Shown: piece by piece, positions 1 through 64,000 of the stretch
Position numbering within the stretch: position 1 is the stretch's first letter
How the letters are laid out: each line of letters starts with the position of its first letter
DNA from: Candidatus Heimdallarchaeum aukensis
Lineage (GTDB): Archaea > Asgardarchaeota > Heimdallarchaeia > Heimdallarchaeales > Heimdallarchaeaceae
Direction of reading: 5' to 3'
Length of the DNA stretch: 64,000 nucleotides
NCBI GenBank assembly: GCA_021513695.1
Contig: CP084166.1
Location: forward strand, 928,001-992,000
Position numbers and translations under genes: made by a program
The notes under the pieces: model-generated
What the model saw: only the letters and a program-made list of their open reading frames with translations
Databases searched by the model: none
Told to the model about the DNA's origin: nothing

Positions 1-335
1 TTCCTTAATTTCAATTTTTTAATTATTTCTAATTATTTCGATAATCTCTGATTATCTCTTTTTTACCTTAAACGATTCTTCGGCGAACCGAAATAAACCC
101 CACTATTAAATTTTTTAAGTTGAAGAAAAACAAAGAAAGCTAGCAAAGAAGGTTAAATGAACTGTTCAAGAGAAAAAAAAATTATTTTGCTAAATTTTAA
201 CTTAAACTATTAAAGATATTAACTGTTTTCTGGCCAAGGATAGATAAAATTTCTTGCATCTCTTCTTCTATTGTATACTCAACTCACATTGGTAACAAAT
301 AAATAGAAGTGGGTTACGTGGGTAAGTGATATATT

Positions 336-1046
336 ATGAACAAACCCGAACGTAACCTGGAGAAACTAAGAAAGATTGTGGTTAAAAAAGCTTTGGAAGG
401 AGAGAAGATAAAAGAGATAGCTCACAAGTATATGGTGAGTAGGAAGTTTGTGTATAAGTGGTTGAAGAGGTTCAGAGAGAACCATGAAGGAGAATGGTGG
501 AAAGATAGATCTTCCAGACCAAAAACTATACACAAAAAAGTAGATGAGGAGTTAAAAGAGAGGATAAGGGAGTTAAGAATAAAACAAGGAATGAATGTGG
601 AGAAGATAGCTTATTTGTTGAAGAGAGAAGGAAAAGCACTCTCTCAGACGACAGTGACGAAAGTAATAAAAGAGTTAGGTCTTCCTTTATGGGTTAATAG
701 AAAAAAGAGGAAGAGACCTCGATACAAGAGTTTTGAACGTCAAAAACCTAACGAACTCTGGTAGATAGATGTGAAAGGACCATTCTGGGTAGAAGAACAG
801 GGACAACATCTCCACCTCATAACCTTGATAGACGACCAGTCACGATTCTGTCTGGGAGCTAAATTCCACCCTTTTGCACCAAGAAAAGAGCAGATAATAA
901 GTTTACTAGAGGAAGCAATAAAAGAGTACGGTTACCCCGAGTCTATCCTCACGGACAATGGAGCACTCTTCTCTTCCGTTAGAGGGAGGAACAAGTACCT
1001 TCTCCCGTTGGTGCCAAACAGAGGGAATAAAACACATCAGAGCTAG
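336..1046 (+). pseudogene. IS481-like (rve/DDE) transposase remnant. The N-terminal HTH part (336-764) ends in an in-frame TAG. The same frame continues (771-1046) through the DDE-core motifs (ITLIDDQSRF, ILTDNGALF) but stops before the catalytic Glu, so it is truncated.
   Basis: Frame arithmetic shows 336..764 and 771..1046 are in one frame, separated only by TAG at 762-764 (..PNELW*IDVKGPFW..). The HTH motif (MVSRKFVYKWLKRF) and the SRPKT motif are typical of IS481 OrfA. The C-terminal third of the catalytic domain is absent, and the next gene starts at 1095. Confidence 0.55.
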
Positions 1047-1094
1047 AGTTTTTCACCCCGAAACATGTGGAAAAGTAGAAAGATAAATCTATGA

Positions 1095-3113
1095 CTATAT
1101 CCTTATTATTTCTGCTCTTGTGTGTTGTGTTATTAGTTCTAAATATGATGGAGCAGGATCTATTCCTTTTTTGTTTCTTGTATCAAATATTGTCATTTTT
1201 ATTTTCTCTTTATTTATTGTTTGTGATAATTCTTCAATTTCCTTCTTTATACTCTTATTCTGTAATGAAGTGTTAGCTTTTCCATCAGTTATTAGTAACG
1301 CTTCTACAATACTCTTTCTGTTCTTATTGCGGAATTTTTTTGTGATACTTAATAGGGATTGAAATCCTGATGCTAATGGCGTTCTTCCTCCTGTAGGTAA
1401 AGTTTTCAATGCATCTATTACACGACAATAATCTCTTGTAGGAGGTACTGTAACATTAGCTTTCTTTCCTCTGAATGCTATCATACCAATATAGTCTCTT
1501 TTTACATATGCTTTTTCAACAAACTTTTCTGCTAAGCCTTTTGCTACACTAATTCTCCTTTGTAATCCCATGCTACCACTAGAATCTAAGATAATCAAGG
1601 TGAGTTTTGGTAATTGTTGTTTTCTTACTTTTACTCGTATCTCATCATCTGTAATTCTTAGTGGTAATTTCTTCATATTCCCTATAGCAGCATACAAGGT
1701 TCCAGATATGTCAATATCTCGTAATTGTTCCTTCTTATTTGGAGGTACATATGAAACAGGATGGCCTTGTAGTGAACCTACTGTTGTTATTCTAGCACTC
1801 CTTGAACCTCTCCACATATGATCGTCACTTAAGTTCTCATGTGCTCGCTGTATCTTTTTTTTTATCTCAATATCTGTTTTTGCACTCTCAAACGTTTCTT
1901 CATGTTCTCCCATTTTGTTATTATCTATATCGTTAGGCTTTTTTTTTACCTCTCTTTCAGCTTTTGTTTCCTCATTTCTTCCTTCCTGTTTTTCTTCTTC
2001 GTTTTTGTTGGATTCCATATCCTTTGTAATTTTTTCTATCATCTCTTGGGGAGCTATGTTATCAAATGGATTTGTTCTTAATCTATGGGGTAAAGCTAGT
2101 TCCATTGCTTTTTTTATGTCCTCTAATGTTACATCTCTACGTCCATCAAGTGCTGCAATTGCCTTTGCTGTTTTTACTGTAACAATTTCAGCTCTATGTG
2201 TCTTTATCCCTAATTTCATTATTGATTTTATTAAGGAGTTTAACAATTCATCATTAATGATTATTGTATCAATAATTTTCCTTGCATCAGTTACTGCTTT
2301 TCTAATTGTATTCTCTTCTCTTTCATATTCCAAGTAAAATTTATCTGGATTCTTGTGAAACTTTTCGACTCTTCTTATAACCTCAATTCTTTCTTCAAAC
2401 TTCTCCAAAGCCTCAATATTAACGTATAAACCAAATCTGTCCAACAATTGGGGGCGTAATTCCCCTTCTTCAGGGTTCATACTCCCTACTAATATAAATC
2501 TCGCAGGATGTTTTACTGAAATGCCCTCCCTTTCAATAATATTCCATCCCATAGCTGCAGCATCAAGCAATACATCAGCTACATAGTCATCTAAAAGATT
2601 CACTTCGTCAATGTACAAGATATTTCTATTTGCTTCTGCTAATATTCCCAGTTCTAAAGCTCTTACACCTTGGGTTAAAGCTTTTTTTATGTTCAGTGTT
2701 CCAACTAGTCTGTCTACTGTAACAGTTAATGGTAAATCTACTACTCTCATTCGTTTTGATGAGATTTTCAATTTCTGCCCTTCTATTGTCATACCATAAC
2801 AGGAATCGCACATTTCTAAATGATGGTACGGATTACAGTTGAAAGGACATTGTGCTACAACCTCAACCTCTGGTAGGACATATGATAATGCCCGAACAAT
2901 TGTTGACTTACCTGTGCCTTTTTCGCCAGTTAGGAGCACTCCTCCTATCGTTGGATCAACTGCGCAACATAGTAGTGCAAGTTTAGCTTTTTCCTGTTCC
3001 ACTATAGCAGTGAAGGGAAATACGATCTTTCTTTCATTTTTGTTCCTTTCTGTTAGATGTCCCATTTTGTATTCACTCATCTCTTTAGTTTTCATTCTCT
3101 TTGTTTTGAACAA
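1095..3113 (-). CDS. Chelatase ATPase/vWA subunit (ChlI/ChlD- or BchD-like fusion): AAA+ domain plus a C-terminal von Willebrand A domain. Probable partner of CobN.
   Basis: Walker A LLTGEKGTGKST. A Cys-rich insert CPFNCNPYHHLEMCDSCYG. A C-terminal vWA MIDAS motif LIILDSSGSMG. It overlaps the CobN stop by 29 nt, so the real start is probably an internal Met (MSEYKMGHL..). Confidence 0.8.
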   Translation of the reverse strand: MFKTKRMKTKEMSEYKMGHLTERNKNERKIVFPFTAIVEQEKAKLALLCCAVDPTIGGVLLTGEKGTGKSTIVRALSYVLPEVEVVAQCPFNCNPYHHLEMCDSCYGMTIEGQKLKISSKRMRVVDLPLTVTVDRLVGTLNIKKALTQGVRALELGILAEANRNILYIDEVNLLDDYVADVLLDAAAMGWNIIEREGISVKHPARFILVGSMNPEEGELRPQLLDRFGLYVNIEALEKFEERIEVIRRVEKFHKNPDKFYLEYEREENTIRKAVTDARKIIDTIIINDELLNSLIKSIMKLGIKTHRAEIVTVKTAKAIAALDGRRDVTLEDIKKAMELALPHRLRTNPFDNIAPQEMIEKITKDMESNKNEEEKQEGRNEETKAEREVKKKPNDIDNNKMGEHEETFESAKTDIEIKKKIQRAHENLSDDHMWRGSRSARITTVGSLQGHPVSYVPPNKKEQLRDIDISGTLYAAIGNMKKLPLRITDDEIRVKVRKQQLPKLTLIILDSSGSMGLQRRISVAKGLAEKFVEKAYVKRDYIGMIAFRGKKANVTVPPTRDYCRVIDALKTLPTGGRTPLASGFQSLLSITKKFRNKNRKSIVEALLITDGKANTSLQNKSIKKEIEELSQTINKEKIKMTIFDTRNKKGIDPAPSYLELITQHTRAEIIRI

Positions 3114-6100
3114 ATTTGTTCCATGTTTGTGTTATATTAGTTAATTTATTCTTCCAGTTTTCTACCTCTTCTGGACTATACATCCTTATTTCTCCCCCTT
3201 GAATCTCTGCTTCTCCACCTAAACTATCCTCTAGTACACCTTCAATATCGGCATATGCTTCTTCTAAATTGTCTTTCATCTCTTCTGTGGGTTGCCACAA
3301 CTTCCTTTCTATTGCTTCAGTAAGTCTTCTAGAAATCTCTTCTGCTGCCCATATATTGTTTTCAGCAAACCATTTTCTCATTTCTTCATCAATTATGTAT
3401 GTTTCTGCAATGTTATCGAATACCCAATCGTTAACTAATTTCGTTGTTGATGACCAGCCGTACAAATGCAAGATTTTCTTTGAGAATTCATTTGCTCCTC
3501 GATAACCATGCTTCTTCATTTCAGATATCCATGTTGGATTTAGCAGTTTTGCTCTTACAATTCTCTCTATCTCTTCTTTTATTCCTCGTATTTCTGCTCT
3601 TGTTATGTCTTTAGTATCTACAACAACTATTTCTACATCGTCTTTACCAGTCAGACTTTTTACTGTATTATAAAAACCTCCATGGGTGGAAAAATAACAG
3701 CAACAATTGAGAATATCATGTTCATCAGTAATATGATTTCTTGTAATAACTTCGACATTTTTCAAGTTCATTATTAAGCCTTCAGGGTTTGGTTCACCAA
3801 ATAGCTTTTTAGTATACATGTAACAGCCCCATTGTACCCACGTTTTAGCTAGATCTTCGTCATCTTTCCAAGCTGACGATTCAATAGCATAATTTACTCC
3901 AGATCCATAAGTACCTGAAGGGCTACACCAAACCCTACATTTTGCAATTTCGTGATTTTTTTCCCCACGTAACTCAGTCAAATATTCAAGATAATGCTTT
4001 TTGACATAATTAACATCTGTTGACTCTTCAAGCATAACAACCTTTGATACTGCTTCATCGATCAACTGAAAATAAATTGGTAGAGTATCTCTTACTATTC
4101 CACTGATTCGAACAGAAACATCGATTCGTGGCCTTCCAAGTTCTTCTAACGGAATAACTTCAACTCCTTTAACTGTTCCATCGGTTCGCCAAATAGGCTT
4201 AGTTCCTAATAAATAAAGAATCTGTGAGATCTGTTCTCCGTCTCCTTTATAACCATCAAGACTCCATAACCATTGACCAATAGTTTCTGGATATTTGCCA
4301 TGATGCTTATCGTAATGTTCAAGTAATTTTTCTGCTGTCTCTATTCCTATCTTCCATGCTGCGCGTGTTGGAATACTTGTAGGATCAATAGCATAAAAAT
4401 TCCTTCCAGTGGGTAGTATCTCTATCTTCCCTCTTGTTATTGACCCTGAGGGGCCAGGTTCTATAAACTGTCCACTTATCCCATATAAGAATCCATCTGT
4501 TTCAACTTTACATTCTTGAATTCTTTTTGCTATTTCTAATGCTCTTTGAAATGCTTCAAGAGCTTCTGCCTTTGAAGTGAATTTTAATTTTAATTCATTC
4601 ACTTTGGAACTCATATTTTCTATTAACTTCTTATGGAGGATTTCTGTGAAAGCTTCCATCGTGAGTTTTTCGTTATTAGTTTCATTTTCAAGAAGAGTCT
4701 TCAAAACCTCTATTGCAACTTTATGTAATATTTTAAGAGTATCTTTATTTAGAAGACCATATTCATTAATAACTAGTTTGTTGTTTCTTAAATGATTATA
4801 ATCAAGCCCAATACACTCTGCAAGACACCTTCTTATTGAATGAAATGAATGGGTATCATAACTCATTGTAGTGACTACATATTCTGCTAACTTTACTGAG
4901 TTTTTAGTGGGGTAGCCAAAAATATGCAATCCCATTTCGATTTGTGTTTCCATTGTCGCGTTTAGATAATTATGGATCTCCTCTACAACATGTTTAGGAT
5001 CTTCTTTTGTGATTGGAATATTGCTTTCTTTTGCTTTTTTTATGAGCTCTTCATATATTACTCTCACCCTAGCATTGTCACCCAGTTGTTCTGCTTTAGA
5101 ATATTCAGTTAATAATGAATCGATTTCGTCAAGCACTTCTGCCATTGCTAAAGGAGGGTACATGTGATCCACTATAGTGGCATAGCTTCTTCTCTTAGCT
5201 ATTACTCCTTCCATCGGATTCGAAACATTATAGACATATAGATGAGGAATATCATCAATAGATATTTCTGGCCAACATGAAGGTGATAAACCTACTCCTT
5301 TACCTGGTCTAAATTCAAGGTATCCATGTGTTCCAAAATGAACAATCATGTTTGCCTTCCAAATTCTTGAAATCCATCTATATACTGCAAACCATTGATG
5401 TGGAGGTGAAATCGATGGGTCATGAAGAATTTTGCATACATTGCCATCACAAGCTGCACCCGCACAGCCAGGCTTTGGTTGCGTGATAACTAGAACATTT
5501 CCAAAACTTATACCTGGTATGACAAACTTATTGTTATAAACCATACCAATTAACGGTTTAGGAGCTTTTCCCAAAAGAATATCCTCAGGATAGCCCCAAT
5601 CTTCTTGAATTTTCTCTTTAGTATCTATAGGTAGCTCGTTAAACCAGTTCATATATGTTTTAAGATCAGAATAACCAACTGCTCCACCTTTTTTCACTAT
5701 TTCGTCAACAGATGTCCAACGAAACTCACTTATTGCTTTTCGTTCAGTGAACATCTCAACTAGCTCTTTTCCATCCTTTGGAAGCGTTTCACCAATATTG
5801 TAACCTCTCTTCTTTAAGTCTTTAAGAAGTCGAACAACACTTTCGGGAACATCAAGGCCAAATCCAACACCAATACTTCCTTCAAGACTCTTACATGGCG
5901 GAGTTATTAGGACAATTGCTATTTTTCGCTTCTCTGGAGGAAGATATCGTAAAGTGATCCATTTCTTTACACGTTTAGCGATATATTGGGCATGGTGTTC
6001 AAAACATTCGTACCTCTTTATTCCTTGGGGATCAATCTTTGCACCACCTAAATATATAGGCTCAATAATCCCATCTACTTCAGGCATGATTACTGTATAG

Positions 6101-6987
6101 ATTTGACTCATGTAACTGATGCCTGTTTCATCAGAGAGCCAATCGTTGATACCTTTAGAGAAGTCTCGTACTCCTTGAAGTATTGGTATATTCATCTTTT
6201 TAAGTAATTCAAGCCCTCTCACACTTTTGAATCCTTCAGATTTTAATCGTATTATTTTTCTACTAAGTAAAAAGAAACTAGTTAAATTGATTAGAACATC
6301 GATAGTTGGCTTTTCATCTTTTATGAAAAAAGTTTGAATTGTACTTTCACTATCTGGAGCATCTACTCTTGTATCGCCAAAGGAATATGTGAATACAGGT
6401 ATAACGCCTATTCCTTCTTCTTCTAACGCATCTATAATCGGTTTCACATAATCAGTGTTGCCATATAGCCAAATCGATCTGTAAAACATTATCCCTACAA
6501 ATTTCTTTTCATTATGTGGATAGATCTTTAAATAATCATTTAGTTCGTTGAAAGTGCCATATTTAGGATGCCATATTCCATGCCATGGAACTTTTTTTAA
6601 TCCATCAACTTCAATATTTTCCCCCAAAGCTTGCAAAAGCAAGCGAATAAGTTGTGTAAGATTCTGCTCTCCTCCGAACTTATAAAATGCAATAGCCTTA
6701 CTGATTACCTCATTTGTAGCTTTAGAGAGATGAACTGTTGAGTCGGATCCAGAAATTATAATCTTTGCACTGCTTTGACTAATTGCTTTCTCAACATCTG
6801 TAGAAAGGCCAGCAGAATAGATAAAAATGGCATCTGCATTCTTAATGAATTCTTCGTGTTTTGTGGCTTGAGAATCTGTTGTAATAATATACCTGAATCC
6901 ATTTTTTTCTGATTCCTTTGACAAGGCTTTTGATAGTGATGGTATTGCTGTTCCACTATAACCTATGATAAATGCTAAATTAATCAT
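3085..6987 (-). CDS. cobN: Cobaltochelatase large subunit CobN (CobN/Mg-chelatase H family), 1300 aa.
   Basis: The length and conserved blocks (HFGTHGYLEFRPGKG, PTGRNFYAIDP) are typical of CobN/ChlH. It is adjacent to the ChlI/D-like gene. Confidence 0.85.
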   Translation of the reverse strand: MINLAFIIGYSGTAIPSLSKALSKESEKNGFRYIITTDSQATKHEEFIKNADAIFIYSAGLSTDVEKAISQSSAKIIISGSDSTVHLSKATNEVISKAIAFYKFGGEQNLTQLIRLLLQALGENIEVDGLKKVPWHGIWHPKYGTFNELNDYLKIYPHNEKKFVGIMFYRSIWLYGNTDYVKPIIDALEEEGIGVIPVFTYSFGDTRVDAPDSESTIQTFFIKDEKPTIDVLINLTSFFLLSRKIIRLKSEGFKSVRGLELLKKMNIPILQGVRDFSKGINDWLSDETGISYMSQIYTVIMPEVDGIIEPIYLGGAKIDPQGIKRYECFEHHAQYIAKRVKKWITLRYLPPEKRKIAIVLITPPCKSLEGSIGVGFGLDVPESVVRLLKDLKKRGYNIGETLPKDGKELVEMFTERKAISEFRWTSVDEIVKKGGAVGYSDLKTYMNWFNELPIDTKEKIQEDWGYPEDILLGKAPKPLIGMVYNNKFVIPGISFGNVLVITQPKPGCAGAACDGNVCKILHDPSISPPHQWFAVYRWISRIWKANMIVHFGTHGYLEFRPGKGVGLSPSCWPEISIDDIPHLYVYNVSNPMEGVIAKRRSYATIVDHMYPPLAMAEVLDEIDSLLTEYSKAEQLGDNARVRVIYEELIKKAKESNIPITKEDPKHVVEEIHNYLNATMETQIEMGLHIFGYPTKNSVKLAEYVVTTMSYDTHSFHSIRRCLAECIGLDYNHLRNNKLVINEYGLLNKDTLKILHKVAIEVLKTLLENETNNEKLTMEAFTEILHKKLIENMSSKVNELKLKFTSKAEALEAFQRALEIAKRIQECKVETDGFLYGISGQFIEPGPSGSITRGKIEILPTGRNFYAIDPTSIPTRAAWKIGIETAEKLLEHYDKHHGKYPETIGQWLWSLDGYKGDGEQISQILYLLGTKPIWRTDGTVKGVEVIPLEELGRPRIDVSVRISGIVRDTLPIYFQLIDEAVSKVVMLEESTDVNYVKKHYLEYLTELRGEKNHEIAKCRVWCSPSGTYGSGVNYAIESSAWKDDEDLAKTWVQWGCYMYTKKLFGEPNPEGLIMNLKNVEVITRNHITDEHDILNCCCYFSTHGGFYNTVKSLTGKDDVEIVVVDTKDITRAEIRGIKEEIERIVRAKLLNPTWISEMKKHGYRGANEFSKKILHLYGWSSTTKLVNDWVFDNIAETYIIDEEMRKWFAENNIWAAEEISRRLTEAIERKLWQPTEEMKDNLEEAYADIEGVLEDSLGGEAEIQGGEIRMYSPEEVENWKNKLTNITQTWNKFVQNKENEN

Positions 6988-6989
6988 GA

Positions 6990-7781
6990 TTAATCGGTCA
7001 CCTCGACTGGATAAACACTGATTGGATAGACAATTTTACAATGATTGTTGTTGATTATTCTCGCGTTTATTCCATATGCTTTTGCGATATTTGCTTCATT
7101 AATGACTACTTCTGGTTTTCCTGCCCCTATTATTTGACCTTTAGCAAGTATAACAATAAAATTTGAAAATCTCAATGCTAAATTAGGATCATGTTGGCTC
7201 ATTATTGCGCATATTTTTCTTTCTTTTACAATCTTGTTAATTATAGTCATAACTTTTAGTTGGTTTTTCAGATCTAAATGTGCAGTTGGTTCATCAAGAA
7301 TCAACACTTCTGGCTCTTGAGTTAAAGCTCTTGCAATTAATAATAATTGGCGTTCTCCTCCGCTAATTTGAGTATATGACCTGTCTCTCATATGGTAAAG
7401 ATTAACAAGTTTCAGCATTTCTTCAGCTTTAGAATAATCCTCTTCTGATGGCAGAGAAAACATTGAAGTGTAGGGAGTTCGCCCTAAAAGAACAAAATCT
7501 AGAGCAGAAAGAGCAAATAAAGGATTGTGATTTTGAGGAACATACCCGATTATTTTTGCCCTTTCCCTTTGTCCTATCTCGAAAATACTTTTCTTGTCTA
7601 TAAAAATACAGCCTTTTTTTGGCTTTAGAAGAGTACAGATGCATTTTAAAAGTGTAGTCTTGCCAGAACCATTTGGACCCAGTAGACTAACGACTCCACC
7701 TTTTTCAACTTGTATTTTTATCTCTCTTAATTCAAATTCAATATCATACGAAAATGAAAGATTATCAATTACTAATGCCAT
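6990..7781 (-). CDS. ABC transporter ATP-binding protein, iron-siderophore/cobalamin type (FepC/BtuD-like).
   Basis: Walker A LLGPNGSGKTTLLK, signature LSGGERQ, Walker B ILDEPT. It is in an operon with the FecCD permease and the substrate-binding protein. Confidence 0.85.
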   Translation of the reverse strand: MALVIDNLSFSYDIEFELREIKIQVEKGGVVSLLGPNGSGKTTLLKCICTLLKPKKGCIFIDKKSIFEIGQRERAKIIGYVPQNHNPLFALSALDFVLLGRTPYTSMFSLPSEEDYSKAEEMLKLVNLYHMRDRSYTQISGGERQLLLIARALTQEPEVLILDEPTAHLDLKNQLKVMTIINKIVKERKICAIMSQHDPNLALRFSNFIVILAKGQIIGAGKPEVVINEANIAKAYGINARIINNNHCKIVYPISVYPVEVTD

Positions 7782-8800
7782 ACGCCTTTACTCCTTTTTC
7801 TTAACAGGTAAAGAAAGAATGGTGCTCCACACAAAGTTGTGAGTATACCAACTGGAATTTCATAAGGTAGTAATGACCTTGCTATATTGTCAGCGAGTAA
7901 AAGAATAGATGCACCAGTTGCTGCAGATAGTGGAATTATTTTTCTATTATCAGCAGTTTTGAAGAGCATTCTTATTGTGTGCGGAATTATCAGTCCTATC
8001 CATCCTATAATGCCACATACTGAGATCAAAGAAGCAGAAACCAATGTTGCTGCTCCTAGAACTAGTAATCTCTCTTTCTCAACATTTATACCTAACGTTT
8101 TTGCTTCCTCATCCTTCATAGACAATGCATTAAGCCTCCATCTCATACCAAATAGAATTAAGGAACCTATTAAGATTGGAGGAAAAATTTGTAACACTTC
8201 TTTCCATGATATGGTTGAAAACCTTCCCAATAACCAATATACAATATCTGCAACATGGTTGGGTTCTACAATAAATTTAATAATAGATAAGCATGCTGAA
8301 AAAAGAGAAGAGACTATTATTCCTGCCAAAATAAGTGAAATTACTTGCACATCTCCCTGAGTTTTTGCTACCAAATATGTCGTACCAAATGCTATTATAC
8401 CAAATATGAAAGCAAATATTTGGACAAGAAATGAATCTAATAATAATAAAGAAATTGCAAGGGCTGCGCCAAACGCAGAACCAGCTGAAACACCTAGAAT
8501 ATACGTGTCTACAAGCGGGTTCCTAAAGACTGCTTGTAATGATGCACCAGAAACTGAAAGTGCAATTCCACCTAATACTGCTGCAATAATTCTAGGTAAT
8601 CTGATTTCGAAGATAATTACTTCATATGCTCTAGGCCATGATTTTTCTGGTGTGAGTGAAAAAATCTTAGAAATTATTATTCTTAGCACTGTTCCAGCTG
8701 GAATGTATAATCGACCAATAAAAATTGAGAAAAAAACTATAAGTAGTGGGGAAAAATAAAGAAAATAAAGAATTGCTTTTTTAGGTACTGATAGTTTCAT
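7772..8800 (-). CDS. FecCD/BtuC-family ABC permease.
   Basis: A polytopic membrane protein with the conserved FecCD motifs (RLPRIIAAVLGGIALSVSGASLQAVFRNPL). It overlaps the ATPase gene. Confidence 0.85.
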   Translation of the reverse strand: MKLSVPKKAILYFLYFSPLLIVFFSIFIGRLYIPAGTVLRIIISKIFSLTPEKSWPRAYEVIIFEIRLPRIIAAVLGGIALSVSGASLQAVFRNPLVDTYILGVSAGSAFGAALAISLLLLDSFLVQIFAFIFGIIAFGTTYLVAKTQGDVQVISLILAGIIVSSLFSACLSIIKFIVEPNHVADIVYWLLGRFSTISWKEVLQIFPPILIGSLILFGMRWRLNALSMKDEEAKTLGINVEKERLLVLGAATLVSASLISVCGIIGWIGLIIPHTIRMLFKTADNRKIIPLSAATGASILLLADNIARSLLPYEIPVGILTTLCGAPFFLYLLRKRSKGVWH

Positions 8801-8832
8801 AGTAACTCACATGTAAATTTTGGTAACTAACT

Positions 8833-9894
8833 TTATTGCCATTCAAAGGGATCATTGATACCATAAATATTCATGAAGAGATTATTTGAAACAGTTTCAA
8901 AATTTATATCAGTAAATAAGTCTGGATAAGCCCACATCCCCATGCGTAGCACAATAAGTGGTGAAGCAGGAGACCATGTACTAAGTTTAGGGTATTGGAA
9001 GACCTTTTGATTTTGAACCGCACTGATACTTTGCCATTGTGTGTCATTCAATATGTCTTCAGGAGTATATTTTGCTGATCCCCAAATTACAATAACATCA
9101 GGATTCCATGCGATGATTTCTTCAATTGAAACCTCAGCATATTTTTCTTTAATATCGACAGCAGGATTGATACAACCGCATATGTGTATGTAAGTGTTTG
9201 TTACACCAAGCCCGCCTGTTACTTTTGTTTTGCTGCTCCATAAGTGAATCATTTTTAGTTTTGAATCTATTGTAAGATCATTTGTCTTTGAGGAAGGTAT
9301 ATCCATTGTTTTTTTCATATAAGTGATGATTTCACTAGCCCTGTCACTCACATTGAATATTTCACCTAAAAGCTCTATGCATTGATATAAATCATCTAAG
9401 TTGTCTAAACTAATCAGCACTACGGATATGTTTAATGCTTCTATTTGAGGAAGTATGTCTTGCATATGAGAACTTGCATAAGCTATAACAACTTCAGGAT
9501 CTTCCAGAACTAATTCCTCGATGTTCACACTAAATGAGGAACCTGGTGAGGGAACATCTGTAAGGTTGAAATTATATTGTTCATCGGCAGCTACTAAGAT
9601 TGGATTACTATAAGCGTATTTTGAGATACCAACGACTTTATCCCATTGTCCTAAGGCATATACGATATCGTAACTCTCTAAAACTACTACTCTGTTGACT
9701 TCATAGGGAATTGTTACATTGCGCCCTTCAAAATCAGTAATAACCTTATAATCTGGGAGACCAAGATTATGTGATGATAAGTAGTATAGACCAACTATAC
9801 CGCCAGTTACTATACTAGCTATAATTATTCCAATTATTATAGCTCTTGAATTTATTTTTCTCAACAAGGTCATTTTTGCTCCTATGTGCCCCAA
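8833..9894 (-). CDS. Periplasmic (BtuF/FecB-like, cluster 8) substrate-binding protein with an N-terminal membrane anchor.
   Basis: An N-terminal TM helix followed by a PBP fold. It is the first gene of the ABC operon. Confidence 0.75.
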   Translation of the reverse strand: MGHIGAKMTLLRKINSRAIIIGIIIASIVTGGIVGLYYLSSHNLGLPDYKVITDFEGRNVTIPYEVNRVVVLESYDIVYALGQWDKVVGISKYAYSNPILVAADEQYNFNLTDVPSPGSSFSVNIEELVLEDPEVVIAYASSHMQDILPQIEALNISVVLISLDNLDDLYQCIELLGEIFNVSDRASEIITYMKKTMDIPSSKTNDLTIDSKLKMIHLWSSKTKVTGGLGVTNTYIHICGCINPAVDIKEKYAEVSIEEIIAWNPDVIVIWGSAKYTPEDILNDTQWQSISAVQNQKVFQYPKLSTWSPASPLIVLRMGMWAYPDLFTDINFETVSNNLFMNIYGINDPFEWQ

Positions 9895-10057
9895 ATTGGA
9901 TAAGTTATAAAAGTGTTACGATTTTAATATTCGTAACACATTGTTTGTATCCGAAAAAGATTAGAATAAGAACTTTTTAGGAACAAAGCCCCTGTCTCTC
10001 AAAAATTATTTGCCAATAGATCTATAAATAGAAAAGAAAAAAAGCAAGAAGAAGAAA

Positions 10058-10324
10058 TTATCTTCTAACTATAAACTTCTTGGAGATAAAAAAACCTAAA
10101 CAAAGTAAAACTACAACACAAAAAATGGCTCTAGTAGATAAACCAAATTTACCAGGGTAAGAATCAGCATTAAGAGGGTCTAAACCATTTTGTATCTCTT
10201 AATAATCTGAATAACCATCTCCATCAGTATCAAGATTGTTAGGGTCTGTGTTATAATTGTATTCCTCTAAATTGGTTAAACCGTCATTATCACTATCTTC
10301 ATCTGCATCATGGTTTTTGTTAGC
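10058..10324 (-). pseudogene. C-terminal remnant of a cell-surface protein. It has calcium-binding D-x-D-x-D (thrombospondin type 3-like) repeats and a PGF-CTERM-like anchor (YPGKFG + TM + KKFIVRR). It is interrupted by an in-frame TAA and truncated by the distal end of CRISPR array 1.
   Basis: My own reverse-strand translation gives ..DADEDSDNDGLTNLEEYNYNTDPNNLDTDGDGYSDY*EIQNGLDPLNADSYPGKFGLSTRAIFCVVVLLCLGFFISKKFIVRR*. There is no N-terminal part: the array begins 18 nt upstream. Confidence 0.4.
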
Positions 10325-10341
10325 TCTGTTTTAGCATACTC

Positions 10342-13300
10342 ATTTTCACACTACTTAGTTCAGCTTAAACCTCGTACTTGCTTGCAGAAGCACCTAGCAC
10401 GTAGTAATTTTCACACTACTTAGTTCAGCTTAAACCTTTCGATAATGATGGTGTTAGTGGTGAAGTGCAAAATTTTCACACTACTTAGTTCAGCTTAAAC
10501 AATCTATCAAGTGTCTCATTTTTTACGTTTCCTAGATTTTCACACTACTTAGTTCAGCTTAAACAATAACGTTTGAACATTGTTCTCGAATTCTTCATAA
10601 ATTTTCACACTACTTAGTTCAGCTTAAACAGTTGATGAAGGTGTGACAAAGTGTGACACTTCGATATTTTCACACTACTTAGTTCAGCTTAAACATTCTA
10701 CTTTTTTCTCAATCAATTTACAAGTTAGAGCGTCATTTTCACACTACTTAGTTCAGCTTAAACAGAACTAGGATCAGTCTCGGTCCATTCAGAAACTCGA
10801 TTTTCACACTACTTAGTTCAGCTTAAACTCCTAAAATAATAACTGATCCTAAGAATCCTGATAAGATTTTCACACTACTTAGTTCAGCTTAAACCCAGAG
10901 TGAGAACGGGGTTATAGGTCAATAATAAAGAAATTTTCACACTACTTAGTTCAGCTTAAACTTTGTTTTGATTTTTCTTTCTTTCAGGATAGCATCAATT
11001 TTCACACTACTTAGTTCAGCTTAAACAAATGGCTAAAAGAACCACAAGAACTTCAAGAAAATAATTTTCACACTACTTAGTTCAGCTTAAACTTTACATT
11101 TATATAACTTCCCCAGAAGATTATATATAATTTTCACACTACTTAGTTCAGCTTAAACCAGCAATGTTGGCACATCTCCCCACTCTACTTTCTCATTTTC
11201 ACACTACTTAGTTCAGCTTAAACATTACTCTTTTTTCTTTACAAAACATTTATATATTATATTTTCACACTACTTAGTTCAGCTTAAACGTTATATTAAG
11301 TGTTAAATAGTTCTCTTTTCCTTCTTATTTTCACACTACTTAGTTCAGCTTAAACGTAAAAAAATGAGTAATTCAGAAGAACATTTTCACACTACTTAGT
11401 TCAGCTTAAACTGAAAACCTTATAGGCTGGCGTGAATACGCAAACCTAATTTTCACACTACTTAGTTCAGCTTAAACACGTTTCCAAGTAAATCTGTTAC
11501 TATTTCAAATTTATTTTCACACTACTTAGTTCAGCTTAAACTGATTTACGTTACCCTCATGTTTGTTATGTTTATTTATTTTCACACTACTTAGTTCAGC
11601 TTAAACGAATTTACTTTACACAATGATCGTGCTGATACTGTTTTATTTTCACACTACTTAGTTCAGCTTAAACACATTGCTTGATATTGGAATTTTATAT
11701 CTTAATATATTTTCACACTACTTAGTTCAGCTTAAACCTGACTTTTTTGGAGAATTTGGTTTCGCTGATAGTAATTTTCACACTACTTAGTTCAGCTTAA
11801 ACTAGAAAATTGTATTCTTCAAACTATACGTATAGATATTCCATTTTCACACTACTTAGTTCAGCTTAAACCTTAAATTATCTTCAAACCAATCAGAATA
11901 ATAAAGTTCATATTTTCACACTACTTAGTTCAGCTTAAACATAAATATCGCTATTTCTCCTTTCTTAACTGTTCTTAATTTTCACACTACTTAGTTCAGC
12001 TTAAACCATAATCTATCATAAAAAAGTCTCCTATATCATAAGTATTTTCACACTACTTAGTTCAGCTTAAACACTATTTTTCCACCTTCTCTTTCTTCCC
12101 ATTCTCTCTTATTTTCACACTACTTAGTTCAGCTTAAACTTTGTACTTCACTGTGCTTAATATCTCTACTTATACTATTTTCACACTACTTAGTTCAGCT
12201 TAAACTTTATCACCCCTCATATATTTATTATACTTCCTAAAATTTTCACACTACTTAGTTCAGCTTAAACCGTACACCCATTCCTTAGGTGTCCAGTCTA
12301 ATACTTATTTTCACACTACTTAGTTCAGCTTAAACTCACCTATATATATGATGTTCTAACACATAAAAATCATTTTCACACTACTTAGTTCAGCTTAAAC
12401 CTGACTTTTTTGGAGAATTTGGTTTCGCTGATAGTAATTTTCACACTACTTAGTTCAGCTTAAACTAGAAAATTGTATTCTTCAAACTATACGTATAGAT
12501 ATTCCATTTTCACACTACTTAGTTCAGCTTAAACCTTAAATTATCTTCAAACCAATCAGAATAATAAAGTTCATATTTTCACACTACTTAGTTCAGCTTA
12601 AACATAAATATCGCTATTTCTCCTTTCTTAACTGTTCTTAATTTTCACACTACTTAGTTCAGCTTAAACCATAATCTATCATAAAAAAGTCTCCTATATC
12701 ATAAGTATTTTCACACTACTTAGTTCAGCTTAAACACTATTTTTCCACCTTCTCTTTCTTCCCATTCTCTCTTATTTTCACACTACTTAGTTCAGCTTAA
12801 ACTTTGTACTTCACTGTGCTTAATATCTCTACTTATACTATTTTCACACTACTTAGTTCAGCTTAAACTTTATCACCCCTCATATATTTATTATACTTCC
12901 TAAAATTTTCACACTACTTAGTTCAGCTTAAACCGTACACCCATTCCTTAGGTGTCCAGTCTAATACTTATTTTCACACTACTTAGTTCAGCTTAAACTC
13001 ACCTATATATATGATGTTCTAACACATAAAAATCATTTTCACACTACTTAGTTCAGCTTAAACCTCATAACAAATGGATAAAGACTATTGAAATCAAGAA
13101 TTTTCACACTACTTAGTTCAGCTTAAACCAATTATTATCGCAACAGCCATCTCAAGATCACCTTATTTTCACACTACTTAGTTCAGCTTAAACGTTTTTG
13201 AATAACAGTCTGTGAAGAGAGAGAAGCAAATTTTCACACTACTTAGTTCAGCTTAAACGTCTTATTTCGTTAAAATCTTCAACAATAGCTTGTTGATTTT

Positions 13301-16300
13301 CACACTACTTAGTTCAGCTTAAACACTTTAGACGTGAAAAATTGGTTAATGGTTTTAGGTGATTTTCACACTACTTAGTTCAGCTTAAACGTAAAGAGAA
13401 AAGAAGAAAGAAAAAGAACGATAAAAGAATTTTCACACTACTTAGTTCAGCTTAAACGAGATATTGCAACATTTTGCTACAAAAATATCTAAAAAATTTT
13501 CACACTACTTAGTTCAGCTTAAACTTTGAAGTATCTGTGATGTCTTTTGTGACTACTCCTGATTTTCACACTACTTAGTTCAGCTTAAACCTTACAGAGG
13601 GAGAATATGCGGGACAATATATTATTACATTTTCACACTACTTAGTTCAGCTTAAACATAGAAGAAGAGCTCATTACAACTTTCCTTTTCCGTGATTTTC
13701 ACACTACTTAGTTCAGCTTAAACAAGCGTCAGTAGCACCTACAAGCGGGACATTCACAAGATTTTCACACTACTTAGTTCAGCTTAAACTCTATTTTATA
13801 TACTTTCTCTAATTCTAAACTTCTACTATTTTCACACTACTTAGTTCAGCTTAAACAGTAGAAATGAAGGGGGGGTTAGGAGCTAGAAAAAATTTTCACA
13901 CTACTTAGTTCAGCTTAAACCAATTCTGTTAATTTGTTTATTTCTTCCCATCTTTCATTTTCACACTACTTAGTTCAGCTTAAACGATAAATGGTACAAT
14001 CGTTTGAACCCTTTTAGAAGAAATTTTCACACTACTTAGTTCAGCTTAAACAAGGTTATCGCCTTTACATTTAGGGTTCTCACAAGTAATTTTCACACTA
14101 CTTAGTTCAGCTTAAACTATTTATGTAAAAGTCCTCTTCATCTATTATTAAACTATTTTCACACTACTTAGTTCAGCTTAAACACTATAACTTTAAGCAC
14201 TTGTTTTACTATATCGAAAAATTTTCACACTACTTAGTTCAGCTTAAACAGTCCGTTCTCGTTTCTTATTTCTTCGTCATCGGTTCTAATTTTCACACTA
14301 CTTAGTTCAGCTTAAACATGATTTTGTATAGTTTCCTCTCTTTATAAATGAAAATTTTCACACTACTTAGTTCAGCTTAAACTCAGCGTTTTGTAGTTCT
14401 ATTTTTCGTAAGTCGTCATATTTTCACACTACTTAGTTCAGCTTAAACCATTTCTCCACCTCTTTTTCATTTCTACTTGTTCTAATTTTCACACTACTTA
14501 GTTCAGCTTAAACTTGCTCTCTAAATATATTGCATACATTCCTTTTCTGATTTTCACACTACTTAGTTCAGCTTAAACTGAACAAACACTCACAATCTTA
14601 TCTAATCTTTCAAACGTATTTTCACACTACTTAGTTCAGCTTAAACAAACTGAAGTCATGTCAAAGTTAGAAGCCCAACTATATTTTCACACTACTTAGT
14701 TCAGCTTAAACGAGCTTTTACTGAAGCAGAACTAAAAAGAAATACCCCAAATTTTCACACTACTTAGTTCAGCTTAAACCATTGAATTCCTCTTTCTTCC
14801 TCTGCACAATAGTGAATTTTCACACTACTTAGTTCAGCTTAAACACGGTGCTCTGAAATGATGGAGTTTGAACAAAAATATTTTCACACTACTTAGTTCA
14901 GCTTAAACGTACAATTATGTTAAATATAGAAGAATAAAAAGGAATTTTCACACTACTTAGTTCAGCTTAAACGATAAAAATGGTAGAAGAGCATAAGAAG
15001 AATGAGCTTAATTTTCACACTACTTAGTTCAGCTTAAACTCTATCCTCCTTTTTTTTGGTTTGCAGTTTATACAAGAATTTTCACACTACTTAGTTCAGC
15101 TTAAACTTCATAGAACTTGATGTTAGGGTTAGGAAAAACCTCATTTTCACACTACTTAGTTCAGCTTAAACTGTAGCTTTGAAAGTTTATCATAGTTATG
15201 TGAGAATTATTTTCACACTACTTAGTTCAGCTTAAACAGATGAAATTTCCGAATTAGTTACTTTATTTCCGTCTGATTTTCACACTACTTAGTTCAGCTT
15301 AAACATTGGAGCTCTTCCCTTGACAATACAAATATTACAAATTTTCACACTACTTAGTTCAGCTTAAACGAACGATTACAGTATAGAACAGACGAATATT
15401 ATTATATTTTCACACTACTTAGTTCAGCTTAAACATCAGCAACTCTTTGCTGGTTCTCAAGAGCTTTTTGATTTTCACACTACTTAGTTCAGCTTAAACG
15501 TGAAAAGTCTCTTGTGTAGGTATATCGTGCTGCGTATTTTCACACTACTTAGTTCAGCTTAAACAGGTTCTCACTTTGGACAAAAGAAGCAAGTTTAGAC
15601 GAATTTTCACACTACTTAGTTCAGCTTAAACTTTCTCCTGAAAGAAGATCGTATGGTAACGAATACGTATTTTCACACTACTTAGTTCAGCTTAAACTCT
15701 ACCACAATGAAGATCATGAGAAGAAACCCACACATTTTCACACTACTTAGTTCAGCTTAAACATTTTTTTCACCCATAATCATTTCCACCCCTCTTTGAT
15801 TTTCACACTACTTAGTTCAGCTTAAACTCAAGGTCAAAATGGGGAAAAAGGTCGAACTATGGTATTTTCACACTACTTAGTTCAGCTTAAACAACGCTTG
15901 TTTTGGGGTTTCACACCCCAAAATCTTATTTTCACACTACTTAGTTCAGCTTAAACTCTGCTTTATCTTCTTCTTTTTCACAATCTCTATGAATTTTCAC
16001 ACTACTTAGTTCAGCTTAAACTTTGCACCTATTATATTTTAAGAGTAAAGAATATAATTTTCACACTACTTAGTTCAGCTTAAACCAGAGAAAGACGCGG
16101 GTTCAATTTCGTATAAGTAAGTAATTTTCACACTACTTAGTTCAGCTTAAACTATCTTCTTTATCTCTTTTTCTACTAACTCATTCTTATTTTCACACTA
16201 CTTAGTTCAGCTTAAACTAGATAAAGGAAGTTTAGATAAAGCGATACAAGAATTGCTAAATTTTCACACTACTTAGTTCAGCTTAAACAAGCGAGTTCAG

Positions 16301-16420
16301 TATCTTCTTTTTCCTCATAGACCTTAATTTTCACACTACTTAGTTCAGCTTAAACATTTATTCCTGCTATACGCAATAGACTTGAAAACGTATTTTCACA
16401 CTACTTAGTTCAGCTTAAAC
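10342..16420 (-). CRISPR. CRISPR array 1: 93 repeats and 92 spacers, of which 82 are unique. The repeat is ATTTTCACACTACTTAGTTCAGCTTAAAC on the + strand, the reverse complement of the array-2 repeat. Spacers are 27-43 nt, mostly 35-38. It is transcribed on the minus strand from the leader at 16421-16535.
   Basis: Perfectly conserved 29-nt direct repeats with a ~65-bp period, counted by reading through the array. Orientation was inferred from the conserved leader and from identity to the array-2 repeat. Confidence 0.97.
11738..13063. repeat. Tandem segmental duplication inside array 1. A block of 10 spacer+repeat units (11738-12400) is repeated, apparently identically, at 12401-13063 (663 bp per copy).
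   Basis: Spacers ctgacttttttggagaatttggtttcgctgatagta .. tcacctatatatatgatgttctaacacataaaaatc occur twice in the same order. Confidence 0.9.
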
Positions 16421-16535
16421 GAAGTTTATTTTCTTTTCTAGCTATATTTTTCTCTCGTTTTGTCACTCACCTTCCTGGTCGACCTCCAATAAGGTATTAA
16501 CTTTATAAATATTGACCAGATACATAAACGTTTAC
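16421..16535 (-). promoter_or_regulatory. CRISPR leader of array 1 (minus-strand orientation). It is ~95% identical to the array-2 leader and contains a TATA-like TTTATAAAG and a GGAGGTCGACCAGGAAGGTGAGTGACAAAA block.
   Basis: The reverse complement of 16421-16535 aligns almost base-for-base with 28858-28971, including the junction ..AAAATAAACTTC|GTTTAAG. Confidence 0.8.
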
Positions 16536-16569
16536 CTTATAAACAATGACTAGTACCATTAAATTTGCT

Positions 16570-18075
16570 TTATTTTTTTGCTATTTTCTCTGCAATTACA
16601 GGATGTTTTTCGTTTACTGCATACCAGAATTTTGCCTTTCCTTTTAAATTTGGTTTTATTATTATCCATCCCTTTTTTTCCATATCTACTAGGATTCTTG
16701 GTTTATTCATTTTGAATTGATTTATGTTTATTTTTTTATGATCATGGTATTTATTTTCTTTTTGCATCCATTCATTTATTTTCCTGAAGCTCCCTGCAGC
16801 TAATCCACCTATCAAGATTGACCCATCCATACAGAGTTTGTATTCTTTTGGTTTTTCCAGTACTGACATGTATTTATCTATCATAAAGTCTAAAATTATT
16901 TCATGTTCTCCCTCTGGCCTTTCGAACATTTTTTCTTTTGTTCCTTCTTTAATTATTTTATTTTTTAGTTTGTCTAGTTGACTATTTTTTTCAAGAAGCA
17001 ACCTATTTTTTTCATGTGGGTCCCATAAATTTATTTTCTCAATTAATATTTGTTCTAAGTTTTGATACTCTCTTTCAATTACTAATTTTGTACTTATTTT
17101 CTTGAATATTTTTCTCTGGTAATTTTGTGGCAGGTAGTATGATCTTCTTCCTATAGAGTGATATAGAATTGGATTTAGGGTATTAACTATATAGTTTACT
17201 AGAGCTATTTTTTCTTCCATGTTTAGCTCCGAAAAGATATTTTCTTCTATTATTGATACTATTCTTTGTATTAGAGTTTTAATCATGAAAGCTGTTAGAA
17301 TAGCTTTTTTTACTCTCTTTTTGAATAATTCATTTTTCTTTTTGTAATGTACTATAGCATAAGTATCAATTCCGAGGGATAAAACGTCTATTTTTTCCTT
17401 TGAGCTATATATCTTTTCTATGTTTTTTTCTTCTAACTTTTGAAAATGAACACTAGGTAATTCAATTATTGAGATGACATTTGAAGATTCTAAATAAATA
17501 TTACTAAATTCTTTAAAGAATGCTCTAAGCAAACAAAATTTTACCTGTTCATTTTTCTTTTTTTTGCCTTTTTCATTTGTAAATATTTTTATTATTTCCC
17601 TTCGTAAATTTTCTAAACTCTCTTCTTCCAGAATTTTTTCACTTAAAATTACTTTCTTTTCTACTTCAGCTATTAATGATGGATAAATGTTTATCTTTTT
17701 TAATCCATTTACGATTTTAACTACTGTTCTTGGTTCATTCCAATAAACAGTTCTTGTTTCAATTGGAATAAGCGGTCTTAAAGGCACTCTTCTAAAAAAT
17801 AAATATTTTTTAGCGTAATAGTACAGATATGAATCATTAGTCAATTTCAGAAAAAGACTTGAGTAGTATGGAATGAAAATGTCGAACTTTTTTCTACCTT
17901 TTCTTATTACCATTTTTATTCTTTTTTTGAACTCTGTTTCTGATTTAAGGAAAGAGAGTTCTTTTCTAATCTTTTTTGAATAAAGGATTTCTGGAATGGC
18001 ATAAAACTGATGGAAAGAGATTTTTATTGTATTCATTTTATTCTCCCTAATACCATTTTTGAAGAGTAGTATCAT
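16570..18075 (-). CDS. Hypothetical protein (501 aa) with no recognisable motifs. It is co-oriented with the downstream leader of array 1 and overlaps the upstream tandem-Lrp-like gene.
   Basis: A long clean ORF. It has a 29-nt overlap with 18047..19525, which suggests an operon. Its stop is 35 bp from the leader. Confidence 0.6.
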   Translation of the reverse strand: MILLFKNGIRENKMNTIKISFHQFYAIPEILYSKKIRKELSFLKSETEFKKRIKMVIRKGRKKFDIFIPYYSSLFLKLTNDSYLYYYAKKYLFFRRVPLRPLIPIETRTVYWNEPRTVVKIVNGLKKINIYPSLIAEVEKKVILSEKILEEESLENLRREIIKIFTNEKGKKKKNEQVKFCLLRAFFKEFSNIYLESSNVISIIELPSVHFQKLEEKNIEKIYSSKEKIDVLSLGIDTYAIVHYKKKNELFKKRVKKAILTAFMIKTLIQRIVSIIEENIFSELNMEEKIALVNYIVNTLNPILYHSIGRRSYYLPQNYQRKIFKKISTKLVIEREYQNLEQILIEKINLWDPHEKNRLLLEKNSQLDKLKNKIIKEGTKEKMFERPEGEHEIILDFMIDKYMSVLEKPKEYKLCMDGSILIGGLAAGSFRKINEWMQKENKYHDHKKININQFKMNKPRILVDMEKKGWIIIKPNLKGKAKFWYAVNEKHPVIAEKIAKK

Positions 18076-19525
18076 ATCTTGAAGTTGGCAGATTTACTCT
18101 TTTAGTATACATAAAGCTGGTTATAAAAAAATAAGGTTCTTCTTCTTCAAAAATCGAAGAAAACAAATCTATGAAATTAATTACTAATTCATTGGGTATT
18201 CTTACTGTAACAATTAGTCCCTTTTCATCTGTTATTAAATTAGTAAACGGTTCAGAATAAACTTCTGGAAACAGAGATAATCTATCATGAATCTCTTTTT
18301 GATCCACTTTTTTCTTAAATATAATCATCACATCGTTAGTTCCAAAAATTGGTATTATATTTACTCTTTTTATGTATAGTTGTTCATTTGTGAAGTGTTT
18401 CAAATATTTTCTTATTGTGCTCTGTGAAATATTAGTTTCCTTCTCTATTCTACTTACAGTCAAATCTCTATTCTTAATTATATATTCAAGTATCTTAAGG
18501 CCAGGCTTAGTTAATTTTAATTCACTTTCTTTTGTGTCTTCGAATCTAGGTTTCAATTCATTCTTTGTTTTACTCTTATTATGAAGTGCAATTGCAATTT
18601 CGCTTATCGAATAATTCCAATTTTTGTTTTTATAATCATATTTTGAATAATCAAACGTTGTTATCTGTTCTTCTCTATGCAGAACTAAAATTTCATATTT
18701 TGTTATTTCTTTTTTCTTGATTGACAAGTCAAAAAATTCACTTATTCTCCTACATATCTCCTTCAACAAGGGCACTGGGAATGAGTAGTAGAGTAACAAT
18801 GCCTTGCATGATGTATTCAGTGTCATCGATTTTCTTAAGAACATTTTAGGGAAATTTTCTTTTTTATGTATTGAAGAGAGTTCATCAAATCCATAAACAA
18901 TCACAAGAAGCAAGACAAAGTTTGTCTTTTTCAAATTCAAACTTATTCCTTCATAGATTATTCCTTTATCAAAGAGTAATTTTTTTGTTCTTGTTATATT
19001 TCCTGCATCTTTATTCAAAATTTTACTTAATTCTTTGGTTGAAGTAATTTGATATTTGATCATTGCTTGTAGTAATGAAAACTCTGCTTTTGTTAGACTA
19101 GGCTTGATTCTACTCCTTAATGTAAAAAAGAATCTCAGGAAAAGAGACCAATTTTCTAATAGTATTTTATTTTTTTTATATTCTAAAATAGAAAGTAATT
19201 TATTAGCTGTTTCTTCATCTTGAAGAAACTGTTTATATGACGAGAATATTACATATTTCAAATCATTATATTCTTTCTCTGTACTATATTCAGACCAAAA
19301 ATTCAACCATTTTTCTAATTGTTGTCTAGTTATGCTTTTTTTTCCTTTATTTTTCTGAAAATAAAGTATTCTATATATTTTAAAACATATTAAATCCCAA
19401 GCAGGTGTTTTTGGAACTATATTTAGTTCTTCAACTTTTTTTTTAAAAAATTTAAAATGTGATCCTAAGATTTCTCTCCCTTTCTCTAAAATTACTTCTC
19501 TTTCTTTTATTTGAGAATATTTCAT
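18047..19525 (-). CDS. Tandem Lrp/AsnC-like regulator (492 aa): an N-terminal ~130-aa domain plus two wHTH-RAM-like modules. It is a paralog of 34762..36246.
   Basis: Two wHTH segments (LTKAEFSLLQAMIKYQITSTKELSKIL.., LTKPGLKILEYIIKNRDLTVSRIEKETNISQSTIRKYL). A C-terminal LSLFPEVYSEP..GLIVTVRIP block resembles an AsnC RAM domain. It aligns with the 494-aa protein over its full length. Confidence 0.6.
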   Translation of the reverse strand: MKYSQIKEREVILEKGREILGSHFKFFKKKVEELNIVPKTPAWDLICFKIYRILYFQKNKGKKSITRQQLEKWLNFWSEYSTEKEYNDLKYVIFSSYKQFLQDEETANKLLSILEYKKNKILLENWSLFLRFFFTLRSRIKPSLTKAEFSLLQAMIKYQITSTKELSKILNKDAGNITRTKKLLFDKGIIYEGISLNLKKTNFVLLLVIVYGFDELSSIHKKENFPKMFLRKSMTLNTSCKALLLYYSFPVPLLKEICRRISEFFDLSIKKKEITKYEILVLHREEQITTFDYSKYDYKNKNWNYSISEIAIALHNKSKTKNELKPRFEDTKESELKLTKPGLKILEYIIKNRDLTVSRIEKETNISQSTIRKYLKHFTNEQLYIKRVNIIPIFGTNDVMIIFKKKVDQKEIHDRLSLFPEVYSEPFTNLITDEKGLIVTVRIPNELVINFIDLFSSIFEEEEPYFFITSFMYTKRVNLPTSRYDTTLQKWY

Positions 19526-19724
19526 CCAAGTTTAAATTTATTGTCAGTTTAAATTTTTTTTGTAATACTGACCTTGAACTATTGTCCAAAATAGACAAAG
19601 CTTATCCTTTTAGTTTTATTCTATTTCAAGCCTTCTAAGTAGATAGTTTTTAAATTACTTCACAGACATTTTCGATTTTTTGTTGTCCAGAGATGTATTG
19701 TCACAATTAAAAAGAGGTGACAAA

Positions 19725-19799
19725 ATGAAAAAGGATTATTATCTTCCTCCTCCTGAAGATGATGAACCAAATGATCCAGAACCATTTCCTTTTCCTTAA
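19725..19799 (+). CDS. Possible small ORF (24 aa, MKKDYYLPPPEDDEPNDPEPFPFP) with a good RBS (GAGGTGA, 4-nt spacer).
   Basis: An SD-like GGTGA sits 4 nt upstream of the ATG. An inverted repeat overlaps the RBS. The ORF is too short to support strongly. Confidence 0.2.
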   Translation: MKKDYYLPPPEDDEPNDPEPFPFP

Positions 19800-20022
19800 A
19801 AGGGATAAAGAAGGTATTAAAACCTTCACGTTCTTCTACTAACAACCTAAGAACGTCCAATTATACAATTGGACTTCTTTTTTTATTTTTTTCTATCAAA
19901 CTACTTATCATACTAGAATTTTTGTTGGTTTACTTTAATTTAAAAAAAGCTCAAATTCTAATAATTCTTTTTTTAAACTCTTAAAACTCTATTAAAAGTT
20001 TTTATAGTTTGTTGAGATAAAA

Positions 20023-20745
20023 TTGTTGATGAGGATTCTTATTTCTTTTAAGCCTAAATTTGATGTTTCAGAGGATGCCATAGTAAAACATGATATTCAA
20101 GGATTTATTTATAATCTAATCAAGTACAAAGATACTAAAGTTCTTTTAGATCATGATAAACATCATTTCAAATTTTTTTGTTTTAGCGATATTTTTCCTC
20201 AAGGTGATTTTAAAAAAGGAGAGACAAAAAATCTGTTAATTAGTTCTCCTACAAAAGAGCTAATAAATTTAATTGATGATAATCTTCCTCTTGAGAAATC
20301 CTATAGATTAGCTGGATTAACCATCGAAGTTATATCCAAAAAAACTTTTAACTTTCCCACAAAAAACAACTTTATTTCTGGAAGTCCTATAGTTTTATAC
20401 AAAGATAATACAAAGAATGAATATTTTAGCTTTAAGAAACACAAAAGTCTTAATTTCTTTCTCAATAGATTACAAGAAAATGCTGTGAAAAAGTATCAAA
20501 TTTACTATAACGATCCTGAATTTCAATTGTCTGGAAAGATTTTTGATACAATTGAATTTAGAAAGGAGGTTGCAGTTCACAACAGGAAACAAGGAAATGA
20601 ATTTATTCACATTGGCACTCTTTGGAAAAAATTAGAAAAAGAATACATAAAGAAAGAAGAAAGAAGGTTTTATCATTTTATCATGGAAAGTGGTCTTGGC
20701 GAAAAAAATAGTATGGGTTTTGGTTTTTTAAATCCTATTCAATAA
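20023..20745 (+). CDS. cas6: Cas6 endoribonuclease (type I-B).
   Basis: It is ~240 aa with the C-terminal glycine-rich loop GLGEKNSMGFGF, and it is the first gene of the cas operon. The likely start is the ATG at 20026. Confidence 0.85.
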   Translation: MLMRILISFKPKFDVSEDAIVKHDIQGFIYNLIKYKDTKVLLDHDKHHFKFFCFSDIFPQGDFKKGETKNLLISSPTKELINLIDDNLPLEKSYRLAGLTIEVISKKTFNFPTKNNFISGSPIVLYKDNTKNEYFSFKKHKSLNFFLNRLQENAVKKYQIYYNDPEFQLSGKIFDTIEFRKEVAVHNRKQGNEFIHIGTLWKKLEKEYIKKEERRFYHFIMESGLGEKNSMGFGFLNPIQ

Positions 20746-20850
20746 ATTGTATTTTTTTGTTTAAATTTTACAATTAATTTTTGAAAAAACAACCTTTAAA
20801 ATATTTTTTTCTTTCTGTTTTACCAATAAAACTTAATTATTGGTGTTCCA

Positions 20851-22863
20851 TTGATACAAGCAGTTAAACAATTAGGAAAAAAAATACGAGAGATTTATCC
20901 TGAAAAATATGCAGATTTTGTCGATGTCTTTATTGCAGATGTAAAAACAGATTTATTTTTGATAGAATTAGAGAAAAAAGAAAACGATTTTCAATATAAT
21001 AAAATTGTTTGGATGGAACCAAAACCTGAGATAATTCCTAAATTACTTTATAAAGACTTTGGGAGAAATATCAAAATTAGACCTGCGCCTGTAGCTAAAG
21101 TAGGTTATTTCCAGACCAAATCAAAAGATGGTAAAATTTCAGAAAAAGAGCTCGAGAATCACAAGAAGAAAATAAAAAGCGAACTAGACGCTTCCATAAT
21201 TAAATGGTTTTCTCAAGAAATTGATAGAAGAAAAGAAGGTAGTGAAAAAAGAATTTTCTTGGAAAATATAAAAAAAGGAATACTCAATTCATTAGATAAT
21301 ATAATTACAGATATTAAAGAACAGATGGATTTTTCAGGTCAAAATAAGAAAAAAAATGAAAAGTGTATAATAACACTACAATTTTTGGAAGGTGGTAAAG
21401 AATATTACCTTCGTGACTTTGATATTTTTTCTAAAGCTTTTTTAGATAAAAACTTGGAACGTTACGCAAATAAATGGGGAATAACTTCTAAAGGAGAAGA
21501 TGCTGTTTGTTCATTATGTCATGAGAAAAAAGAAGAAGTCTTTGGTTGTGCCTCAGACATTTTTAGCTGGTACACTCTTGATAAAAGAGGATTTGCACCA
21601 TTCTTTGATCAGACTTTAGGATGGAAACTATTTCCTGTCTGTAAAGAATGTATTATTGATCTAGAGATAGGCAAAAAATTTGTTTTAAACAATCTACGTC
21701 TTAAGTTTAATGATTTTACTAACTTTTTCTTAATTCCAAAGCTTCTAAATCCTAAAATTATCGATAAGGGTATTTTGAGAAGATTTGAGCTTTTCAAGAG
21801 TATTTCAGTTGAAAATAATGAACTATTGGAAAAATATAGGAAAAAAGAAGAGATACTTAAGAGAGCTACAAAAAGCACAATTGAAATGATCGGAGAACAA
21901 GAAAAAGATAACAATTTTACGCAGAATATGATTTTCCTGAATTTAATTTTCTTTGATGATGATGGAAAATCTATAAAGATTCTACGTAGTATTGAAGATG
22001 TTCTTCCTTCCAGGTTTGTTCAGATAACTGATGAGCTATATAAAATAAATAAGGATGAAACTTTGGACAGCTATAAAATTTATTTGCAATTAGTTTTAAA
22101 CATCTTATATCTGGAAAAAGAAAGTAAACGCGGTTCTACAATTGATAAAAAGTATTTATCTACAATCGATTCTCTTCTTAAAGATGTACCTTTAGATTAT
22201 GATGTTCTTATAAAGGATATCGCTTCAAGTTGTCAAGAGATAGTAAAGGAAAGTTATCTTTCTGATAACAATCTAAAAAAAATAGCTAAAAAAATTACAA
22301 ATATTGACAAAGGTAATAATGACGTAGAATTTGGCAACTCTTATGAGTTAATAATTAATGCTTATTTAAAATATTTAGTTTTATTAAAAAGATTAAATCT
22401 AATCCAAAAATGGAGGGTATCAAAAATGATTGATAAAACAGGACTTGAAGAAGAAATATCAGATAATAAGAGTCGACTAAGCATCTTAAATTCAATATTT
22501 AATGCTTATTCTGACTTTTTTGATCAACCCATTATTCGTGCTGTCTTTGTATTAGGCATTTTGACTAAGCTATTGATGAATATTCAGTATCGCAATCTCA
22601 ATGCTACGCCTTTTTTCAACAGGTTAAATGGGTTAAAATTGAATAAAAGAATAATAATCAAACTTGTTTCCGAAGTAAAAGGAAAACTAAGTGAATACTC
22701 TATAGCTTATGTTGATTTAGAAGAAGAGATGGCTAAATACTTCTTAGAAGCTGGTCACAATTGGCTGGTTTCTGATGACGAACTTAGTTTCTTCTTCGCT
22801 TTGGGAATGAATAACGCGAGTAAATTTAAATCAGAAACAAAAGAAGGTGAAGAAAATGAGTGA
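20851..22863 (+). CDS. cas8b: Cas8b (Csh1) large subunit of type I-B Cascade.
   Basis: 670 aa, located between cas6 and cas7. It carries a Cys-rich zinc-finger-like segment (CSLCHEKKEE..CKEC). Confidence 0.8.
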   Translation: MIQAVKQLGKKIREIYPEKYADFVDVFIADVKTDLFLIELEKKENDFQYNKIVWMEPKPEIIPKLLYKDFGRNIKIRPAPVAKVGYFQTKSKDGKISEKELENHKKKIKSELDASIIKWFSQEIDRRKEGSEKRIFLENIKKGILNSLDNIITDIKEQMDFSGQNKKKNEKCIITLQFLEGGKEYYLRDFDIFSKAFLDKNLERYANKWGITSKGEDAVCSLCHEKKEEVFGCASDIFSWYTLDKRGFAPFFDQTLGWKLFPVCKECIIDLEIGKKFVLNNLRLKFNDFTNFFLIPKLLNPKIIDKGILRRFELFKSISVENNELLEKYRKKEEILKRATKSTIEMIGEQEKDNNFTQNMIFLNLIFFDDDGKSIKILRSIEDVLPSRFVQITDELYKINKDETLDSYKIYLQLVLNILYLEKESKRGSTIDKKYLSTIDSLLKDVPLDYDVLIKDIASSCQEIVKESYLSDNNLKKIAKKITNIDKGNNDVEFGNSYELIINAYLKYLVLLKRLNLIQKWRVSKMIDKTGLEEEISDNKSRLSILNSIFNAYSDFFDQPIIRAVFVLGILTKLLMNIQYRNLNATPFFNRLNGLKLNKRIIIKLVSEVKGKLSEYSIAYVDLEEEMAKYFLEAGHNWLVSDDELSFFFALGMNNASKFKSETKEGEENE

Positions 22864-23785
22864 AATAATAAAAAATAGGTCTGAAATAGTTTTTTTGTAT
22901 GATGTTAGAGACGGTAATCCAAATGGTGACCCTGCTGATGGGAACAAGCCTAGGATTGATGAAACCAGTGGTATCAACATAGTAACTGATGTTCGACTAA
23001 AGAGAACAATAAGAGACTATATAAACAAGGTTAAAGGCCATGAAATTTTTGTTAAAAAGATAGAAGACTTAGAAGGGATAATCCAAACTTCTAAACAACG
23101 AGCACAAGATTTTCAGAATGATCCAGATAAGATTCTTTCTGAATGCGTGGATGTCAGGATGTTTGGGGGAACTATACCAATAAAAATTTCTGATAAGAAA
23201 GATGGTAGCATTACTTTTACTGGTCCCGTTCAATTCTCTATGGGGAGATCTCTTCACAGAGTCGAGTTAAAACATGTTAAAGGAACAGGAGCTTTTGCTT
23301 CTTCAGAAGGAAAGAAACAACAGACTTTTCGAGAAGAGTGGATACTACCTTATTCACTAATAAGCTTTTATGGTGTAATAAATGAGAATGGTGCAGAAGA
23401 TACACAGTTAACCGAAGAGGATGTTAAGCTTCTTGTAGAAAGTATCTGGAATGGGACTAATGATTTGTTAACAAGAAGTAAGATGGTTCATAGATCTAGA
23501 GTTCTTTTACAAATTATTTACCAAGAGAAAAACTTCCATGTCGGAGAGCTTGACAAAAAGATTAAGATGAAGGCTAAAGTTGAAGATGAAAAAATTAGAG
23601 GTACGGATGACTACACTCTTGAATTTGATAATTTTGTAGAAGCGATCAAAAATAACAAAGAAAAAGTAAAAATTATTCGTTACAAAGTAGATGACAGTAT
23701 TAATCTTGAATTTAATGGTGACAAAAAGACTATAGAAGAGATTCTAAAACTTACAGAATGTGAATTGGAAGAGCTGAAATTTTAA
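22847..23785 (+). CDS. cas7: Cas7 (Csh2) backbone subunit.
   Basis: The N-terminal signature LYDVRDGNPNGDPADGNKPR is typical of I-B/I-C Cas7. The true start is probably the ATG at 22859, preceded by GGTGA. Confidence 0.9.
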   Translation: MKKMSEIIKNRSEIVFLYDVRDGNPNGDPADGNKPRIDETSGINIVTDVRLKRTIRDYINKVKGHEIFVKKIEDLEGIIQTSKQRAQDFQNDPDKILSECVDVRMFGGTIPIKISDKKDGSITFTGPVQFSMGRSLHRVELKHVKGTGAFASSEGKKQQTFREEWILPYSLISFYGVINENGAEDTQLTEEDVKLLVESIWNGTNDLLTRSKMVHRSRVLLQIIYQEKNFHVGELDKKIKMKAKVEDEKIRGTDDYTLEFDNFVEAIKNNKEKVKIIRYKVDDSINLEFNGDKKTIEEILKLTECELEELKF

Positions 23786-23791
23786 TAATAG

Positions 23792-24553
23792 GTGAGACTA
23801 ATGCTAAAACAGGAAGCTGAAGTAAGAGAAGTTTTAGTTTTCGATATTTGGGGTGATTTTGCTCATTTTAAGAAAAACTATGCTACAACTTCAGCTCTTA
23901 CATACAATTTTCCTCCTCGAAATACTATTGCAGGAATAATTGGAGCAATTTTAGGTTTAAAGAGGGCAGATTTTCCTGAAAAATTGTCTCCTGAAAAGAG
24001 TTACATTGGTGTTTCAATACTCTCTCCAATAATGAAAAAAACTATTACAATGAATCTTATTCACACTAAACCTTCTGAATCACTTATATTCAAAAATAAT
24101 TTTGGTTATTTCAAAAAGCACACACAGATTCCTTTTCAATTTTTATCTAATATCTCATTTAGGGTGTATTTTTCAACTGACGATGAGGAAATGTTTTCAC
24201 AACTATATACATATCTTAAAAACCATAAGTCTCATTATACAGTTTCGTTAGGTTTGAGCAATCTACTTTGTAACTTTAAGTTAATAGGAAAAAAAACAAT
24301 AAGAAAAAAAGAAGTAGCTAACAAAGAAGTAGAGGTTTTAACAGTAATTCCGATGAACAAAGTCAAAGAAGTAAATGTGTTTAAAAATCCTAAAATGAAT
24401 ATCGAGAATTTACCCAGATTTATCGATAGTTCAAGAACAGTTCATGAATACCAGGAAGTTCTATCAAGCATGGATCCAGAAAAACCTCTTTTTGTAGTCC
24501 CTAGAGATACCTTATGGGAGATTGAAAATGACAAATTCATCAGTTTCCTCTGA
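23792..24553 (+). CDS. cas5: Cas5 (Cas5h/Cas5b).
   Basis: ~250 aa. The N-terminal LVFDIWGDFAHFKK..PPRNTIAGIIGAILG is typical of Cas5. It sits between cas7 and cas3. Confidence 0.85.
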   Translation: MRLMLKQEAEVREVLVFDIWGDFAHFKKNYATTSALTYNFPPRNTIAGIIGAILGLKRADFPEKLSPEKSYIGVSILSPIMKKTITMNLIHTKPSESLIFKNNFGYFKKHTQIPFQFLSNISFRVYFSTDDEEMFSQLYTYLKNHKSHYTVSLGLSNLLCNFKLIGKKTIRKKEVANKEVEVLTVIPMNKVKEVNVFKNPKMNIENLPRFIDSSRTVHEYQEVLSSMDPEKPLFVVPRDTLWEIENDKFISFL

Positions 24554-26990
24554 AAATCAGATAAACATTTTTTCTCACCCTAATAAAAATATTTTAGAAC
24601 ATTTAAGTGAGACAGAAAGAGAAATTCTAAATATCCTTGAAAAACTACAGCCCAATTTTTCAATCAAAAAAAACATTATTATCGAAATCGCTAGAATTTT
24701 AGCTTTAACACATGATATTGGAAAATGCACAATCTTTTTTCAAGAATATCTTCATTCAAACGAAGAAAATAACTTCAAAAAATTGGGAGAATATCAAAGT
24801 TCAAAACTTCACCACCATGGACTAATCTCTGCAGTTTTTACCTATTATACACTAAAGAAACTTTTAAATTCAAATAATGAGCAGTTCTATGACCTGAATA
24901 GTGGATATAAAGACCTATTACCTCATATAGGCTTTTTAACAACAAAAAAACATCATGGTAATTTAGGAAATTTTTATGATGAGATTATTATAAACAGAAC
25001 AAGTGAAGAAAAGATTAGACAGCAACTAGAAAATTTCCATCCCCAATTCGAAAATGTTGTCGAATTCATAAGAAATAAAATTAATATAACAATTTCATTT
25101 AATGAATTTTCAGAATCCTTTGGAGATTTAATTGATGAATTAGCTTTCAGTGATGAACTATTATTGAACTATTATGAAAATAGTAGAGATTGTGAACTTT
25201 ATCTATTTACTTTATTTTTACATTCAATCTTAACAGATGCAGATAAAACTTCTGCTATTGGTGTCTCTAAGCCTATTCTTCCATTTATTTCTTCTAACAA
25301 AATTATCAAAAACAGGAAAAAAATAATCCAGAAAAAAGGAAAAAAGACATATTTAGATAACTTAAGAGAGAATATTTACAAAGAAGTAATTGCAAAGATA
25401 GAAAAAACACCTTTAGATAACAAAATATTTACATTAACAGCTCCTACAGGTTCAGGAAAAACTCTCACAGTTTTTGAAGCAGCATTTAGATTGAAAGATA
25501 AAATTTTAAGGAGAACTAATATAGAAATGAAAATTATTTATTGCCTTCCATTTCTCAGCATCATTGATCAAAATGCTCACATTATTAACCAACTGCTAGA
25601 TCCTGACTCAGTTAAGTTTCTTCCTTCAACTCAACTACTAATTCATCATTACTTGGCAGAAGTTCAATACAGCTCTTATGAAGAAGATTATACCTTTGAT
25701 GAAAGTAGATTCCTAATTGAGGATTGGCATTCTTCAGTTATTATTACAACCTTTATTCAGCTTTTTCATAGTATTTTTACCAATAGAAATAGCAAGATAA
25801 GGAAACATCACAATATACAAAATTCTATCATAATACTTGATGAAGTTCAAAACATTCCTCATAAGTATTGGTTATTGATCAGGGAAGTTTTTCAAAGATT
25901 ATCAGAGATCGAGAATGTTTATATCATTTTTACAACAGCCACACAGCCTAAAATTTTTAGTTCAGAAGAGAAAGTTGTTGAATTACTTGAAAATAAGGAA
26001 AAATACTTTGAACAGTTAAGTAGAATTACTTTAGAACCAAAAATTGATAACAATATCACACTCAACGAGTTTATTTTAGAAATTAATGAGAAACTGCAAA
26101 AGAACAGTGACAAGGATATTCTAATTGTTGCGAATACAATCCGAGAAGCTCAAGAGATTTTTGACAGTATTAATTTTAAAAAAGATCATGATAAGTTATT
26201 TTTCCTTTCAAGTCAAATAATCCCTAGAAAGAGGAAAGAAAGAATTGAAGAAATAAAGAGAAAATTAGAAAAAGAAAAAGATAAAAGAGAGAGTAATGAA
26301 AAACGAATTATTTTAGTAACTACCCAATTAATTGAAGCAGGAGTAGATATCGATTTTGATATTGTAATAAGAGATTTAGGACCAATAGATTCTATAAATC
26401 AAGTAGCAGGAAGATGTAACAGAAACGGAGAAGAAGAAAAGGGAAAAACAATTGTTTATTCAGTCATTGACCAAAAAACAAAAAGATTATTTGCTTCATA
26501 CATTTATGACGGATTTATTTTAAGTAAAACGAAGGATGTTCTAAAAAACAAAAGAGTGATAGAAGAACAAGAATTCCTCAAAATCATTGACGATTATTAT
26601 TTAAGCATCGAAAAGACAGGGGACACAATAACCTCCACTAATATACTAGACTCTATCTTTAATTTAGAGTTTGATGAAATAGGTAAATTTAGCCTGATAG
26701 AAGAAAGAGCTGATCAAGTTCCTGTTTTTATTGAGATAGATAAAAAGGCAAAGGAAATTTGGGCAGAATATTTGGAAATATGGAATATTAAAGATTGGAA
26801 GAAAAGAAATGAGAAATTTATAAAAATCAAAAATGATCTCTATAGTAACTTAATTAACGTAGACAAGAAAAAAATCAAAACAATTGAGCAAATAAAGGGT
26901 TATTATTATATCGATTTTCAAAATGCTAGGAACTACTACGACAATGAAAAAGGTTTCATTGGGAAAGAAAAAGATGTTATTTTATTATAA
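24522..26990 (+). CDS. cas3: Cas3 with an N-terminal HD nuclease domain and a DExH helicase.
   Basis: HD motif LTHDIGK. Helicase motifs TAPTGSGKT, ILDEVQ, TATQP and VTTQLIEAGVDIDFD. 822 aa. Confidence 0.9.
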   Translation: MKMTNSSVSSENQINIFSHPNKNILEHLSETEREILNILEKLQPNFSIKKNIIIEIARILALTHDIGKCTIFFQEYLHSNEENNFKKLGEYQSSKLHHHGLISAVFTYYTLKKLLNSNNEQFYDLNSGYKDLLPHIGFLTTKKHHGNLGNFYDEIIINRTSEEKIRQQLENFHPQFENVVEFIRNKINITISFNEFSESFGDLIDELAFSDELLLNYYENSRDCELYLFTLFLHSILTDADKTSAIGVSKPILPFISSNKIIKNRKKIIQKKGKKTYLDNLRENIYKEVIAKIEKTPLDNKIFTLTAPTGSGKTLTVFEAAFRLKDKILRRTNIEMKIIYCLPFLSIIDQNAHIINQLLDPDSVKFLPSTQLLIHHYLAEVQYSSYEEDYTFDESRFLIEDWHSSVIITTFIQLFHSIFTNRNSKIRKHHNIQNSIIILDEVQNIPHKYWLLIREVFQRLSEIENVYIIFTTATQPKIFSSEEKVVELLENKEKYFEQLSRITLEPKIDNNITLNEFILEINEKLQKNSDKDILIVANTIREAQEIFDSINFKKDHDKLFFLSSQIIPRKRKERIEEIKRKLEKEKDKRESNEKRIILVTTQLIEAGVDIDFDIVIRDLGPIDSINQVAGRCNRNGEEEKGKTIVYSVIDQKTKRLFASYIYDGFILSKTKDVLKNKRVIEEQEFLKIIDDYYLSIEKTGDTITSTNILDSIFNLEFDEIGKFSLIEERADQVPVFIEIDKKAKEIWAEYLEIWNIKDWKKRNEKFIKIKNDLYSNLINVDKKKIKTIEQIKGYYYIDFQNARNYYDNEKGFIGKEKDVILL

Positions 26991-27002
26991 CGAAATGATG
27001 GA

Positions 27003-27031
27003 GTTCAAGCTAAACTAAGTAGTATGAAAAT
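27003..27031 (+). repeat. Solitary degenerate CRISPR repeat (26/29 identical: GTTCAAGCTAAACTAAGTAGTATGAAAAT) in the cas3-cas4 intergenic spacer. It is in the same orientation as the cas genes and array 2.
   Basis: Direct comparison with the array repeat GTTTAAGCTGAACTAAGTAGTGTGAAAAT shows 3 mismatches. No second repeat lies nearby. Confidence 0.8.
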
Positions 27032-27073
27032 TAGAGGTAGAAGTAATGGTATTAAATTCTTGGTGAAATTGTA

Positions 27074-27604
27074 ATGGTGGAGTTAAATCATATTAGCATT
27101 AAGAATACTGATTTTGCAGTAACTGGAGTAATGGTTCAATATTTATTTTCATGTAAAAGAGAATTGTGGTTTTTTACCAAAAAAATTGATTTCAACAAAG
27201 AGGATCAGAACATTCAAATTGGCAAAATAATACATGAAACAAGCTATAAACGAAATAAAAAAGAGTTTGACTTAGGTTTTGTAAAATTTGACTTAATTGA
27301 AACAAAAAACAGGATAATAATTTCTGAAATAAAAAAATCTTCAAAACTTTTGGAACCTGCAAAAATGCAACTTTTGTATTATGTTTACATTTTAAGTAAA
27401 ATAACTGAAAAAGAAGTAGAAGGAGAAATTAGAATTCCAAAAGAGAGAAAAAAAGTAAAGATTCAATTGCAAAACGAAGAAGAAAAATTAATTCAAAAAG
27501 CTTTGAGAGAGATTAAAGAAATTTCCTTACTGGAAAGACCTCCCAAAGCAGAAAAAAAATTTTATTGTAAGAATTGCGCTTATTACATTTTTTGCTGGGT
27601 TTGA
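27074..27604 (+). CDS. cas4: Cas4 (RecB-like nuclease with a C-terminal Cys cluster).
   Basis: 176 aa. An N-terminal Cys (FSCKREL), a C-terminal CKNCAYYIFC, and a RecB-like core (IGKIIHE). Confidence 0.85.
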   Translation: MVELNHISIKNTDFAVTGVMVQYLFSCKRELWFFTKKIDFNKEDQNIQIGKIIHETSYKRNKKEFDLGFVKFDLIETKNRIIISEIKKSSKLLEPAKMQLLYYVYILSKITEKEVEGEIRIPKERKKVKIQLQNEEEKLIQKALREIKEISLLERPPKAEKKFYCKNCAYYIFCWV

Positions 27605-28591
27605 GTGAAAAAAATGAAAGATTCTATTTACATTACAAAGGAAGGAGTAATTTACAGAAAAGATAATACTATTGTTTTTCAAAATCAAGAACAAAAGCAT
27701 ACTTTACCTATCGAAGCAGTGAAAGATATATATTGTATTGGCAAAGTAACTATAAGATCTGGAGCAGCTTATCAACTAATGGAAAAAAGGATTCCTGTAC
27801 ATTTTTTCGGAAAATATGGACACTATAGAGGAACATTACAACCAAAACAAGATCTAATCTCTGGAGAAGTAATAGTAAAACAAGTTCAACATTATACTGA
27901 TTACATAAAAAGAATAAAAATTGCAAAAGAGATGTTTAAAGGAATAAAACACAACATTCTCTGGGTTCTAAAATATTACAAATCAAAAAGAGATATAGAA
28001 GATGTAGTTGAAAAAATTGAACATGTTAATATTCAAGAAGAAATATTAAAAATAAATACATTAAGAAGTTTAGAAGGTCAAATATGGGAACTTTTCTATC
28101 AAGCTGCTGATACAATTTGTCCTTCATGGGGTTTTAGAAAAAGGACTAGAAGGCCTCCTTTAGATGAAGGAAATGCACTAATATCTTATGGAAACTCAGT
28201 TCTATATGGAAAAACAATTTCTGAAATATTCAAAACTTATCTTCATCCTGCAATTTCGTTTATACACGAACCAAGTGAAAGAAGGTACTCTTTAGCCTTA
28301 GATCTAGCTGATATTTTCAAACCAGTAATAGTTTTTAGAACAGTCTTCAGGCTTATAAATCAGAAAATAATTTCAAAGAAAGATTTTGAAAAAGAAGTAG
28401 GAGTCCAAATTTCAGAAAAAGGAAAAAAAGTATTTATCACAGAATTAGAAAAAACATTCACAACTACAGTAAGACATCCAAATCTGAAAAGAAATACCTC
28501 ATACCAGTTTTTGATAAGACTTGAAGGACTAAAAATAATGAAACATGTTCTAGGAGATAAAAAATATGAAAGCTTTAAAGCATGGTGGTAG
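27605..28591 (+). CDS. cas1: Cas1 integrase.
   Basis: 328 aa, sharing the N-terminal Cas1 fold signature (IYITKEGVIYRKDNTIVF). It is adjacent to and overlaps cas2. The likely start is the ATG at 27614. Confidence 0.9.
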   Translation: MKKMKDSIYITKEGVIYRKDNTIVFQNQEQKHTLPIEAVKDIYCIGKVTIRSGAAYQLMEKRIPVHFFGKYGHYRGTLQPKQDLISGEVIVKQVQHYTDYIKRIKIAKEMFKGIKHNILWVLKYYKSKRDIEDVVEKIEHVNIQEEILKINTLRSLEGQIWELFYQAADTICPSWGFRKRTRRPPLDEGNALISYGNSVLYGKTISEIFKTYLHPAISFIHEPSERRYSLALDLADIFKPVIVFRTVFRLINQKIISKKDFEKEVGVQISEKGKKVFITELEKTFTTTVRHPNLKRNTSYQFLIRLEGLKIMKHVLGDKKYESFKAWW

Positions 28592-28857
28592 AGATATACG
28601 TGATAATCGTTTATGACGTGGGAGAAGAAAGAGTAAATAGAATACATAAATTCTTGAAAGCATATTTAACATGGACACAAAATTCAGTATTTGAAGGAAA
28701 AATAACAAAAGCAACATTAGCTCAAATAAAAACAGGAATAAAAAGCATAATAAAAAAAGAAGTCGATTCAATAAAAATATTCAAAATAAAAGGAGAACAA
28801 TGGATGAATATTGAAATAATGGGAGTAGAAAAAAATAAGTTTCAGAATATAATTTAG
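28582..28857 (+). CDS. cas2: Cas2.
   Basis: 91 aa with the N-terminal VIIVYDV motif. It lies immediately upstream of the leader of array 2. Confidence 0.9.
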   Translation: MVVEIYVIIVYDVGEERVNRIHKFLKAYLTWTQNSVFEGKITKATLAQIKTGIKSIIKKEVDSIKIFKIKGEQWMNIEIMGVEKNKFQNII

Positions 28858-28971
28858 GTAAATCGTAAGAATCAGGTCGACATTTATAAAGATGATACAT
28901 TATTGGAGGTCGACCAGGAAGGTGAGTGACAAAAGGAAAGAAAAATATAACTAGAAAAGAAAATAAACTTC
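28858..28971 (+). promoter_or_regulatory. CRISPR leader of array 2 (TATA-like TTTATAAAG at ~28883). It is nearly identical to the array-1 leader.
   Basis: See the array-1 leader. It sits directly between the cas2 stop and the first repeat. Confidence 0.8.
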
Positions 28972-31900
28972 GTTTAAGCTGAACTAAGTAGTGTGAAAAT
29001 TTCTTTTGTTCTTTGGAGGAGGACAACCTTCAACGAGTTTAAGCTGAACTAAGTAGTGTGAAAATCAGTCTGGGTATATTTTATGCCCCTCAATATTTTG
29101 AGTTTAAGCTGAACTAAGTAGTGTGAAAATTGCTGGCTGGACTGGGCATAATTTCCAGAAATCTCTGTTTAAGCTGAACTAAGTAGTGTGAAAATAGTAA
29201 AATAGCTTTTATTTATTCCGTAGTAATATATGGTTTAAGCTGAACTAAGTAGTGTGAAAATCGCTATTGTAGTCGAGTTAGAAGATGGAGAGATTGAGTT
29301 TAAGCTGAACTAAGTAGTGTGAAAATAAATATATTGTGATGAATTGGATAAAAGAACTAAAAGTTTAAGCTGAACTAAGTAGTGTGAAAATAAACCAGAA
29401 GGAATGACTTTCATTCCTGCTACAGGTTTAAGCTGAACTAAGTAGTGTGAAAATTAATCAGAATAAAATGCTCATAATCATTGGTATAATAGTTTAAGCT
29501 GAACTAAGTAGTGTGAAAATGCAAAGCAATGAAAGGAGTGTTTTGTCTGGTGAGGTCGTTTAAGCTGAACTAAGTAGTGTGAAAATCAATCAGATTTGAG
29601 GGACAAAATAGTCCCGTTGGGACGTTTAAGCTGAACTAAGTAGTGTGAAAATACTGAAGAACAAGAAAAGAATATAAAAAGAACCAAGGTTTAAGCTGAA
29701 CTAAGTAGTGTGAAAATTAATATATCTATCGACTTGAACAAATTAGTTGAAGAGGGTTTAAGCTGAACTAAGTAGTGTGAAAATGGTAAATCCCCCAACA
29801 ATCCTGAAAGTGTTAAATTTGTTTAAGCTGAACTAAGTAGTGTGAAAATATTGTTCTTTTTTCAAATCATCTATTTTTTTTGCTCGTTTAAGCTGAACTA
29901 AGTAGTGTGAAAATTACAATTGACAGTAGTCACACACAAACCATTTAGGTGTTTAAGCTGAACTAAGTAGTGTGAAAATAAAATTCTTCGTGTGTCATAT
30001 AAAAGGCATCATCAGTTTAAGCTGAACTAAGTAGTGTGAAAATAGATCAGAGAGACTTGGGTAGAGTTAGTGAGATCTATGTTTAAGCTGAACTAAGTAG
30101 TGTGAAAATTACATATTTTTGAATAATTGAGACATGCATATGACGTTTAAGCTGAACTAAGTAGTGTGAAAATACAGCTCTCAACTGATAAGAGCGTTCT
30201 TTTTCATTGTTTAAGCTGAACTAAGTAGTGTGAAAATTTGTCAAAGTGTTTGTATAAGTGTCAATATAATCTGTTTAAGCTGAACTAAGTAGTGTGAAAA
30301 TATGTCTTTAGAGACTTGTTGAAGAGCAGGATTGTCAGGTTTAAGCTGAACTAAGTAGTGTGAAAATCAAGCATTTCTGCGATAACGACACCAGAACCAT
30401 TAAGTTTAAGCTGAACTAAGTAGTGTGAAAATTAAATGTGGTCGTGTATCGTTATATGGTGCTCTGAAATGTTTAAGCTGAACTAAGTAGTGTGAAAATA
30501 TATCTCCAGAGTGCCAAATTTCAACATTTGACACGTTTAAGCTGAACTAAGTAGTGTGAAAATCCAATTAATTAAGCCGCTGTTTCAAAAGGTGGTTCAG
30601 TTTAAGCTGAACTAAGTAGTGTGAAAATTTCGATGGATCCATAAAGGTAAATTAGGATCCCAAAAGTTTAAGCTGAACTAAGTAGTGTGAAAATAAAAAG
30701 CCAAGAGATGGATTGATGAACAAAAAAACCGTTTAAGCTGAACTAAGTAGTGTGAAAATCAGTCTGGATAGAGTTTGTGCCCATTAATATTCTGAATTGT
30801 TTAAGCTGAACTAAGTAGTGTGAAAATAGAGTAGGATTGTCAGATTGATCCATAAGGTATAGAAGTTTAAGCTGAACTAAGTAGTGTGAAAATGGTGACG
30901 CCACAAGCGAGGCATTCCCAAGCTCAATAGTTTAAGCTGAACTAAGTAGTGTGAAAATGGATTAAAAAATATGTCTCCTCTCGCTCGTTACGGGTTTAAG
31001 CTGAACTAAGTAGTGTGAAAATAATATCTTTAGATACCTGTTGAAGAGCGGAGTTGGTTTAAGCTGAACTAAGTAGTGTGAAAATCCAAAATTCTCGACT
31101 GCCTCTAAAGCAAATGAGAAAGTTTAAGCTGAACTAAGTAGTGTGAAAATTTTTTTTTCTGTCTGTTATTTCTTCTACTTCTTCTGTTTAAGCTGAACTA
31201 AGTAGTGTGAAAATTTATGATATGCGAACGTTTGCATGTTTGCGAATACAAGTTTAAGCTGAACTAAGTAGTGTGAAAATAGAAAACGTTTGGCTCGAAT
31301 GGATTGGTTTCTATGTCGTTTAAGCTGAACTAAGTAGTGTGAAAATTTGCTAAACCCGCCGCATAATCTTTTTTCTTTTATTTTGTTTAAGCTGAACTAA
31401 GTAGTGTGAAAATTAACCTGCAGAAATATCTTGTAAAATCTTGAATTCAACCTTGTTTAAGCTGAACTAAGTAGTGTGAAAATTAGTTTTGATTTGTAAA
31501 AGACGGATATCCACTTGTTGTGCTGTTTAAGCTGAACTAAGTAGTGTGAAAATATCAACACGTGGGTTTCTATCCAAATCTAATCCTCTGTTGTTTAAGC
31601 TGAACTAAGTAGTGTGAAAATAGCGATATAAAGAAGTTATCCTTTTCAGTATAATAAGGTTTAAGCTGAACTAAGTAGTGTGAAAATAAATTTCTAAAAA
31701 TATTGAAAGGTCAAAATCAAGATTGTTTAAGCTGAACTAAGTAGTGTGAAAATCTAACATGTGTAAGATTCATTGGGCCAATCCAAATTGTTTAAGCTGA
31801 ACTAAGTAGTGTGAAAATCTAAACACAATTTGCATGATGCCATGCTTGTTTTTTGTTTAAGCTGAACTAAGTAGTGTGAAAATGTTGGTTGTGTATAGTG

Positions 31901-33583
31901 TAAATAGATTTTTCTGATTGGGTTTAAGCTGAACTAAGTAGTGTGAAAATTTCTACTTCAAAGAATGAGCACCAATAGTTAAACCAGTTTAAGCTGAACT
32001 AAGTAGTGTGAAAATGCTTCATCTGCTAAAAGTTGTAGTTGTTCATAAAGGTTTAAGCTGAACTAAGTAGTGTGAAAATTGTGCTACATATATACACACC
32101 TATATCCTGTTTATCGTTTAAGCTGAACTAAGTAGTGTGAAAATATCCTGATAGGTGAGTCCTACAGGAGAAAGAAAAAGTTTAAGCTGAACTAAGTAGT
32201 GTGAAAATATCCTGATAGGTGAGTCCTACAGGAGAAAGAAAAAGTTTAAGCTGAACTAAGTAGTGTGAAAATCCCAATAGCATCCTCTTTTATCTGGGGC
32301 TTGGTTTATGTTTAAGCTGAACTAAGTAGTGTGAAAATCTGTGATTTCTGCGGAAATAAACATGTGACGGAAAGTTTAAGCTGAACTAAGTAGTGTGAAA
32401 ATGCAACTCTTTCCGTCCAGCGCACTAAAGCTGCTTTTGGGTTTAAGCTGAACTAAGTAGTGTGAAAATGTTTTTCATGGTAGCTTGCTACCAAAAATTT
32501 ACTTAAAAGTTTAAGCTGAACTAAGTAGTGTGAAAATGAGACTGTTAATAGCGAAGTCAGATTCCTCAAAAGGTGTTTAAGCTGAACTAAGTAGTGTGAA
32601 AATTTGTCTTTACACAGGGCATTCTCAGTTCTGGAGGAAGTTTAAGCTGAACTAAGTAGTGTGAAAATCACATAAACAAATTAGAAAGCGAAATAACCAC
32701 AGTTGTTTAAGCTGAACTAAGTAGTGTGAAAATCAATATTCTTCATCTTCTTCTAAATCATACAATAGCGTTTAAGCTGAACTAAGTAGTGTGAAAATAG
32801 AAAAGAGGAACCGTTGTTCTTAAAGGTAAAAATCGTTTAAGCTGAACTAAGTAGTGTGAAAATAAAGAGTATTGAACTCCTGGTTCAAAACTGATTTTGC
32901 AGTGTTTAAGCTGAACTAAGTAGTGTGAAAATTAATTGCTTTTTTGTCTGCATGACTTGGTAATTCAAAGTTTAAGCTGAACTAAGTAGTGTGAAAATTT
33001 CAAGGTGAGACCAACGATCCTGGTTACTTCGGTTGTTTAAGCTGAACTAAGTAGTGTGAAAATAATATGTAATTAAATAAGTTTTTATTGTGGTAAAATG
33101 TTTAAGCTGAACTAAGTAGTGTGAAAATACATTAAGAAAACGCTTACCATCTAAAGAAACAATCGTTTAAGCTGAACTAAGTAGTGTGAAAATTCATAAG
33201 TTGACCAATATTCAGAAATTACATAACGTTTAAGCTGAACTAAGTAGTGTGAAAATGAAAGCGTTTAGAATTGGTGGCGGTTCTGGTTGCAGGTTTAAGC
33301 TGAACTAAGTAGTGTGAAAATTACTGGGCAATGGAAAAAAGCTGTTGCCGCATTCAAGTTTAAGCTGAACTAAGTAGTGTGAAAATTAACTCACTCGCTC
33401 ACCCTCAGAGAGAGCCACAAACGTTTAAGCTGAACTAAGTAGTGTGAAAATTAATTTACGTCATGACTATGATGCGACCCCCAACGAGGTTTAAGCTGAA
33501 CTAAGTAGTGTGAAAATATTTGACTACTAGGTTTAGGTTTGAATATGAACCAGAGTTTAAGCTGAACTAAGTAGTGTGAAAAA
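28972..33583 (+). CRISPR. CRISPR array 2: 71 repeats and 70 spacers, of which 69 are unique. The repeat is GTTTAAGCTGAACTAAGTAGTGTGAAAAT. The terminal repeat is degenerate (..GAAAAA).
   Basis: 29-nt repeats with a ~65-bp period. The leader-distal last repeat has one mismatch. One spacer (atcctgataggtgagtcctacaggagaaagaaaaa) is present twice in tandem (32145-32179 and 32209-32243). Confidence 0.97.
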
Positions 33584-33606
33584 ATAGATTGCCGATTAAA
33601 TTTTCT

Positions 33607-34407
33607 TTATTTGTAGAACAAATGTGAAATTGAACAATAATATCTTTTCAATTCAATTAATTCTTTTTCACTTTGTAATTTATTTTTCTGCTTTTCTATT
33701 TCAGAAAAAACAAATTCTACATCCTCAACATCTGTAAGATCTAATATATTCATTATTGTTTCATTTACTATTCTATCCCAAACTGTTATTCTTTTTATGC
33801 ACTTGTTAAAGAAGTTGCTAATTGGATTTTGAAGATTAATCAATTTTCTTAATTCTATTAATGAAATTAATTGTTCATTCTCAAAATTCTTTAGATATCT
33901 TCTATTCATTTCTATTATAACTTCAATAATAGCTTTGATATTCTCTTCATTTATTTTATTTCCTCTTGATTCTTTTATTTTCGTCTTTTTATAAGAATTC
34001 ATCAGTAGATTAACCACAGTTACTAAATGTAAATCAAATTCCTGATTAATCGTTTCTTTTTTGTCTATTAACAAGTCTCTTGCTTTTAGGCCAAGCATCC
34101 AGGAAAAAAGTCCACTTAATTGTGAATTTACTAATAATTTACTATTTTCTTGTGATGTTTTAATTTCTCTAAGTTTGTCTTGATAGAAGGGATTAAACAT
34201 ACCAAAAACGTGAGATACAATCAAGTTGTCAATAAAGAAAGATTCAATTTGTTTTTTAATTTCTTTCTCTTCTGGATTTTTTGAACTTTTTTTCATCTTT
34301 TCAGCTATTTTTTTTAAATCAGTAAAATAGTCACATAATTTCTTATTTGAACTAGCCAAAAATTCGAAATCACTATTACCCATATCGTTAATATATCTCT
34401 TCAACAC
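33607..34407 (-). CDS. Hypothetical protein (266 aa) with no recognisable domain. Its stop codon abuts the distal end of array 2.
   Basis: A clean ORF of the same low-GC Lys/Asn/Ile-rich composition as its neighbours. Confidence 0.55.
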   Translation of the reverse strand: MLKRYINDMGNSDFEFLASSNKKLCDYFTDLKKIAEKMKKSSKNPEEKEIKKQIESFFIDNLIVSHVFGMFNPFYQDKLREIKTSQENSKLLVNSQLSGLFSWMLGLKARDLLIDKKETINQEFDLHLVTVVNLLMNSYKKTKIKESRGNKINEENIKAIIEVIIEMNRRYLKNFENEQLISLIELRKLINLQNPISNFFNKCIKRITVWDRIVNETIMNILDLTDVEDVEFVFSEIEKQKNKLQSEKELIELKRYYCSISHLFYK

Positions 34408-34761
34408 ATCACATCCTGCCTAAAAGAAAGATTTCGTGTATTTCCTGTTTGTTTTAACTGTTTTGATTTAACAATAGGCTTTTTCGTGATCAGAGAATTT
34501 CTTATCATTTTTTTCACTTTAGGAATGATGATTAATATTGATTAATAGATTGAATCTTTTTTATCTTATATTTATTAGATTTTATTTTTCCTAAAAAGTT
34601 ATAAAATTCACACTAAAAATTATAACTTTGTGTTCTCTCTTTCCTGTTGTTAAATACACATTTTTGCTCCAAAGCGAATTATTTTATTCCAAACGGCTAG
34701 AAACAGAAGGTTAATTTCGTTTAAGAAAAGTTCTTAATAGGTTGAATTATTTAGTGTTTAG

Positions 34762-36246
34762 ATGGTTGATTTTGGTCTTATTGATCTTCAAGAAGCAATG
34801 AATGAAGCTGAGACCATATTAGGTGACAAATATACTTATTTTCAGTCATTAATTACAAAATATTCTGTAAAGCCAAGCAAGCCATTTTGGGATATAATTA
34901 TTTTTCTTACAGGTTTAAAGGTATACAAAGATACTGAACTATTTAACAAATGGATTAATTTTTGGAACAAGTATTCAGTATCAAGAAAATACAAGAACCT
35001 TATTTATCAGCCTTCTGCTTCTTTTTCTCCTTTCTTAACTGAAGAAGAAGCAGAAAAAAAGTTCACTAAACTGCTGAAAATGCTTTATAACCGCGATAGT
35101 GAACTTACCGAAGATCAACTTTGGACTTTATTTTTTTCTCTTTTTTATAAGCTTCGAAATGCAATTAAACCTAAATTCAGTAAGGTTGAATTTAGAGTAT
35201 TTCTAACTATTCTTAGCGAACAAACAACTATTCTTTCTACCCTCAACAAAAGTTTGATGATGGCAAAATCCAATCTTTCTGCATACATAAAAAGAATTAG
35301 AGAGAAAAAAGTTATTTTCGAAGGTTTTTTACTAAACCTAAGAAAATTTAACCTAAGTATTTTCTATTCAAGGATTAAATATCCTTTGTCATGTAATGAA
35401 AAAATTACTAAAATTATTCCTAGAGGAAAATTCTTAAGAAGAGTTTATGAGGGTCATATTGCATGTAATTATACTTTTCTGAGCTATTTAGCACCAAATT
35501 TAGATGAAATTAAAAAAGAATTTCTAAAAAACAAAAAAGAGATTTTGGAAGTTATTCCAAATGCTGAAATAGATTTTTTTAGAAGTGATAGAAATAGTAG
35601 ACTATATTCTTTCAATTACAGTAATTATGATTTCAAAAAGGGAAAATGGAATTTTGATATAGATGACATAAATTATAATTTATTTTGGCTTAATAATACA
35701 AAGAATAGCAAAACAGACAATTTAGTTAAGATAATTGAAAATTTTCCTTCTAACGAAGATTATGAACTAAAATTTGATAAAGAAACACTAGACATCCTAA
35801 GGTTTTTCTACTTAAATCCACAAAAGTCAGTTTCACAGATTATTGAAGAAATGGATGTAAGAGAAAGCAAAATAAGAAAAGCTATCAGTGACTTTGAAGA
35901 AAATCAAATTTTAAGAGCGAGAGTGAACCCTGCACCAGTATTTGGTTTGTCTAACATTATTCTCTATATTAAAGAGAAAAAAGACAAATTGAGAAAAATA
36001 CATGAAGAGCTTTCTTTTTTCCCAGAAGTTTATAGTGAACCTTTAGTTAATATCGAGACACAAGAGGAAGAGCTAATGATTATTGTAAGAGCTCCTGAAG
36101 CAATAACATTTCAAGTTGTAGAAGCTCTTTATCAAAAATATGAAAAAAAGATAGTGGGTTTATTCCTTATTGATCAAATGTACTCAACAAGGCAGGATCT
36201 TCCTCTAGAGAACTTTGATACTTTATTTAAGAGATGGAAAATATAA
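34762..36246 (+). CDS. Tandem Lrp/AsnC-like regulator (494 aa), paralog of 18047..19525.
   Basis: Alignable blocks are shared with the 492-aa protein: WTLFFSLFYKLRNAIKPKFSKVEFRVF.. vs WSLFLRFFFTLRSRIKPSLTKAEFSLL.., and LSFFPEVYSEP vs LSLFPEVYSEP. Confidence 0.6.
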   Translation: MVDFGLIDLQEAMNEAETILGDKYTYFQSLITKYSVKPSKPFWDIIIFLTGLKVYKDTELFNKWINFWNKYSVSRKYKNLIYQPSASFSPFLTEEEAEKKFTKLLKMLYNRDSELTEDQLWTLFFSLFYKLRNAIKPKFSKVEFRVFLTILSEQTTILSTLNKSLMMAKSNLSAYIKRIREKKVIFEGFLLNLRKFNLSIFYSRIKYPLSCNEKITKIIPRGKFLRRVYEGHIACNYTFLSYLAPNLDEIKKEFLKNKKEILEVIPNAEIDFFRSDRNSRLYSFNYSNYDFKKGKWNFDIDDINYNLFWLNNTKNSKTDNLVKIIENFPSNEDYELKFDKETLDILRFFYLNPQKSVSQIIEEMDVRESKIRKAISDFEENQILRARVNPAPVFGLSNIILYIKEKKDKLRKIHEELSFFPEVYSEPLVNIETQEEELMIIVRAPEAITFQVVEALYQKYEKKIVGLFLIDQMYSTRQDLPLENFDTLFKRWKI

Positions 36247-36484
36247 TCCAAAAGTAAGATTATTTTGAACCATTTTTTAGGAATAAGAAAAAATGGTTAT
36301 AGATGTAAAAAAAATCGGTAGATGTATGAAATATACTTTTCACAAGTTTTGTGATGGAAAATATAGGTATCACATCATTTACTTGTAGATCATTTGTCAT
36401 ATTTACTTGGTTCCTAAATTAATAGAGTAAACATTCGTTGTTTTTTTATCCAAAAATTATAATAATGCTTTCTTTATTTTATAA

Positions 36485-37351
36485 GTGAAAAAAATGAGTG
36501 ATGATAATAATTTTTCTTCTGATTTAAATAATGCCGATAGTGATTTTCTTTTTTCTTCCTCTTCTTTTGAGTCAAACCTTATTAATGGTGAAAAGGTCTT
36601 TAACGATTTTCTTATTCCTTATCGAACTATTTCTTTTTTTGGTCTTGTAGTCTTGACTTTATCCTTTCTTTTGCCTTTGATAGTTATTTTAGTTGTTCAG
36701 TTTGGTACTGATTTTTCTAGAGCTGTTAAATACACTATTGATGTCATAATGGGTTTGTGGCTATTTTTCACTTTCTTGTTTTTCTTTTTCATTGGTTCAA
36801 GTAATCAACGACTTATTATTACTAACTTTCGTTTAATTTGCATTAGAGAGTATTTTCCTTTTTTCTTTAAGAAGTTTAGAATTCTCAAGGAATGTTCTAC
36901 TGATATTAATAGTGTTACTCTTGTTGAGCGCAAAAAGTTTTCTCGTCCTGAACCTTTTATGTTTTTCACTGGATTGTTGATGTTTTTTGTTAGTTTATTA
37001 CTTTTTATTTCTATTAAGATTGTTGAGCAGTTCAACATTTCTTCTTTCATTCAATATAAGAAAACCATTCTTATTAGTAGTTCAATACTTTTGATTCTTT
37101 CTTTTATGCTTATTATTTATGCTATATTCTTTTTCTCCAAGAATATTTACAAACTAGCTTTTTCCATTGGTCAAACTTATCCTCTACCGCCTGTTATTGA
37201 CAGATTATTTTCAAGGAGTTTGAAAGCTGGTTATTGGGTAATTTACGGTTGGGAAAAAGATTCAAAAAGGATGTATGAAGAAGCTCCTCAAATACTATTT
37301 TCTCTTAAATTTGATAAGCATCTTCAACAGAATAATTTGAAGGAGCATTAA
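36485..37351 (+). CDS. Phe-rich integral membrane protein (4-6 TM) of unknown function. The real start is probably the ATG at 36497.
   Basis: Hydrophobic segments. GGTGA-like GTGAAAAAAATG context. Confidence 0.5.
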   Translation: MKKMSDDNNFSSDLNNADSDFLFSSSSFESNLINGEKVFNDFLIPYRTISFFGLVVLTLSFLLPLIVILVVQFGTDFSRAVKYTIDVIMGLWLFFTFLFFFFIGSSNQRLIITNFRLICIREYFPFFFKKFRILKECSTDINSVTLVERKKFSRPEPFMFFTGLLMFFVSLLLFISIKIVEQFNISSFIQYKKTILISSSILLILSFMLIIYAIFFFSKNIYKLAFSIGQTYPLPPVIDRLFSRSLKAGYWVIYGWEKDSKRMYEEAPQILFSLKFDKHLQQNNLKEH

Positions 37352-37789
37352 TTTTTTTTATTACTTTCAACAAGTGGGACTTTTTTAACTAACTTACTAG
37401 CATAATAATTTTTTACTAACTTATTTTTCACTTATAATTCTTATTCTTCTCCTTTTTCTTTACTTTTTTCTTTCTTTATCCTTCTTTATTAATTTCTGTT
37501 AGTACCGACAATTCTTTAACCACATTATTAATTTTAAAAAATGGAATATGAATTCTTAAGCTTCCAAAATGGATCTTTATTTAATGAGACTCACTGTTGT
37601 AGAAATTTAATTTAAAACTATGACTTTTGTACAGAAACTTTTTTTACGAAGTTTTGGGTGTACACCTATTGCTAAGTTTTTTCCTGTTTGCTTCTTACTT
37701 TGCTGTTTCTTTGATTGAATTATTCCTATGCTTTTAATTCCTATTGTTAAGGAGTAATAACAGGAGAAGCTCTTGCGTGAGGGAATAAG

Positions 37790-38053
37790 ATGTCACAAGC
37801 AAAATTTCGTATTTATTGGAAGTCCTATTATCCTGAACGCATTACAGAGGAGTACATCAAAGCTGATAATCCTTGTCACGCTTTACTCTTAATTCGTGAC
37901 AAGTTCTTTGCTGAACATTCTGACGATATTTATTGTGCTTATGTATTTAGTCTACAAGTGAGAAAGGAAGGTTGTTGGGCTGATTGGACTTCTGAGAATG
38001 GTTTAGACATTACTACTCTTGCTGAAGAATTAGAGCTATTTACTTACTCTTGA
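37790..38053 (+). CDS. Small hypothetical protein (87 aa) with a codon usage that is atypical for this window (more G/C third positions).
   Basis: An ORF preceded by a ~440-bp non-coding stretch. Confidence 0.35.
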   Translation: MSQAKFRIYWKSYYPERITEEYIKADNPCHALLLIRDKFFAEHSDDIYCAYVFSLQVRKEGCWADWTSENGLDITTLAEELELFTYS

Positions 38054-38198
38054 TCTTGGTTCTTGTGTTGACAAGTAAAATATTCATAATTGTGCTTTCT
38101 ATGATGACTGAATAAAGTCCGATTGATTGAATTCTTCGTTGCTATTAAAGTTCTTTGATTTTGTTTAATTTTCTTTTCTTTCTTTTTTCTTTTATTCT

Positions 38199-39230
38199 TT
38201 ATTTTTCTTTCTTTGCTTCGTCTTTTGCTCTGTTTTTTGTTTTTATTTTATTTGTTCGTTCTGTCTCTATTTCTTTTTCTTCTATTTTTTTACTTTTATC
38301 TAGTATAATTATTATTACTCCTGCTATTATTCCTATTCCTCCCAGAATGTAAGATAGTGTTATTGGTTCTTTTAGTATTATTGCGCCTAGTATTATTGCG
38401 AACACTGGTTCATCTAGTAGTAGTAATGAGCTTTTTGATGACTCTTGATATTTTGCTGAGATCATCAACAGTCCATATGGTATTACGCTTCCTGCTAGTG
38501 CGAATCCTATTCCTATTAGTATTATTTTTGTTTTCATTATATTTTCTATTTCCATTTTTGCTAACTCTTCTGGTAGGGGTAGTATTGAGAACATTATTAG
38601 TAGAGGTAGAGCTATAATTATTGCCCATGATATCACCCAAGCTATTGATAGGGAATAGGGAACGTTTTTTCTTTTTTCTGCGCTTGCTCTTCCTACTAAA
38701 AGGTAGAAAGCGTAGAACAGTCCATTTAGTATTGCTAGAGTTGTTCCAACTATTGATGACATAAATGACTCCCATTTCCACACTTCTGTCAATGTGATTA
38801 ATCCTGCTGTTGCTACTATTATTGCTAGTATTTTGCTTTTTGTTATCCTTTCTTTTAGGAATATCCTTCCCAGTATTAGTGTTATGAACGGGTGTATCTG
38901 TATTAGCAGTGCTGCTTCTCCTGCTGGTGTTCCTACTGCTATTGAACTTAGGTAAACAACTATCATCATTACGAAGATTAAACTTTGTAACAGGTATGTT
39001 TTCTGATTTGTTAGCTTAATCGAGTTCTTTACTTGTTCTTTGTTTTTCTTTAATGTGTAGAAAACTATTATTCCTAACCCAAATATCGAACCGAAGAATA
39101 TTCTTAGCAATGATTGTTCTATACTTGAAACATTCAGATCTCTTAATATTGCTGAGATTACTGGTATTGAACCAAAAAATAGTCCTGCTGTGATTGATGC
39201 TAAATATGAAAAATTAGTTTTTTTATCCAT
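38199..39230 (-). CDS. DMT superfamily (EamA-like) transporter with 10 TM helices and a Lys/Glu-rich C-terminal tail.
   Basis: Two EamA-like halves and a polytopic profile. Confidence 0.7.
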   Translation of the reverse strand: MDKKTNFSYLASITAGLFFGSIPVISAILRDLNVSSIEQSLLRIFFGSIFGLGIIVFYTLKKNKEQVKNSIKLTNQKTYLLQSLIFVMMIVVYLSSIAVGTPAGEAALLIQIHPFITLILGRIFLKERITKSKILAIIVATAGLITLTEVWKWESFMSSIVGTTLAILNGLFYAFYLLVGRASAEKRKNVPYSLSIAWVISWAIIIALPLLIMFSILPLPEELAKMEIENIMKTKIILIGIGFALAGSVIPYGLLMISAKYQESSKSSLLLLDEPVFAIILGAIILKEPITLSYILGGIGIIAGVIIIILDKSKKIEEKEIETERTNKIKTKNRAKDEAKKEK

Positions 39231-39347
39231 TCTGGTTCGGGGTGTTTTTCTTTTTCACATTTATCAATCTTTACTCTTTCTCCATTCAATTTTCTATTAT
39301 TTATTCTTTCTTTTTTTCTCATTCTTTTCTGATTTTTACTATTTTTT

Positions 39348-39396
39348 CTATCAAACTTATCTATCAAACTTTTCTATCAAACTTTTCTATCATTTC
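39348..39396. repeat. Tandem 13-nt repeat (CTATCAAACTTTT x3.5) in the divergent intergenic region between the DMT transporter and the HIT gene.
   Basis: Read directly from the sequence: ctatcaaacttat ctatcaaactttt ctatcaaactttt ctatcatttc. Confidence 0.7.
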
Positions 39397-39445
39397 TTAT
39401 GCAGCTTTTTCATAATTTTCTTAAATTGAAATTTTTCTTTCTCAT

Positions 39446-39904
39446 ATGGACTGCAGTTGGTGCAATTTAGATAGTTTTTCTGACTATTTCATTTACGACA
39501 GTGAATATTTCAGCGTTTATCTTTCTGAAGATCAAAGTCTTTTAGGTAGACTTATCTTGGTTCTTAATCGTCACGCTTCTTCTTTAAGTGATTTGACTCA
39601 TGAAGAAATACATGATTTTCTTTCTAATGTTAAAATCATTGAAAAAACTTTGACTAAAGCCTTTGGTACAACTATGTTTAATTGGAGTTGTTTGATGAAC
39701 AATTCTTTCAAAAAGCAACCTAGTTTTCCTCATGTCCATTGGCATTGTCGTCCTCGTTATGCTCACGATGTTTCTTTTACTGGTTTAGTTTTTTCTGACC
39801 CTGATTTTGCTCATCATTATAATAACAAAAGAAAACTTTTTGTCTCTCCTGAGGTTCGACAATCTATTATTTCTGCCATCCGAGACAATCTCTCTTCTGT
39901 CTAA
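39446..39904 (+). CDS. HIT-family hydrolase.
   Basis: A histidine triad motif (HVHWH) in a HIT-like context near the C-terminal third. It is 152 aa. Confidence 0.65.
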   Translation: MDCSWCNLDSFSDYFIYDSEYFSVYLSEDQSLLGRLILVLNRHASSLSDLTHEEIHDFLSNVKIIEKTLTKAFGTTMFNWSCLMNNSFKKQPSFPHVHWHCRPRYAHDVSFTGLVFSDPDFAHHYNNKRKLFVSPEVRQSIISAIRDNLSSV

Positions 39905-40187
39905 TTTATAGAAATTATTTTTTCTCTTCCTTCTTCTTTCCTTCAGATATGTTTGTACTTTACTTCTACTTTTTTTTGTTTCTTTCTTTCTTCCTTCCAC
40001 TTGTTTAAACATATAACCTTTTCTTATTTTATTTTGTAAGGCATTTTATCATTCTACTTTTTATATTCTAGGCCCACCTAATCCATTTGCACTTTTTTTC
40101 GAAACGCTTTTAAACATGCTCAAATATTTTTCATTGATTGAAGAATCTTTCTTCGGTCATAATAATAACAAATTAGAAGGAATTATT

Positions 40188-42281
40188 ATGAAAAAAAGAA
40201 TGTTAATAACAAGCATTTTCATTTTTGCCTTTTTAGTAGCAGTTATTCCTTTAACTGCAAATGCTAAAGTCCTTTCTACTAGAGCTACAAAGGATTTGGG
40301 CGGTGGAGATGCTTATAACGCATATAGTGCATCTGATTATGCAACCCTTATTAGTACACCTATTTCGGGTTACGGAGATATTTACTATTCCAGTGATCAG
40401 TATGATCAATACAAAGTAGCAGTAAGTTCAGGAGATCAAGTAACGATTGAGTTTACTGCCCCTAGTGGAGCAACAGGAATTGATCTTCCTGTTTATGACA
40501 CTGACAAGTCTCGAATACTCATTCGTTACAACATCCAGACTTTCTCCGAGACTGTTACTGCTTCTGGCAACGGTTACATTTACTTTACTATAGATGCAGA
40601 CACTTATGATGATAGAGGTACTTATTATCTCAGTGTTTCTAAATCTGGAGCAGTTGACACTACTCCACCTACTGTAAGTATTACTGACCCTGCTGATGGA
40701 GCAACTGTTTATTCTGCAGATGTCACTGTTTCATGGACTGGTTCTGACAATGTCGGCATAGACTATTACGAGGTCAGAATTGATGGTGGTTCATGGATCA
40801 ATGTCGGAACATCTACAAGCTACACCTTTACTGGTTTAGCTGACGGTAGTCATACTGTAGATGTTAACGCTTATGACGCTGCAGGAAATGTTGGTTCTGA
40901 CAGTGTAACTTTCACTGTTGATACCAGTGCTCCTCCTACTGAGTATACTTTCACTGGTTCACTTAGTGCTGGACAGGACAGTACTCAACACACCTTTAAC
41001 GTTCCTTCCAACACCATTAAGATCGAGGTTCAGCTTCAAATGCCCAGTGGTGCAGATTACGATTTAAGCCTTTGGGACTCTAATGGAGCTCGAACTGGTG
41101 GTTGGACTTCAACTGATAGTAGTACTAAAACAGATATTGCCAACAGTGATTATTCTGGTTATTCTGCTGATCCTGAGTGGGTTACTGTTGATCCTCCTGC
41201 TGTTTTTGGTACCTGGAAGACTGGTTGTTATGCTTACAGTGGTTCTGGTACTTACACCATCACTGTTACTCTAACGCTCAGTGGTCCAGATACTACTGCA
41301 CCTACTGTTACTATAACTGACCCAACAGATGGTTCTACAGTTAATTCTGCTGATGTTACTGTTTCATGGACTGGTTCTGACGATGTTGGTATTGACCACT
41401 ATGAAGTCAGAATCGATGGTGGTTCATGGATCAATGTTGGAACATCTACAAGCTACACCTTTACTGGTTTAGCTGACGGCAGTCACACTGTAGATGTTAA
41501 TGCCTATGATGCTGCAGGTAACGTTGGTTCTGACAGTGTGACTTTCACTGTTGATACCACTACCAATCCTGTTGAAAAATGGGCAGTTATTGTTGGTATT
41601 AGTGACTACAAAGCTATTAGTGATCTTTCTTACTGTGATGAGGATGCAACTGACTGGTATTATCAACTTACCAGCAGTCAAATGAGTTATGACCATATCA
41701 CTGTTTTAGGAGATGGATATTCTTCTAACTATCCTCAATGGGATGGCTATGCTACAGAGTACAATGTTAAACAAGCTTTGAACAACATGGTTAATTCTGC
41801 TGACTCTAATGACATTATAGCTTTCATCAGTTCTGGTCATGGTTCGGGTAATGGTGCAGGTTCTTCATACTTGTGTATGTGGGACTGCAGTTCAGGAGAA
41901 AACGGAGAAGATGGAAATCTCTATGACACTGAATTAGCAGCAATTCTTGACGGAGCTGTTGCTGACAGGATTTTCGTCTTCTTAGACCATTGTTACAGTG
42001 GTGGTTTTGGAGACGACCTCATGAATATGCCTAACAAAGACCGTGTTTACCTAACAACAACCTGTACAGAAAATGGTTATGGTTATGATGACTCCACTCA
42101 TCAAAATGGTGCTTGGACTTACTACTTCCTAGATTACTCTTGGCAGCAACATTTCGGTGGTGCAGCTAATGTTGCTATGGAAGACATCTTCGACTATGCT
42201 TTAGCTGCTTATCCATACAGTGGTGGAGACACTCCTCAAGAGTTCGATGGAAACACAGGTGCGTACTTCTACCTGGCATAA
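40188..42281 (+). CDS. Secreted multidomain protein. It has a signal peptide, two near-identical Ig-like domains, a pre-peptidase-C-terminal-like domain and a C-terminal caspase-like (peptidase C14/metacaspase-like) domain.
   Basis: Signal peptide MKKRMLITSIFIFAFLVAVIPLTANA. A caspase His/Cys dyad context (SSGHGSG .. LDHCYSGGFG). The ORF-track start at 40116 is probably too far upstream. Confidence 0.7.
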   Translation: MKKRMLITSIFIFAFLVAVIPLTANAKVLSTRATKDLGGGDAYNAYSASDYATLISTPISGYGDIYYSSDQYDQYKVAVSSGDQVTIEFTAPSGATGIDLPVYDTDKSRILIRYNIQTFSETVTASGNGYIYFTIDADTYDDRGTYYLSVSKSGAVDTTPPTVSITDPADGATVYSADVTVSWTGSDNVGIDYYEVRIDGGSWINVGTSTSYTFTGLADGSHTVDVNAYDAAGNVGSDSVTFTVDTSAPPTEYTFTGSLSAGQDSTQHTFNVPSNTIKIEVQLQMPSGADYDLSLWDSNGARTGGWTSTDSSTKTDIANSDYSGYSADPEWVTVDPPAVFGTWKTGCYAYSGSGTYTITVTLTLSGPDTTAPTVTITDPTDGSTVNSADVTVSWTGSDDVGIDHYEVRIDGGSWINVGTSTSYTFTGLADGSHTVDVNAYDAAGNVGSDSVTFTVDTTTNPVEKWAVIVGISDYKAISDLSYCDEDATDWYYQLTSSQMSYDHITVLGDGYSSNYPQWDGYATEYNVKQALNNMVNSADSNDIIAFISSGHGSGNGAGSSYLCMWDCSSGENGEDGNLYDTELAAILDGAVADRIFVFLDHCYSGGFGDDLMNMPNKDRVYLTTTCTENGYGYDDSTHQNGAWTYYFLDYSWQQHFGGAANVAMEDIFDYALAAYPYSGGDTPQEFDGNTGAYFYLA
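40653..41566 (+). repeat. Intragenic tandem duplication. A ~270-bp domain-coding unit occurs twice (40653-40925 and 41293-41566) at ~90% nucleotide identity.
   Basis: The protein block TTPPTVSITDPADGATVYSADVTVSWTGSDNVGIDYYEVRIDGGSWINVGTSTSYTFTGLADGSHTVDVNAYDAAGNVGSDSVTFTVDT is repeated as TTAPTVTITDPTDGSTVNSADVTVSWTGSDDVGIDHYEVRIDGGSWINVGTSTSYTFTGLADGSHTVDVNAYDAAGNVGSDSVTFTVDT. Confidence 0.9.
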
Positions 42282-42486
42282 CCTTTTTCTTTTTTTCTTT
42301 TTTCAGAGATTCCTTCGAAAATCTCTTTTTTTTCCTTTAATTTTAAGTAAATCTACATGTTTTCAAAAAATATGGATAAAGATTACCAGAAACACATTAT
42401 TGTTTTAGTTTCAAACAGATCAGAATAATTCATTTATTAAAAAAAAGAATAAATAAAGAATCTATTTCTTATTTTCTTTATTTAGT

Positions 42487-42900
42487 TTATTTTTCTGTTA
42501 TCCACATTTTATTGAAAGCTTTTCTTGTTGTTAGAATACTTGCTCCTATCCACGTTCTGTGCATTCTATCTGTGGTTGCTGTAATTCTTACAACTGCATT
42601 TTTTGGTGCAACTTTTTTCAATTCATAATCTATTCTTTCTCTCATTCCAGGTATCATTGAACTTCCTCCACATAAGATAACATTAGGCCACAACAGTTAT
42701 TCTATTTCTTTACATTTTTGTATAGTTTAAACTATTTCTTCAACTAAGCCTTTTTTCTTTTCCTTTTCGCTTTCTTCAAACAATATTTCTGGTGCAAGAA
42801 ACTTTTCTTTGCTAATTGTATACACAAAGAAAGGAGAATTTTTGTGAAAAGGTTTTTGGAAAAGCAGTTTATCAATACAAGGAACCAAGTTTAGGAGTAG
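42487..42900 (-). pseudogene. Actin-family (eukaryote-like actin/Lokiactin-like) C-terminal remnant with two in-frame TAA stops. The 5' two-thirds of the gene are absent.
   Basis: The minus-strand frame reads ..VYTISKEKFLAPEILFEESEKEKKKGLVEEIV*TIQKCKEIE*LLWPNVILCGGSSMIPGMRERIDYELKKVAPKNAVVRITATTDRMHRTWIGASILTTRKAFNKMWITEK. This aligns with the actin C-terminus (..[72 protein letters not shown]). Confidence 0.7.
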
Positions 42901-42930
42901 TTAAATGAAAAAAAAAGAAAAAGGAACACA

Positions 42931-43152
42931 CTATTCTTGTTTAACTGTAGATATCTTGAAAACTGTATATAATCCACAGTAACCTGTAATCCCAGTAATC
43001 AACGAGATTAATCCCACGATCAACAATATAATTAACAAGACCAAGTTTATTGGGGAGCTAAGTACAAAGTAGAAAACTATTGCCAAAACAGTTAGAATTG
43101 TTCCTAAAGCTACTCTTATTATTCTATCAGTTTTTCCTTCATTTACTTGCAT
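42931..43152 (-). CDS. Small two-TM membrane protein (YgaP/DUF2892-like).
   Basis: 73 aa with RIIRVALGTIL..GLISLITGITGYCGLYTVF. Confidence 0.5.
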   Translation of the reverse strand: MQVNEGKTDRIIRVALGTILTVLAIVFYFVLSSPINLVLLIILLIVGLISLITGITGYCGLYTVFKISTVKQE

Positions 43153-43278
43153 AGTGATTTAAAGTTCTTCAAAAGAGTATAAATATGTTAGTTATTTACA
43201 AAATCCTCGAATTAGCAGTAAAACAAATATAGATGCAAAAATCTGCCTGTTTTTAAGATATCTTAAATGTTCTGAGAG

Positions 43279-44042
43279 GGTAGTGTCTAGTTTTCTTCCG
43301 ACAAAAATATTTGTGGGGACTCTAATAGTAAGATATGAACATTCAAAAACTATCTACTCTTTTTAAGAGATGCAGAGTCCCCAAAAAGATAATAATAAAA
43401 GTTTTTTATGAATATATTGGTTCAAAGAATGGTTTGAGGACAGTAGCATGGAAGAATGGTTTAACACACCAAACATTATGGTATTGGGTAAAGAAGTTCA
43501 GGCTCTTTAGGAAAAGTTTACATAGAATTGTAGCAGAGAGAGGGGGAATACCAGAGATTATAGTAGTTGATGAGACGGAGATTAAGACCTCTCAAGGCTC
43601 AATGTATATGTGGTTCGCGTTAGATCCTTACAACAAGACTTTACTGGGTTTTAGTATTACTAAAGGACGGAGTAATCTTGAATGTTTACTAACTTTCCGT
43701 TATTGGCTCAAATGTTGGGGTTTTAAGCCCCGTATTGTCGTTACAGATGCAGGGGTATGGTATCCTGCCTTACTTCGTCTAGGTATCAAAATCTCCGTTA
43801 TCAAAGGTGGTTTACGCTCCTATATTGAACGTTTTAATGCTACTCTTAAGAGTTATCGTTGGTTTCATTCTATTCTCCACTGCACTTGTCCTATCCGTGC
43901 CGTCTATGGCTCTACTCATCTTTCTGGTTTTCTTACTCTCTTTATGCTCCATTATAATTTCGTTCGTCCTCATCAGAGCTTGGGACATCCTCCCCTTAGT
44001 TCCTTTTTACCTAGGAGGTGGTATAAAAACTAGACACTACCA
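43279..44042 (+). mobile_element. IS6-family-like insertion sequence (764 bp) with 16-bp perfect terminal inverted repeats GGTAGTGTCTAGTTTT. It carries a single DDE transposase.
   Basis: IRL GGTAGTGTCTAGTTTT lies at 43279-43294. IRR AAAACTAGACACTACC at 44027-44042 is its exact reverse complement. The size, single ORF and GG-start IRs fit IS6. No clear target-site duplication is visible. Confidence 0.75.
43335..44033 (+). CDS. DDE transposase (IS6-like), 232 aa.
   Basis: An N-terminal HTH (LTHQTLWYWVKKF). The catalytic D..D..E context is VVDETEI, VVTDAG and ERFNATLK. A C-terminal YNFVRPHQSLG motif. Its stop codon lies inside the IRR. Confidence 0.75.
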   Translation: MNIQKLSTLFKRCRVPKKIIIKVFYEYIGSKNGLRTVAWKNGLTHQTLWYWVKKFRLFRKSLHRIVAERGGIPEIIVVDETEIKTSQGSMYMWFALDPYNKTLLGFSITKGRSNLECLLTFRYWLKCWGFKPRIVVTDAGVWYPALLRLGIKISVIKGGLRSYIERFNATLKSYRWFHSILHCTCPIRAVYGSTHLSGFLTLFMLHYNFVRPHQSLGHPPLSSFLPRRWYKN

Positions 44043-44372
44043 AGAAAGCAGGTCCAAAAATTAATTTTTATTAATGTGGGGGTTTATGTCGGAATTATGA
44101 ACTATTTTCAGATTATAGACCCCCACAAAGTAAGAAAATTCATATCATTAATGAACCTTTCCTTAAGAAACTGGTGAAAAATGGACCGAGAGAAAGTAAG
44201 AGAGGGAGAAAGAGAATAGCAGAAAGGTGGGTAATACTGGCTTTAGCAATCATTGCTAGAATAGAAGTACAACTACTTTTTACTTTTTCGGACCGTTTAT
44301 TAGGTGAAAAAGAATTTTTGGACATGCTTAATAAGAAAAAAGAAAAATTAATTATTTAATATGTTTATTTTG

Positions 44373-46013
44373 TTATTCTTTTTTAGTCCATACATCAATT
44401 ACATCTTTAGATTTCTTGAGAGTTAAAGCGTAAAAGATAACTGCCAAAAAACCAAAAGAACCTGCAACTATCCAGAAAACATAAGGTTTTTGCATCTGTA
44501 TGTCTGTTCTTACATTCAATTTTATTTCTGTTACATCATGTATCCAGGATTTCCCATCTGAAACAGCTACTTTAATGTAATATGAACCAGGTTCTACACC
44601 ATCTAGATCCCACAAGAATGAAGAGTTGTTAACATTTGTTGCTAAAAGATCCCAATATATTCCATCTTGAGAAACAAAAATAGAAGCATTAAGTTTGTCA
44701 TTATCTTCATCTGATGCAATCCATTGAATAGTATAGTTATCAAATACTTGATTAGGGTCTGAAGGGTTTTTTACCTCAATATTAGGCAAATTATTAGTGT
44801 AAGTCAGTTGAGGATTTTCTGCAAGAAAAAGTAACGATGGAAAAATCAATTCACAATTACTAATCACTTCATCAGCATCTGGGTTAAAATAATCAGTCCA
44901 ATAAGAGTAACTGTTTGTTCCAAAAGTTTCAATTGTGAAGCTCTTAATGTTGTGATATAAATAAGAATAGTCTCCCCATTCTCCAGAAGTTATATAGCCA
45001 TAAATTGTATCATTCCATAGGGGAAAATTAAGGATCTCTTGTAATTCAAGTAATAGAGCGTTGAACTCTTTTTCATCTTTTTCTGGTAATGAACCATTAA
45101 TTCCCCAAGGTGCTATTATTGCTTCAACACCACTGTGTAAACTTACAGCAAAATTAAAAGAATGATTATACATGAAATTACGTAATGCTCTTGTTTCTGG
45201 TTCACTGAAGGGATAAGCGCCATGATATGTGTCATCTCTCCTAAATGGAGAAGCACCTTGGTCGCCCCAAAAAGCTCCATAATTCCTATTTAGGTCTACT
45301 CCTCCTGGTCTGTCTTCTCCAATGTACCCGCTTCCGTCAATGTCTTTTTCTTCGATGTCAGAGCTGTTTGTTTCAGTGTTCCAGAAATATACTCTCTCCT
45401 TTTCATCGTCTAAACTTCCATCAAGATCGTCATCAATTGGAGCCAAGTTTTTGCGTTGTTCTGGATACCAGTGTAAAATAGAGATACCATCAGGATTAAG
45501 CATGGGAATTACATAAATTTCTGTACTTTGAAGTAAGTAGTCAAAAATTGAATCATAAATTGTGTTAAATATAATCCAATCAATAAAGTATAGTGCATTT
45601 TCAACAGTAATTACTTCTCTAGCATGATGAGCTGCAACAATGTAATACTCAGTTTTAGCAGAAGTAACAGTTTCATCGGTTAAACGAACAGCCCAGATAG
45701 TTCTGTTTTCCCAAGTCTTCCCAATGGAAAAAACTTCCACTAATTCAGGAAAAGAATTATTCAGAATAATGAGTTTATTTGTAACTTCAGTGTAATTATG
45801 ATATGGTCCAAGTGATTCTCCCCAATAAACAAAATCTTCTCCTGGTATGTCAGAGGGAGCATTAGAAAACTCGTCCCAAATCCAAGAATATTCTGGTTCT
45901 TCTGCTAAATAAACATACTCTGGAGTATTCTTAGCAGAAATTGAAGATATTAAATGTGAGTTTAAGAATAAAACAATTACAATTAAGGAAATAACTTGAT
46001 ACTTTTTCATCAT
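44373..46013 (-). CDS. Secreted M14-family zinc carboxypeptidase-like protein with a C-terminal TM anchor.
   Basis: Signal peptide/TM at the N-terminus. HHAREVIT (an HxxE zinc-binding motif as in M14 HAREW). A C-terminal hydrophobic helix followed by KKSKD. Confidence 0.65.
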   Translation of the reverse strand: MMKKYQVISLIVIVLFLNSHLISSISAKNTPEYVYLAEEPEYSWIWDEFSNAPSDIPGEDFVYWGESLGPYHNYTEVTNKLIILNNSFPELVEVFSIGKTWENRTIWAVRLTDETVTSAKTEYYIVAAHHAREVITVENALYFIDWIIFNTIYDSIFDYLLQSTEIYVIPMLNPDGISILHWYPEQRKNLAPIDDDLDGSLDDEKERVYFWNTETNSSDIEEKDIDGSGYIGEDRPGGVDLNRNYGAFWGDQGASPFRRDDTYHGAYPFSEPETRALRNFMYNHSFNFAVSLHSGVEAIIAPWGINGSLPEKDEKEFNALLLELQEILNFPLWNDTIYGYITSGEWGDYSYLYHNIKSFTIETFGTNSYSYWTDYFNPDADEVISNCELIFPSLLFLAENPQLTYTNNLPNIEVKNPSDPNQVFDNYTIQWIASDEDNDKLNASIFVSQDGIYWDLLATNVNNSSFLWDLDGVEPGSYYIKVAVSDGKSWIHDVTEIKLNVRTDIQMQKPYVFWIVAGSFGFLAVIFYALTLKKSKDVIDVWTKKE

Positions 46014-46165
46014 TTGTTTTTTATTTCCAACGCTTAAAAATTATTTGAAAGATTTGAAAAAGACCAATTTTTTTGTTCTCTTTTCGATATTTTTCATTTT
46101 AGACGAAGAGAAAGTTTAAATAAGGGTTGTGCATAATTGTGTCATAATCAAGAATAATTCATAAG

Positions 46166-46414
46166 ATGAAGAAAATGAGTAAGGAAAAAATCTCAATATC
46201 AATAGATGCAAGAGGGAGTCATTGCCCTGGACCAATGATGGAATTAATTAAAGCCATAAGACAGGCAGAAGTTGGAGAAATTGTTGAGCTTTTGAGTTCA
46301 GAGGAAGGATCTTTAAGTGATATTCCTGCATGGATTGAAAAAGCGAAACATGAACTTGTTGATATGATAAAAGAAGACGGTTATAATCGTTTTCTAGTCA
46401 GAAAAACGAGGTAA
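46166..46414 (+). CDS. tusA: TusA-like sulfurtransferase (CPxP motif).
   Basis: RGSHCPGPMMEL. 82 aa. The real start is probably the ATG at 46178. Confidence 0.8.
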   Translation: MKKMSKEKISISIDARGSHCPGPMMELIKAIRQAEVGEIVELLSSEEGSLSDIPAWIEKAKHELVDMIKEDGYNRFLVRKTR

Positions 46415-46420
46415 AGATTA

Positions 46421-47563
46421 ATGAATAAAATTATAGTCATTGGTGGAGGATTTTCAGGTCTTACTATAGCTAACAAACTTGCAAAAAAAGCTAGAAAATA
46501 CAAGTTAGACATAACTCTGATCGAACCAAAAGACCATAATTTTTACGAGCCAGATCTGATTTTTTATGCATTTAACAATAAGAAACTGTCCAAGTTATAT
46601 AAACCGATGCATAAACTCGTGAGGAAAAGAGTTAATCACATTGGGATGCGGGCTAAAAAGGTCGAGACAGAGAAAAAGAAAGTAATATTAGAAGATGGGA
46701 CAGAGTTAGATTACGATTATCTAGTTCTTGCTACTGGAGTTAAATATATAGAAAAAGATTTCAAATATAGTGAACAAAAACACATTCATCACTTCTATAG
46801 CCCACCAGCAACAGAAAAGTTTAGACAAATGATAAAACGTTTTAAAGGAGGAACAATTGTTATCTCACCATCAACTGTGCCCTATAAATGTCCTCCAGCT
46901 CCTGTAGAATTCACTTTTATGTTAGATTCTTATTTAAAGAAAAGAAAGTTAAGAGACAAAGCAACGATAAAGTTTCTCTATCCTCTTTCTGTGCCTTTTA
47001 CAGTTAAAGAAGCTGCTGTTGTGGTAGCTGAGATGTATAAAAAAAGAGGAATAGAATTTGTTCCTTACTGTAATTACGAAAAAGTGGATATTGAGAACAA
47101 AAAATTCATCTCTTTTGAAGGAGAAGAGATAGAATACGATGAACTTGTACTGCTACCCATACATGAAGGTCAAGATATAATCAAAGAATCAGGTCTGGGA
47201 GATAAAGAAGGATATGTTCCTACAGACAAATTCACACTGCAAGTGAAAGGGCATCCAAATATATATGCTATCGGTGACTGTACAGATCTACCTACTTCTA
47301 AGGCTGGAGCAGTTTCTCATTATTCTGCACCTACTATCGTAAAAAATATTATTAACCAGATTAAAGGAAAAGAAGCTTCAGCAAAGTATAACGGAAAGAC
47401 AATTTGCTTCTTAGTAACTAGTTATCAAAAAGCAATGATGTTGGACTTTTCATATAACCATCCTTCAAGAAAGTATGGATTAATTCCAATGAGAATCTAT
47501 ATGCTCTTTAAAAGGCTATTTAGGTTCTTGTATTTTCATATATTAATTAAAGGAATAATATAG
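46421..47563 (+). CDS. FAD-dependent pyridine nucleotide-disulfide oxidoreductase, sulfide:quinone oxidoreductase (SQR)-like.
   Basis: N-terminal Rossmann fold IIVIGGGFSGLTIANKL. Other motifs are YKCPPAPVE and AIGDCTDLPTSKAG. It lies among tusA/dsrE genes. Confidence 0.65.
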   Translation: MNKIIVIGGGFSGLTIANKLAKKARKYKLDITLIEPKDHNFYEPDLIFYAFNNKKLSKLYKPMHKLVRKRVNHIGMRAKKVETEKKKVILEDGTELDYDYLVLATGVKYIEKDFKYSEQKHIHHFYSPPATEKFRQMIKRFKGGTIVISPSTVPYKCPPAPVEFTFMLDSYLKKRKLRDKATIKFLYPLSVPFTVKEAAVVVAEMYKKRGIEFVPYCNYEKVDIENKKFISFEGEEIEYDELVLLPIHEGQDIIKESGLGDKEGYVPTDKFTLQVKGHPNIYAIGDCTDLPTSKAGAVSHYSAPTIVKNIINQIKGKEASAKYNGKTICFLVTSYQKAMMLDFSYNHPSRKYGLIPMRIYMLFKRLFRFLYFHILIKGII

Positions 47564-47812
47564 GTGAAAAAAATGAGTGAAAATAAAATCACAAAAATAT
47601 TAGATGTAAAAGGGCTTAACTGTCCTTTACCAATTTTAAAAACAAAAAAAGCTATAAACGAAATTGAAGTTGGAGAAATAATAGAAGTTCTTGCCACTGA
47701 TCCAGGTTCAGTAAATGACTTTCAGGCATGGATTGAATCAACTGGACACGAACTAGTGGAATCTGCAGAAGAAAATGGCATTTTCCGCTATTTAATTAAA
47801 AAAACAAAATAA
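47564..47812 (+). CDS. tusA: TusA-like protein (second copy).
   Basis: GLNCPLP CPxP motif. Confidence 0.8.
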   Translation: MKKMSENKITKILDVKGLNCPLPILKTKKAINEIEVGEIIEVLATDPGSVNDFQAWIESTGHELVESAEENGIFRYLIKKTK

Positions 47813-47814
47813 AG

Positions 47815-48297
47815 GTGAAAAAAATGAGTGAAAAAAAGAAAAAAATAGCTATAATTGCTTCTAAAGCCAATTTAGCAGATGCTTACCCTCCTTTTATCTT
47901 AGCGTCTACAGCAGCTGCAATGGATTATGAAGTATCAATATTCTTTACTTTCTTCGGTCTTAATTTGCTTAAGAAAAAAGGATTGAAGAAAGTTAAGATT
48001 ACTCCTGTAGGAGAAACTGCAATGCCCATGCCTATTCCACAAATAGTTGGAATGCTTCCTGGAATGACTGACATGGCAACAGCAATGATGAAAAATTGGA
48101 TGAAAAAGGCCAATGTGGTCTCTTTAGAAGAGTTAAGAGAATTATCTCTAGAAGCTGGAGTAAAAATGATTGCTTGTCAAATGACAATGGACGTAATGAA
48201 AGTTAAAAGAGAAGAATTAATTGATGAAATAGAGGTTGGAGGAGCTGCCACTTTCCTACAATTTGCATCAGAAGCCGACATTACTTTATACATTTAA
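47815..48297 (+). CDS. DsrE/DsrF-like family protein.
   Basis: 160 aa of DsrE-like fold with a conserved Cys in MIACQMTM. Confidence 0.65.
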   Translation: MKKMSEKKKKIAIIASKANLADAYPPFILASTAAAMDYEVSIFFTFFGLNLLKKKGLKKVKITPVGETAMPMPIPQIVGMLPGMTDMATAMMKNWMKKANVVSLEELRELSLEAGVKMIACQMTMDVMKVKREELIDEIEVGGAATFLQFASEADITLYI

Positions 48298-48308
48298 CCT
48301 AGTTTGAA

Positions 48309-48695
48309 GTGATAAGGATGTCTGAACAAAAAAAGAAGATGATTATCGTTGTTACTAGAGGAGAAGAAAGTAAAGAAACCTTAGAACCTCCTCTTCATAT
48401 TGCAACTATGGCTGCTCTGTTAGATGCAGAAGTAAAGATGATATATACTGCTAAAGCCGGACTACTATTAAAGAAAGGTGTACCAGAAAAACTAATTCCT
48501 CAAGAAGGAAGACAACCATTGATAGAAACAATTCGAGAAGCAAAAGAAGCAGGTGTTCAAATATACGTATGCACCCCAGTGCTAGAATGGAATAAACTTA
48601 ATAAAGATGATTTCATAGAAGAAATAGATGGAATTGTCGGAGCAATGACTTTAGTTAAAGAGTCACTTGAAGCTAACTCGACAATATCATTCTAA
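48309..48695 (+). CDS. DsrE/DsrF-like family protein (second copy).
   Basis: 128 aa with a conserved Cys in YVCTPV. Confidence 0.6.
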   Translation: MIRMSEQKKKMIIVVTRGEESKETLEPPLHIATMAALLDAEVKMIYTAKAGLLLKKGVPEKLIPQEGRQPLIETIREAKEAGVQIYVCTPVLEWNKLNKDDFIEEIDGIVGAMTLVKESLEANSTISF

Positions 48696-49120
48696 TGAAG
48701 TGGAAAATAATGTCTCTCTCACTTAACTCGCTGTTATCCAAAGATATTACCTGCTTTGATGTAATAAAGAATCTTTTTGCCTTAACTGATAATGAAATTG
48801 ATGTTTTAGCTTGTATTAACCACCTTCAACCAGTAAGCATAGCTAGAATTACAGAAATAATACCCAAAGATAGAGCCACTATATCAAGATCTATCTCTAG
48901 ATTAATGAGCATCGGAGTTGTACGGAAAGAAAAAGAAAATTTGGAGAAAGGAGGATACCAATTTCTGTATAGTAGCTTACCTATGAACGAATTAAGAAAA
49001 TTTGTAAAAAGTACCTTGAATGCAATAATTGAAAATATGAGTATCGCAATGGATAACTTAACAAAAGAAAAATGTGAAGAAAAATTCCAAGAAGTAAAAA
49101 GGAAATACAGCAAAAAATAG
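48695..49120 (+). CDS. wHTH transcriptional regulator (TrmB/MarR-like).
   Basis: LACINHLQPVSIARITEIIPKDRATISRSISRLMSIGVV. Confidence 0.6.
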   Translation: MKWKIMSLSLNSLLSKDITCFDVIKNLFALTDNEIDVLACINHLQPVSIARITEIIPKDRATISRSISRLMSIGVVRKEKENLEKGGYQFLYSSLPMNELRKFVKSTLNAIIENMSIAMDNLTKEKCEEKFQEVKRKYSKK

Positions 49121-49236
49121 ATTTCCTTTAACAATTTTCCTTTACATTTTTGTTGGTTAACGTTTTATAAAATAGTTATCCTTTTCATTTTATAGATAAA
49201 AGAATTCAAAAAAACTCTTATATTAAATCTTTTTTT

Positions 49237-49521
49237 TTGAGTAAACAAGAAAATAGTGTGATAATAATGACAGAAGTAGATCTAAATAAAATCAAAGCGC
49301 ATCATATTGTAGATGCTAGAGGTTCAGCATGTCCTGGACCATTATTAGAAGCAAAGAAAGGAATCTCAAAGGTTCCCAAAGGAGGAGTCCTTGAAGTTCA
49401 ATCTAGCGACCCTGGTACAAAAAATGATCTTCCTGCATGGTGTAGACGAGCAGGACATAAATTTTTGGGCGTTTTAGAAGCAGATGGATATGATAGAGTT
49501 TTCATTCAAAGACTAAAATAG
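49237..49521 (+). CDS. tusA: TusA-like protein (third copy).
   Basis: RGSACPGPLLEA CPxP motif. Confidence 0.8.
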   Translation: MSKQENSVIIMTEVDLNKIKAHHIVDARGSACPGPLLEAKKGISKVPKGGVLEVQSSDPGTKNDLPAWCRRAGHKFLGVLEADGYDRVFIQRLK

Positions 49522-49563
49522 AATATTCCTTTTTTTATTAAATTTTAAAAAAAATAAAAAGAA

Positions 49564-50001
49564 TTATATTAAGATATTTGCTTTTGCTTTTGTTGCTGCT
49601 TCAATATATGAAGCTATACCAGAAATTTCATCTACAAGATCAGAGAAATCATCTTCTGGGATATCAAAAAGTGGGATCATGTTAGAACAAGCAATTATTT
49701 TAACATTTCCTGACTCTTTTGCTTTCTTAAGAGCTGCTCTCCAATTACCTAGTCCTTTTTCTTTCATATTTTTGCGCATCAGTTCCTCATAAGGTTGTCC
49801 CTCTATACTTACTGGAAAATGATCTGGTGCGCCTTTTCTAAAAGCATGAGTTCCCCAAAAAGCTAGAAAAATATGTACATCATAATCCATTGCAATAGCT
49901 CCATTTGTTATTGTTGCAAGAGCTATGAGTTTTTCTTCTGTTCCAGAGGTTACCATTATACTAAATAATTCTCTTTCTTCTGACATAATAAACCACATCA
50001 C
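49564..50001 (-). CDS. DsrE/DsrF-like family protein (third copy).
   Basis: 145 aa with a conserved Cys in IIACSNM. Confidence 0.6.
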   Translation of the reverse strand: MMWFIMSEERELFSIMVTSGTEEKLIALATITNGAIAMDYDVHIFLAFWGTHAFRKGAPDHFPVSIEGQPYEELMRKNMKEKGLGNWRAALKKAKESGNVKIIACSNMIPLFDIPEDDFSDLVDEISGIASYIEAATKAKANILI

Positions 50002-50210
50002 ACTGGTTGCGTGTCCAGATTCACAACTGGCATTTTAAAGATTTTGTAGTTTTTATAACAATAAAAATATTTTTTAATAGATTACGAATTGTTTTTTATA
50101 ATAAGCTCTTTTTATAATTGGCTTTTATCTTAACATATATGCTTTTTTAGTTTATTATCGCTCTATAATTTAAAAAAAATTATTATATCTTTTAAAAATT
50201 TTATTCCAAC

Positions 50211-50630
50211 ATGCAACAAAATGCAAAAAGACAAAAAATTAAAACCAAGAAGATTCTGATTATAACAACAAACGATATTTCTTATCTTGGTGCAGACACA
50301 GCAGGACAGCAACATCTAAAGTATTCAGAAGATGCTCTGATAATACGTGTTCCTGATCCTGTAATTTTTCCACCTGATTTTTATGTGAGAACATTAGAGA
50401 AAGGATTTGGGGGGATAATTGTAGCTTCTGCTGGTGATGAATCTCCTTTCTTGAATTCTCATGCCAGATTAGCGAAGAATATTGATGCTGCTTATAAAAT
50501 AATGAATGAAAAAGGAATTGACACAAAAAGGCTTGTTCTTACAGCCATTTGTAGCATTTGTGCAGGAAGTTTTATCAAAGCTGTTAACAACATGACTAAA
50601 TATTTAGACAGTGTTCATGAGCAAGAGTAA
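50211..50630 (+). CDS. MvhD/FlpD-like iron-sulfur protein (methyl-viologen-reducing hydrogenase delta-subunit domain).
   Basis: 139 aa. ILIITTNDISYLGADTAG .. TAICSICAGSF, typical of MvhD. Confidence 0.7.
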   Translation: MQQNAKRQKIKTKKILIITTNDISYLGADTAGQQHLKYSEDALIIRVPDPVIFPPDFYVRTLEKGFGGIIVASAGDESPFLNSHARLAKNIDAAYKIMNEKGIDTKRLVLTAICSICAGSFIKAVNNMTKYLDSVHEQE

Positions 50631-50643
50631 AGAGGAGAGATAA

Positions 50644-51927
50644 ATGAAAAATTATGATGCTTTAGTGATTGGAGCAGGGATCTCTGGTATTCAGACTGCG
50701 TTAGATCTAGCAGAACAGGGATTTAAAGTATTAATGATTGATAAAAAGAAAAGTACGGGAGGAGTAATGATTCAATTAAGTAAAGTTTTTCCGACTTTAG
50801 ATTGTGCATCTTGTATTACTACTCCCAAGATGAGTGAAGCGAGTAATCACCCAAATATAGAAACATGGACATTAAGTGAAGTTACAAGCATTAGTGAAAA
50901 TAACGGTTCTTATGTAGTAAATATACTCAAACACCCGCGATATGTAGATCTTGTAAAATGTACTGGTTGTGGAATATGTGAAGAAGTTTGTCCTGTAATA
51001 GTTGAAGATGAATATAATGAATACTATGGAATAAGGAAAGCTGTGGGTGTACCCTTTGGCACTGCAATTCCTCAAAAGGCAGTGTTAGAACCAGAATATT
51101 GCATTTTTTGTGGGGCTTGTGCGAAAAAATGTCCTACACAAGCAATTGAGTATGATCAAGAGCCAGAAAACATAGAAGTTAAAGTAAAAGCTGTAATTGT
51201 TGCTACAGGTTTTGAACAAACGCCAATAAAAGAAGAATATGGGGGAGGACGGTATAAGAATGTAATCAATGCCCTTACTATGGAAAGGCTTTTAGCTCCA
51301 ACAAGTCCTTTTGGTGGAGTTTTTCGCCCAGGAGATGGCAAGAATCCCTATTCTATTGCTTATATTCAATGCGCTGGTTCAAGAGATGCGAGTATTGGTG
51401 TTCCTTATTGTTCTAGAGTCTGTTGTATGTTCGCAGTGAAACAAGCCATGTTACTCTGCGGAGCAGCACCTTTAGCTGATATTACAATCTACTATATGGA
51501 TATCCGAGCTTTTGGTAAAAGGTATGAAGAGTTCTTCCAAGAAGCAAGAGAAATGGGTATAAATTTTGTTAAAGGTAAAGTCGCAAAAATAGAAGAACTG
51601 GAAAATGGTAATCTTAAGCTTAGAGTAGAGGTTCAAGAAGAGGAAGATTATGGAGTTAAGGAAATAGAACATGAACTTGTTGTTTTATCATCTGGAATGC
51701 TTCCCGCTTGGAAACCTGAAAAAGTGAGAGAAATATTACCGCTTGAAATCCACAAGTATGGTTTTATTAAAAGTCTACAACCACATGTAAATCCGTCTCA
51801 AACTAATTTAGATGGAATATTTGTTTCAGGAACAGCTATGGCCCCAATGGATATTGTAGATTCAATTTATAGCGGTAGTACAGCAGCAATGAAAGCTGCT
51901 TTGTACATTAAGAAAATTAAGGAGTAG
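50644..51927 (+). CDS. HdrA-like flavoprotein (QmoA-like): an FAD/TrxR fold with an inserted 2x[4Fe-4S] ferredoxin.
   Basis: VIGAGISGIQTALDLAEQG. CTGCGICEEVCP and CIFCGACAKKCP. The HdrA signature CAGSRD..YCSRVCC. Confidence 0.8.
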   Translation: MKNYDALVIGAGISGIQTALDLAEQGFKVLMIDKKKSTGGVMIQLSKVFPTLDCASCITTPKMSEASNHPNIETWTLSEVTSISENNGSYVVNILKHPRYVDLVKCTGCGICEEVCPVIVEDEYNEYYGIRKAVGVPFGTAIPQKAVLEPEYCIFCGACAKKCPTQAIEYDQEPENIEVKVKAVIVATGFEQTPIKEEYGGGRYKNVINALTMERLLAPTSPFGGVFRPGDGKNPYSIAYIQCAGSRDASIGVPYCSRVCCMFAVKQAMLLCGAAPLADITIYYMDIRAFGKRYEEFFQEAREMGINFVKGKVAKIEELENGNLKLRVEVQEEEDYGVKEIEHELVVLSSGMLPAWKPEKVREILPLEIHKYGFIKSLQPHVNPSQTNLDGIFVSGTAMAPMDIVDSIYSGSTAAMKAALYIKKIKE

Positions 51928-51930
51928 ATC

Positions 51931-53958
51931 ATGATGTCAGAGAAAGTGAAAATCGGAGTTTATGTTTGTCATTGCGGCTTCAACATAGCTGAAATGGTAG
52001 ACGTAAAAAAAGTTGCTGAAGTGTTGGGAAAAGAAGAAGATGTGGAAGTTGCAAAAGATTTTATTTTTATGTGTTCTGACGCTGGGCAAAAGATGATTGA
52101 AAATGATATCAAAGAAAAGGGAATAAATAGGGTTATTGTTGCATCATGTTCTCCACTATTGCATGAAAAAACATTTCAAGGTGTTTTGGAGCGTGCAGGG
52201 CTAAATAAATTCCTCTTTGAACACATAAACATTAGAGAGCAAGTAAGTTGGGTAAGTAAAAACAAAGAGTCGGCTACAGAAAAGGCTATTCGTTTAATTA
52301 GAGGAGGAATAGCGAAAATACGGAAACAACAAGCTCTTGAACCAATTCTAAAGAAAGTGACTAAAAGTGTAGCAGTTATAGGAGGAGGAGTTGCAGGGCT
52401 AATTTCAGCAAAGAATTTGGGTGAAATGGGCGTTGATGTAACATTAATAGAAAAAAGTCCTTTTATTGGAGGAATGGTTGCAAGATGGGATAAATTGTTT
52501 CCAAACGATGAAAATGCTCAAGACATAGTTCGTAAACTAATAGAAGAAGTAAAAGATAATAAACATATACGGATTCTTACTAATTCTCAGATAGTGGGAG
52601 GAAAAGGGAGTTTAGGTGGATATTCTGTCACAATAGAGACAATTTCCAGAGGAATCAAAAGACTTCCAGAGAATATAGAAAACATTCTTTCTTCTTGCCC
52701 CATAGAAATAGACTCTCCTGAATCTTTTGGGTTAGAAAAAAGAAAAATTGTTTACAAACCAGAATACATATGCTATCCTGAAGAATATGCCATAGATTGG
52801 GATAATCTATCTGATGCAAAAGAACTAGAGAAATACAAAAAATGGGTTAAAGAGTCTAATCTTGAAGAAAAATTTGAATTAGAAAAAACAGTAACAAAAG
52901 AAGAAATTAATGTGGGAGCAATAATATTCGCTACTGGTTTTGAACCTTATGAACCTTATGAGGGAGAATATGGGTGGAAGAAGCATCCAAATGTTGTTAC
53001 TTTGCCACAATTAATAGAAATTCTAAAAAGAGTAGACAAAAATCAAACTCATTTCGTTTATAATGGGAAGGAAATTAAATCTGTAGCCTTTATTCATTGT
53101 GTTGGAAGTAGACAAATAGAAGGAGAAGATATCCCAGGACCTGATGGAAAGCTAAATACTTACTGCTCACGATATTGTTGTAATGCTACTATACATACAG
53201 CCAATGAATTGAAGAAACTTTACCCAAATTTACACGTTTATGAATTCTATCGTGATATTCGTACATATGGTCTTGACGATGAGGATATGTATACTAAAGC
53301 TTCCAAGAACGATGTTATATTTTTGAGATTTAACAATGAGTATAAACCAGAAGTTCAGATTTTAGAGAATGAAAAGTATAATTTTGTTATATCTGTAAAA
53401 GATCAATTAAGTTACTACGAAGAAGTTGACATACCAGCGGATATGGTAGTGTTAAGTGTTGGAATGGTTCCTCCACAGATAGATGATCTAGTATCTATTT
53501 TCACTGTCTCAAGAGGAAATGATGGTTTCCTACTTGAAGCTCATCCAAAACTAAAACCTGTTGAAACTTCTTCTGGTATTTTCCTTGCTGGAACAGCGCA
53601 AGGACCTATGAATGCAAGTGAAGCTGCTGCAGGAGCTACAGCAGCTGCAGTTAAAGTAGCAGCAGTGGTTTCTAAAGATGAGCTAGCTTTATCTCCATTT
53701 ATTGCTCGTGTTGACATTACAAAATGTGATGCTACTGGAAAATGTGTTGAAGTGTGTGAATATAATGCTATTGAAGTAACTGAGGTTGAAGTCGAAAAAG
53801 GAAAAGTGGAAAGAAAAGCGCAAGTTAATCCTACTTTATGTGTAGGAGGAGGAACATGTGTAAGCGCATGCCCTAACCAAGCTATTCGCATTGTTGGATG
53901 GACGAACGAGCAAATTGAAGATATGATTACTGCGATGATCAAGGAGGTTAAAGAATAA
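51931..53958 (+). CDS. HdrA-like flavoprotein (QmoB-like, full-length HdrA architecture).
   Basis: N-terminal IGVYVCHCGFNIAEMVDV. FAD motif VAVIGGGVAGLISAKNLGEMG. CVGSRQ..YCSRYCC. A C-terminal 2x[4Fe-4S] region (CVEVCEYNAI, CVGGGTCVSACP). Confidence 0.8.
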   Translation: MMSEKVKIGVYVCHCGFNIAEMVDVKKVAEVLGKEEDVEVAKDFIFMCSDAGQKMIENDIKEKGINRVIVASCSPLLHEKTFQGVLERAGLNKFLFEHINIREQVSWVSKNKESATEKAIRLIRGGIAKIRKQQALEPILKKVTKSVAVIGGGVAGLISAKNLGEMGVDVTLIEKSPFIGGMVARWDKLFPNDENAQDIVRKLIEEVKDNKHIRILTNSQIVGGKGSLGGYSVTIETISRGIKRLPENIENILSSCPIEIDSPESFGLEKRKIVYKPEYICYPEEYAIDWDNLSDAKELEKYKKWVKESNLEEKFELEKTVTKEEINVGAIIFATGFEPYEPYEGEYGWKKHPNVVTLPQLIEILKRVDKNQTHFVYNGKEIKSVAFIHCVGSRQIEGEDIPGPDGKLNTYCSRYCCNATIHTANELKKLYPNLHVYEFYRDIRTYGLDDEDMYTKASKNDVIFLRFNNEYKPEVQILENEKYNFVISVKDQLSYYEEVDIPADMVVLSVGMVPPQIDDLVSIFTVSRGNDGFLLEAHPKLKPVETSSGIFLAGTAQGPMNASEAAAGATAAAVKVAAVVSKDELALSPFIARVDITKCDATGKCVEVCEYNAIEVTEVEVEKGKVERKAQVNPTLCVGGGTCVSACPNQAIRIVGWTNEQIEDMITAMIKEVKE

Positions 53959-54260
53959 TGTCTGAAGAAAAATATGATTATCGAACAGCCCTAAAAAAGC
54001 TGAAAGAAAAAATGGGTGGAACAAAAGCTGAATTGTTAGAGAGAAACAAGCAAAGAAACAAAGACAAGAAACTAGTGGTACAAGCAATTAAGGAGGGTCT
54101 TTCAACTGTTCCTAAGGTTGCAGAGAAAACTGGTCTTCCAACAGATAGGGTGTTTTCTATAATTAACCAACTAGTAAAATATGAAGGGCTTGTGATGAAA
54201 GACAAGCGAAGCGAATATCCTGTGTATGGTTTTGTAGAAGAAGGTGAAAAAGATGAGTAA
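53958..54260 (+). CDS. Small wHTH-like protein (100 aa) between the HdrA-like and HdrC/E-like genes.
   Basis: An ORF translationally coupled on both sides. Confidence 0.4.
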   Translation: MSEEKYDYRTALKKLKEKMGGTKAELLERNKQRNKDKKLVVQAIKEGLSTVPKVAEKTGLPTDRVFSIINQLVKYEGLVMKDKRSEYPVYGFVEEGEKDE

Positions 54261-55473
54261 TATTACAGTTGATCTAAATCTAATTAAAGAAATTAAAAAA
54301 TATGGAGCATTTGATGTCTCTGCTTGCTTTAACTGCGGAACATGTACAGCAATTTGTCCTTTGACTGATGAAGAAGGTAATTTTCCAAGACGTATTATTA
54401 GATATGCACAATTAGGTCAAAAAGAAAAACTTGAAGGTTCAAAAGAGTTATGGTTATGTTATTACTGTGGTGAGTGTTCTGACACTTGCCCTCGTGAAGC
54501 AGATCCAGGAGAGTTCATGATGTCAGCAAGGAGATATGCAATAGCTAGTTATGATCCTACAGGTATCTCCAAACTTCTTTACAAATCTAAACTTTTTTCT
54601 GGTTTTATGGTCGCTTTAGTAGCATTTTTGGTAGGATTGGCTTTTTACATTGTACGTGGAAATGAGGTACACGCAGATTCTTTGCTTTTTGAAATCGATC
54701 CTGCTTATATTCATTGGGGTGGTTATGCTCTTATGGCATTTTTAGCCATAGTTGTAGTTGCTGAACTGTGGAAAATGACGACTAGGATTTATAAGAAGGA
54801 AAAAGAAAAACTGGAGAAAGAAGGAGTAGAAATAGATGAGAAAATTTTTCCAAAGCTTGTTAGATGGGTGAAAAATGCGTTTAACATTGTATTTGTTGAA
54901 TTTATAGCTCAAAAAAGATACTTTAGAAGAGAAAAAGTTGAAGAAGAAAAATGGATTTTTTCTAAATGGTTTATTCACTTAAACATAGTTCTTGGTTTTT
55001 CTGGATTATTTGTGGCAACTGCACTAGATTTCTTTTTAGATATTATAAACGTAAAGAAAACTCCAATCGGTGCAGTACCTTTATTCTATCCCACAAGATT
55101 GTTAGGAACAATTGCTGGATTAATGTTACTATATGGAATAATTCTCGCTTTCTTCTTTAGACTTAAGAAACAAGACTCTTCAAGAGAACATTCACGATTT
55201 TCTGATTGGTTTCTTTTATCCTTGCTTTTTGGACTAGCTGTTTCAGGATTTATACTAGAAATTCTAGTCTACTTTCCTTTAGCTAATGAACAATTTGCTT
55301 TCTGGACTTTTATTGTGCATGTGGTTTTTGCTGTAGAGATGATTATTTTTGCACCATTTTCAAAACTTGCTCATCTTATGTATAGAACCTATGCTCTTTG
55401 GATTTACAAAAATTTACAAACAGCACCCAAAAAATATCCAGAAATAGCTGATCTAATAATATATGAAGATTAA
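54244..55473 (+). CDS. HdrC-like 2x[4Fe-4S] domain fused to an HdrE/NarI-like membrane domain (QmoC-like).
   Basis: CFNCGTCTAICP and CYYCGECSDTCP, followed by 5-6 TM helices with conserved His residues. The real start is probably the ATG at 54256. Confidence 0.7.
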   Translation: MKKMSNITVDLNLIKEIKKYGAFDVSACFNCGTCTAICPLTDEEGNFPRRIIRYAQLGQKEKLEGSKELWLCYYCGECSDTCPREADPGEFMMSARRYAIASYDPTGISKLLYKSKLFSGFMVALVAFLVGLAFYIVRGNEVHADSLLFEIDPAYIHWGGYALMAFLAIVVVAELWKMTTRIYKKEKEKLEKEGVEIDEKIFPKLVRWVKNAFNIVFVEFIAQKRYFRREKVEEEKWIFSKWFIHLNIVLGFSGLFVATALDFFLDIINVKKTPIGAVPLFYPTRLLGTIAGLMLLYGIILAFFFRLKKQDSSREHSRFSDWFLLSLLFGLAVSGFILEILVYFPLANEQFAFWTFIVHVVFAVEMIIFAPFSKLAHLMYRTYALWIYKNLQTAPKKYPEIADLIIYED

Positions 55474-55497
55474 AGAGAAAATCTTTTTCTCTTTTTT

Positions 55498-56217
55498 TTA
55501 GAATTTTCCAAGATAATTTTCAATTTCTGGAACTTCTGACAATTTGGAAGAAGGACCAAAAAATAGTGTTTCTCCCCTATTTAGAAACAGAACATTGTCA
55601 GACCAATTTTCAATTAATAATCGTGAATGACTAGTAAAAATTAATGTCTTACCTTTTTCAATCACATCTTTTTCCAAAATTTCCTGCAAGGATTTTCTAG
55701 TTGGATAATCAATATTAGCAAAAGGTTCATCCAAAACAATTATTGAAGGATCCATAACTAAAACTCCTGCAATAGCTACTCTTTTCCTTTGCCCAAAAGA
55801 GAGTCTGAAAGGAGAATGATCCTTATATTCTCTTAAATCCACAATTTCCAAAGCTTTTTCTACTTTTTCTTCCACTTCTTCTTCAGTAAAACCTAAATTC
55901 CTAGGCCAAAAGGCTACATCTTCATATACGCTTGCAGAAAAAACTTGTGAATCAGGGTTTTGAAAAACGAATCCTACTCTTTTTCTAATTTCTTTAATTG
56001 TTTCTCTATTTAATTCAAGTTCTTGAACCTTTATTCTTCCTTTCTGGTGAAATTCAAGTCCAAGTAGTAATCTTAACAGAGTTGTTTTACCAGCTCCATT
56101 ATTTCCACAAATAGCAAATTTTTCTCCAATATTAATTGTAAAAGAGAGATTCTTTAACGCAAAAGATTTGTCTGGATACTCAAAGTGAACGTTTTCAAAA
56201 ACTATTTCATGATGCAT
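55498..56217 (-). CDS. cbiO: ECF/cobalt ABC transporter ATPase (CbiO-like).
   Basis: ICGNNGAGKTTLLR, LSFGQRKRV and VLDEPFANID. Confidence 0.8.
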   Translation of the reverse strand: MHHEIVFENVHFEYPDKSFALKNLSFTINIGEKFAICGNNGAGKTTLLRLLLGLEFHQKGRIKVQELELNRETIKEIRKRVGFVFQNPDSQVFSASVYEDVAFWPRNLGFTEEEVEEKVEKALEIVDLREYKDHSPFRLSFGQRKRVAIAGVLVMDPSIIVLDEPFANIDYPTRKSLQEILEKDVIEKGKTLIFTSHSRLLIENWSDNVLFLNRGETLFFGPSSKLSEVPEIENYLGKF

Positions 56218-56984
56218 TTTTGAATAATACCTCCTGATATTAGACTAAAAAGAGTACTAATGAAAATGAGAAAAAGAAAATCTGCAATTGTTACTCTTTC
56301 TCGTTTTATAAGTAAATTATCTTCTAAACCTCGAAGAACCATTGCTTCGTAAACCTCTGTTCCATGTTTAATAGATTTTATAAGAATCCCACCCATCAAA
56401 GCCGCAGCAGCTTGAAACTTCCTTTTTCTTGATGCAGAATCTAATCCTCTCATCTTTTGAGCTGTTCTAATGTTTTCTCCTTCTTCAACAAGAAGAGGAG
56501 TATAACGCAACATAAGTAAAATGATAGTAACAATAATATTAGGAATAAAAAGACTGCGAAGACTCTGAATAAATTGTTGCATTGTCACACAAGTCGTATA
56601 CAGAGTAATTACAGAAACAGAGAAAATACCTCTAACCCAGATAAATAGAGCTCTATTTAATCCGTCGGAATAAATCTCAAAATTAATACCAATAAAGGAA
56701 TTTGAATAAATTACTTCTCCAAGTTTTAGAAATAAAGATGGAATACCTAAAAAGAAAATTAAAACTGAAGCTGGAATTATAAGCCTAATAGTTCTTACAA
56801 TTGAAGCTTTTATTGACAAAAAGAAAATTAAGGCTCCTAAGTAAATAATAAAAATGTTAAACAAATTGTTACTTAATAAAAATAAAACGATTACTAATAT
56901 GGTAAAGATAAGTAGTGCAACAGAAGAGAATATTCTCTGATTTTTCTTATCACTAAATGGAAATAAAAATTTTGTATTGTTCAT
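56202..56984 (-). CDS. cbiQ: ECF transporter transmembrane (T) component, CbiQ-like.
   Basis: A polytopic membrane protein that overlaps cbiO and lies next to cbiM. Confidence 0.7.
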   Translation of the reverse strand: MNNTKFLFPFSDKKNQRIFSSVALLIFTILVIVLFLLSNNLFNIFIIYLGALIFFLSIKASIVRTIRLIIPASVLIFFLGIPSLFLKLGEVIYSNSFIGINFEIYSDGLNRALFIWVRGIFSVSVITLYTTCVTMQQFIQSLRSLFIPNIIVTIILLMLRYTPLLVEEGENIRTAQKMRGLDSASRKRKFQAAAALMGGILIKSIKHGTEVYEAMVLRGLEDNLLIKRERVTIADFLFLIFISTLFSLISGGIIQKCIMK

Positions 56985-57051
56985 CGCTTATTCTCTTTTT
57001 GCTTATAAAGAAAAAAAAATAAAGAGTTATTAACTCTTACTTTTTTTAAGA

Positions 57052-58053
57052 TTATTCACCTTTTTCTTGGACAGCTTTTTGTCCTTTTTTGAATTTATAA
57101 AGCCTGAATCTGTAAAGTAAGTAGCTAAATCCAATTAGTACGAAGAAGAGTATGATCATTACAATTGCCATAGCCAAGATATCCCAACCTAACCCTTCAG
57201 GAAAGCCAAATATTCCGGATTCAAGAACTGTAACATCGATACCATTTTCAGAAAGAACTTCAAAAGTTTTCTCTAGTCCATCAGGATTACTGCTGGCTAC
57301 TATACCAAAAATAGACATTACGGCAAAAGAAGCAAAAGTAGCAATACCCGCCCAAATAGGTATTCTAAATTTGGGTTCTGCTTCTTCAGTTCTTTTGGTA
57401 AAGAATAAGGCACTTCTTGCATCTTCGAATAAACTTGGTTCTGCTCTGAAAACAAAGAAAACTATAGCAAAAGTGATTAAACCCTCAGCTACCCCAATTA
57501 TTGAATGTAAGATTAGCATCCATGAGAATATTAGACCTGCAGCTGCACTCTGAGCAAGAGTAAGCTCAATTGAAGCAAATAAAGCCATACATATTGTTGA
57601 AAAGAAAGCAGCGATTCCAGCAGCAATGGCAAACTTCTTTCTATCTTCCTTCCATTTATCAGGTAGGAAATAGTAAATTGCATAAGTAGTAAAAGCACCT
57701 ATTATAGCCATGTTAATAACATTGGCACCATAAGCTAAGAAACCTCCATCTCCAAACATTGCTTGAACAATGAGTATTGAAGAGATGATGAGTATACCAA
57801 CCCATGGGCCAACAAGCGTCGTAGCTAAAGCTGTTCCTATTAAATGTCCGCTTGAACCAAAAGGAACAGGAAAGTTAAACATCTGTGCGGCGAATAATCC
57901 TGCAGCTAAAACTCCTACTAGAGGAATTTGCTTCATCGTTAATCTTGATCTACTTTGCCATATGGCAACTAGTATCATGATTACGGCAATAACTAAATAG
58001 ACAATTGCTTGTCCTATCGGTAAGATTCCATCAGGCATGTGCATGAGTAACAC
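57052..58053 (-). CDS. cbiM: Cobalt/nickel ECF transporter substrate component CbiM, with a C-terminal CbiN-like extension.
   Basis: The N-terminal MHMPDG (the Met-His N-terminus characteristic of CbiM) implies that the real start is the 4th codon, at 58044. The CbiM core has ~230 aa and is followed by ~100 extra aa with TM helices. Confidence 0.8.
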   Translation of the reverse strand: MLLMHMPDGILPIGQAIVYLVIAVIMILVAIWQSRSRLTMKQIPLVGVLAAGLFAAQMFNFPVPFGSSGHLIGTALATTLVGPWVGILIISSILIVQAMFGDGGFLAYGANVINMAIIGAFTTYAIYYFLPDKWKEDRKKFAIAAGIAAFFSTICMALFASIELTLAQSAAAGLIFSWMLILHSIIGVAEGLITFAIVFFVFRAEPSLFEDARSALFFTKRTEEAEPKFRIPIWAGIATFASFAVMSIFGIVASSNPDGLEKTFEVLSENGIDVTVLESGIFGFPEGLGWDILAMAIVMIILFFVLIGFSYLLYRFRLYKFKKGQKAVQEKGE

Positions 58054-58165
58054 CTTTTTTGAATTCGTGTTACCAGATTTTATCTAATATATAAATCTAT
58101 TGGAAAAGAGTAGAGCAAAGAGAAAAGAAAAAAAAATAAATAAAGTTGAAAAATAGAACAAAAAT

Positions 58166-58471
58166 ATGAACGGTAAAACAAAGATCATTGCAGAACTAGT
58201 AATCTCTCCTGTGGGCGAAGGAACTAGCCTTTCAAAATATGTTAAAGAAGCAGTAAAAGTAATTGAATCGTTTCCTAATATAAGAGTGGAACATCATTCT
58301 ATGGGGACAAATATTGAAGCTGATGATATAGACACAATTCTTGAAGTTACAAAAAAAGCGCATGAATCTCTATTCAAAATTGGCTGTCAAAGAGTAGTAA
58401 CGACATTAAAAATAGATGACAGAAGAGATAAACCCAGAAAAATGGAAGATAAGGTAAAAGCATTACATTAA
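58166..58471 (+). CDS. MTH1187/YkoF-family small protein.
   Basis: 101 aa with IAELVISPVGEGTSLSKYV typical of the DUF77/MTH1187 fold. Confidence 0.6.
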   Translation: MNGKTKIIAELVISPVGEGTSLSKYVKEAVKVIESFPNIRVEHHSMGTNIEADDIDTILEVTKKAHESLFKIGCQRVVTTLKIDDRRDKPRKMEDKVKALH

Positions 58472-58861
58472 TTATTTTCTATAAGCATTAATAATAGGCT
58501 GTAGAATATTGCTAATTCTTAACTCGATAAGATTAATCAACTCTTCTAATTTTTTCTTTCCTTCTTCAGTGATTTGGTATAATCTTGTTTTTCTTTTATC
58601 CTCTGTTAAAACAGAAATAACTAGGCCCTCTTTCTCTAATTTTCTCAATTCAGGGTATAAAGTACCCGATTTCAATTTAACAAGATCATTTGTTAAACTT
58701 CTAATGCTTTTAATTAAAGAGTAGCCTGATGAATTAGGTTTTTTTTGTAAACAAATAAGAATAAGTGTCCTTGTGATTGGTAAACTTTCAATTGTTTTAA
58801 ATTTGGACAATAAAGATTTTTGCCCATCTTTTTCTATGTGCTTTTTTTTCATTCTCTGCAA
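58472..58861 (-). CDS. PadR-family transcriptional regulator.
   Basis: GTLYPELRKLEKEGLVIS wHTH typical of PadR. Confidence 0.65.
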   Translation of the reverse strand: MQRMKKKHIEKDGQKSLLSKFKTIESLPITRTLILICLQKKPNSSGYSLIKSIRSLTNDLVKLKSGTLYPELRKLEKEGLVISVLTEDKRKTRLYQITEEGKKKLEELINLIELRISNILQPIINAYRK

Positions 58862-58911
58862 CTCAGTATTATTTGTGATTATAAAGAAGGTAAAAAAAAT
58901 TTTGTGGTTAA

Positions 58912-59391
58912 TTAACTAACTGGGATTCTTGCAATTAAACCACTTAAAACAAGAACAGTTATTCCGAAAATAATATTCACGATAAGAAGAACAAAGTTTA
59001 GTTTCTCAGTTGTCTTTTTGTTTTTAAAGGATATTTTCTTAATAAATATGCTCCTGAACAGCGCTGTTATTACCATAAGTAATACAATTATGTGCTTAAT
59101 TGATAGCATTACCCCATAGTTTGTTGAAAAACTCATTAGACCACTGAAATTTGGAGATGCCTTTCCTAAAGGTAGTCCAGTTATAATTAACCCTATAATG
59201 CTAATGTATGTGGTTATACTAAGTTTCTTCTTTATATTTTCTAATAGTTTCTTTCTTTCTTGTTCTTTTTCAATTGTTTTTCTTACAGCAGGTAAAACCG
59301 CAAGAAACAGAGCTAACATTCCACCTATCCACATAGCTGTAAATAAATCGTGTAATGCCGATATTATTCCCATAAATACCCAACTTGCCAT
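58912..59391 (-). CDS. Membrane protein (4 TM) of unknown function.
   Basis: Hydrophobic helices. Co-directional with the PadR gene. Confidence 0.45.
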   Translation of the reverse strand: MASWVFMGIISALHDLFTAMWIGGMLALFLAVLPAVRKTIEKEQERKKLLENIKKKLSITTYISIIGLIITGLPLGKASPNFSGLMSFSTNYGVMLSIKHIIVLLMVITALFRSIFIKKISFKNKKTTEKLNFVLLIVNIIFGITVLVLSGLIARIPVS

Positions 59392-59560
59392 AAAATCACC
59401 ATGTTATGTTGTTAATCAACATGTAGGGTCTCTACATATAAAGTTTACTCTTAAACGCTTGAATGATGAATGGAAGAAAATTGTAAATCTGAAAAATTGT
59501 TTTAAAAAATCCAATTTTAAGATAAATCTAAAAAAGAAAAAGTTAGAGAAAAGTTAAGTT

Positions 59561-60085
59561 TTAAAGTGTTTTTCTCTTTTTTCTAAGGGTAAGTAACCCA
59601 CTAACAAGTAGTAGTCCCGATAGAGTAATGATAAGGGTATATCCTGGTACTTTTGAAGTAAGAACTAGACTCAGTACAATTGTTACATTGACTTCTCCTG
59701 TTGATATTGCTCCATTAGAAGTGATGTTTGCATTTTCTATCACAATGTAACGAACAACATCTTCTGTTTGAGTGATGTTGAATTCTATCAGTGAGGTATT
59801 AGTATATAGGTGTTCAGCTGTATACGCTGTTGGGTTACCATGAAATGTAGAATTGTAGTTTAGAAAATTCTCTTCATCTAATATTAAAAGGTCGATATTT
59901 TGTGTGCTGTTTACTTTAAGATGGTAAGTATTGTCTTTTTCTATTACTGCTCTTAATCCGTAGTAACTATCTTGAGGCATAGCTTCTGTATTATTGAACA
60001 GTTCTCTTTCAAGTGCGAGAGCAGGCAAAGCGCTAATTAAAACAATGAACCAGCTTATAATTAGAATTTTTATTTTTTTATTCAT
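59561..60085 (-). CDS. Secreted protein with a C-terminal TM anchor. Unknown function.
   Basis: An N-terminal signal/TM, an N-glycosylation-sequon-rich ectodomain, and a C-terminal TM followed by RKKRKTL. Confidence 0.45.
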   Translation of the reverse strand: MNKKIKILIISWFIVLISALPALALERELFNNTEAMPQDSYYGLRAVIEKDNTYHLKVNSTQNIDLLILDEENFLNYNSTFHGNPTAYTAEHLYTNTSLIEFNITQTEDVVRYIVIENANITSNGAISTGEVNVTIVLSLVLTSKVPGYTLIITLSGLLLVSGLLTLRKKRKTL

Positions 60086-60095
60086 TTTTATCCCT

Positions 60096-61514
60096 CTAGT
60101 AATTTCTTGCAGCTCTTTCTGGTTTGACTAAAGCGATAATTGCCAAACCAATGATCAACATTAAGCCTATGAATAGTAGTGCTAATGCATATGTCTTATA
60201 GTTCCATGTCCTATAGAATATCAAAAATGTAGCACCCCATATTAAAGGTCCAACAGCGGAACTAAGTTTACCACTGAATTTAGAAAAGCCAAAGTATTCT
60301 CCAAACTTCTCCTTTGGTGCAAGCGTCGCTATCATAGCTCGTTGACATACCCATGTTCCTCCAAGAGCTGGACCTGCTAACACTCCCATCAAGATTATCA
60401 TTATAAAAGGAAAGTTAGCACCGATTTCTACTGGAGACCATAACATTATTCCTACAAATCCAATTATGACAGCAGCAATCCAGAGTCCACCAACCAAGAA
60501 AAATGCATTTTTAGCACCTTTTTTATCTGCAAACATACCTACAAAGTAAGTAAATATTACTGCAGAAATTGTAGAAAGCACGATGAATACCATTCCAAAC
60601 GTCTCTGACATTAATAGTCCATCTCTAACAATTGGAAACATATATGCAACTATTACATTTGCAGCATCGACGAATAAGAAGTAACCAATAATGAAAATGA
60701 ACATCTCTCTGTGGGTCTTGATTTCCTTGAATGTTGTCTTCAGTTGTCTAAATGCTTGTTTTATCAGTTGCATCGTAGGTGGTTTTTCACCTTTTTTCTG
60801 CCTTTCTTTAACAAATAAGAAAGGTATTGCAAATACAAGAAACATACCCATAGCGATCAAAAATGGCCAAGGTACTCCATAATAACCATATTGTAACTGT
60901 ACTGGAGGCTTGTAAGAGGCAATTTCAGCTACTTTGGGTAATTGACTTATTGGCGTTCCCCATATGCCTTCACAAATAATCATAACAGGTAAAGATAGTA
61001 AAGTACCAAAGTATCCAAAAGCAACACCAAAGGCTCCAACTTTACCAACATCTTTAGGTGCAGCTATAAATGCTAACATTGCATCGTAGTAAGCAAGACT
61101 CCATTGATAACTAACGTTCGCAATAACATAAAATATCAGTACTAGTGTTAAATTGTGCCAAAAGCCTAAAAGGCTTGCAAATAAGAGTATTGCAAATGTT
61201 AACCCTACTACAAATGGTTTTCTTTTTCCTGCTGAATCGCTAACAGCTCCCATCACAGGCATGCTAAAAGCAATTATGATTTGCATCGCAGCAACAACAC
61301 CACTAAAAATAGCATTAGCTTTATCGTAACTAAGACCGTTTTCAAGTTGTCCAACGATTAAAACGTAGCGGTTGATTATTAGTGAAACAATAACCATACT
61401 GTATATAGTATTTGCCAAATCATACATGCTCCATTTAAAAACATTAAGCCAAGAAGTGTTAGATTCTACCTCCACTTCTGTTTCTAGCGAAGTAACTTTT
61501 TTTTCATTTGACAT
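60096..61514 (-). CDS. MFS transporter.
   Basis: 12 predicted TM helices. 472 aa. Confidence 0.65.
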   Translation of the reverse strand: MSNEKKVTSLETEVEVESNTSWLNVFKWSMYDLANTIYSMVIVSLIINRYVLIVGQLENGLSYDKANAIFSGVVAAMQIIIAFSMPVMGAVSDSAGKRKPFVVGLTFAILLFASLLGFWHNLTLVLIFYVIANVSYQWSLAYYDAMLAFIAAPKDVGKVGAFGVAFGYFGTLLSLPVMIICEGIWGTPISQLPKVAEIASYKPPVQLQYGYYGVPWPFLIAMGMFLVFAIPFLFVKERQKKGEKPPTMQLIKQAFRQLKTTFKEIKTHREMFIFIIGYFLFVDAANVIVAYMFPIVRDGLLMSETFGMVFIVLSTISAVIFTYFVGMFADKKGAKNAFFLVGGLWIAAVIIGFVGIMLWSPVEIGANFPFIMIILMGVLAGPALGGTWVCQRAMIATLAPKEKFGEYFGFSKFSGKLSSAVGPLIWGATFLIFYRTWNYKTYALALLFIGLMLIIGLAIIALVKPERAARNY

Positions 61515-61754
61515 GACTGTTTTTTTTATTACTGATTTATAAAAATTGTCGCTATCTTTGTTAATTTCTAAATGAATATTTCTTAATTAATTTGGTTATT
61601 TGTTATTAGTTGAACTATGAATTTCTAACTTTTATTATCGATTATTTCTATGCAAGTAAATTTCAAAAAAAGATACAACTATAATATTGAAGTAATTAAT
61701 AGTTGTTTAGTATTTTTTTCTGATTTTCTACTTTTTTCAATTTATTATTTCTAA

Positions 61755-63119
61755 TTAAGGTAAATGGTGATTGTAGAAAGGATCTACCTCTGTGTATTTT
61801 TCTCCGTCATAAATGAAAAATTCTGAATGAACATCATGAATTTCATCATATTGCTGGAAAAGAGGAGAAGTAGCAAGTATACTCCACTTTTTAGCTATTT
61901 CTGGATGAACAAAAATTATTTTGTTTGTCTCTTCATATCTTTTAATTGCTTCACAGAGAGATAAAGAAGCTGCCAGTGTTATCGCTGTTGGACTTCTTCT
62001 GAAGCTTGAATGATTCCAAAATTTTGTATTTTTTACAATAGTTTTCCTGCTTTTATCAGGATAAATATCCTTTGAAATTTTAGAAAGATCGATCAATTTG
62101 TTCAATAATTCTCTGTAATTTTTCTTGCTAAACTGGTATTTTGTACTAATGTCAAAGACAGTGAATCTAGCATCTAAAAATTCTGGTAATTCTTTTGCTG
62201 CACTTATAACATAATAATTTAATTCAAATTTTGATTGTTGTTCCAGAAGTTTATCAAGTAATTTTAGATCAATATCTACTTCATCTATAAAAATTACTGT
62301 TTTGTCAAATTTCATTTTTTCTGCTACCCATTTAGAAACATTTTCAGCCTTATTTGCTTCAATTTCTTCTTCATCTACATAGTTTCCTTCTTCGTCTTTC
62401 CAGAATTCAGTTCGATAAATAAAGGGTAGATTCTTTCTTTTACATTCTTTAATTAAAGAGTAAACTATCTGTGTTTTGCCTGACCCACCGTATCGACCAT
62501 AAATATGGACATATTTTTTTGGCTTTTTTCCCTTTAGTAATTTGTTAAATTCTCTTTCTATCTTTCTAGTTATTTTATGTTTTATTGTGAACTTATGTCT
62601 AGCCCAACAGATTGAAGGATCAACTAAAGGTAAAAAATTGTTGTACTTTTTAGCTATATTTTTTGCTTCCTCACGAGTTAGGCCTAGATGAAAAGAAAGT
62701 AGCTTTTCTTCATCGTAAGGAAGAGGTTTTTTTTCTATAATGTCTTCTCCATAAAGAAGTTCTTTTGTTTTATTGAGATTAATCATATCTTCTGGAAGAA
62801 GGAATCTTGGGTTAAAAAGATTGATTTTCCACAAGTCTGATTCTTTTATTATATATCCACGAGAAAAAGAATTAGCAATTTTTACTCCATCAGGCCAACC
62901 AAATTGGTCTTGTATTTTATCGTAGATATAGTCTATTTTCCTTAATTTTTTCTCTTTTACTTTGTCATTAAATATTAAAACTAGTCCTTCTCTATCTTTT
63001 AGAATAGTATTAAATCTGCTTATTTCTCGCTTAAAAGAATAAATGGCTGTGAGATTATTATTGTATGTTCTTACTAATTCATCAACAAGTTTTGTTTTAG
63101 CCAAATTTTCCTCATTCAT
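61755..63119 (-). CDS. P-loop NTPase (archaeal ATPase-like) of unknown function.
   Basis: Walker A GRYGGSGKT. Walker B VIFIDEVD. Confidence 0.55.
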   Translation of the reverse strand: MNEENLAKTKLVDELVRTYNNNLTAIYSFKREISRFNTILKDREGLVLIFNDKVKEKKLRKIDYIYDKIQDQFGWPDGVKIANSFSRGYIIKESDLWKINLFNPRFLLPEDMINLNKTKELLYGEDIIEKKPLPYDEEKLLSFHLGLTREEAKNIAKKYNNFLPLVDPSICWARHKFTIKHKITRKIEREFNKLLKGKKPKKYVHIYGRYGGSGKTQIVYSLIKECKRKNLPFIYRTEFWKDEEGNYVDEEEIEANKAENVSKWVAEKMKFDKTVIFIDEVDIDLKLLDKLLEQQSKFELNYYVISAAKELPEFLDARFTVFDISTKYQFSKKNYRELLNKLIDLSKISKDIYPDKSRKTIVKNTKFWNHSSFRRSPTAITLAASLSLCEAIKRYEETNKIIFVHPEIAKKWSILATSPLFQQYDEIHDVHSEFFIYDGEKYTEVDPFYNHHLP

Positions 63120-63309
63120 TTGAATTCACTAATTATTGTTAAATTAGAAGTAAAACAACCCCTAAATAACTCTTATTAAAAGATCTCAATTTTCACTAAA
63201 AACTTATTGCAAATTAATAGTGACTTTTTCTATAAATTATATCACAAACCTTCTATATCTATTTCTTTGAAATAAAAAAATACTTAAATCAATCCTTAAC
63301 TTTTTTTTA

Positions 63310-64000
63310 TGCACATTTACGACGCAAAAGATGAGCAATCCTGCTTTTACTGTAGGAAGATAAATGAATACGAAAAGGATTATCCAATACGAAAAGGAGT
63401 ATTCACATTAGATAATTATGTTTATCGATGTCCTTTACACTCTCAATACAAATGTTCTAAATGTGGAGAATTTCACCATTTTAATTGGATGTATTATTGT
63501 CCTGAAGAGAAAAAACTTTTTTGTGGTTCATGTAACCCACCTACGTTACATCCTGTAGAGTTTTTTGATAGAACTTATGCGTATAAATTCAAGTGCACGA
63601 TTTGTGGTGAAGAGCATTTTGATTTGTATTTTGAAGAATATAAAGGAACCCACCCTTTTGAAATAAACCAAACAGAAGCTTTAGAGACAATAATAAGTGA
63701 TGTGAAACAATTACCGCATTGGAAACCTAAACAAGTAAGAGAAGGAAAAAAAATAAGCATAGAAGATGTAATTAGTAAGAACAAATTGTTTAAAGATCTA
63801 AAAAATGAATTTCATATTGGCTCTCTTGGAATTTATTCTGAACGAGAAGATATTGATCAGATTAACTTTGATGATACAAAGAATAAATGGGAACAGAATG
63901 CTGAAATTTGGATATCAGCGTATGATACAATGTCTGAACAAGATGAAGGAGATTTAAATAGACAATTAGTGATTGATCCTGTTTTAATGAATCTTATAGG
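63310..64000 (+). CDS. Partial ORF (5' end present, runs off the window) encoding a protein with multiple CxxC zinc-ribbon motifs.
   Basis: My own translation from the ATG at 63310 gives MHIYDAKDEQSCFYCRK..CPLHSQYKCSKCGEF..CGSCNPP..CTICGEEHF.. with no stop before the window end. It is absent from the ORF track because it is incomplete. Confidence 0.45.

What the first reader, a model, noticed from the sequence alone, without database searches (positions are those of the whole stretch)
10342..33583. Two inverted CRISPR arrays with duplicated leaders flank a single I-B operon, with 162 spacers in total
Array 1 has 92 spacers and is transcribed on the minus strand. Array 2 has 70 spacers and is transcribed on the plus strand. 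They use the same repeat and ~95% identical leaders (16421-16535 vs 28858-28971) that point outward from the cas genes. Array 1 is separated from cas1-cas2 by ~12 kb and two intervening genes, so adaptation at that leader must act in trans. The leader duplication points to an inversion or duplication that created the second array.
Basis: seen in the sequence. Interest (0 to 1): 0.5.

Follow-up and report, generated by a model that had tools for sequence, protein, structure and literature searches.

The report
Two-array type I-B CRISPR locus, Heimdallarchaeum
This is an ordinary, already published type I-B CRISPR-Cas locus of the Asgard archaeon Candidatus Heimdallarchaeum aukensis, in which two large arrays with related leaders point away from one cas operon.

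Summary
There are 93 identical 29-nt repeats (92 spacers) at 10342-16420 on the minus strand and 71 repeats (70 spacers) at 28972-33583 on the plus strand. Between them lies one complete I-B operon (cas6-cas8b-cas7-cas5-cas3-cas4-cas1-cas2). The leaders match 64/67 next to the repeat and 91/100 overall.

Only 151 spacers are unique: array 1 has a perfect 663-bp tandem duplication of 10 spacers, and array 2 has one doubled spacer.

The window comes from the circular genome of Ca. Heimdallarchaeum aukensis (Wu et al. 2022). That paper's spacer-length tables for 'C2' (n=92) and 'C5' (n=70) match the two arrays exactly. Two arrays with similar leaders around one I-B operon are also known from Haloferax volcanii. 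Adaptation in trans is how Cas1-Cas2 always works.

A recent duplication is not supported. The arrays share no spacers, and the promoter half of leader 2 matches leader 2 of an 85%-identical relative better than it matches leader 1.

Three side findings are more interesting:
- The two "intervening genes" are a conserved CRISPR-associated pair. One is a tandem Lrp/AsnC-like regulator; its ~500-aa partner is of unknown fold.
- A solitary repeat between cas3 and cas4 is conserved in a relative.
- The palindrome GGTCGACC occurs in the window only in the two leaders.

The parts
10342..16420 (-). CRISPR array 1: 93 identical 29-nt repeats and 92 spacers (82 distinct), transcribed leftwards away from the cas operon. 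It is labelled 'C2' in Wu et al. 2022.
   Evidence: repeat scan; spacers; the paper's C2 spacer-length distribution has n=92, including one 27-nt and one 42-nt spacer, and matches exactly.
11709..13034 (-). Perfect tandem duplication inside array 1 (period 663 bp; spacers 52-61 = 62-71). It is either unequal recombination between repeats or an assembly artefact.
16421..16569 (-). Leader 1, the intergenic stretch between the 501-aa gene and the first repeat. The part conserved with leader 2 is 16421-16535. It holds a TATA-like TTTATAAA at 16502-16509 and the palindrome GGTCGACC at 16477-16484.
   Evidence: Contig L004 has the same leader with one mismatch.
16570..18075 (-). 501-aa protein of unknown fold. 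It is the conserved partner of the regulator gene and is co-directional with array 1.
   Evidence: no family match; only one homologue found by the word-indexed search; 35-36% identity to the L007 498-aa protein and 29% to the L009 496-aa protein; single-sequence model unusable (pLDDT 37).
18047..19525 (-). 492-aa protein with an N-terminal helical domain and two tandem Lrp/AsnC-like modules (winged helix plus alpha/beta domain). It is a putative transcription regulator, transcribed divergently from cas6.
   Evidence: HTH hits; rare family, 30 hits among 1.84 billion representatives. AF2 model with pLDDT 87 and pTM 0.83; best PDB match is NirDL (4ch7, E 2e-7), then Lrp/AsnC regulators.
20023..20745 (+). 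cas6
   Evidence: 100% identical to Ca. Heimdallarchaeum aukensis Cas6 (P0030).
20851..22863 (+). cas8b, the signature gene of subtype I-B.
   Evidence: PF09484, E 4e-96. PADLOC Cas8b, E 3e-90.
22847..23785 (+). cas7 (Csh2)
   Evidence: TIGR02590, 281 bits against a cut-off of 171.55.
23792..24553 (+). cas5b
   Evidence: TIGR02592, 119.8 bits against a cut-off of 97.
24522..26990 (+). cas3 (HD nuclease plus helicase)
27003..27031 (+). Solitary degenerate repeat, GTTCAAGCTAAACTAAGTAGTATGAAAAT (3 mismatches to the consensus). It lies 12 nt after the cas3 stop and 42 nt before the cas4 start.
   Evidence: the next best match in the window has 10 mismatches; conserved at the same place in L005, with 1 mismatch to the consensus.
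27074..27604 (+). cas4
27605..28591 (+). cas1 (I-B / HMARI type)
   Evidence: TIGR03641, 408.7 bits against a cut-off of 304.1.
28582..28857 (+). cas2
   Evidence: 97% identical to a Heimdallarchaeaceae MAG Cas2.
28858..28971 (+). Leader 2. It holds TTTATAAA at 28883-28890 and GGTCGACC at 28908-28915.
28972..33583 (+). CRISPR array 2: 71 repeats and 70 spacers (69 distinct). The last repeat is mutated. It is labelled 'C5' in Wu et al. 2022.
34762..36246 (+). 494-aa full-length paralogue of the 492-aa regulator, lying just beyond the trailer of array 2.
   Evidence: 31% identity over the whole length, E 4e-67..

Best explanation
This is a standard type I-B CRISPR-Cas locus of the Asgard archaeon Candidatus Heimdallarchaeum aukensis.

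How it most likely works:
- One cas operon supplies Cas6 and Cascade (Cas8b-Cas7-Cas5), Cas3, and the adaptation proteins Cas4-Cas1-Cas2.
- Two arrays flank the operon. Each has its own leader and is transcribed outward from an archaeal TATA-type promoter about 85 nt upstream of the first repeat.
- Cas6 cuts both transcripts, and both arrays feed the same Cascade.
- Cas1-Cas2 diffuses and inserts spacers at either leader-repeat junction.

The two leaders are old paralogues. Selection for promoter and integration signals keeps them alike, and gene conversion has probably homogenised the ~67 nt next to the identical first repeat.

Because the arrays are inverted relative to each other, recombination between them would invert the cas operon rather than delete it.

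Shown: anatomy, gene identities, leader homology, source organism.
Inferred: promoter use, Cas6 processing, adaptation at both leaders, gene conversion.
For: Leader homology, with TTTATAAA the same 82 nt from the first repeat in both leaders, comes. GGTCGACC occurs only in the two leaders of the 64-kb window (2 found, 0.02 expected). It is retained in the leaders of L004 and L005.

The source is established by Cas6 being 100% identical to Ca. H. aukensis Cas6 on a 3.08-Mb contig. The paper's C2 (n=92) and C5 (n=70) spacer-length tables match exactly.

Signs of use:
- All repeats but one are identical.
- A 93.6-99.2%-identical strain contig (L004) has the same leader 1 but four different leader-proximal spacers.
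- Array 2 holds two pairs of spacers taken from the same site of diverged protein-coding targets. Their differences fall mostly at every third base, and one member of a pair sits at position 2 from the leader.

The promoter half groups by position: window leader 2 and L005 leader 2 agree at 47/48 from GGTCGAC to GGAAGG. The repeat-proximal part groups by genome: window leaders 1 and 2 agree at 64/67, while window leader 2 and L005 leader 2 agree at only about two thirds of the last 49 nt.

Precedent: in Haloferax volcanii I-B, arrays P1 and P2 flank the only cas cluster and the leaders are highly similar (PMC3460438).
Against: - No transcript or crRNA data exist here. The promoter is only a TATA-like match, and the sigma-70 scan is irrelevant for an archaeon.
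- No protospacer was found for any spacer in GenBank phages or in four IMG/VR pattern scans. The PAM and current activity therefore cannot be shown. The genome paper reports the same lack of hits.
- Two strains of a related locus that are 97.7% identical (L007/L008) share no spacers even at the trailer-like end. The spacer differences seen in L004 therefore do not prove leader-end acquisition.
- The gene-conversion inference rests on a single outgroup leader (L005).
Confidence: 0.85

Rival explanations
1. A recent segmental duplication or inversion copied leader plus array. Array 1 would then be a young copy of array 2, or the reverse.
For: The leaders match 64/67 next to the repeat, and the repeats are identical in both arrays. 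A related I-B locus has its upstream array in the opposite orientation relative to the same gene pair, so at least one inversion occurred in this family.
Against: None of the 151 distinct spacers is shared between the arrays, including at the trailer ends. The promoter half of leader 2 shares its leader-2-specific bases with leader 2 of a relative that is only 85.5% identical overall, so the leader 1/leader 2 differences are old. No cas2 remnant or other shared flank lies upstream of leader 1.
Confidence: 0.12
2. Array 1 is an orphan or decaying array, or belongs to a separate system. Only array 2, next to cas1-cas2, would be in use.
For: Array 1 lies 11 kb from cas1-cas2 and is separated from the operon by two non-cas genes. 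The genome paper numbers the two arrays as different systems, C2 and C5. Array 1 contains a 10-spacer duplication and one aberrant 27-nt spacer.
Against: All 93 repeats are perfect and identical to those of array 2. Leader 1 keeps the TATA-like box, the GGTCGACC palindrome and the leader-repeat junction. A closely related strain has the same leader but different leader-proximal spacers. The window holds no second cas operon.
Confidence: 0.05
3. The two-array layout, or part of it, is an assembly artefact of a repeat-rich region.
For: The genome was assembled from short reads with nanopore scaffolding of amplified DNA (sheet text). A perfect 663-bp tandem duplication is the kind of feature that assemblers can create.
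Against: Independent contigs from other samples reproduce both unique junctions. L004 carries the gene pair, leader 1 and the array. L005 carries cas3, the solitary repeat, cas4, cas1, cas2, leader 2 and the array. Spacers are otherwise unique, so the arrays cannot be collapsed copies of each other. Adjacent duplicated spacers also occur in the unrelated assembly L007.
Confidence: 0.03

Closest known systems
CRISPR-Cas systems 'C2' and 'C5' of Candidatus Heimdallarchaeum aukensis (Wu et al. 2022, Nat Microbiol, PMC8813620)
   Same: This is the same DNA. Cas6 is 100% identical to the H. aukensis protein on the 3.08-Mb contig. The published spacer-length distributions for C2 (n=92) and C5 (n=70) equal those of arrays 1 and 2. 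The paper also reports no spacer hits in IMG/VR or RefSeq viruses, as found here.
   Different: The terms 'leader', 'I-B' and 'type I' do not occur in the paper's main text. The held text does not mention the solitary repeat, the 10-spacer duplication or the conserved accessory gene pair either. It numbers the two arrays as separate systems, although the window holds only one cas operon between them.
Haloferax volcanii type I-B locus on pHV4, with arrays P1 and P2 flanking the only cas cluster (Fischer et al. 2012, PMC3460438)
   Same: It is an archaeal I-B system with one cas6-cas8b-cas7-cas5-cas3-cas4-cas1-cas2 set, an array on each side, near-identical repeats and highly similar leaders. 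The authors read those leaders as common ancestry. The repeats are likewise of the unstructured kind; here the repeat folds at -1.5 kcal/mol with z 0.08.
   Different: In Haloferax the two flanking arrays have the same orientation, which allows loss of the cas cluster by recombination between repeats. Here they are inverted, so recombination would invert the operon instead. The arrays here are much larger (92 and 70 spacers against 39 for P1 in strain DS2 and 11 for P2 in strain H119), and a two-gene accessory module sits between array 1 and cas6.
[quoted passage not shown] 2023, bioRxiv 10.1101/2023.03.03.530964; Li laboratory CreTA/CreR work)
   Same: The element at 27003-27031 is a repeat-like sequence in an intergenic gap of a type I cas operon, and it is conserved in a related locus. 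These are the criteria used in that survey.
   Different: It is a single repeat, not a pair around a pseudo-spacer. It lies between cas3 and cas4, whereas I-B elements are reported to be enriched around cas6. The sequence downstream has no seed match with any site in the window, including the cas6 upstream region.
Lrp/AsnC (FFRP) transcription regulators and the tandem Lrp/AsnC fold of NirDL
   Same: The model of the 492-aa protein has two [winged helix + alpha/beta] modules. Its best PDB matches are NirDL (E 2e-7), then archaeal Lrp/AsnC regulators such as PH1519 and ST1022.
   Different: It has an extra ~140-residue N-terminal helical domain. Sequence identity to these proteins is only 12-23%. 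No Lrp/AsnC Pfam model reaches threshold. The family is rare and lies mostly beside cas genes of Heimdall-group archaea.

Membership tests
[quoted passage not shown] | Signature large subunit Cas8b | tested here: met
   The ORF at 20851-22863 hits PF09484 Cas_TM1802 at E 4e-96 over the full length. It hits PADLOC Cas8b at E 2.6e-90 and TIGR02591 Csh1 at 122 bits against a cut-off of 104.
[quoted passage not shown] | Cas3 with HD nuclease and helicase, plus Cas5, Cas7 and Cas6 | tested here: met
   Cas3 hits TIGR01587 (helicase core) and TIGR01596 (HD domain). Cas7 hits TIGR02590 (Csh2), Cas5 hits TIGR02592 and Cas6 hits TIGR01877. All score above their cut-offs.
[quoted passage not shown] | Adaptation module cas4-cas1-cas2 with a I-B type Cas1 | tested here: met
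   Cas1 hits TIGR03641 (cas1_HMARI) at 408.7 bits against a cut-off of 304.1. Cas4 hits TIGR00372 and Cas2 hits TIGR01573.
[quoted passage not shown] | crRNA-guided, PAM-dependent DNA interference | not testable with these tools
   No protospacer was found, so not even the PAM can be inferred.
Functional CRISPR array with leader | Regularly spaced identical repeats with unique spacers of uniform length | tested here: met
   There are 93 and 71 repeats. Spacers are 27-42 nt with mode 36, and 151 of 162 are unique.
Functional CRISPR array with leader | A conserved AT-rich leader with a promoter at one end, in the same orientation relative to the repeat in each array | tested here: inconclusive
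   The leaders are homologous and keep TTTATAAA 82 nt from the first repeat. Both are conserved in relatives. Promoter activity itself is only inferred.
Functional CRISPR array with leader | Polarised spacer acquisition at the leader end | tested here: inconclusive
   L004 has the same leader 1 but different proximal spacers. However, strains L007 and L008 also differ at a trailer-like end.
CreR/CreA-type regulatory mini-array (considered for the solitary repeat at 27003-27031) | Two degenerate repeats flanking a pseudo-spacer | tested here: not met
   Only one repeat-like sequence is present. No second copy with 11 or fewer mismatches lies nearby.
CreR/CreA-type regulatory mini-array (considered for the solitary repeat at 27003-27031) | Pseudo-spacer with a seed match to a promoter, flanked by a PAM | tested here: not met
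   No site in the window matches 11 or more of the first 12 nt. The best whole-length matches, 22-23 of 36, are at chance level. Targets elsewhere in the genome could not be searched.
CreR/CreA-type regulatory mini-array (considered for the solitary repeat at 27003-27031) | Position conserved in related loci | tested here: met
   L005 is 85.5% identical overall and has GTTTTAGCTGAACTAAGTAGTGTGAAAAT between cas3 and cas4. The more distant loci L001, L002 and L007 have little or no cas3-cas4 gap.
Lrp/AsnC-type transcription regulator (considered for the 492-aa protein) | Winged helix-turn-helix followed by an alpha/beta (RAM) domain | tested here: met
   The AF2 model (pLDDT 87) shows two such modules. 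Foldseek matches NirDL and Lrp/AsnC structures.
Lrp/AsnC-type transcription regulator (considered for the 492-aa protein) | Sequence membership in the Pfam or NCBIfam Lrp/AsnC families | tested here: not met
   Only generic HTH models hit (HTH_24 and HTH_Mga just above their cut-offs, the others below), and no AsnC or RAM model hits.

The most novel reading that the evidence does not exclude
The two 'intervening genes' may be a previously undescribed CRISPR-associated module of Heimdall-group Asgard archaea. It consists of a tandem Lrp/AsnC-like DNA-binding regulator with an N-terminal helical domain and a ~500-aa partner of unknown fold.

The pair sits divergently from the first effector gene of I-B and I-D loci, and at the head of two other type I loci. 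The regulator alone sits in a III-A locus. In this window a paralogue also lies beyond array 2.

Its likely role would be control of cas or array transcription, possibly through the GGTCGACC palindrome that in this window occurs only in the two leaders. In that case array 1 is the output of a regulator-array unit, not an array stranded far from cas1-cas2.
Probability: 0.3. Interest if true: 0.5.

Novelty: already known. Interest (0 to 1): 0.22.

Why it matters
The finding as stated adds little. The locus is in a published Asgard genome and was already counted array by array. Two arrays with related leaders around one I-B operon have been described since 2012.

What may be worth keeping for Asgard CRISPR biology are three points:
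- The inverted layout protects the cas operon from deletion by repeat recombination. This contrasts with Haloferax and with a related Heimdall locus.
- The two leaders show a mosaic pattern that suggests gene conversion. Such homogenisation can mislead age estimates of arrays.
- A rare regulator-plus-partner gene pair travels with CRISPR-Cas loci of several subtypes in this lineage. It is a candidate lineage-specific accessory module.

Tried and rejected
**Spacer targets**
- No self-targets were found in the window. The only notable hit is an 18-nt purine-rich run of spacers A1_58/A1_68 inside the 494-aa gene. It matches 21/37 with the seed unmatched, and I judged it chance.
- Neither array hit GenBank phages. 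The single E=0.4 hit to a Vibrio phage tail-fibre gene was dismissed.
- Four IMG/VR pattern scans found nothing. Two of them used wobble-masked patterns built from spacer pairs.
- I did not scan the paper's mobilome FASTA for spacers. Three window segments, tried on both strands, were absent from it.

**Relatives by DNA**
- The leader core and the repeat were both absent from the JGI metagenome scans. L004's leader differs by one base inside the leader-core pattern, which accounts for that pattern missing it. L004's repeat is identical to the query yet the repeat scan also found nothing, so that contig is apparently not in the scanned collection.
- The GTDB scan with Cas7 gave only 52-60% relatives without arrays.

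**Solitary repeat**
- A CreR-like target was searched in the window and not found.
- The hairpin idea was rejected. The repeat folds weakly (z 0.08), and the L005 variant breaks the predicted stem.
- The two solitary copies differ at 4 of 29 bases. That is about the same as the locus-wide 14.5% divergence, so no extra constraint can be claimed.

**Other tests**
- A shared GTGACAAAA-like motif between the leaders and the cas6 upstream region is not above chance.
- The flank of the L007 array shows no homology to the window's leader or trailer flanks.
- The sigma-70 promoter scan is irrelevant for an archaeon.
- Rfam found nothing in the window.
- The 501-aa protein has no Pfam, NCBIfam, PADLOC, PHROG or PDB-sequence match.
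- I could not locate the paper's 'HeimM1' island relative to this window.


Full report
**1.

A scan for the repeat and its reverse complement finds two arrays.
- Array 1 has 93 perfect copies of ATTTTCACACTACTTAGTTCAGCTTAAAC at 10342-16420.
- Array 2 has 71 copies of the complementary GTTTAAGCTGAACTAAGTAGTGTGAAAAT at 28972-33583. Only the last copy is altered (final T to A).

The total of 162 overstates the content, because only 151 spacers are distinct. Array-1 spacers 52-61 are repeated as 62-71, a perfect tandem duplication with a 663-bp period (11709-12371 = 12372-13034). Array-2 spacers 49 and 50 are identical. No spacer is shared between the arrays.

**2. The cas genes form one complete type I-B set**

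The order is cas6, cas8b, cas7 (Csh2), cas5b, cas3 (HD plus helicase), cas4, cas1 (HMARI type) and cas2, spanning 20023-28857. Strong matches in Pfam, NCBIfam and PADLOC support every gene. No second cas operon is present in the window.

**3. Leaders and direction of transcription**

The sequences upstream of the first repeat of each array align without doubt.

Both leaders keep TTTATAAA exactly 82 nt from the repeat (16502-16509 and 28883-28890). This is the expected form of an archaeal TATA box.

Both also keep the 8-bp palindrome GGTCGACC (16477-16484 and 28908-28915). It occurs nowhere else in the 64 kb, with 0.02 matches expected by chance.

Four things show that each array is read outward from the cas side:
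- the shared leader sits at the cas-proximal end of each array;
- the repeat has the same orientation relative to the leader in both arrays;
- the single degenerate repeat lies at the far end of array 2;
- the repeat has the GTTT...AAAT form typical of I-B repeats (this last point is from my own knowledge).

The sigma-70 scan is not relevant, because the organism is an archaeon. The repeat RNA is essentially unstructured (-1.5 kcal/mol, z 0.08), like other archaeal I-B repeats.

**4. Source and prior description**

The nearest Cas7 proteins in GTDB representative genomes are from Asgard MAGs, at 52-60% identity. Cas2 is 97% identical to a Candidatus Heimdallarchaeaceae MAG protein. Cas6 is 100% identical to the Cas6 of Candidatus Heimdallarchaeum aukensis, on a 3,081,793-bp contig. 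The window therefore comes from the circularised genome published by Wu et al. 2022 (PMC8813620).

That paper catalogues seven CRISPR-Cas systems, C1-C7. Its source data for Extended Data Fig. 5f give a spacer-length distribution for 'C2' in units of 1/92, including one 27-nt and one 42-nt spacer. The distribution for 'C5' is in units of 1/70. Summed, they reproduce my length counts exactly. Array 1 is thus the paper's C2 and array 2 its C5.

The terms 'leader', 'I-B' and 'type I' do not occur in the paper's main text. The paper reports no spacer matches in IMG/VR v3, RefSeq viruses or GTDB. That agrees with my own negative searches.

**5. Relatives and what they say about the leaders**

Three contigs from other samples carry the same repeat.
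- L004 (JGI 3300033150) is 99.2% identical over one part and 93.6% over the rest of window 20042-16189. It has the same two genes, leader 1 with one mismatch, and the array start. Its four leader-proximal spacers are absent from the window.
- L005 (Heimdallarchaeaceae MAG GCA_054387415.1) is 85.5% identical to 23546-29586. It carries cas7'-cas5-cas3-cas4-cas1-cas2, leader 2 and nine spacers, none shared.
- L006 is a 524-bp fragment with the start of leader 2.

Aligning the leaders gives a mosaic.
- In the promoter half, from the TATA region to GGAAGG, the window's leader 2 is almost identical to L005's leader 2 (47/48). It differs from the window's leader 1 at five positions.
- In the ~67 nt next to the repeat the pattern reverses. 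The two leaders of this genome differ at 3 positions. Over the last 49 nt, L005's leader 2 matches the window's at only about two thirds of positions.

The simplest reading is that the two leader types are older than the split between these lineages. The repeat-proximal part would then have been homogenised within the genome, by gene conversion seeded from the identical first repeat.

The alternative is faster drift of that part in the L005 lineage. I cannot exclude it without the L005 lineage's leader 1.

Either way, a recent duplication that created the second array is not supported. The absence of any shared spacer points the same way.

**6. Was there an inversion?**

A more distant I-B locus (L007/L008; Cas6 57% identical) has the same two accessory genes transcribed divergently from cas6. 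An array with a repeat differing at one base follows them. That array lies in the opposite orientation relative to the gene pair. In L008, the repeats nearest the genes are polymorphic, as expected of a trailer.

At least one inversion of the upstream array has therefore occurred in this family.

The layouts have different consequences. In Haloferax volcanii the two arrays flanking the only I-B cas cluster are in the same orientation, and this permits loss of the cas genes by recombination between repeats (PMC3460438). Here recombination between the inverted arrays would only flip the operon.

**7. Activity**

I cannot show which array is currently acquiring spacers. Evidence consistent with use of both:
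- The repeats are perfect throughout, apart from the terminal copy of array 2.
- L004 has different leader-proximal spacers behind the same leader 1.
- Array 2 holds two spacer pairs (2/28 and 21/32) taken from the same site of diverged targets. Their differences fall mostly at every third base: positions 9, 12, 14, 18, 24, 26, 33 for one pair and 3, 12, 15, 27, 29, 30 for the other. This indicates repeated sampling of evolving protein-coding invaders, with the newer copy near the leader.

One caution applies. L007 and L008 are 97.7% identical yet share no spacers even at the trailer-like end. Spacer differences between strains therefore do not prove polarised acquisition.

**8. The 'in trans' argument**

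Cas1-Cas2 acts as a free protein complex at any suitable leader-repeat junction. One adaptation module serving several arrays, even arrays on other replicons, is the norm; Haloferax has three arrays and one cas cluster. The 11.2-kb distance is of no mechanistic consequence.

**9. The two intervening genes are not bystanders**

*The 492-aa protein (18047-19525).* It has a full-length paralogue of 494 aa just beyond the trailer of array 2 (34762-36246; 31% identity, E 4e-67). The family is rare, with 30 hits among 1.84 billion representative proteins.

Its members lie in these contexts:

| Locus | Context |
|---|---|
| L007/L008 | beside a I-B operon |
| L010 | inside a III-A (Csm) locus |
| L011 | at the head of a type I operon |
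| L012 | at the head of an operon that includes a weak cas5 match |
| L017/L018 | divergent from cas10d of a I-D locus |
| L009 | no cas genes within 10 kb |
| L013-L016 | contigs too short to judge |

In most of these loci the gene is followed by a ~485-510-aa partner. The partner's homology to the window's 501-aa protein was tested only for L007 (35-36% identity) and L009 (29%).

An AlphaFold model built on 18 family members is confident (pLDDT 87, pTM 0.83). It shows an N-terminal helical domain followed by two [winged helix + alpha/beta] modules. Foldseek matches it best to NirDL, a tandem Lrp/AsnC fold (E 2e-7), and then to archaeal Lrp/AsnC regulators.

*The 501-aa partner.* It has no detectable family and no usable model.

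I infer that this is a lineage-specific CRISPR-associated regulator module. In this genome it is co-directional with array 1 and only 149 nt upstream of it. A role in array or cas transcription is a hypothesis, not a result.

**10. A solitary repeat inside the operon**

GTTCAAGCTAAACTAAGTAGTATGAAAAT lies at 27003-27031, between the cas3 stop and the cas4 start. It has 3 mismatches to the repeat, and the next best match anywhere else in the window has 10. L005 has GTTTTAGCTGAACTAAGTAGTGTGAAAAT at the same place, 19 nt before the cas4 start codon. The more distant loci have little or no cas3-cas4 gap.

Standalone repeat-like sequences are a known and widespread feature of type I loci (Shmakov et al. 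2023). This one departs from the described regulatory mini-arrays in three ways:
- it is single;
- it sits at the cas3-cas4 junction, not near cas6;
- the sequence downstream has no seed match in the window.

Two readings remain. It may be a Cas6 cleavage site that separates the adaptation mRNA from the effector mRNA. Or it may be a decaying relic. The two copies differ at 4 of 29 bases, about the locus-wide divergence, so conservation does not decide between them.

**11. Verdict**

The finding is real, but it is ordinary and already catalogued. Its interpretation is partly right about common ancestry of the leaders and a possible inversion. It is wrong in implying a recent duplication, and 'in trans' is trivially true.

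The side observations are new details within known kinds of system:
- the mosaic leader conservation;
- the GGTCGACC palindrome;
- the accessory gene pair;
- the solitary repeat;
- the 10-spacer duplication;
- a truncated surface-protein gene at the array-1 trailer.

Noticed in passing
window 16570-19525 (minus strand) and 34762-36246 (plus strand); loci L007-L012, L017 and L018: A rare ~490-aa tandem Lrp/AsnC-like protein, in most contexts examined followed by a ~485-510-aa gene of unknown family, sits beside cas genes of I-B, I-D, other type I and III-A loci of Heimdall-group archaea. The window has two paralogues of the regulator, one on each side of the locus. It looks like an undescribed CRISPR-associated module.
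   Followed up: partly
window 27003-27031; L005 3464-3492: A solitary degenerate CRISPR repeat lies between cas3 and cas4 and is conserved in an 85%-identical relative. No second repeat is present, and the downstream sequence has no target in the window. It could be a Cas6 processing site ahead of cas4-cas1-cas2, or a relic.
   Followed up: partly
window 16477-16484 and 28908-28915: The 8-bp palindrome GGTCGACC occurs only in the two leaders of the 64-kb window (0.02 expected). It starts 18 nt after the TATA-like box, about 57-64 nt upstream of the first repeat. It is kept in the leaders of L004 and L005 and is a candidate regulator or integration-host-factor site.
   Followed up: partly
window 11709-13034; 32145-32243; L007 11365-11465 and 11951-12053: Array 1 has a perfect 663-bp tandem duplication of ten spacers. 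Array 2 has one doubled spacer, and the unrelated assembly L007 has two doubled spacers. Repeat-mediated duplication seems frequent in these arrays, or else assemblers create it.
   Followed up: partly
window about 10100-10341 (minus strand): Directly at the trailer end of array 1 lies the 3' remnant of a surface-protein gene. It has aspartate-rich thrombospondin-type-3-like repeats, an in-frame stop, then a PGF-CTERM-like hydrophobic tail. No 5' part is present, which suggests that the CRISPR locus was inserted into or replaced part of that gene.
   Followed up: no
window 29066-29101 vs 30760-30798; 30302-30338 vs 31023-31056: Two pairs of array-2 spacers are diverged copies of the same protospacer site, with differences mostly at every third base. 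This indicates repeated acquisition from evolving variants of one coding target.
   Followed up: partly
window 11356-11382: One array-1 spacer is only 27 nt long, while all others are 34-42 nt. It probably arose by an internal deletion or an aberrant integration.
   Followed up: no
window 19526-20022: The 497-nt gap between the regulator gene and cas6 holds a 24-codon ORF (19726-19800) and a terminator-like hairpin with a T run (19855-19874). Several TTGTC...GACAA inverted repeats also occur there. No repeat-like element was found in the gap.
   Followed up: no
window 43335-44033: A 232-aa ORF has a weak integrase-core (rve_3) match, about 10 kb to the right of array 2.
   Followed up: no

What the first reader, a model, noticed from the sequence alone, without database searches (positions are those of the whole stretch)
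11738..13063. Perfect 663-bp tandem duplication of ten spacer-repeat units inside array 1
Spacers 22-31 are repeated in identical order as spacers 32-41. A block duplication of this kind inside an array is not produced by normal polarised adaptation. It indicates recent unequal recombination between repeats, or an assembly artefact. The lack of divergence between copies argues that the event is very recent.
Basis: seen in the sequence. Interest (0 to 1): 0.5.

Follow-up and report, generated by a model that had tools for sequence, protein, structure and literature searches.

The report
Ten-spacer block duplicated inside a CRISPR array
A 663-base block of ten spacer-repeat units occurs twice, back to back and without a single difference, inside a type I-B CRISPR array of the Asgard archaeon Candidatus Heimdallarchaeum aukensis; this is a known kind of array rearrangement, it could not be checked against the reads, and it is of minor interest.

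Summary
Window 11738-12400 equals 12401-13063: 663 bp, ten spacer-repeat units, 0 mismatches. The junction is one intact 29-bp repeat.

The array has 93 perfect repeats (10342-16420) and is transcribed on the minus strand. It belongs to a complete type I-B cas operon flanked by two divergent arrays. The source is the circularised Ca. Heimdallarchaeum aukensis genome (Wu et al. 2022).

The most likely cause (about 0.68) is misaligned pairing of two identical repeats ten units apart, by replication slippage or unequal exchange.

An artefact cannot be excluded. The genome was built with metaSPAdes (k up to 99) from 150-bp reads, scaffolded with Nanopore reads of MDA-amplified DNA, then polished with Pilon. 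Against an artefact, a single-copy array has no repeated k-mers at k = 55 or above, and the junction needs 67 diagnostic 99-mers. K-mers cannot separate two copies from more.

No reads or sister-strain arrays could be reached. Multi-unit duplications are already documented, for example DVR14-20 and a 25-DVR block in M. tuberculosis. "Very recent" is only loosely bounded, at under 0.45% divergence. Interest is low.

The parts
10342..16420 (-). CRISPR array 1: 93 identical 29-bp repeats and 92 spacers (82 distinct). Transcribed on the minus strand.
11738..12400 (-). Copy A of the duplicated unit: spacers 22-31 with their repeats, 663 bp.
   Evidence: identical to 12401-13063.
12401..13063 (-). 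Copy B of the duplicated unit: spacers 32-41 with their repeats, 663 bp.
12372..12400 (-). Junction repeat joining spacer 31 to the second copy of spacer 22. It is the only new sequence that the duplication creates. The diagnostic stretch is 12336-12436.
   Evidence: 67 diagnostic 99-mers.
11709..11737 (-). Repeat bounding the block on the trailer side. It is one of the two repeats that must have mispaired.
   Evidence: the identity at offset 663 starts here.
13035..13063 (-). Repeat bounding the block on the leader side. It is the partner in the inferred mispairing.
16421..16520 (-). Leader of array 1, with a TATA-like ATTTATAAAG at 16501-16510. It is 91/100 identical to the leader of array 2.
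20023..28857 (+). Type I-B cas operon: cas6, cas8b, cas7, cas5, cas3, cas4, cas1, cas2.
28972..33583 (+). CRISPR array 2: 71 repeats with the same repeat sequence. The last repeat has one mismatch. The leader is at 28858-28971.
32116..32243 (+). Single-unit tandem duplication in array 2: the spacer at 32145-32179 equals the spacer at 32209-32243.

Best explanation
This is most likely a real tandem duplication of ten spacer-repeat units in a type I-B CRISPR array of Ca. Heimdallarchaeum aukensis. During replication or repair, the repeat on one side of the block paired with the identical 29-bp repeat ten units away on the sister or nascent strand. Template switching (slippage) or unequal exchange then gave one product carrying the block twice; the reciprocal product would be a ten-spacer deletion. 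The junction is a normal repeat, so the array stays in register. Cas6 should cut the transcript into normal crRNAs, and ten old spacers are simply encoded twice. The effect is probably neutral. The structure should be unstable, because the two copies form 692 bp of perfect direct repeat. Shown here: the anatomy, the in-phase junction, the array orientation, the cas context, and a second, one-unit duplication in the sister array. Inferred: the mechanism, its presence in most cells of the population, and neutrality.
For: The two copies are exact and head to tail, and their ends lie in identical repeats. The junction repeat is intact and the period is a whole ten units. A single-copy array has no repeated k-mers at k = 55-150, so a short-read assembler has no ambiguity to resolve wrongly. 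The two-copy form needs 67 99-mers that a single-copy genome does not contain. Array 2 of the same system carries an independent one-unit tandem duplication. The window holds no other perfect long tandem repeat that would point to sloppy joining. The literature describes duplication as the commonest non-canonical array event and attributes it to repeat misalignment (PMC11472070; PMC4524480). Multi-unit blocks are known in M. tuberculosis, namely DVR14-20 and a 25-DVR block (PMC7968741).
Against: There is no read-level or sister-strain confirmation. The genome is a metagenome assembly from 150-bp reads, scaffolded with Nanopore reads of MDA- and PCR-amplified DNA. A 663-bp loop is longer than a read, and k-mers cannot set its copy number. 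Ten units is long if duplications follow the geometric block-length distribution fitted to deletions (mean 2.7), which gives P(10 or more) of about 0.016. More than a third of complete M. tuberculosis genomes are reported to carry wrong CRISPR loci.
Confidence: 0.68

Rival explanations
1. The duplication is an assembly or scaffolding artefact, and the real genome has the block once. The second copy would have arisen when LRScaf placed or merged contigs using chimeric long reads from MDA-amplified DNA. Pilon would then have polished both copies to identity.
For: The pipeline was metaSPAdes with k up to 99 on 150-bp reads, two rounds of LRScaf with MDA- and PCR-amplified Nanopore reads, then Pilon. 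LRScaf merges contigs whenever the estimated gap is negative. CRISPR loci in finished genomes are often wrong. Perfect identity of the copies is what polishing would produce.
Against: A single-copy array is a simple unbranched path at k = 55-99, so there is no contig break to scaffold across. An unmerged overlap would land in phase with the roughly 66-bp array period only about 1 time in 65, yet the junction here is a flawless repeat. There are no Ns or indels at the junction. The window shows no other perfect tandem duplication outside the arrays.
Confidence: 0.2
2. The junction is real, but the assembled form is not the state of the main genome. Either only part of the enrichment population carries the duplication, or the true copy number is three or more. 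A third possibility is that the junction comes from an excised 663-bp circle formed by recombination between the two repeats.
For: Two-copy and three-copy arrays have identical k-mer sets at every k tested, so copy number rests on coverage or long reads. The sample is a population rather than a clone. Related strains with different leader-end spacers exist at the same site. Phi29-based MDA strongly favours small circles (my own knowledge).
Against: The enrichment genome closed into one circle at 346x depth. The Logan contigs from three runs that I fetched carry either DNA 100% identical to the window (L001) or a flanking protein identical to the window's. I saw no sign of mixed strains in those flanks. 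Nothing points directly to circles.
Confidence: 0.1
3. The same ten spacers were acquired a second time, by adaptation, in the same order.
For: None beyond the fact that identical spacers can occasionally be re-acquired. SpacerPlacer classifies about 1% of duplicate candidates that way.
Against: [quoted passage not shown] New spacers enter at the leader end.
Confidence: 0.005

Closest known systems
Multi-unit DVR (repeat plus spacer) duplications in the Mycobacterium tuberculosis complex CRISPR/DR locus (CRISPRbuilder-TB, PMC7968741)
   Same: Blocks of consecutive repeat-spacer units are duplicated inside an array: DVR14-20 inserted between spacers 20 and 21 (a tandem seven-unit block), and a 25-DVR block. 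The junctions lie in the repeats, and the events are heritable lineage markers.
   Different: Those cases are supported by reads from many isolates and by phylogeny. This one is a single metagenome-derived genome with no read check. The system type also differs (type III-A in M. tuberculosis, from my own knowledge), as does the domain of life.
Spacer duplications catalogued across CRISPRCasdb by SpacerPlacer (PMC11472070) and by Kupczok et al. 2015 (PMC4524480)
   Same: These are non-polarised events. About 3% of spacers are duplication candidates, 86% of which are classed as simple duplications, and they are attributed to repeat misalignment. Duplicates are expected to be lost faster than other spacers.
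   Different: By analogy with the deletion block lengths fitted there (geometric, mean 2.7), most events should span one or a few units. A ten-unit block would lie in the tail (about 1.6%).
Blockwise spacer deletion by repeat misalignment
   Same: It uses the same substrate (identical repeats) and the same mispairing. A deletion is the reciprocal or alternative product.
   Different: The outcome is a gain rather than a loss, and it creates a long perfect direct repeat that is itself unstable.
Tandem duplication artefacts in scaffolded short-read assemblies
   Same: They give two perfectly identical adjacent copies in a genome built from contigs joined by noisy long reads.
   Different: Here the junction is in exact register with the array. 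The single-copy sequence has no k-mer ambiguity that would break contigs.

Membership tests
CRISPR array of a type I-B system | Regularly spaced identical direct repeats separating unique spacers of similar length | tested here: met
   There are 93 identical 29-bp repeats. Spacers are 27-42 nt, mostly 35-38.
CRISPR array of a type I-B system | Adjacent cas1 and cas2 plus the type I-B effector genes (cas8b, cas7, cas5, cas3, cas6) | tested here: met
   NCBIfam gives Cas1b at 1.8e-122 and Cas7/Csh2 at 1.2e-83. Cas8b/Csh1, Cas5b, Cas3, Cas4, Cas2 and Cas6 are all above their cut-offs.
CRISPR array of a type I-B system | Leader next to the newest end, which defines orientation | tested here: met
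   The two leaders are 91/100 identical and share a TATA-like box 81 bp upstream of the first repeat. The terminal repeat of array 2 is mutated. A sister strain has different spacers at the leader end.
CRISPR array of a type I-B system | Spacers match mobile elements | tested here: inconclusive
   No matches were found in the window or in IMG/VR for two block spacers. GenBank phages gave none and plasmids gave one chance-level hit. The source paper also found almost no matches.
Repeat-mediated tandem duplication (slippage or unequal exchange) | Two head-to-tail copies whose ends lie in pre-existing direct repeats, with one intact repeat at the junction | tested here: met
Repeat-mediated tandem duplication (slippage or unequal exchange) | A single-copy ancestral arrangement in relatives | not testable with these tools
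   An exact block spacer and the exact repeat gave 0 hits in genome contigs and metagenome contigs. Contigs reached through flanking proteins stop at or before the array, or after four leader-end spacers in L002.
Repeat-mediated tandem duplication (slippage or unequal exchange) | Junction and twofold depth supported by raw reads | not testable with these tools
   There is no read access. Logan contigs (k = 31) break at the first repeat, and at k = 31 there are no diagnostic k-mers.
Assembly artefact | The true sequence is ambiguous at the assembler's k, so a wrong path is possible | tested here: not met
   The single-copy version of the array has 0 repeated k-mers at k = 55, 77, 99, 127 and 150.
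Assembly artefact | A pipeline step exists that can join sequence without read-level k-mer support | tested here: met
   LRScaf scaffolding with MDA- and PCR-amplified Nanopore reads merges contigs when the estimated gap is negative.

The most novel reading that the evidence does not exclude
The duplication is kept by selection because doubling the dose of these ten crRNAs helps against an active, still unknown Heimdallarchaeum mobile element. Alternatively, the junction reports excised circular spacer-block DNA, a physical intermediate of array rearrangement that could move spacer blocks between arrays or cells.
Probability: 0.04. Interest if true: 0.5.

Novelty: new member of a known kind. 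Interest (0 to 1): 0.15.

Why it matters
The practical value is small. This is one of the few closed Asgard archaeal genomes and is used as a reference, so a 663-bp stretch that is either a real rearrangement or a copy-number error should be flagged. It affects spacer counts: array 1 has 82 distinct spacers, not 92. If real, it adds an archaeal example at the long end of the size range of array duplications. It also shows the same repeat-misalignment process acting in both arrays of one Asgard system. It opens no new question.

Tried and rejected
**Exact DNA searches.** I searched for block spacer 31 and for the 29-bp repeat in genome contigs and metagenome contigs.

**Sister-strain arrays through flanking proteins.**
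- Three exact look-ups failed. For the two proteins nearest the array the cause was the ORF start I had chosen; later found the shorter forms. I did not establish why the 492-aa look-up failed.
- With corrected proteins I fetched Logan, JGI, ENA and NCBI contigs (L001-L012).
- None reaches into array 1 beyond four leader-end spacers. All 12 look-ups are spent.

**Protein-level retrieval of array contigs.** This is impossible, because the only ORF of 30 aa or more near the block is a 37-aa one that spans its trailer-side edge.

**Are the ten spacers special?**
- There are no self-targets in the window.
- Two block spacers have no IMG/VR hits.
- There are no phage hits and only a chance-level plasmid hit.
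- Purine content, GC content and run length are not unusual.
- So I found nothing to support selection on this block.

**Other checks.**
- Rfam found no family for the repeat.
- The source paper and its 25 supplementary files contain neither the spacers nor any mention of the duplication.
- Re-acquisition by adaptation is rejected on the anatomy.

Full report
**Observation**

Array 1 consists of 93 copies of a 29-bp repeat (ATTTTCACACTACTTAGTTCAGCTTAAAC on the + strand) from 10342 to 16420. None has a mismatch, and they separate 92 spacers. Spacers 22-31 recur as spacers 32-41 with identical sequence, length and order. Window 11738-12400 equals 12401-13063 over 663 bp. At offset 663 the identity extends for 694 bp: the unit, one flanking repeat, and two bases shared by chance.

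Among all other spacer pairs of both arrays only three stand out: one further exact duplicate in array 2 and two near-duplicates. Shuffled spacers give 0-1 pairs at that score. The finding is therefore real in the sequence, sits at the stated coordinates, and is far beyond chance.

**Context**

- A complete type I-B operon lies between the two arrays: cas6, cas8b, cas7, cas5, cas3, cas4, cas1 and cas2, at 20023-28857.
- Array 2 (28972-33583, 71 repeats) has the same repeat on the opposite strand. Its last repeat carries one mismatch.
- The 100 bp next to the first repeat of each array are 91% identical. Each includes a TATA-like ATTTATAAAG 81 bp upstream of the first repeat.
- A sister-strain contig (L002) differs at 34 of 3499 aligned bases. 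It has the same leader and repeat but four different spacers at that end.
- Array 1 is therefore read on the minus strand from a leader at 16421 onwards. The duplicated block is spacers 52-61 and 62-71 counted from the leader, in the older half of the array.

**Source**

Exact protein look-ups place the window in the 3,081,793-bp circular genome of Candidatus Heimdallarchaeum aukensis (proteins including UJG41597 to UJG41624). That genome was published by Wu et al. 2022 (PMC8813620).

It was assembled from one enrichment DNA sample in four steps:
1. metaSPAdes on Illumina 2x150-bp reads, with k = 21-99.
2. Two rounds of LRScaf scaffolding with Nanopore reads from MDA-amplified DNA, one run also PCR-amplified.
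3. Pilon polishing at 346x.
4. Sanger checks at the circularisation join and at one unresolved 1-kb stretch near 2.9 Mbp.

The paper does not mention the duplication, and its supplementary files do not list these spacers.

**Real or artefact?**

I built single-copy, two-copy and three-copy versions of the array and compared their k-mers.
- The single-copy array has no repeated k-mers at k = 55-150. It is a simple linear path, so a de Bruijn assembler has nothing to mis-resolve.
- The two-copy form needs 67 99-mers that a single-copy genome lacks. All of them span the spacer31-repeat-spacer22 junction.
- The three-copy form adds no further k-mers, so copy number cannot be set by k-mers.

It follows, as an inference from how such assemblers work, that the junction was either present in reads or made at the scaffolding step. 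LRScaf merges contigs when the estimated gap is negative. However, a mis-merged overlap would fall in register with the roughly 66-bp array period only about once in 65 tries. The junction here is a flawless repeat with no Ns or indels.

The window has no other perfect long tandem repeat outside the arrays. Array 2 has an independent one-unit duplication, which two 150-bp reads can almost bridge.

I put a real duplication in the main genotype at about 0.68. A pure artefact gets about 0.2. A real junction with the wrong copy number, or from a subpopulation or an excised circle, gets about 0.1. CRISPR loci are a known weak point: more than a third of complete M. tuberculosis genomes are reported to have erroneous ones.

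**Mechanism (inferred)**

The repeat on the trailer side of spacer 22 paired with the identical repeat on the leader side of spacer 31 on the sister or nascent strand. Slippage or unequal exchange then produced a product with the block twice. The homology at the crossover is the 29-bp repeat plus two bases.

The array stays in register, so processing should yield normal crRNAs with ten old spacers encoded twice. The two copies now form 692 bp of perfect direct repeat, which should favour collapse back to one copy. SpacerPlacer's authors make the same argument for why duplicates are seen less often than expected.

**Timing**

Zero differences in 663 bp gives a 95% upper bound of 0.45% divergence between the copies. 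That is about half the 0.97% separating this genome from the L002 strain. This is a loose bound. All 93 repeats are also identical, and gene conversion could erase differences. The order of the duplication relative to the 51 later acquisitions cannot be told from one genome.

**Is the block special?**

I found nothing to suggest so.
- No spacer matches elsewhere in the window.
- Two block spacers have no IMG/VR match.
- The whole array has no phage match and only one chance-level plasmid hit. This agrees with the source paper, which found only eight protospacers for 1,565 spacers.
- Base composition and strand bias of the block are ordinary.

**Comparison with what is known**

- Duplication is the commonest departure from polarised array growth. 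About 3% of spacers in CRISPRCasdb are duplication candidates, 86% of them simple duplications, and these are attributed to repeat misalignment (PMC11472070).
- Kupczok et al. reached the same view (PMC4524480).
- Multi-unit blocks are documented in M. tuberculosis: DVR14-20 inserted between spacers 20 and 21, and a 25-DVR block (PMC7968741).
- If duplications follow the block-length distribution fitted to deletions (geometric, mean 2.7), ten or more units would be about 1.6% of events. That is long but not unprecedented.

This is a new instance of a known kind of event, in an Asgard archaeon.

**What failed**

Exact DNA searches of the genome and metagenome collections found neither a block spacer nor the repeat. 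Twelve protein-anchored contig look-ups never reached into array 1 beyond four leader-end spacers. Logan contigs (k = 31) break at the first repeat. The decisive test, counting junction reads and depth in the unamplified Illumina library or running a simple PCR, lies outside these tools.

**Verdict**

The event is most likely a genuine repeat-mediated duplication, unverified at read level. It is ordinary in kind and of low interest (0.15).

Noticed in passing
window 32116-32243: Array 2 has its own tandem duplication of a single unit. The 35-nt spacer ATCCTGATAGGTGAGTCCTACAGGAGAAAGAAAAA occurs twice in a row, at 32145-32179 and 32209-32243.
   Followed up: partly
window 27003-27031; L012 3463-3491: A lone CRISPR repeat sits in the 83-bp gap between cas3 and cas4, in the same orientation as array 2 and with 3 mismatches. 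It is conserved with only 1 mismatch in a different Heimdallarchaeaceae MAG whose flanking cas genes are 87-91% identical, while the sequence after it differs. It could be a Cas6 processing site or a CRISPR-derived regulatory RNA. The 42 nt after it have no match of 12 nt or more elsewhere in the window.
   Followed up: partly
window 16570-18036 (-) and 18047-19525 (-): Two large proteins of unknown function (488 and 492 aa) lie between the array 1 leader and cas6. They show only weak winged-helix or Sta1-like hits. A search of 5.8 billion proteins with the first of them found a single relative, from a sister strain. They may be lineage-specific CRISPR-linked regulators.
   Followed up: partly
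window 29066-29101 vs 30760-30798; 30302-30338 vs 31023-31056 and 30828-30864: Array 2 holds near-duplicate and overlapping spacers: the same protospacer region sampled from diverged variants. This suggests repeated encounters with related elements, or primed adaptation.
   Followed up: partly
window 10342-16420 and 28972-33583: The two arrays are long inverted copies of the same repeat with 91%-identical leaders, and they flank the 12.5-kb segment that holds the cas operon and the two unknown genes. Recombination between them would invert that segment and swap spacer sets. I did not test for this.
   Followed up: no
window 11356-11382: Spacer 16 of array 1 is only 27 nt long, against 34-42 nt for all the others. 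It may be a truncated or aberrant integration.
   Followed up: no
window 40656-40942 and 41289-41575: A 287-bp direct repeat at 86% identity lies inside a 721-aa protein rich in bacterial Ig-like domains. It is probably an internal domain duplication.
   Followed up: no

What the first reader, a model, noticed from the sequence alone, without database searches (positions are those of the whole stretch)
16570..19525. Uncharacterised two-gene operon (tandem-Lrp-like regulator + 501-aa unknown) reading into the leader of CRISPR array 1, with a paralogous regulator beyond array 2
The cas operon is canonical, but both arrays are bracketed by extra genes. On the left, 18047..19525 (492 aa) and 16570..18075 (501 aa) overlap and are co-oriented with the array-1 leader, ending 35 bp from it. 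On the right, past array 2, there is a 266-aa unknown gene (33607..34407) whose stop abuts the last repeat. Next to it is a clear full-length paralog of the regulator (34762..36246, 494 aa). Each regulator has an N-terminal domain followed by two wHTH+RAM-like (Lrp/AsnC-type) modules. Neither the 501-aa nor the 266-aa protein shows a recognisable catalytic motif. The mirrored placement of the paralogs next to each array suggests a locus-specific role. Candidate roles are leader/array-specific transcription control or adaptation control, or a new CRISPR-associated accessory module.
Basis: partly seen in the sequence, partly recalled or inferred. Interest (0 to 1): 0.72.

Follow-up and report, generated by a model that had tools for sequence, protein, structure and literature searches.

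The report
Defence-linked regulator cassette in Heimdallarchaeia
The two unknown genes beside this CRISPR locus belong to an undescribed four-part cassette (two DNA-binding proteins, a tiny proline-rich peptide gene and a folded RNA) that recurs next to CRISPR-Cas and other defence genes in Heimdall-group Asgard archaea and most likely controls their expression.

Summary
The ORFs, the paralogy and the layout are real. The 492/494-aa proteins are an N-terminal helical domain plus two Lrp/AsnC-like (wHTH+RAM) modules. The "501-aa" protein probably starts at M14 (488 aa). It defines a rare family (25 representatives among 1.84 billion). All named members come from Heimdallarchaeaceae/Heimdallarchaeota MAGs. 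It matches nothing in Pfam, NCBIfam, PADLOC or PDB sequences. A confident AF2 model (pLDDT 86) resembles known folds only in its C-terminal winged helix.

In 10 of 13 informative loci a member sits beside cas genes (I-B, I-D, Cst-type I, III-A). Usually it is translationally coupled to a 492-like partner. So "CRISPR-associated module" is supported. "Leader/array-specific" is not: a relative has the array inverted, and three loci lack cas.

Two parts were missed. One is a divergent micro-ORF (window 19725-19799, MKKDYYLPPPEDDEPNDPEPFPFP) with a conserved C-terminus P-[DN]-D-P-[DE]-P-Φ-P. The other is a covarying three-helix RNA immediately 3' of it (19799-19862).

The 266-aa gene is a decaying Cas3 HD-domain relic. 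Together with the 494-aa paralog it belongs to a conserved flank. In a co-occurring strain that flank borders a type I-D locus instead.

Best reading: a lineage-specific sensor/regulator cassette for defence operons (confidence about 0.45).

The parts
16570..18036 (-). 488-aa 'member' protein (the listed ORF runs to 18075; the probable start is M14 at 18036). It has a novel N-terminal alpha/beta domain (about 1-230), a helical middle (about 236-427) and a C-terminal winged helix (about 430-488).
18047..19525 (-). 492-aa 'partner' protein: an N-terminal helical domain (about 1-135) followed by two Lrp/AsnC-like modules (wHTH at about 139-191 and about 340-383, each followed by a RAM-like region).
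   Evidence: Pfam HTH_24 matches at 343-381 (E=1.7e-6), and HVO_A0114/MarR match at 139-191. The family profile A3 matches full-length Lrp/AsnC FL11 (2CYY/1RI7, E=3.4e-4) over 336-472, and LrpA/PH0061 over 134-270. The low-confidence AF2 model shows beta-alpha-beta-beta-alpha-beta after wHTH2. Across loci the gene lies 0-10 nt from, or overlaps, the member gene.
19725..19799 (+). Micro-ORF of 24 codons (MKKDYYLPPPEDDEPNDPEPFPFP) with the RBS GAGGTGA at 19714-20. It is divergent from the pair and co-directional with cas6.
   Evidence: Homologous micro-ORFs occur in L003, L005, L007, L009, L013, L014, L016, L017, L063 and L071. They share the C-terminus P-[DN]-D-P-[DE]-P-[FWYV]-P-(P)-(Q)-stop, synonymous variation in Pro/Asp codons, and a conserved GGAGGTGA RBS. 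A DNA-pattern scan starting from the micro-ORF recovered three AT-rich metagenome loci, and all three carry the partner and member genes.
19799..19862 (+). Structured RNA element directly 3' of the micro-ORF. P2 is GAAGGU/ACCUUC (19810-15/19822-27). P3 is ACGUUCUU/AAGAACGU (19828-35/19849-56). P1 is a weak closing helix. A further hairpin (19855-74) and an oligo-T run (about 19875-95) follow.
   Evidence: Per-locus folds have z-scores of -2.1 to -4.3. Covariance model R2 finds the element in 12 of 14 distinct loci, and it is the only hit in the 64-kb window (E=0.02). In the alignment 92% of cells are paired against 75.9% in shuffles (0/500). Eleven of 18 pairs show compensatory changes, and the slid controls score much lower. 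There is no Rfam match.
19526..20022 (.). Divergent control region between the pair and cas6. It contains the palindrome TTGTCAC-N12-GTGACAA (19698-19723), which overlaps the micro-ORF RBS.
   Evidence: It contains no CRISPR-repeat-like element: the best local score is 20, against a 99.9th percentile of 24.
16421..16569 (-). Leader of array 1. It is about 100 bp nearly identical to the array 2 leader (28858-28971) and carries TTTATAAA-type boxes.
10342..16420 (-). CRISPR array 1: 93 exact 29-nt repeats.
20023..28857 (+). Type I-B cas operon (cas6, cas8b, cas7, cas5, cas3, cas4, cas1, cas2).
   Evidence: NCBIfam hits.
28972..33585 (+). CRISPR array 2: 71 repeats, the last one degenerate.
33607..34407 (-). 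266-aa relic of a Cas3 HD (Cas3'') domain with its catalytic motifs lost.
   Evidence: It is 36% identical (E=6e-36) to residues 12-265 of the Cas3 in L013. L013 has the motifs AHDFGK and NHHN; the window protein has SHVFGM and NSYKK at those positions. The ortholog in L005 is split into two ORFs. This region is 89% identical to L005, against 98% for the neighbouring genes.
34762..36246 (+). 494-aa solitary paralog of the partner family. It has no member gene, micro-ORF or RNA element beside it, and it is part of the conserved flank.
   Evidence: It is 98% identical to L005 12664-14894, which borders a type I-D locus.

Best explanation
The operon is half of a four-part cassette specific to Heimdallarchaeaceae. 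The parts are (i) a tandem Lrp/AsnC-like DNA-binding protein, (ii) a translationally coupled 488-aa protein with a novel sensor-like body and a C-terminal winged helix, (iii) a divergently transcribed micro-ORF for a 14-24-aa acidic, proline-rich peptide, and (iv) a three-helix structured RNA at the 3' end of that short transcript.

I infer that the two proteins act together as a signal-responsive transcription regulator. They would bind the shared divergent control region, about 0.3-0.65 kb long. From there they would set expression of their own operon, of the micro-ORF/RNA transcript and of the adjacent defence operon (here cas6-cas2). The RAM modules and the novel domain of the 488-aa protein would receive the signal.

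Shown here: the domain content, the family, the tight gene coupling, the recurrent position at the 5' end of cas effector operons, peptide-level conservation, and RNA covariation.

Inferred: DNA binding at this region, heteromer formation, regulation of cas, and the nature of the signal.
For: Both proteins carry winged-helix domains.

The partner and member genes are 0-10 nt apart or overlap in seven distinct loci.

The cassette lies divergent from cas6 in type I-B loci (window, L003) and from cas10d in type I-D loci (L005, L014, L017). In other loci it lies directly upstream of, and co-directional with, cas8b-cas7-cas5-cas3 or cas7-cas8 (L009, L010, L011, L013, L016). These are the positions typical of dedicated regulators.

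Several paralogous cassettes occur in one MAG: four members carry ACTSP3 locus tags.

The cassette also occurs beside a PtuA/MADS3-like ATPase (L078) and beside ordinary metabolic genes (L008). That fits a portable regulator better than a Cas complex subunit.

The invariant residues of the member family are R, R, R, Y, Y, W, E, N and L, with no invariant D, H, K, S or C. This argues for a binding protein rather than an enzyme.

From my own knowledge, Lrp is known to regulate a cas operon in Salmonella Typhi.
Against: No binding site shared across loci could be tied to the proteins.

The conserved GAGGAG-N-CTCCTC palindrome could be the operator, but the closing helix P1 and the covariation favour an RNA structure.

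In L009, L013 and L007 the micro-ORF/RNA transcript points away from any cas operon. So a simple leader-attenuator for cas cannot be general.

Three loci have no cas genes.

No expression data are available. The AF2 model of the partner is poor (pLDDT 42).
Confidence: 0.45

Rival explanations
1. A protein-repressed RNA or peptide toxin module that guards defence loci, working like CreTA. The strongly translated micro-ORF RNA would be toxic, for example by stalling ribosomes or titrating aIF5A on its PPP, DPDP and PP-stop motifs. The two winged-helix proteins would keep its promoter shut. Loss or inhibition of the locus would release the toxin.
For: The anatomy matches the published features of CreT: a strong SD, an efficient start codon, a mini-ORF and a stable stem-loop just downstream. 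CreT also lies next to type I-B cas genes (PMC8501985). Here there is a GGAGGTGA RBS, an ATG, 14-24 codons and hairpins 8-12 nt after the stop. The transcript is always divergent from the member gene, as expected for a toxin/repressor pair.
Against: There is no creA-like degenerate repeat in the intergenic region. The codons vary synonymously, so no particular rare tRNA is targeted. L010 and L011 keep the RNA element but have no micro-ORF. L007 keeps the micro-ORF but has no RNA element. Two large sensor-type proteins are an unusual antitoxin.
Confidence: 0.15
2. The peptide or the RNA is the ligand of the 488-aa protein. In the peptide version this is an intracellular receptor-peptide circuit, analogous to RRNPP/arbitrium but without secretion. 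In the RNA version it is a ribonucleoprotein. The circuit would report translation status to the defence promoter.
For: The peptide's C-terminus and the member family co-occur in 11 distinct loci. The invariant Arg, Tyr and Trp residues in the member are the kind of residues that bind acidic poly-proline peptides or RNA. The peptide is conserved at the amino-acid level.
Against: No TPR or peptide-binding domain was detected. Members exist without the micro-ORF (L008, L010, L011).
Confidence: 0.12
3. These are ordinary lineage-specific transcription factors with no CRISPR-specific role, and they merely accumulate in variable defence islands.
For: L008 has the pair among aminotransferase and DegV genes, with no cas genes and no array within 10 kb. 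The window site is a hypervariable hot spot where type I-B, type I-D and III-A+I-B cassettes replace each other.
Against: This holds across four system types and at 24-35% protein identity.
Confidence: 0.15
4. A mechanistic CRISPR accessory. It would be either a leader-binding, DNA-bending factor for spacer integration (an IHF analogue), or a recombination function that moves cas cassettes.
For: The pair ends next to leader 1. Lrp-type proteins bend DNA (my own knowledge). cas cassettes are swapped at one chromosomal site between strains.
Against: Leader adjacency is not conserved. Most loci link the module to effector genes and show no cas1/cas2 nearby. No catalytic-type residues are invariant. 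No terminal inverted repeats were noticed at the flank/cassette junction (about 33627), but no repeat search was run there.
Confidence: 0.06

Closest known systems
Lrp/AsnC (FFRP) regulators, e.g. Pyrococcus FL11/PH1519 (PDB 2CYY, 1RI7)
   Same: The partner has a wHTH followed by a RAM-type beta-alpha-beta-beta-alpha-beta module. The family profile aligns over a whole FL11 chain.
   Different: Two such modules are fused in one 490-aa chain behind an extra 135-aa helical domain. Similarity to the known family is weak (E about 1e-4). The gene is always coupled to a second large protein.
Csa3a/Csa3b (CARF-wHTH) cas regulators of Sulfolobales
   Same: They are CRISPR-associated transcription factors that combine a sensor domain with a winged helix, and they are encoded beside cas modules.
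   Different: No CARF domain was detected (TIGR01884 E=0.4, over the HTH only). The winged helix is C-terminal to a fold with no PDB match. The association is mainly with type I effector operons.
CreTA (CRISPR-regulated toxin-antitoxin RNA pair; PMC8501985, PMC9458426)
   Same: It is a small, strongly translated mini-ORF RNA with a downstream stem-loop, located inside or next to type I-B cas genes.
   Different: There is no creA or degenerate repeat. The ORF is longer and its peptide is conserved. Its neighbours are two DNA-binding proteins rather than a crRNA-like antitoxin.
BrxR/CapW-type (wHTH-WYL) regulators of bacterial defence islands (my own knowledge)
   Same: It is a portable regulator family found next to many different defence systems, usually divergent from or at the head of the operon.
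   Different: No WYL domain was found. The lineage is archaeal. There are two proteins plus a peptide gene and an RNA.
Cas3'' HD nuclease domain (for the 266-aa ORF)
   Same: It is clearly homologous to the N-terminal HD region of a Heimdallarchaeal Cas3 (E=6e-36).
   Different: The HD and HH motifs are replaced. The helicase part is absent. The ortholog is frameshifted. It is therefore a relic, not an enzyme.

Membership tests
Lrp/AsnC (FFRP) | N-terminal winged HTH of the AsnC/HTH_24 type | tested here: met
   PF13412 matches at 343-381 (E=1.7e-6). A second HTH lies at 139-191. Four of 8 family members hit HTH_24.
Lrp/AsnC (FFRP) | C-terminal RAM (beta-alpha-beta-beta-alpha-beta) effector domain contiguous with the HTH | tested here: inconclusive
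   The profile aligns to FL11 through its RAM domain (336-472, E=3.4e-4). The AF2 secondary structure fits, but pLDDT is only 42. No Pfam AsnC_trans_reg hit was found.
Lrp/AsnC (FFRP) | Single-module protein of about 150 aa that forms dimers or octamers | tested here: not met
   The chain is 492 aa with two tandem modules and an extra N-terminal domain.
Csa3 / CARF regulators | CARF (Rossmann-like) sensor domain | tested here: not met
CreTA | creA: one or two degenerate CRISPR repeats flanking a pseudo-spacer next to creT | tested here: not met
   The best repeat-like score in 19500-20050 is 20, which is within background (99.9th percentile 24).
CreTA | creT: SD + start codon + mini-ORF + stable downstream stem-loop | tested here: met
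   Toxicity and tRNA sequestration cannot be tested here.
Cas3'' HD nuclease (266-aa ORF) | Sequence homology to a Cas3 HD domain | tested here: met
   36% identity, E=6e-36, to L013 Cas3 residues 12-265.
Cas3'' HD nuclease (266-aa ORF) | Catalytic H...HD...H metal-binding motifs | tested here: not met
   The motifs are SHVFGM instead of AHDFGK and NSYKK instead of NHHNIGK. There is no Pfam or NCBIfam HD hit.
RRNPP / arbitrium-type peptide receptors | HTH + TPR receptor with an adjacent gene for a secreted pro-peptide | tested here: not met
   An adjacent small peptide gene is present. However, no TPR was detected, and the 14-24-aa peptides have no signal sequence.
Known defence or Cas families (PADLOC, NCBIfam, Pfam) | Any profile match of the 488-aa family | tested here: not met
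   None of the 18 members has a meaningful hit in any library. The PDB sequence profile search found nothing.

The most novel reading that the evidence does not exclude
The cassette is a new kind of immune sentinel. A constitutively made short transcript encodes an aIF5A-dependent, stall-prone peptide (PPP / DPDP / PP-stop) and carries a three-way-junction RNA. The 488-aa winged-helix protein and its tandem-Lrp partner read this transcript or its peptide. Disturbance of host translation, for example by a virus, would then switch on CRISPR-Cas or other defence operons, or unleash a toxic RNA. That would be a protein-, peptide- and RNA-based analogue of CreTA in the closest archaeal relatives of eukaryotes.
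Probability: 0.22. Interest if true: 0.88.

Novelty: new variant of a known kind. Interest (0 to 1): 0.74.

Why it matters
How cas genes are regulated in Asgard archaea is, to my knowledge, essentially unknown. Here a single portable cassette is attached to type I-B, type I-D, Cst-type I and III-A modules and to non-CRISPR defence genes. That makes the question experimentally approachable.

The cassette brings three new objects. The first is a protein family whose fold, apart from the winged helix, has no PDB or BFVD match. The second is a conserved proline-rich micro-peptide. The third is a covarying structured RNA with no Rfam family.

If the peptide or RNA turns out to be the signal or a toxin, this would be a new logic for controlling or safeguarding prokaryotic immunity. 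Even if it is only a regulator, it gives a practical marker for finding defence islands in Heimdallarchaeia.

The analysis also explains the 266-aa 'unknown' as a cas3 relic. It further documents replacement of whole CRISPR-Cas cassettes at one chromosomal site between co-occurring strains.

Tried and rejected
- Word-indexed protein searches with the 501-aa protein, the 492-aa protein and their alignment found only a near-identical metagenome contig. The exhaustive HMMER search was needed.
- Genome and metagenome scans with the regulator alignment found nothing. The diverse member alignment was too divergent for pattern scans.
- A cas6-anchored genome scan gave only a Methanobacteriaceae I-B locus without the cassette.
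- The AF2 model of the 492-aa protein was poor. AFDB fold libraries were unavailable.
- The 501-aa and 266-aa proteins are not homologous.
- Profile-profile comparison of the member family with the partner family and with Cas6 found nothing. The idea that the member replaces Cas6 where cas6 is missing from the operon is therefore unsupported.
- A creA-like repeat in the intergenic region was rejected. The pseudo-spacer after the solitary repeat at 27003 has no target in the window.
- The MAFFT/RNAalifold alignment recovered only helix P2. A structure-aware Infernal alignment was needed.
- The micro-ORF DNA pattern scan was swamped by GC-rich chance hits: 77 of 80 loci.
- There are no Rfam, tRNA or rRNA hits.
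Full report
**Layout**

The window has about 30% GC. It carries a type I-B operon (cas6-cas8b-cas7-cas5-cas3-cas4-cas1-cas2, 20023-28857) between two inverted arrays that share one 29-nt repeat. Array 1 runs from 10342 to 16420 with 93 repeats and is read on the - strand. Array 2 runs from 28972 to 33585 with 71 repeats.

The two leaders are almost identical over about 100 bp, and each contains its own TTTATAAA-like box. Array 1 therefore does not need read-through from the upstream operon.

The surrounding genes are chromosomal: CobN/ChlID chelatase, FecCD and CbiMQO transporters, and HdrA-like proteins.

**The regulators**

The 492-aa and 494-aa proteins are 31% identical over their full length (E=4e-67). 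Pfam finds winged HTHs at about 139-191 and 343-381.

A profile of eight diverse family members (A3) aligns with whole Lrp/AsnC chains. FL11/PH1519 (2CYY, 1RI7) matches over 336-472 at E=3.4e-4. LrpA and PH0061 match over 134-270. The AF2 model itself is poor (pLDDT 42).

**The '501-aa' protein**

The word-indexed search found only a 97%-identical copy on a 3.8-kb JGI contig, L001. That contig has the same gene order and CRISPR repeats downstream.

Exhaustive HMMER over 1.84 billion representatives found 25 relatives (24-35% identity, about 485 aa). All align from M14, so the true start is probably at 18036. This gives 488 aa and a 10-nt gap after the 492-aa gene. All named members come from Candidatus Heimdallarchaeaceae or Heimdallarchaeota MAGs. 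The window is therefore almost certainly Heimdallarchaeial.

The family has no hit in Pfam, NCBIfam, PADLOC or PDB sequences.

The invariant residues are R87, L121, E192, R241, Y292, Y306, R308, W423 and N475. No D, H, K, S or C is invariant. This points to a binding protein rather than an enzyme.

**Neighbourhood census**

Neighbours were annotated.

Divergent from a cas operon:
- window/L001 and L003/4: cas6 of type I-B
- L005/6, L014/15 and L017: cas10d of type I-D

Directly upstream of and co-directional with type I effector genes:
- L009, L011/12 and L013: cas8b-cas7-(cas5-cas3). In L009 and L013 this sits beside a type III cas10/csm module and a TM1812-type csx1-like gene.
- L010 and L016: a Cst2/DevR-type cas7 plus a CXXC cas8.

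Without cas genes:
- L008: metabolic genes, and no array within 10 kb
- L007: 10 kb of upstream sequence only
- L063/L078, found later: a 911-aa unknown protein and a PtuA/MADS3-like ATPase

In total, 10 of 13 informative loci are adjacent to cas genes.

A 492-like partner immediately precedes the member in the window, L003, L005, L008, L014, L016 and L063/78, and also in L071, where it was judged from stop-to-stop ORFs only. The gap is 0-10 nt or the genes overlap. In L017 the partner lies convergent with the member. In L013 it lies beyond the type III module.

**Points against a leader-specific role**

In L003 the array after the pair is in the opposite orientation. The junction there resembles the window's array 1 trailer end. 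The type I-D loci and the co-directional loci tie the module to effector operons, not to leaders or adaptation genes.

**The right flank**

The 266-aa protein is 36% identical (E=6e-36) to the N-terminal HD region of the L013 Cas3. It has lost the HD and HH motifs.

From 33627 onward the window matches contig L005. The match is 89% over the 266-aa gene, which is split into two ORFs in L005. It is 98% over the 494-aa and 288-aa genes. In L005 this flank borders a type I-D locus with its own pair. L005 comes from the same sample as L001.

A third relative, L013, shares only the 288-aa gene and carries III-A plus I-B modules. The site is therefore a cassette-exchange hot spot. The 266-aa gene is a decaying cas3 remnant. 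The 494-aa gene is a solitary paralog with no member gene, micro-ORF or RNA element beside it.

**New parts: the micro-ORF**

The 497-bp region between the pair and cas6 contains a 24-codon ORF (19725-19799, +), MKKDYYLPPPEDDEPNDPEPFPFP, behind a GAGGTGA ribosome-binding site. L003 has MKNVGYNPPPDDDPNDPEPFPVP at the same place.

Homologous micro-ORFs of 14-24 codons occur in L005, L007, L009, L013, L014, L016, L017, L063 and L071. They are always divergent from the pair or member. All share the C-terminus P-[DN]-D-P-[DE]-P-[FWYV]-P-(P)-(Q)-stop, a GGAGGTGA RBS, and freely varying synonymous Pro and Asp codons. This indicates selection on the peptide.

I also scanned metagenomes with a pattern built from the micro-ORF. 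This returned 80 loci. The only three AT-rich ones all carry the partner and member genes. That is an independent confirmation of the linkage.

**New parts: the structured RNA**

A structured element begins eight to twelve nucleotides after the stop codon. It has a conserved hairpin P2 (GAGGAG, an A/U-rich loop, CUCCUC). It also has a hairpin P3 of variable sequence, and usually a closing helix P1 (z-scores -2.1 to -4.3). Oligo-T runs follow it.

A covariance model trained on eight loci also finds the element in L011, L013, L005 and the window. In the window it lies at 19799-19862 and is the only hit in 64 kb.

On the 11-sequence alignment, 92% of cells pair against 76% in shuffles (0/500). 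Eleven of 18 pairs show double-sided changes. The slid-partner controls score far lower. One caveat is that Infernal fitted this alignment to the structure.

L010 and L011 have the RNA element but no micro-ORF. L007 has the micro-ORF but no RNA element. L008 has neither. There is no Rfam family, and no CRISPR-repeat-like (creA-like) element lies nearby.

**Interpretation**

The best-supported reading is a portable sensor/regulator cassette for defence operons, with confidence about 0.45. The evidence for it:
- two translationally coupled winged-helix proteins
- positions at operon heads
- several copies within one MAG, at least two of them beside different cas modules (I-B and I-D)
- occasional non-CRISPR contexts

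The role of the micro-ORF and its RNA is unresolved. The transcript is anatomically similar to CreT toxins, which have a strong SD, a start codon, a mini-ORF and a downstream stem-loop (PMC8501985). The peptide's PPP, DPDP and PP-stop motifs are prone to ribosome stalling (my own knowledge). The member's invariant Arg, Tyr and Trp residues would suit binding an acidic poly-proline peptide or RNA (inference).

I therefore keep three rivals: a toxin-guard model, a ligand/RNP model and a 'generic transcription factor' model. The leader-binding or adaptation idea is the least supported.

**Novelty**

CRISPR-linked regulators are a known kind. This cassette, however, consists of families and an RNA that are absent from the libraries searched. 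I found no description of it in the three literature searches that I ran. I rate it a new variant of a known kind, with a substantial chance of something more unusual.

Noticed in passing
window 27003-27031 (+): A solitary degenerate CRISPR repeat (GTTCAAGCTAAACTAAGTAGTATGAAAAT, 3 mismatches) lies in the 83-nt cas3-cas4 spacer. It is by far the best repeat-like match outside the arrays (score 46, against a 99.9th percentile of 24). It could be a Cas6 processing site that splits the interference and adaptation mRNAs, or a cr-like regulatory RNA. The sequence after it has no target in the window.
   Followed up: partly
window 33627-37340 vs L005 11624-14894 and L013 20381-21272: Co-occurring strains carry different CRISPR-Cas cassettes next to the same flank genes. 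The window/L001 strain has type I-B plus arrays, L005 has type I-D, and L013 has III-A plus I-B. This is a cassette-exchange hot spot whose right boundary lies at the 3' end of the cas3 relic.
   Followed up: partly
window 11738-12371 and 12401-13034: Array 1 contains a tandem duplication of a block of 10 spacers (663-bp period). Array 2 has one adjacent duplicated spacer (32145-32179 and 32209-32243). The two arrays share no spacers.
   Followed up: yes
window 34592-34629: A palindrome AAAGTTATAA...TTATAACTTT lies upstream of the solitary 494-aa paralog. Its loop contains TTCACACTA, which is 9 nt of the CRISPR repeat's 3' end. It may be a chance match or a trace of an older array.
   Followed up: no
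L013 15356-17971 (Cas3, 871 aa) and L009/L013 csx1-like genes: The Heimdallarchaeal I-B-like modules in L009, L011 and L013 start with the member gene instead of cas6. They split cas8b into about 520-aa and about 138-aa proteins. They sit back-to-back with type III-A modules and a TM1812-type CARF/HEPN-like gene.
   Followed up: partly
L002 (Methanobacteriaceae MAG CAYNSJ010000028.1): This is the closest I-B locus in the species-representative genome collection (Cas6 43% identical). It has the same architecture of two inverted arrays flanking the cas operon, but no regulator cassette.
   Followed up: partly
window 43335-44033 (+) and 61755-63119 (-): There is an rve-type integrase-core ORF (232 aa), possibly an IS remnant, and a 454-aa AAA/nSTAND-like ATPase further downstream. 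Neither was examined.
   Followed up: no
L063 3304-6036 / L078, and L007 3613-7875: Large unknown proteins (911 aa and 1420 aa, with no NCBIfam/Pfam or PDB-sequence hits at the thresholds used) lie next to the cassette in non-CRISPR loci. They sit beside PtuA/MADS3-like or ABC-type ATPases and may belong to undescribed defence systems.
   Followed up: partly

What the first reader, a model, noticed from the sequence alone, without database searches (positions are those of the whole stretch)
27003..27031. Solitary degenerate CRISPR repeat inside the cas operon, between cas3 and cas4
A 29-nt sequence matching the array repeat at 26/29 positions sits in the 83-bp cas3-cas4 gap, in the same orientation as the cas mRNA. 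Because Cas6 cleaves within repeats, this could be a built-in processing site. It could split the interference module (cas6-8b-7-5-3) from the adaptation module (cas4-1-2). It could yield a degenerate repeat-derived small RNA for autoregulation. It could also be the scar of an ancient array or module junction.
Basis: seen in the sequence. Interest (0 to 1): 0.62.

Follow-up and report, generated by a model that had tools for sequence, protein, structure and literature searches.

The report
Lone CRISPR repeat inside cas operon
A single, slightly mutated copy of the CRISPR repeat really does sit between cas3 and cas4 of a type I-B system in an Asgard archaeon and is kept at that spot in all its known close relatives, but such lone repeats are an already catalogued kind of element and its function here remains inferred, not shown.

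Summary
Window 27003-27031 (+) matches the locus's 29-nt array repeat at 26/29 positions. It lies in the 83-bp cas3-cas4 gap of a complete type I-B operon, in the sense orientation; about 3e-7 such matches are expected by chance. The organism is Candidatus Heimdallarchaeum aukensis.

All five retrievable relatives (Cas3 84-100% identical) carry a lone repeat at the same place, in three sequence variants. Four of the five substitutions fall in the first 10 nt, and positions 11-21 are untouched. More distant I-B loci lack it, including one with the identical array repeat.

There is no leader, no second repeat, and no target for a downstream pseudo-spacer. The 23 nt next to the repeat are missing in one relative. 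So a CreA-like or mini-array guide, or a nascent array, is unlikely.

The most likely reading (about 0.4) is a single repeat unit that makes the cas polycistronic RNA a Cas6 substrate, separating the interference and adaptation messages. A slowly decaying relic is almost as likely (about 0.35). Evidence for selective constraint is only suggestive, and no transcript data exist.

It is a new member of a known kind (Shmakov et al. 2023). Interest is moderate.

The parts
27003..27031 (+). Single repeat unit (SRU), an ectopic degenerate CRISPR repeat: GTTCAAGCTAAACTAAGTAGTATGAAAAT, 26/29 identical to the array repeat
   Evidence: The same position is occupied by a repeat in L001, L002, L007, L008 and L009.
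27023..27024 (+). Predicted Cas6 cleavage site (between repeat positions 21 and 22). Inferred, not shown.
   Evidence: Inferred by analogy with type I-B Cas6b, which leaves an 8-nt 5' handle (established knowledge). Repeat positions 11-21 are invariant in all SRU variants.
27024..27031 (+). Would-be 8-nt crRNA-type 5' handle, AUGAAAAU (GUGAAAAU in array repeats)
   Evidence: The G22A state is the natural one in related array repeats of L018 and L050.
26991..27002 (+). 12-nt linker between the cas3 stop codon and the SRU. It shows no similarity to the CRISPR leader.
   Evidence: The linker is 14 nt in L008 and L009.
27032..27054 (+). 23-nt segment directly 3' of the SRU. It is present in the window type and in L009 and absent in L008. 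It holds GAGGT (27034-27038) and the start of a 6-codon mini-ORF (27046-27066, MVLNSW*).
   Evidence: Alignment A2; sequence.
27055..27073 (+). cas4 translation-initiation region, with GGTGA at 27062-27066, 7 nt before the ATG. It can be aligned in all variants.
24522..26990 (+). cas3 (HD nuclease plus helicase), the last gene of the interference module
   Evidence: NCBIfam TIGR01587 and TIGR01596. It is 100% identical to the Cas3 of Ca. Heimdallarchaeum aukensis.
27074..27604 (+). cas4, the first gene of the adaptation module (followed by cas1 at 27605-28591 and cas2 at 28582-28857)
   Evidence: NCBIfam TIGR00372, TIGR03641 and TIGR01573.
20023..20745 (+). cas6, the endoribonuclease presumed to recognise the repeat (likely ATG start at 20029)
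   Evidence: NCBIfam TIGR01877; sequence.
28972..33583 (+). CRISPR array 2: 71 repeats, same orientation as the SRU, leader at 28858-28971
10342..16420 (-). CRISPR array 1: 93 identical repeats, opposite orientation, homologous leader at about 16421-16540

Best explanation
The element is a genuine single repeat unit (SRU): one ectopic copy of the locus's own CRISPR repeat. It is fixed in the short spacer between the interference genes (cas6-cas8b-cas7-cas5-cas3) and the adaptation genes (cas4-cas1-cas2) of a type I-B operon, in a small clade of Heimdallarchaeaceae.

Proposed mechanism. The SRU lies in the sense orientation, there is no oligo-T terminator in the gap, and the repeat keeps its 3' two-thirds. 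So the polycistronic cas transcript should be recognised by the locus's own Cas6. Cas6 would cut between 27023 and 27024. The upstream product would be the interference-module RNA, ending in the repeat's 5' 21 nt. The downstream product would be the cas4-cas1-cas2 RNA, starting with a crRNA-type 8-nt handle (AUGAAAAU). This would uncouple the stability and translation of the two modules and tie the fate of the adaptation-module RNA to the level of Cas6 and Cascade proteins.

Shown: the sequence, its position and its orientation; its retention in all known relatives; the pattern of substitutions; the absence of a leader, a second repeat and a guide target.

Inferred: co-transcription through the gap, Cas6 recognition and cleavage, and any regulatory benefit.
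For: (1) The match is 26/29, sense orientation, and far beyond chance.

(2) A repeat occupies the same place in all five retrievable relatives, although their Cas3 proteins are only 84-87% identical and 4-fold sites differ by 0.19-0.38. The repeats differ pairwise at only 2-4 of 29 positions and carry no indel. The two flanking linkers did suffer a 2-nt and a 23-nt indel.

(3) Of the five lineage-specific substitutions (positions 2, 4, 5, 10, 22), four lie in the first 10 nt (P = 0.05). That end is needed for leader-repeat junction recognition during spacer integration, not for crRNA processing (Cheng et al. 2022, PMC9458426). Positions 11-21, next to the predicted cleavage site, never change.

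(4) G10A and G22A are the natural states in functional array repeats of related I-B systems (L011/L012, and L018/L050).

(5) The substitutions keep or strengthen the weak predicted stem.

(6) SRU-less relatives have overlapping or 8-bp cas3-cas4 junctions, which implies translational coupling. The SRU clade instead has its own GGTGA or GGAG before cas4.

(7) There is no run of five or more T in the gap, so read-through is plausible.
Against: No transcript or cleavage data exist.

The element is confined to one small clade. A locus with the identical array repeat (L003) works with an 8-bp junction, so the SRU is not needed for I-B function.

Each lineage has private substitutions, while the array repeats are 100% identical everywhere. 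The SRU is therefore under weaker constraint than array repeats.

Measured against the local flanks rather than gene-wide 4-fold sites, the conservation is not significant. Window versus L009 gives 4/29 differences in the SRU but only 2/132 downstream.

Only three independent variants exist. The canonical repeat has no significant fold, so the 'hairpin preserved' argument is weak.
Confidence: 0.4

Rival explanations
1. Non-functional relic. A spurious repeat duplication, or the last repeat of a collapsed array, became trapped between cas3 and cas4 in the ancestor of this clade. It is drifting slowly, and any Cas6 cleavage is incidental.
For: Shmakov et al. judge that many SRUs arise sporadically and have no function.

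The element is restricted to one shallow clade.

Every lineage carries private substitutions, whereas array repeats are invariant even in L003, whose Cas3 is only 43% identical.

Conservation does not exceed that of the local flanks.

Array collapse to a single repeat does happen in relatives: L010 has a leader plus one degenerate repeat, where L011 has an array.
Against: All six sequences retain the repeat and none has an indel in it, although both flanking linkers have indels.

Substitutions avoid the 3' 19 nt (1 of 5).

The repeats differ at 0.07-0.14 of positions, against 0.19-0.38 at 4-fold sites.

There is no leader remnant upstream, which a collapsed array should have left behind.
Confidence: 0.35
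2. Cas-protein sponge or decoy. The transcribed SRU binds Cas6 and/or Cas5 and Cas7 without guiding anything. It would damp crRNA loading, as proposed for viral SRUs (Racr RNA anti-CRISPRs) and for V-A SRUs.
For: The handle and core are intact in all variants. The idea has been proposed for SRUs in the literature (Camara-Wilpert 2023, abstract).
Against: One SRU copy competes with 164 array repeats in the same locus, so titration would be negligible unless the operon RNA greatly outnumbers pre-crRNA. No viral counterpart was found.
Confidence: 0.1
3. DNA-level recombination site. The SRU would serve as, or be the scar of, repeat-mediated exchange, insertion or deletion of the adaptation module plus leader. 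It is a direct repeat with array 2 and an inverted repeat with array 1.
For: The SRU sits exactly between the two modules.

Strains are mosaic. Positions 26862-27454 are identical, and the whole adaptation module plus leader is about 99% identical, in window, L001 and L002 (L007 ends at 27163 and is identical as far as it extends). Upstream, cas3 differs by 6-20%.

Shmakov et al. suggest a recombination role for some SRUs.
Against: The mosaic boundary is at 26861/26862, inside cas3 and 141 nt upstream of the SRU, not at it.

No deletion or inversion product was seen in any contig.

The window variant shares at most 11 uninterrupted nt with the array repeat, which makes it a poor recombination substrate (sequence; Cheng 2022).
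Confidence: 0.08
4. crRNA-like regulatory guide (CreA, mini-array or scaRNA type). The SRU supplies a 5' handle to the downstream sequence, which would guide Cascade to a partially matching promoter.
For: The 3' handle part of the repeat is conserved. In I-B systems, mini-arrays that target the cas6 promoter are known. A weak 9/10 seed match of the L009 pseudo-spacer lies just before cas6.
Against: No second repeat-like sequence with 11 or fewer mismatches lies anywhere near.

Seed matches in the 64-kb window and in L008 and L009 are at chance level, and the cas6-proximal site matches only 14/27 in the window.

The 23 nt that would form the seed are absent in L008, whose own pseudo-spacer has no match.

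The rest of the 3-Mb genome could not be searched.
Confidence: 0.07

Closest known systems
[quoted passage not shown] 2023, PMC10120712)
   Same: It is one near-canonical copy of the locus's own repeat. It lies outside any array, in an intergenic region between cas genes, next to cas3, and is conserved among closely related loci.
   Different: For I-B, that survey reports enrichment around cas6, not at cas3-cas4. This instance is in an Asgard archaeon and sits exactly at the boundary between the interference and adaptation modules, in the sense orientation within a very short (62-85 bp) gap.
CreA antitoxin RNAs and regulatory mini-arrays of type I systems (Li et al. 2021; Cheng et al. 2021/2022, PMC8501985 and PMC9458426)
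   Same: It is an ectopic, degenerate repeat inside a type I-B cas operon. The degeneration is concentrated in nucleotides needed for spacer acquisition rather than for RNA handling.
   Different: There is no second repeat, no conserved pseudo-spacer, no detectable target and no adjacent toxin-like gene. The repeat is far less degenerate (1-3 mismatches) than CreA repeats.
Virus-borne SRUs and RNA anti-CRISPRs (Faure/Medvedeva et al. 2019, PMC6858448; Camara-Wilpert et al. 2023, PMC10651486)
   Same: It is a solitary repeat that could bind Cas6 or Cascade subunits without providing a guide.
   Different: It is encoded by the host, inside its own cas operon. No viral copy of this repeat was found in IMG/VR.
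Engineered Cas6/Csy4 cleavage sites used to split synthetic polycistronic RNAs (for example Cas6f-based tools, PMC13478208)
   Same: The proposed mechanism is the same: a repeat placed between cistrons lets Cas6 cut the operon RNA and insulate the cistrons from each other.
   Different: Those are artificial constructs. As far as my literature searches show, a natural use inside a cas operon has not been demonstrated.

Membership tests
SRU / ectopic CRISPR repeat in a cas locus | Sequence clearly derived from the locus's own array repeat | tested here: met
   26/29 identity, with a chance expectation of 3.5e-7. The L008 and L009 variants are 28/29 identical.
SRU / ectopic CRISPR repeat in a cas locus | Stands alone: no neighbouring repeat at spacer distance and not part of an array | tested here: met
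   No other sequence with 9 or fewer mismatches lies outside the arrays. The nearest array repeat is 1,941 nt away.
SRU / ectopic CRISPR repeat in a cas locus | Position conserved in closely related loci (the criterion of the Shmakov pipeline) | tested here: met
   L001, L002, L007, L008 and L009 all carry it at the same position.
Regulatory mini-array / CreA-like crRNA-like RNA | Two repeat-like sequences flanking a 20-60 nt pseudo-spacer | tested here: not met
   A mismatch scan up to 11/29 finds no partner near 27003-27031.
Regulatory mini-array / CreA-like crRNA-like RNA | Pseudo-spacer with a seed-anchored partial match (10 nt or more) to a promoter in or near the locus | tested here: not met
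   Only chance-level 9/10 seed hits were found in the window and L009, and none in L008. The genome outside the 64-kb window was not searched.
Regulatory mini-array / CreA-like crRNA-like RNA | Pseudo-spacer conserved or co-varying among relatives | tested here: not met
   The 23 nt adjacent to the repeat are absent in L008.
Functional CRISPR array (minimal or nascent) | Leader sequence immediately upstream of the first repeat | tested here: not met
   The upstream 120 nt show no similarity to either leader (score within shuffles; 9/30 identities in the last 30 nt, against 29/30 between the two leaders).
Functional CRISPR array (minimal or nascent) | Spacer acquisition or turnover at the site | tested here: not met
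   The repeat stays single in all six sequences, although the neighbouring arrays carry different spacers in each contig.
Cas6 substrate (processing site) | Sense orientation within a transcribed unit | tested here: inconclusive
   The orientation matches the cas genes and the leader-defined array sense. Transcription itself cannot be tested here.
Cas6 substrate (processing site) | Retention of the nucleotides Cas6 recognises, and actual cleavage 8 nt from the 3' end | not testable with these tools
   Positions 11-21 and 23-29 are intact in all variants. However, the recognition determinants of this Cas6 are unknown and no RNA data are available.
Viral SRU / RNA anti-CRISPR | Encoded on a virus or other mobile element | tested here: not met
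   The element lies inside the host cas operon. The IMG/VR scan gave a single 19-nt coincidental match at a gene junction.

The most novel reading that the evidence does not exclude
The lone repeat is a selected post-transcriptional switch. Cas6 cuts the cas operon RNA at the repeat, so the cas4-cas1-cas2 message acquires a crRNA-type 5' handle. Cas5 and Cas7 (Cascade backbone) could then load onto that handle and cover the cas4 ribosome-binding site. Adaptation-gene expression would thereby be made to depend on how much free Cas6 and Cascade protein the cell has. This would be a natural, self-encoded 'Cas6 insulator plus feedback' between the interference and adaptation modules.
Probability: 0.12. 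Interest if true: 0.7.

Novelty: new member of a known kind. Interest (0 to 1): 0.4.

Why it matters
If Cas6 does cut here, this would be a natural case of a CRISPR repeat used as an intra-operon RNA processing signal. It would link the expression of the spacer-acquisition genes to the crRNA-processing machinery, a regulatory layer not demonstrated for any CRISPR-Cas system. It would also give a simple, testable handle on how interference and adaptation are balanced. If it does not cut, the case is still useful. It is a dated example of how slowly an ectopic repeat decays, and of which positions drift first, in a lineage (Asgard archaea) where CRISPR biology is almost unexplored.

Tried and rejected
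(1) Guide-RNA reading. I scanned the window, L008 and L009 with the 34-36 nt downstream of the repeat, using type I seed rules. Only chance-level hits appeared. The hit just before cas6 in L009 is 9/10 in the seed but only 14/27 at the equivalent window site, so I rejected it.

(2) Second degenerate repeat (mini-array). None was found with 11 or fewer mismatches.

(3) Collapsed array with a leader. There is no leader similarity upstream of the repeat.

(4) Stable local RNA structure in the gap. The z-scores were about 0 for all three variants. Rfam gave only sub-threshold CRISPR-DR41 hits on array repeats and nothing on the SRU.

(5) Viral origin or a viral counterpart. One IMG/VR hit turned out to be a 19-nt coincidence at a gene junction.

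(6) More relatives. An exact DNA pattern from the conserved cas3 3' end and a Cas4 protein query against metagenome contigs both returned nothing. The genome-contig scan returned no relative closer than 44% Cas3 identity. A protein search with the Cas3 C-terminal 180 aa unexpectedly returned no hits. Cluster look-ups show that the clade is exhausted in the 15-billion-protein collection.

(7) The SRU as the recombination breakpoint of the strain mosaic. The boundary is 141 nt upstream of the repeat.

Full report
**1. The observation**

Window 27003-27031 (+) reads GTTCAAGCTAAACTAAGTAGTATGAAAAT. The window holds two CRISPR arrays with the 29-nt repeat GTTTAAGCTGAACTAAGTAGTGTGAAAAT.
- Array 1 spans 10342-16420 and has 93 identical copies on the minus strand.
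- Array 2 spans 28972-33583 and has 71 copies on the plus strand. Only its last copy differs, by one base.

A search allowing three mismatches returns these 164 array copies plus exactly one other site, 27003-27031, with mismatches T4C, G10A and G22A. The next best non-array match has 10 mismatches. Composition-matched shuffles never gave 6 or fewer mismatches. The analytic expectation for 26 or more matches out of 29 is 3.5e-7 per window.

NCBIfam models identify the genes, all on the + strand:
- cas6, 20023-20745
- cas8b, 20851-22863
- cas7, 22847-23785
- cas5, 23792-24553
- cas3, 24522-26990
- cas4, 27074-27604
- cas1, 27605-28591
- cas2, 28582-28857

The repeat therefore lies in an 83-bp cas3-cas4 gap, 12 nt after the cas3 stop codon and 42 nt before the cas4 ATG. 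Both arrays are preceded on their GTTT side by a homologous leader of about 100 nt (29 of the last 30 nt identical). This fixes GTTT->AAAT as the transcribed sense. The lone repeat has the same sense as the cas genes.

**2. Organism**

The Cas3 protein is 100% identical to a protein that NCBI names from Candidatus Heimdallarchaeum aukensis, on a 3.08-Mb contig. That is the closed Asgard genome of Wu et al. 2022 (PMC8813620). The paper describes the CRISPR-Cas loci and spacers but does not mention this element.

**3. Conservation**

Cas4 and Cas3 homologues were traced to their contigs. Five metagenome contigs belong to the same clade (Cas3 84-100% identical), and all carry a lone repeat at the same place.

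| Locus | Coordinates | Variant |
|---|---|---|
| L001 | 1263-1291 | identical to the window |
| L002 | 723-751 | identical to the window |
| L007 | 3957-3985 | identical to the window |
| L009 | 7139-7167 | GATTAAGCTGAACTAAGTAGTGTGAAAAT (only T2A) |
| L008 (Heimdallarchaeaceae MAG GCA_054387415.1) | 3463-3491 | GTTTTAGCTGAACTAAGTAGTGTGAAAAT (only A5T) |

L001, L002 and L008 have the same array repeat as the window but different spacers. Cluster look-ups show that these are all the members present in a 15-billion-protein collection. Further scans found nothing more.

Outside the clade the element is absent.
- L003 has the identical array repeat (Cas3 43%, Cas4 61% identical) but only an 8-bp cas3-cas4 junction.
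- L006 and L010-L014 have overlapping cas3-cas4 genes.
- A survey of 45 further I-B loci that have an array within reach found no lone repeat at this junction.

**4. How constrained is it?**

Raw divergence at 4-fold degenerate sites between the three variant lineages is 0.19-0.38. The repeats differ at 2-4 of 29 positions, that is 0.07-0.14. The repeat has no indel, whereas the linker before it has a 2-nt indel and the one after it a 23-nt indel.

Of the five substitutions (positions 2, 4, 5, 10, 22), four lie in the first 10 nt (P = 0.05). Positions 11-21 never change. Position 22 and position 10 take the same states (A) in functional array repeats of related systems. Examples are ...GTAGTATGGAAAG/C in L018 and L050, and GTTTAAGTTAAAC... 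in L011 and L012.

This is the pattern reported for ectopic repeats. The nucleotides needed for spacer integration degenerate, and those needed for RNA handling persist (Cheng et al. 2022, PMC9458426).

Three points weigh against strong constraint.
- Array repeats are 100% identical across all these lineages, yet each lone repeat has private changes.
- The local flanks are themselves little diverged. Window versus L009 gives 4/29 differences in the repeat but 2/132 downstream.
- Only three independent variants exist.

I regard constraint on the 3' two-thirds as suggestive, not established.

**5. Structure**

The canonical repeat has no significant fold (-1.5 kcal/mol, z = 0.08). In that weak fold, T4C and G10A convert G-U pairs to C-G and A-U (-4.0 kcal/mol, z = -2.35), and G22A is unpaired. 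The L008 and L009 variants fold as weakly as the array repeat, and the whole gap has no significant structure. The hairpin is therefore not destroyed, but the test has little discriminating power. Rfam gives nothing at the site.

**6. What it is not**

- Not a nascent or collapsed array with a leader. The upstream sequence is the 3' end of cas3 and shows no leader similarity. The repeat never expanded, although neighbouring arrays turn over.
- Not a mini-array or CreA-like guide. There is no second repeat. The pseudo-spacer has no seed-anchored target above chance in the window, L008 or L009. The 23 nt that would be the seed are absent in L008.
- Not a viral element. The single IMG/VR hit is a 19-nt coincidence at a gene junction.
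- Not the breakpoint of the strain mosaic. Positions 26862-27454 are identical in window, L001, L002 and L007 (L007 ends at 27163), while cas3 upstream differs by 6-20%. The boundary is thus 141 nt upstream of the repeat.

**7. Most likely mechanism**

A cognate repeat in the sense orientation inside an operon, with no oligo-T terminator in the gap, should be bound and cut by the locus's Cas6 wherever the operon RNA runs through it. By analogy with type I-B Cas6b, which leaves an 8-nt 5' handle (established knowledge), the cut would fall between 27023 and 27024. The L008 and L009 variants differ from the array repeat only at position 5 or 2, so cleavage there is hard to avoid. The window variant has three changes, at positions that vary naturally.

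The consequence would be separate interference-module and adaptation-module RNAs, the latter starting with AUGAAAAU. Consistent with this uncoupling, relatives that lack the repeat have overlapping or 8-bp cas3-cas4 junctions. The clade that has the repeat has its own GGTGA or GGAG before cas4.

Whether this is selected or merely tolerated cannot be decided here. My estimates are:

| Explanation | Probability |
|---|---|
| Cas6 site on the operon RNA | about 0.40 |
| Drifting relic | about 0.35 |
| Cas-protein decoy | about 0.10 |
| DNA-level recombination role | about 0.08 |
| Regulatory guide | about 0.07 |

**8. Comparison with what is known**

Standalone repeat-like sequences in cas loci were catalogued systematically by Shmakov et al. 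(2023; PMC10120712). They distinguish mini-arrays, which are regulatory guides, from isolated single repeat units (SRUs). They note that many SRUs are probably spurious and that some are conserved. They suggest recombination or effector down-regulation as possible roles. For I-B they report enrichment around cas6.

The present element meets all three defining features of an SRU and fails the tests for a mini-array or CreA, for an array and for a viral SRU (see the membership table). My literature searches found no demonstrated natural Cas6 site inside a cas operon. Engineered Cas6 sites are used for exactly this purpose in synthetic operons.

**9. Verdict**

The element is real and conserved within its clade. 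The Cas6 operon-splitting idea is plausible and easily testable but is not supported by any direct evidence here. Interest is 0.4.

Noticed in passing
window 26862-27454, compared with L001, L002 and L007: Strain-level mosaic. The last 129 nt of cas3, the gap and the first ~380 nt of cas4 are 100% identical among four sequences (L007 as far as its end at 27163). The whole cas4-cas1-cas2-leader block is about 99% identical in window, L001 and L002. Upstream of 26861, cas3 differs by 6-20%. This suggests recombination, or a sweep of the adaptation module across strains with divergent interference modules.
   Followed up: partly
L001 ~1120-1160 (equivalent to window ~26822-26861): L001 has a 40-nt deletion near the 3' end of cas3. 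It shifts the frame and creates an early stop, which lengthens the untranslated gap before cas4 to 178 nt. This may be a cas3 allele truncated at the C terminus.
   Followed up: no
L010 5063-5091, compared with L011 11403-11431: In a Heimdallarchaeota relative (Cas3 44% identical), the same cas2-leader region is followed by an array in L011. In L010 (a 70-kb contig) it is followed by only one degenerate repeat and then unrelated genes. This is a natural example of an array collapsed to a single repeat.
   Followed up: partly
window 27046-27066: A six-codon mini-ORF (MVLNSW*) is preceded by GAGGT (27034-27038). Its TGA stop overlaps the GGTGA in front of cas4. It is kept as MILNSW* in L009 and is absent in L008. 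It may be a leader peptide or coupling device, or may mean nothing.
   Followed up: no
window 32116-32272; 11774-11940 and 12437-12603: Array 2 contains two adjacent identical spacers (a 100% periodic stretch). Array 1 contains a block of repeats and spacers that recurs about 663 nt away. Both are internal duplications within the arrays.
   Followed up: no
window 16421-16540 (-) and 28858-28971 (+): The two arrays flank the cas operon in opposite orientations and have nearly identical leaders of about 100 nt. Array 1 is separated from cas6 by two minus-strand genes.
   Followed up: partly
window 18047-19525 (-): A 492-aa protein with a winged-helix HTH domain (HTH_24, TrmB-like) is encoded divergently upstream of cas6. 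A similar gene sits upstream of cas6 in L011. It is probably a protein regulator of the cas operon. The neighbouring 501-aa ORF (16570-18075, -) has no Pfam match.
   Followed up: partly
window 10200-10342 (-): Array 1 ends with a perfect repeat, with no degenerate terminal copy. It runs directly into sequence that looks protein-coding, with repeated D-x-D-x-D-G-like motifs in the translation.
   Followed up: no
L016, L018, L050: Array repeats of the same 29-nt family (GTTT...GTAGT.TGGAAAG/C) occur in an Atabeyarchaeum, a Thermoplasmatota and an Altarchaeum I-B locus. The conserved core is C13, G17-T21, T23-G24 and A26-A28.
   Followed up: partly
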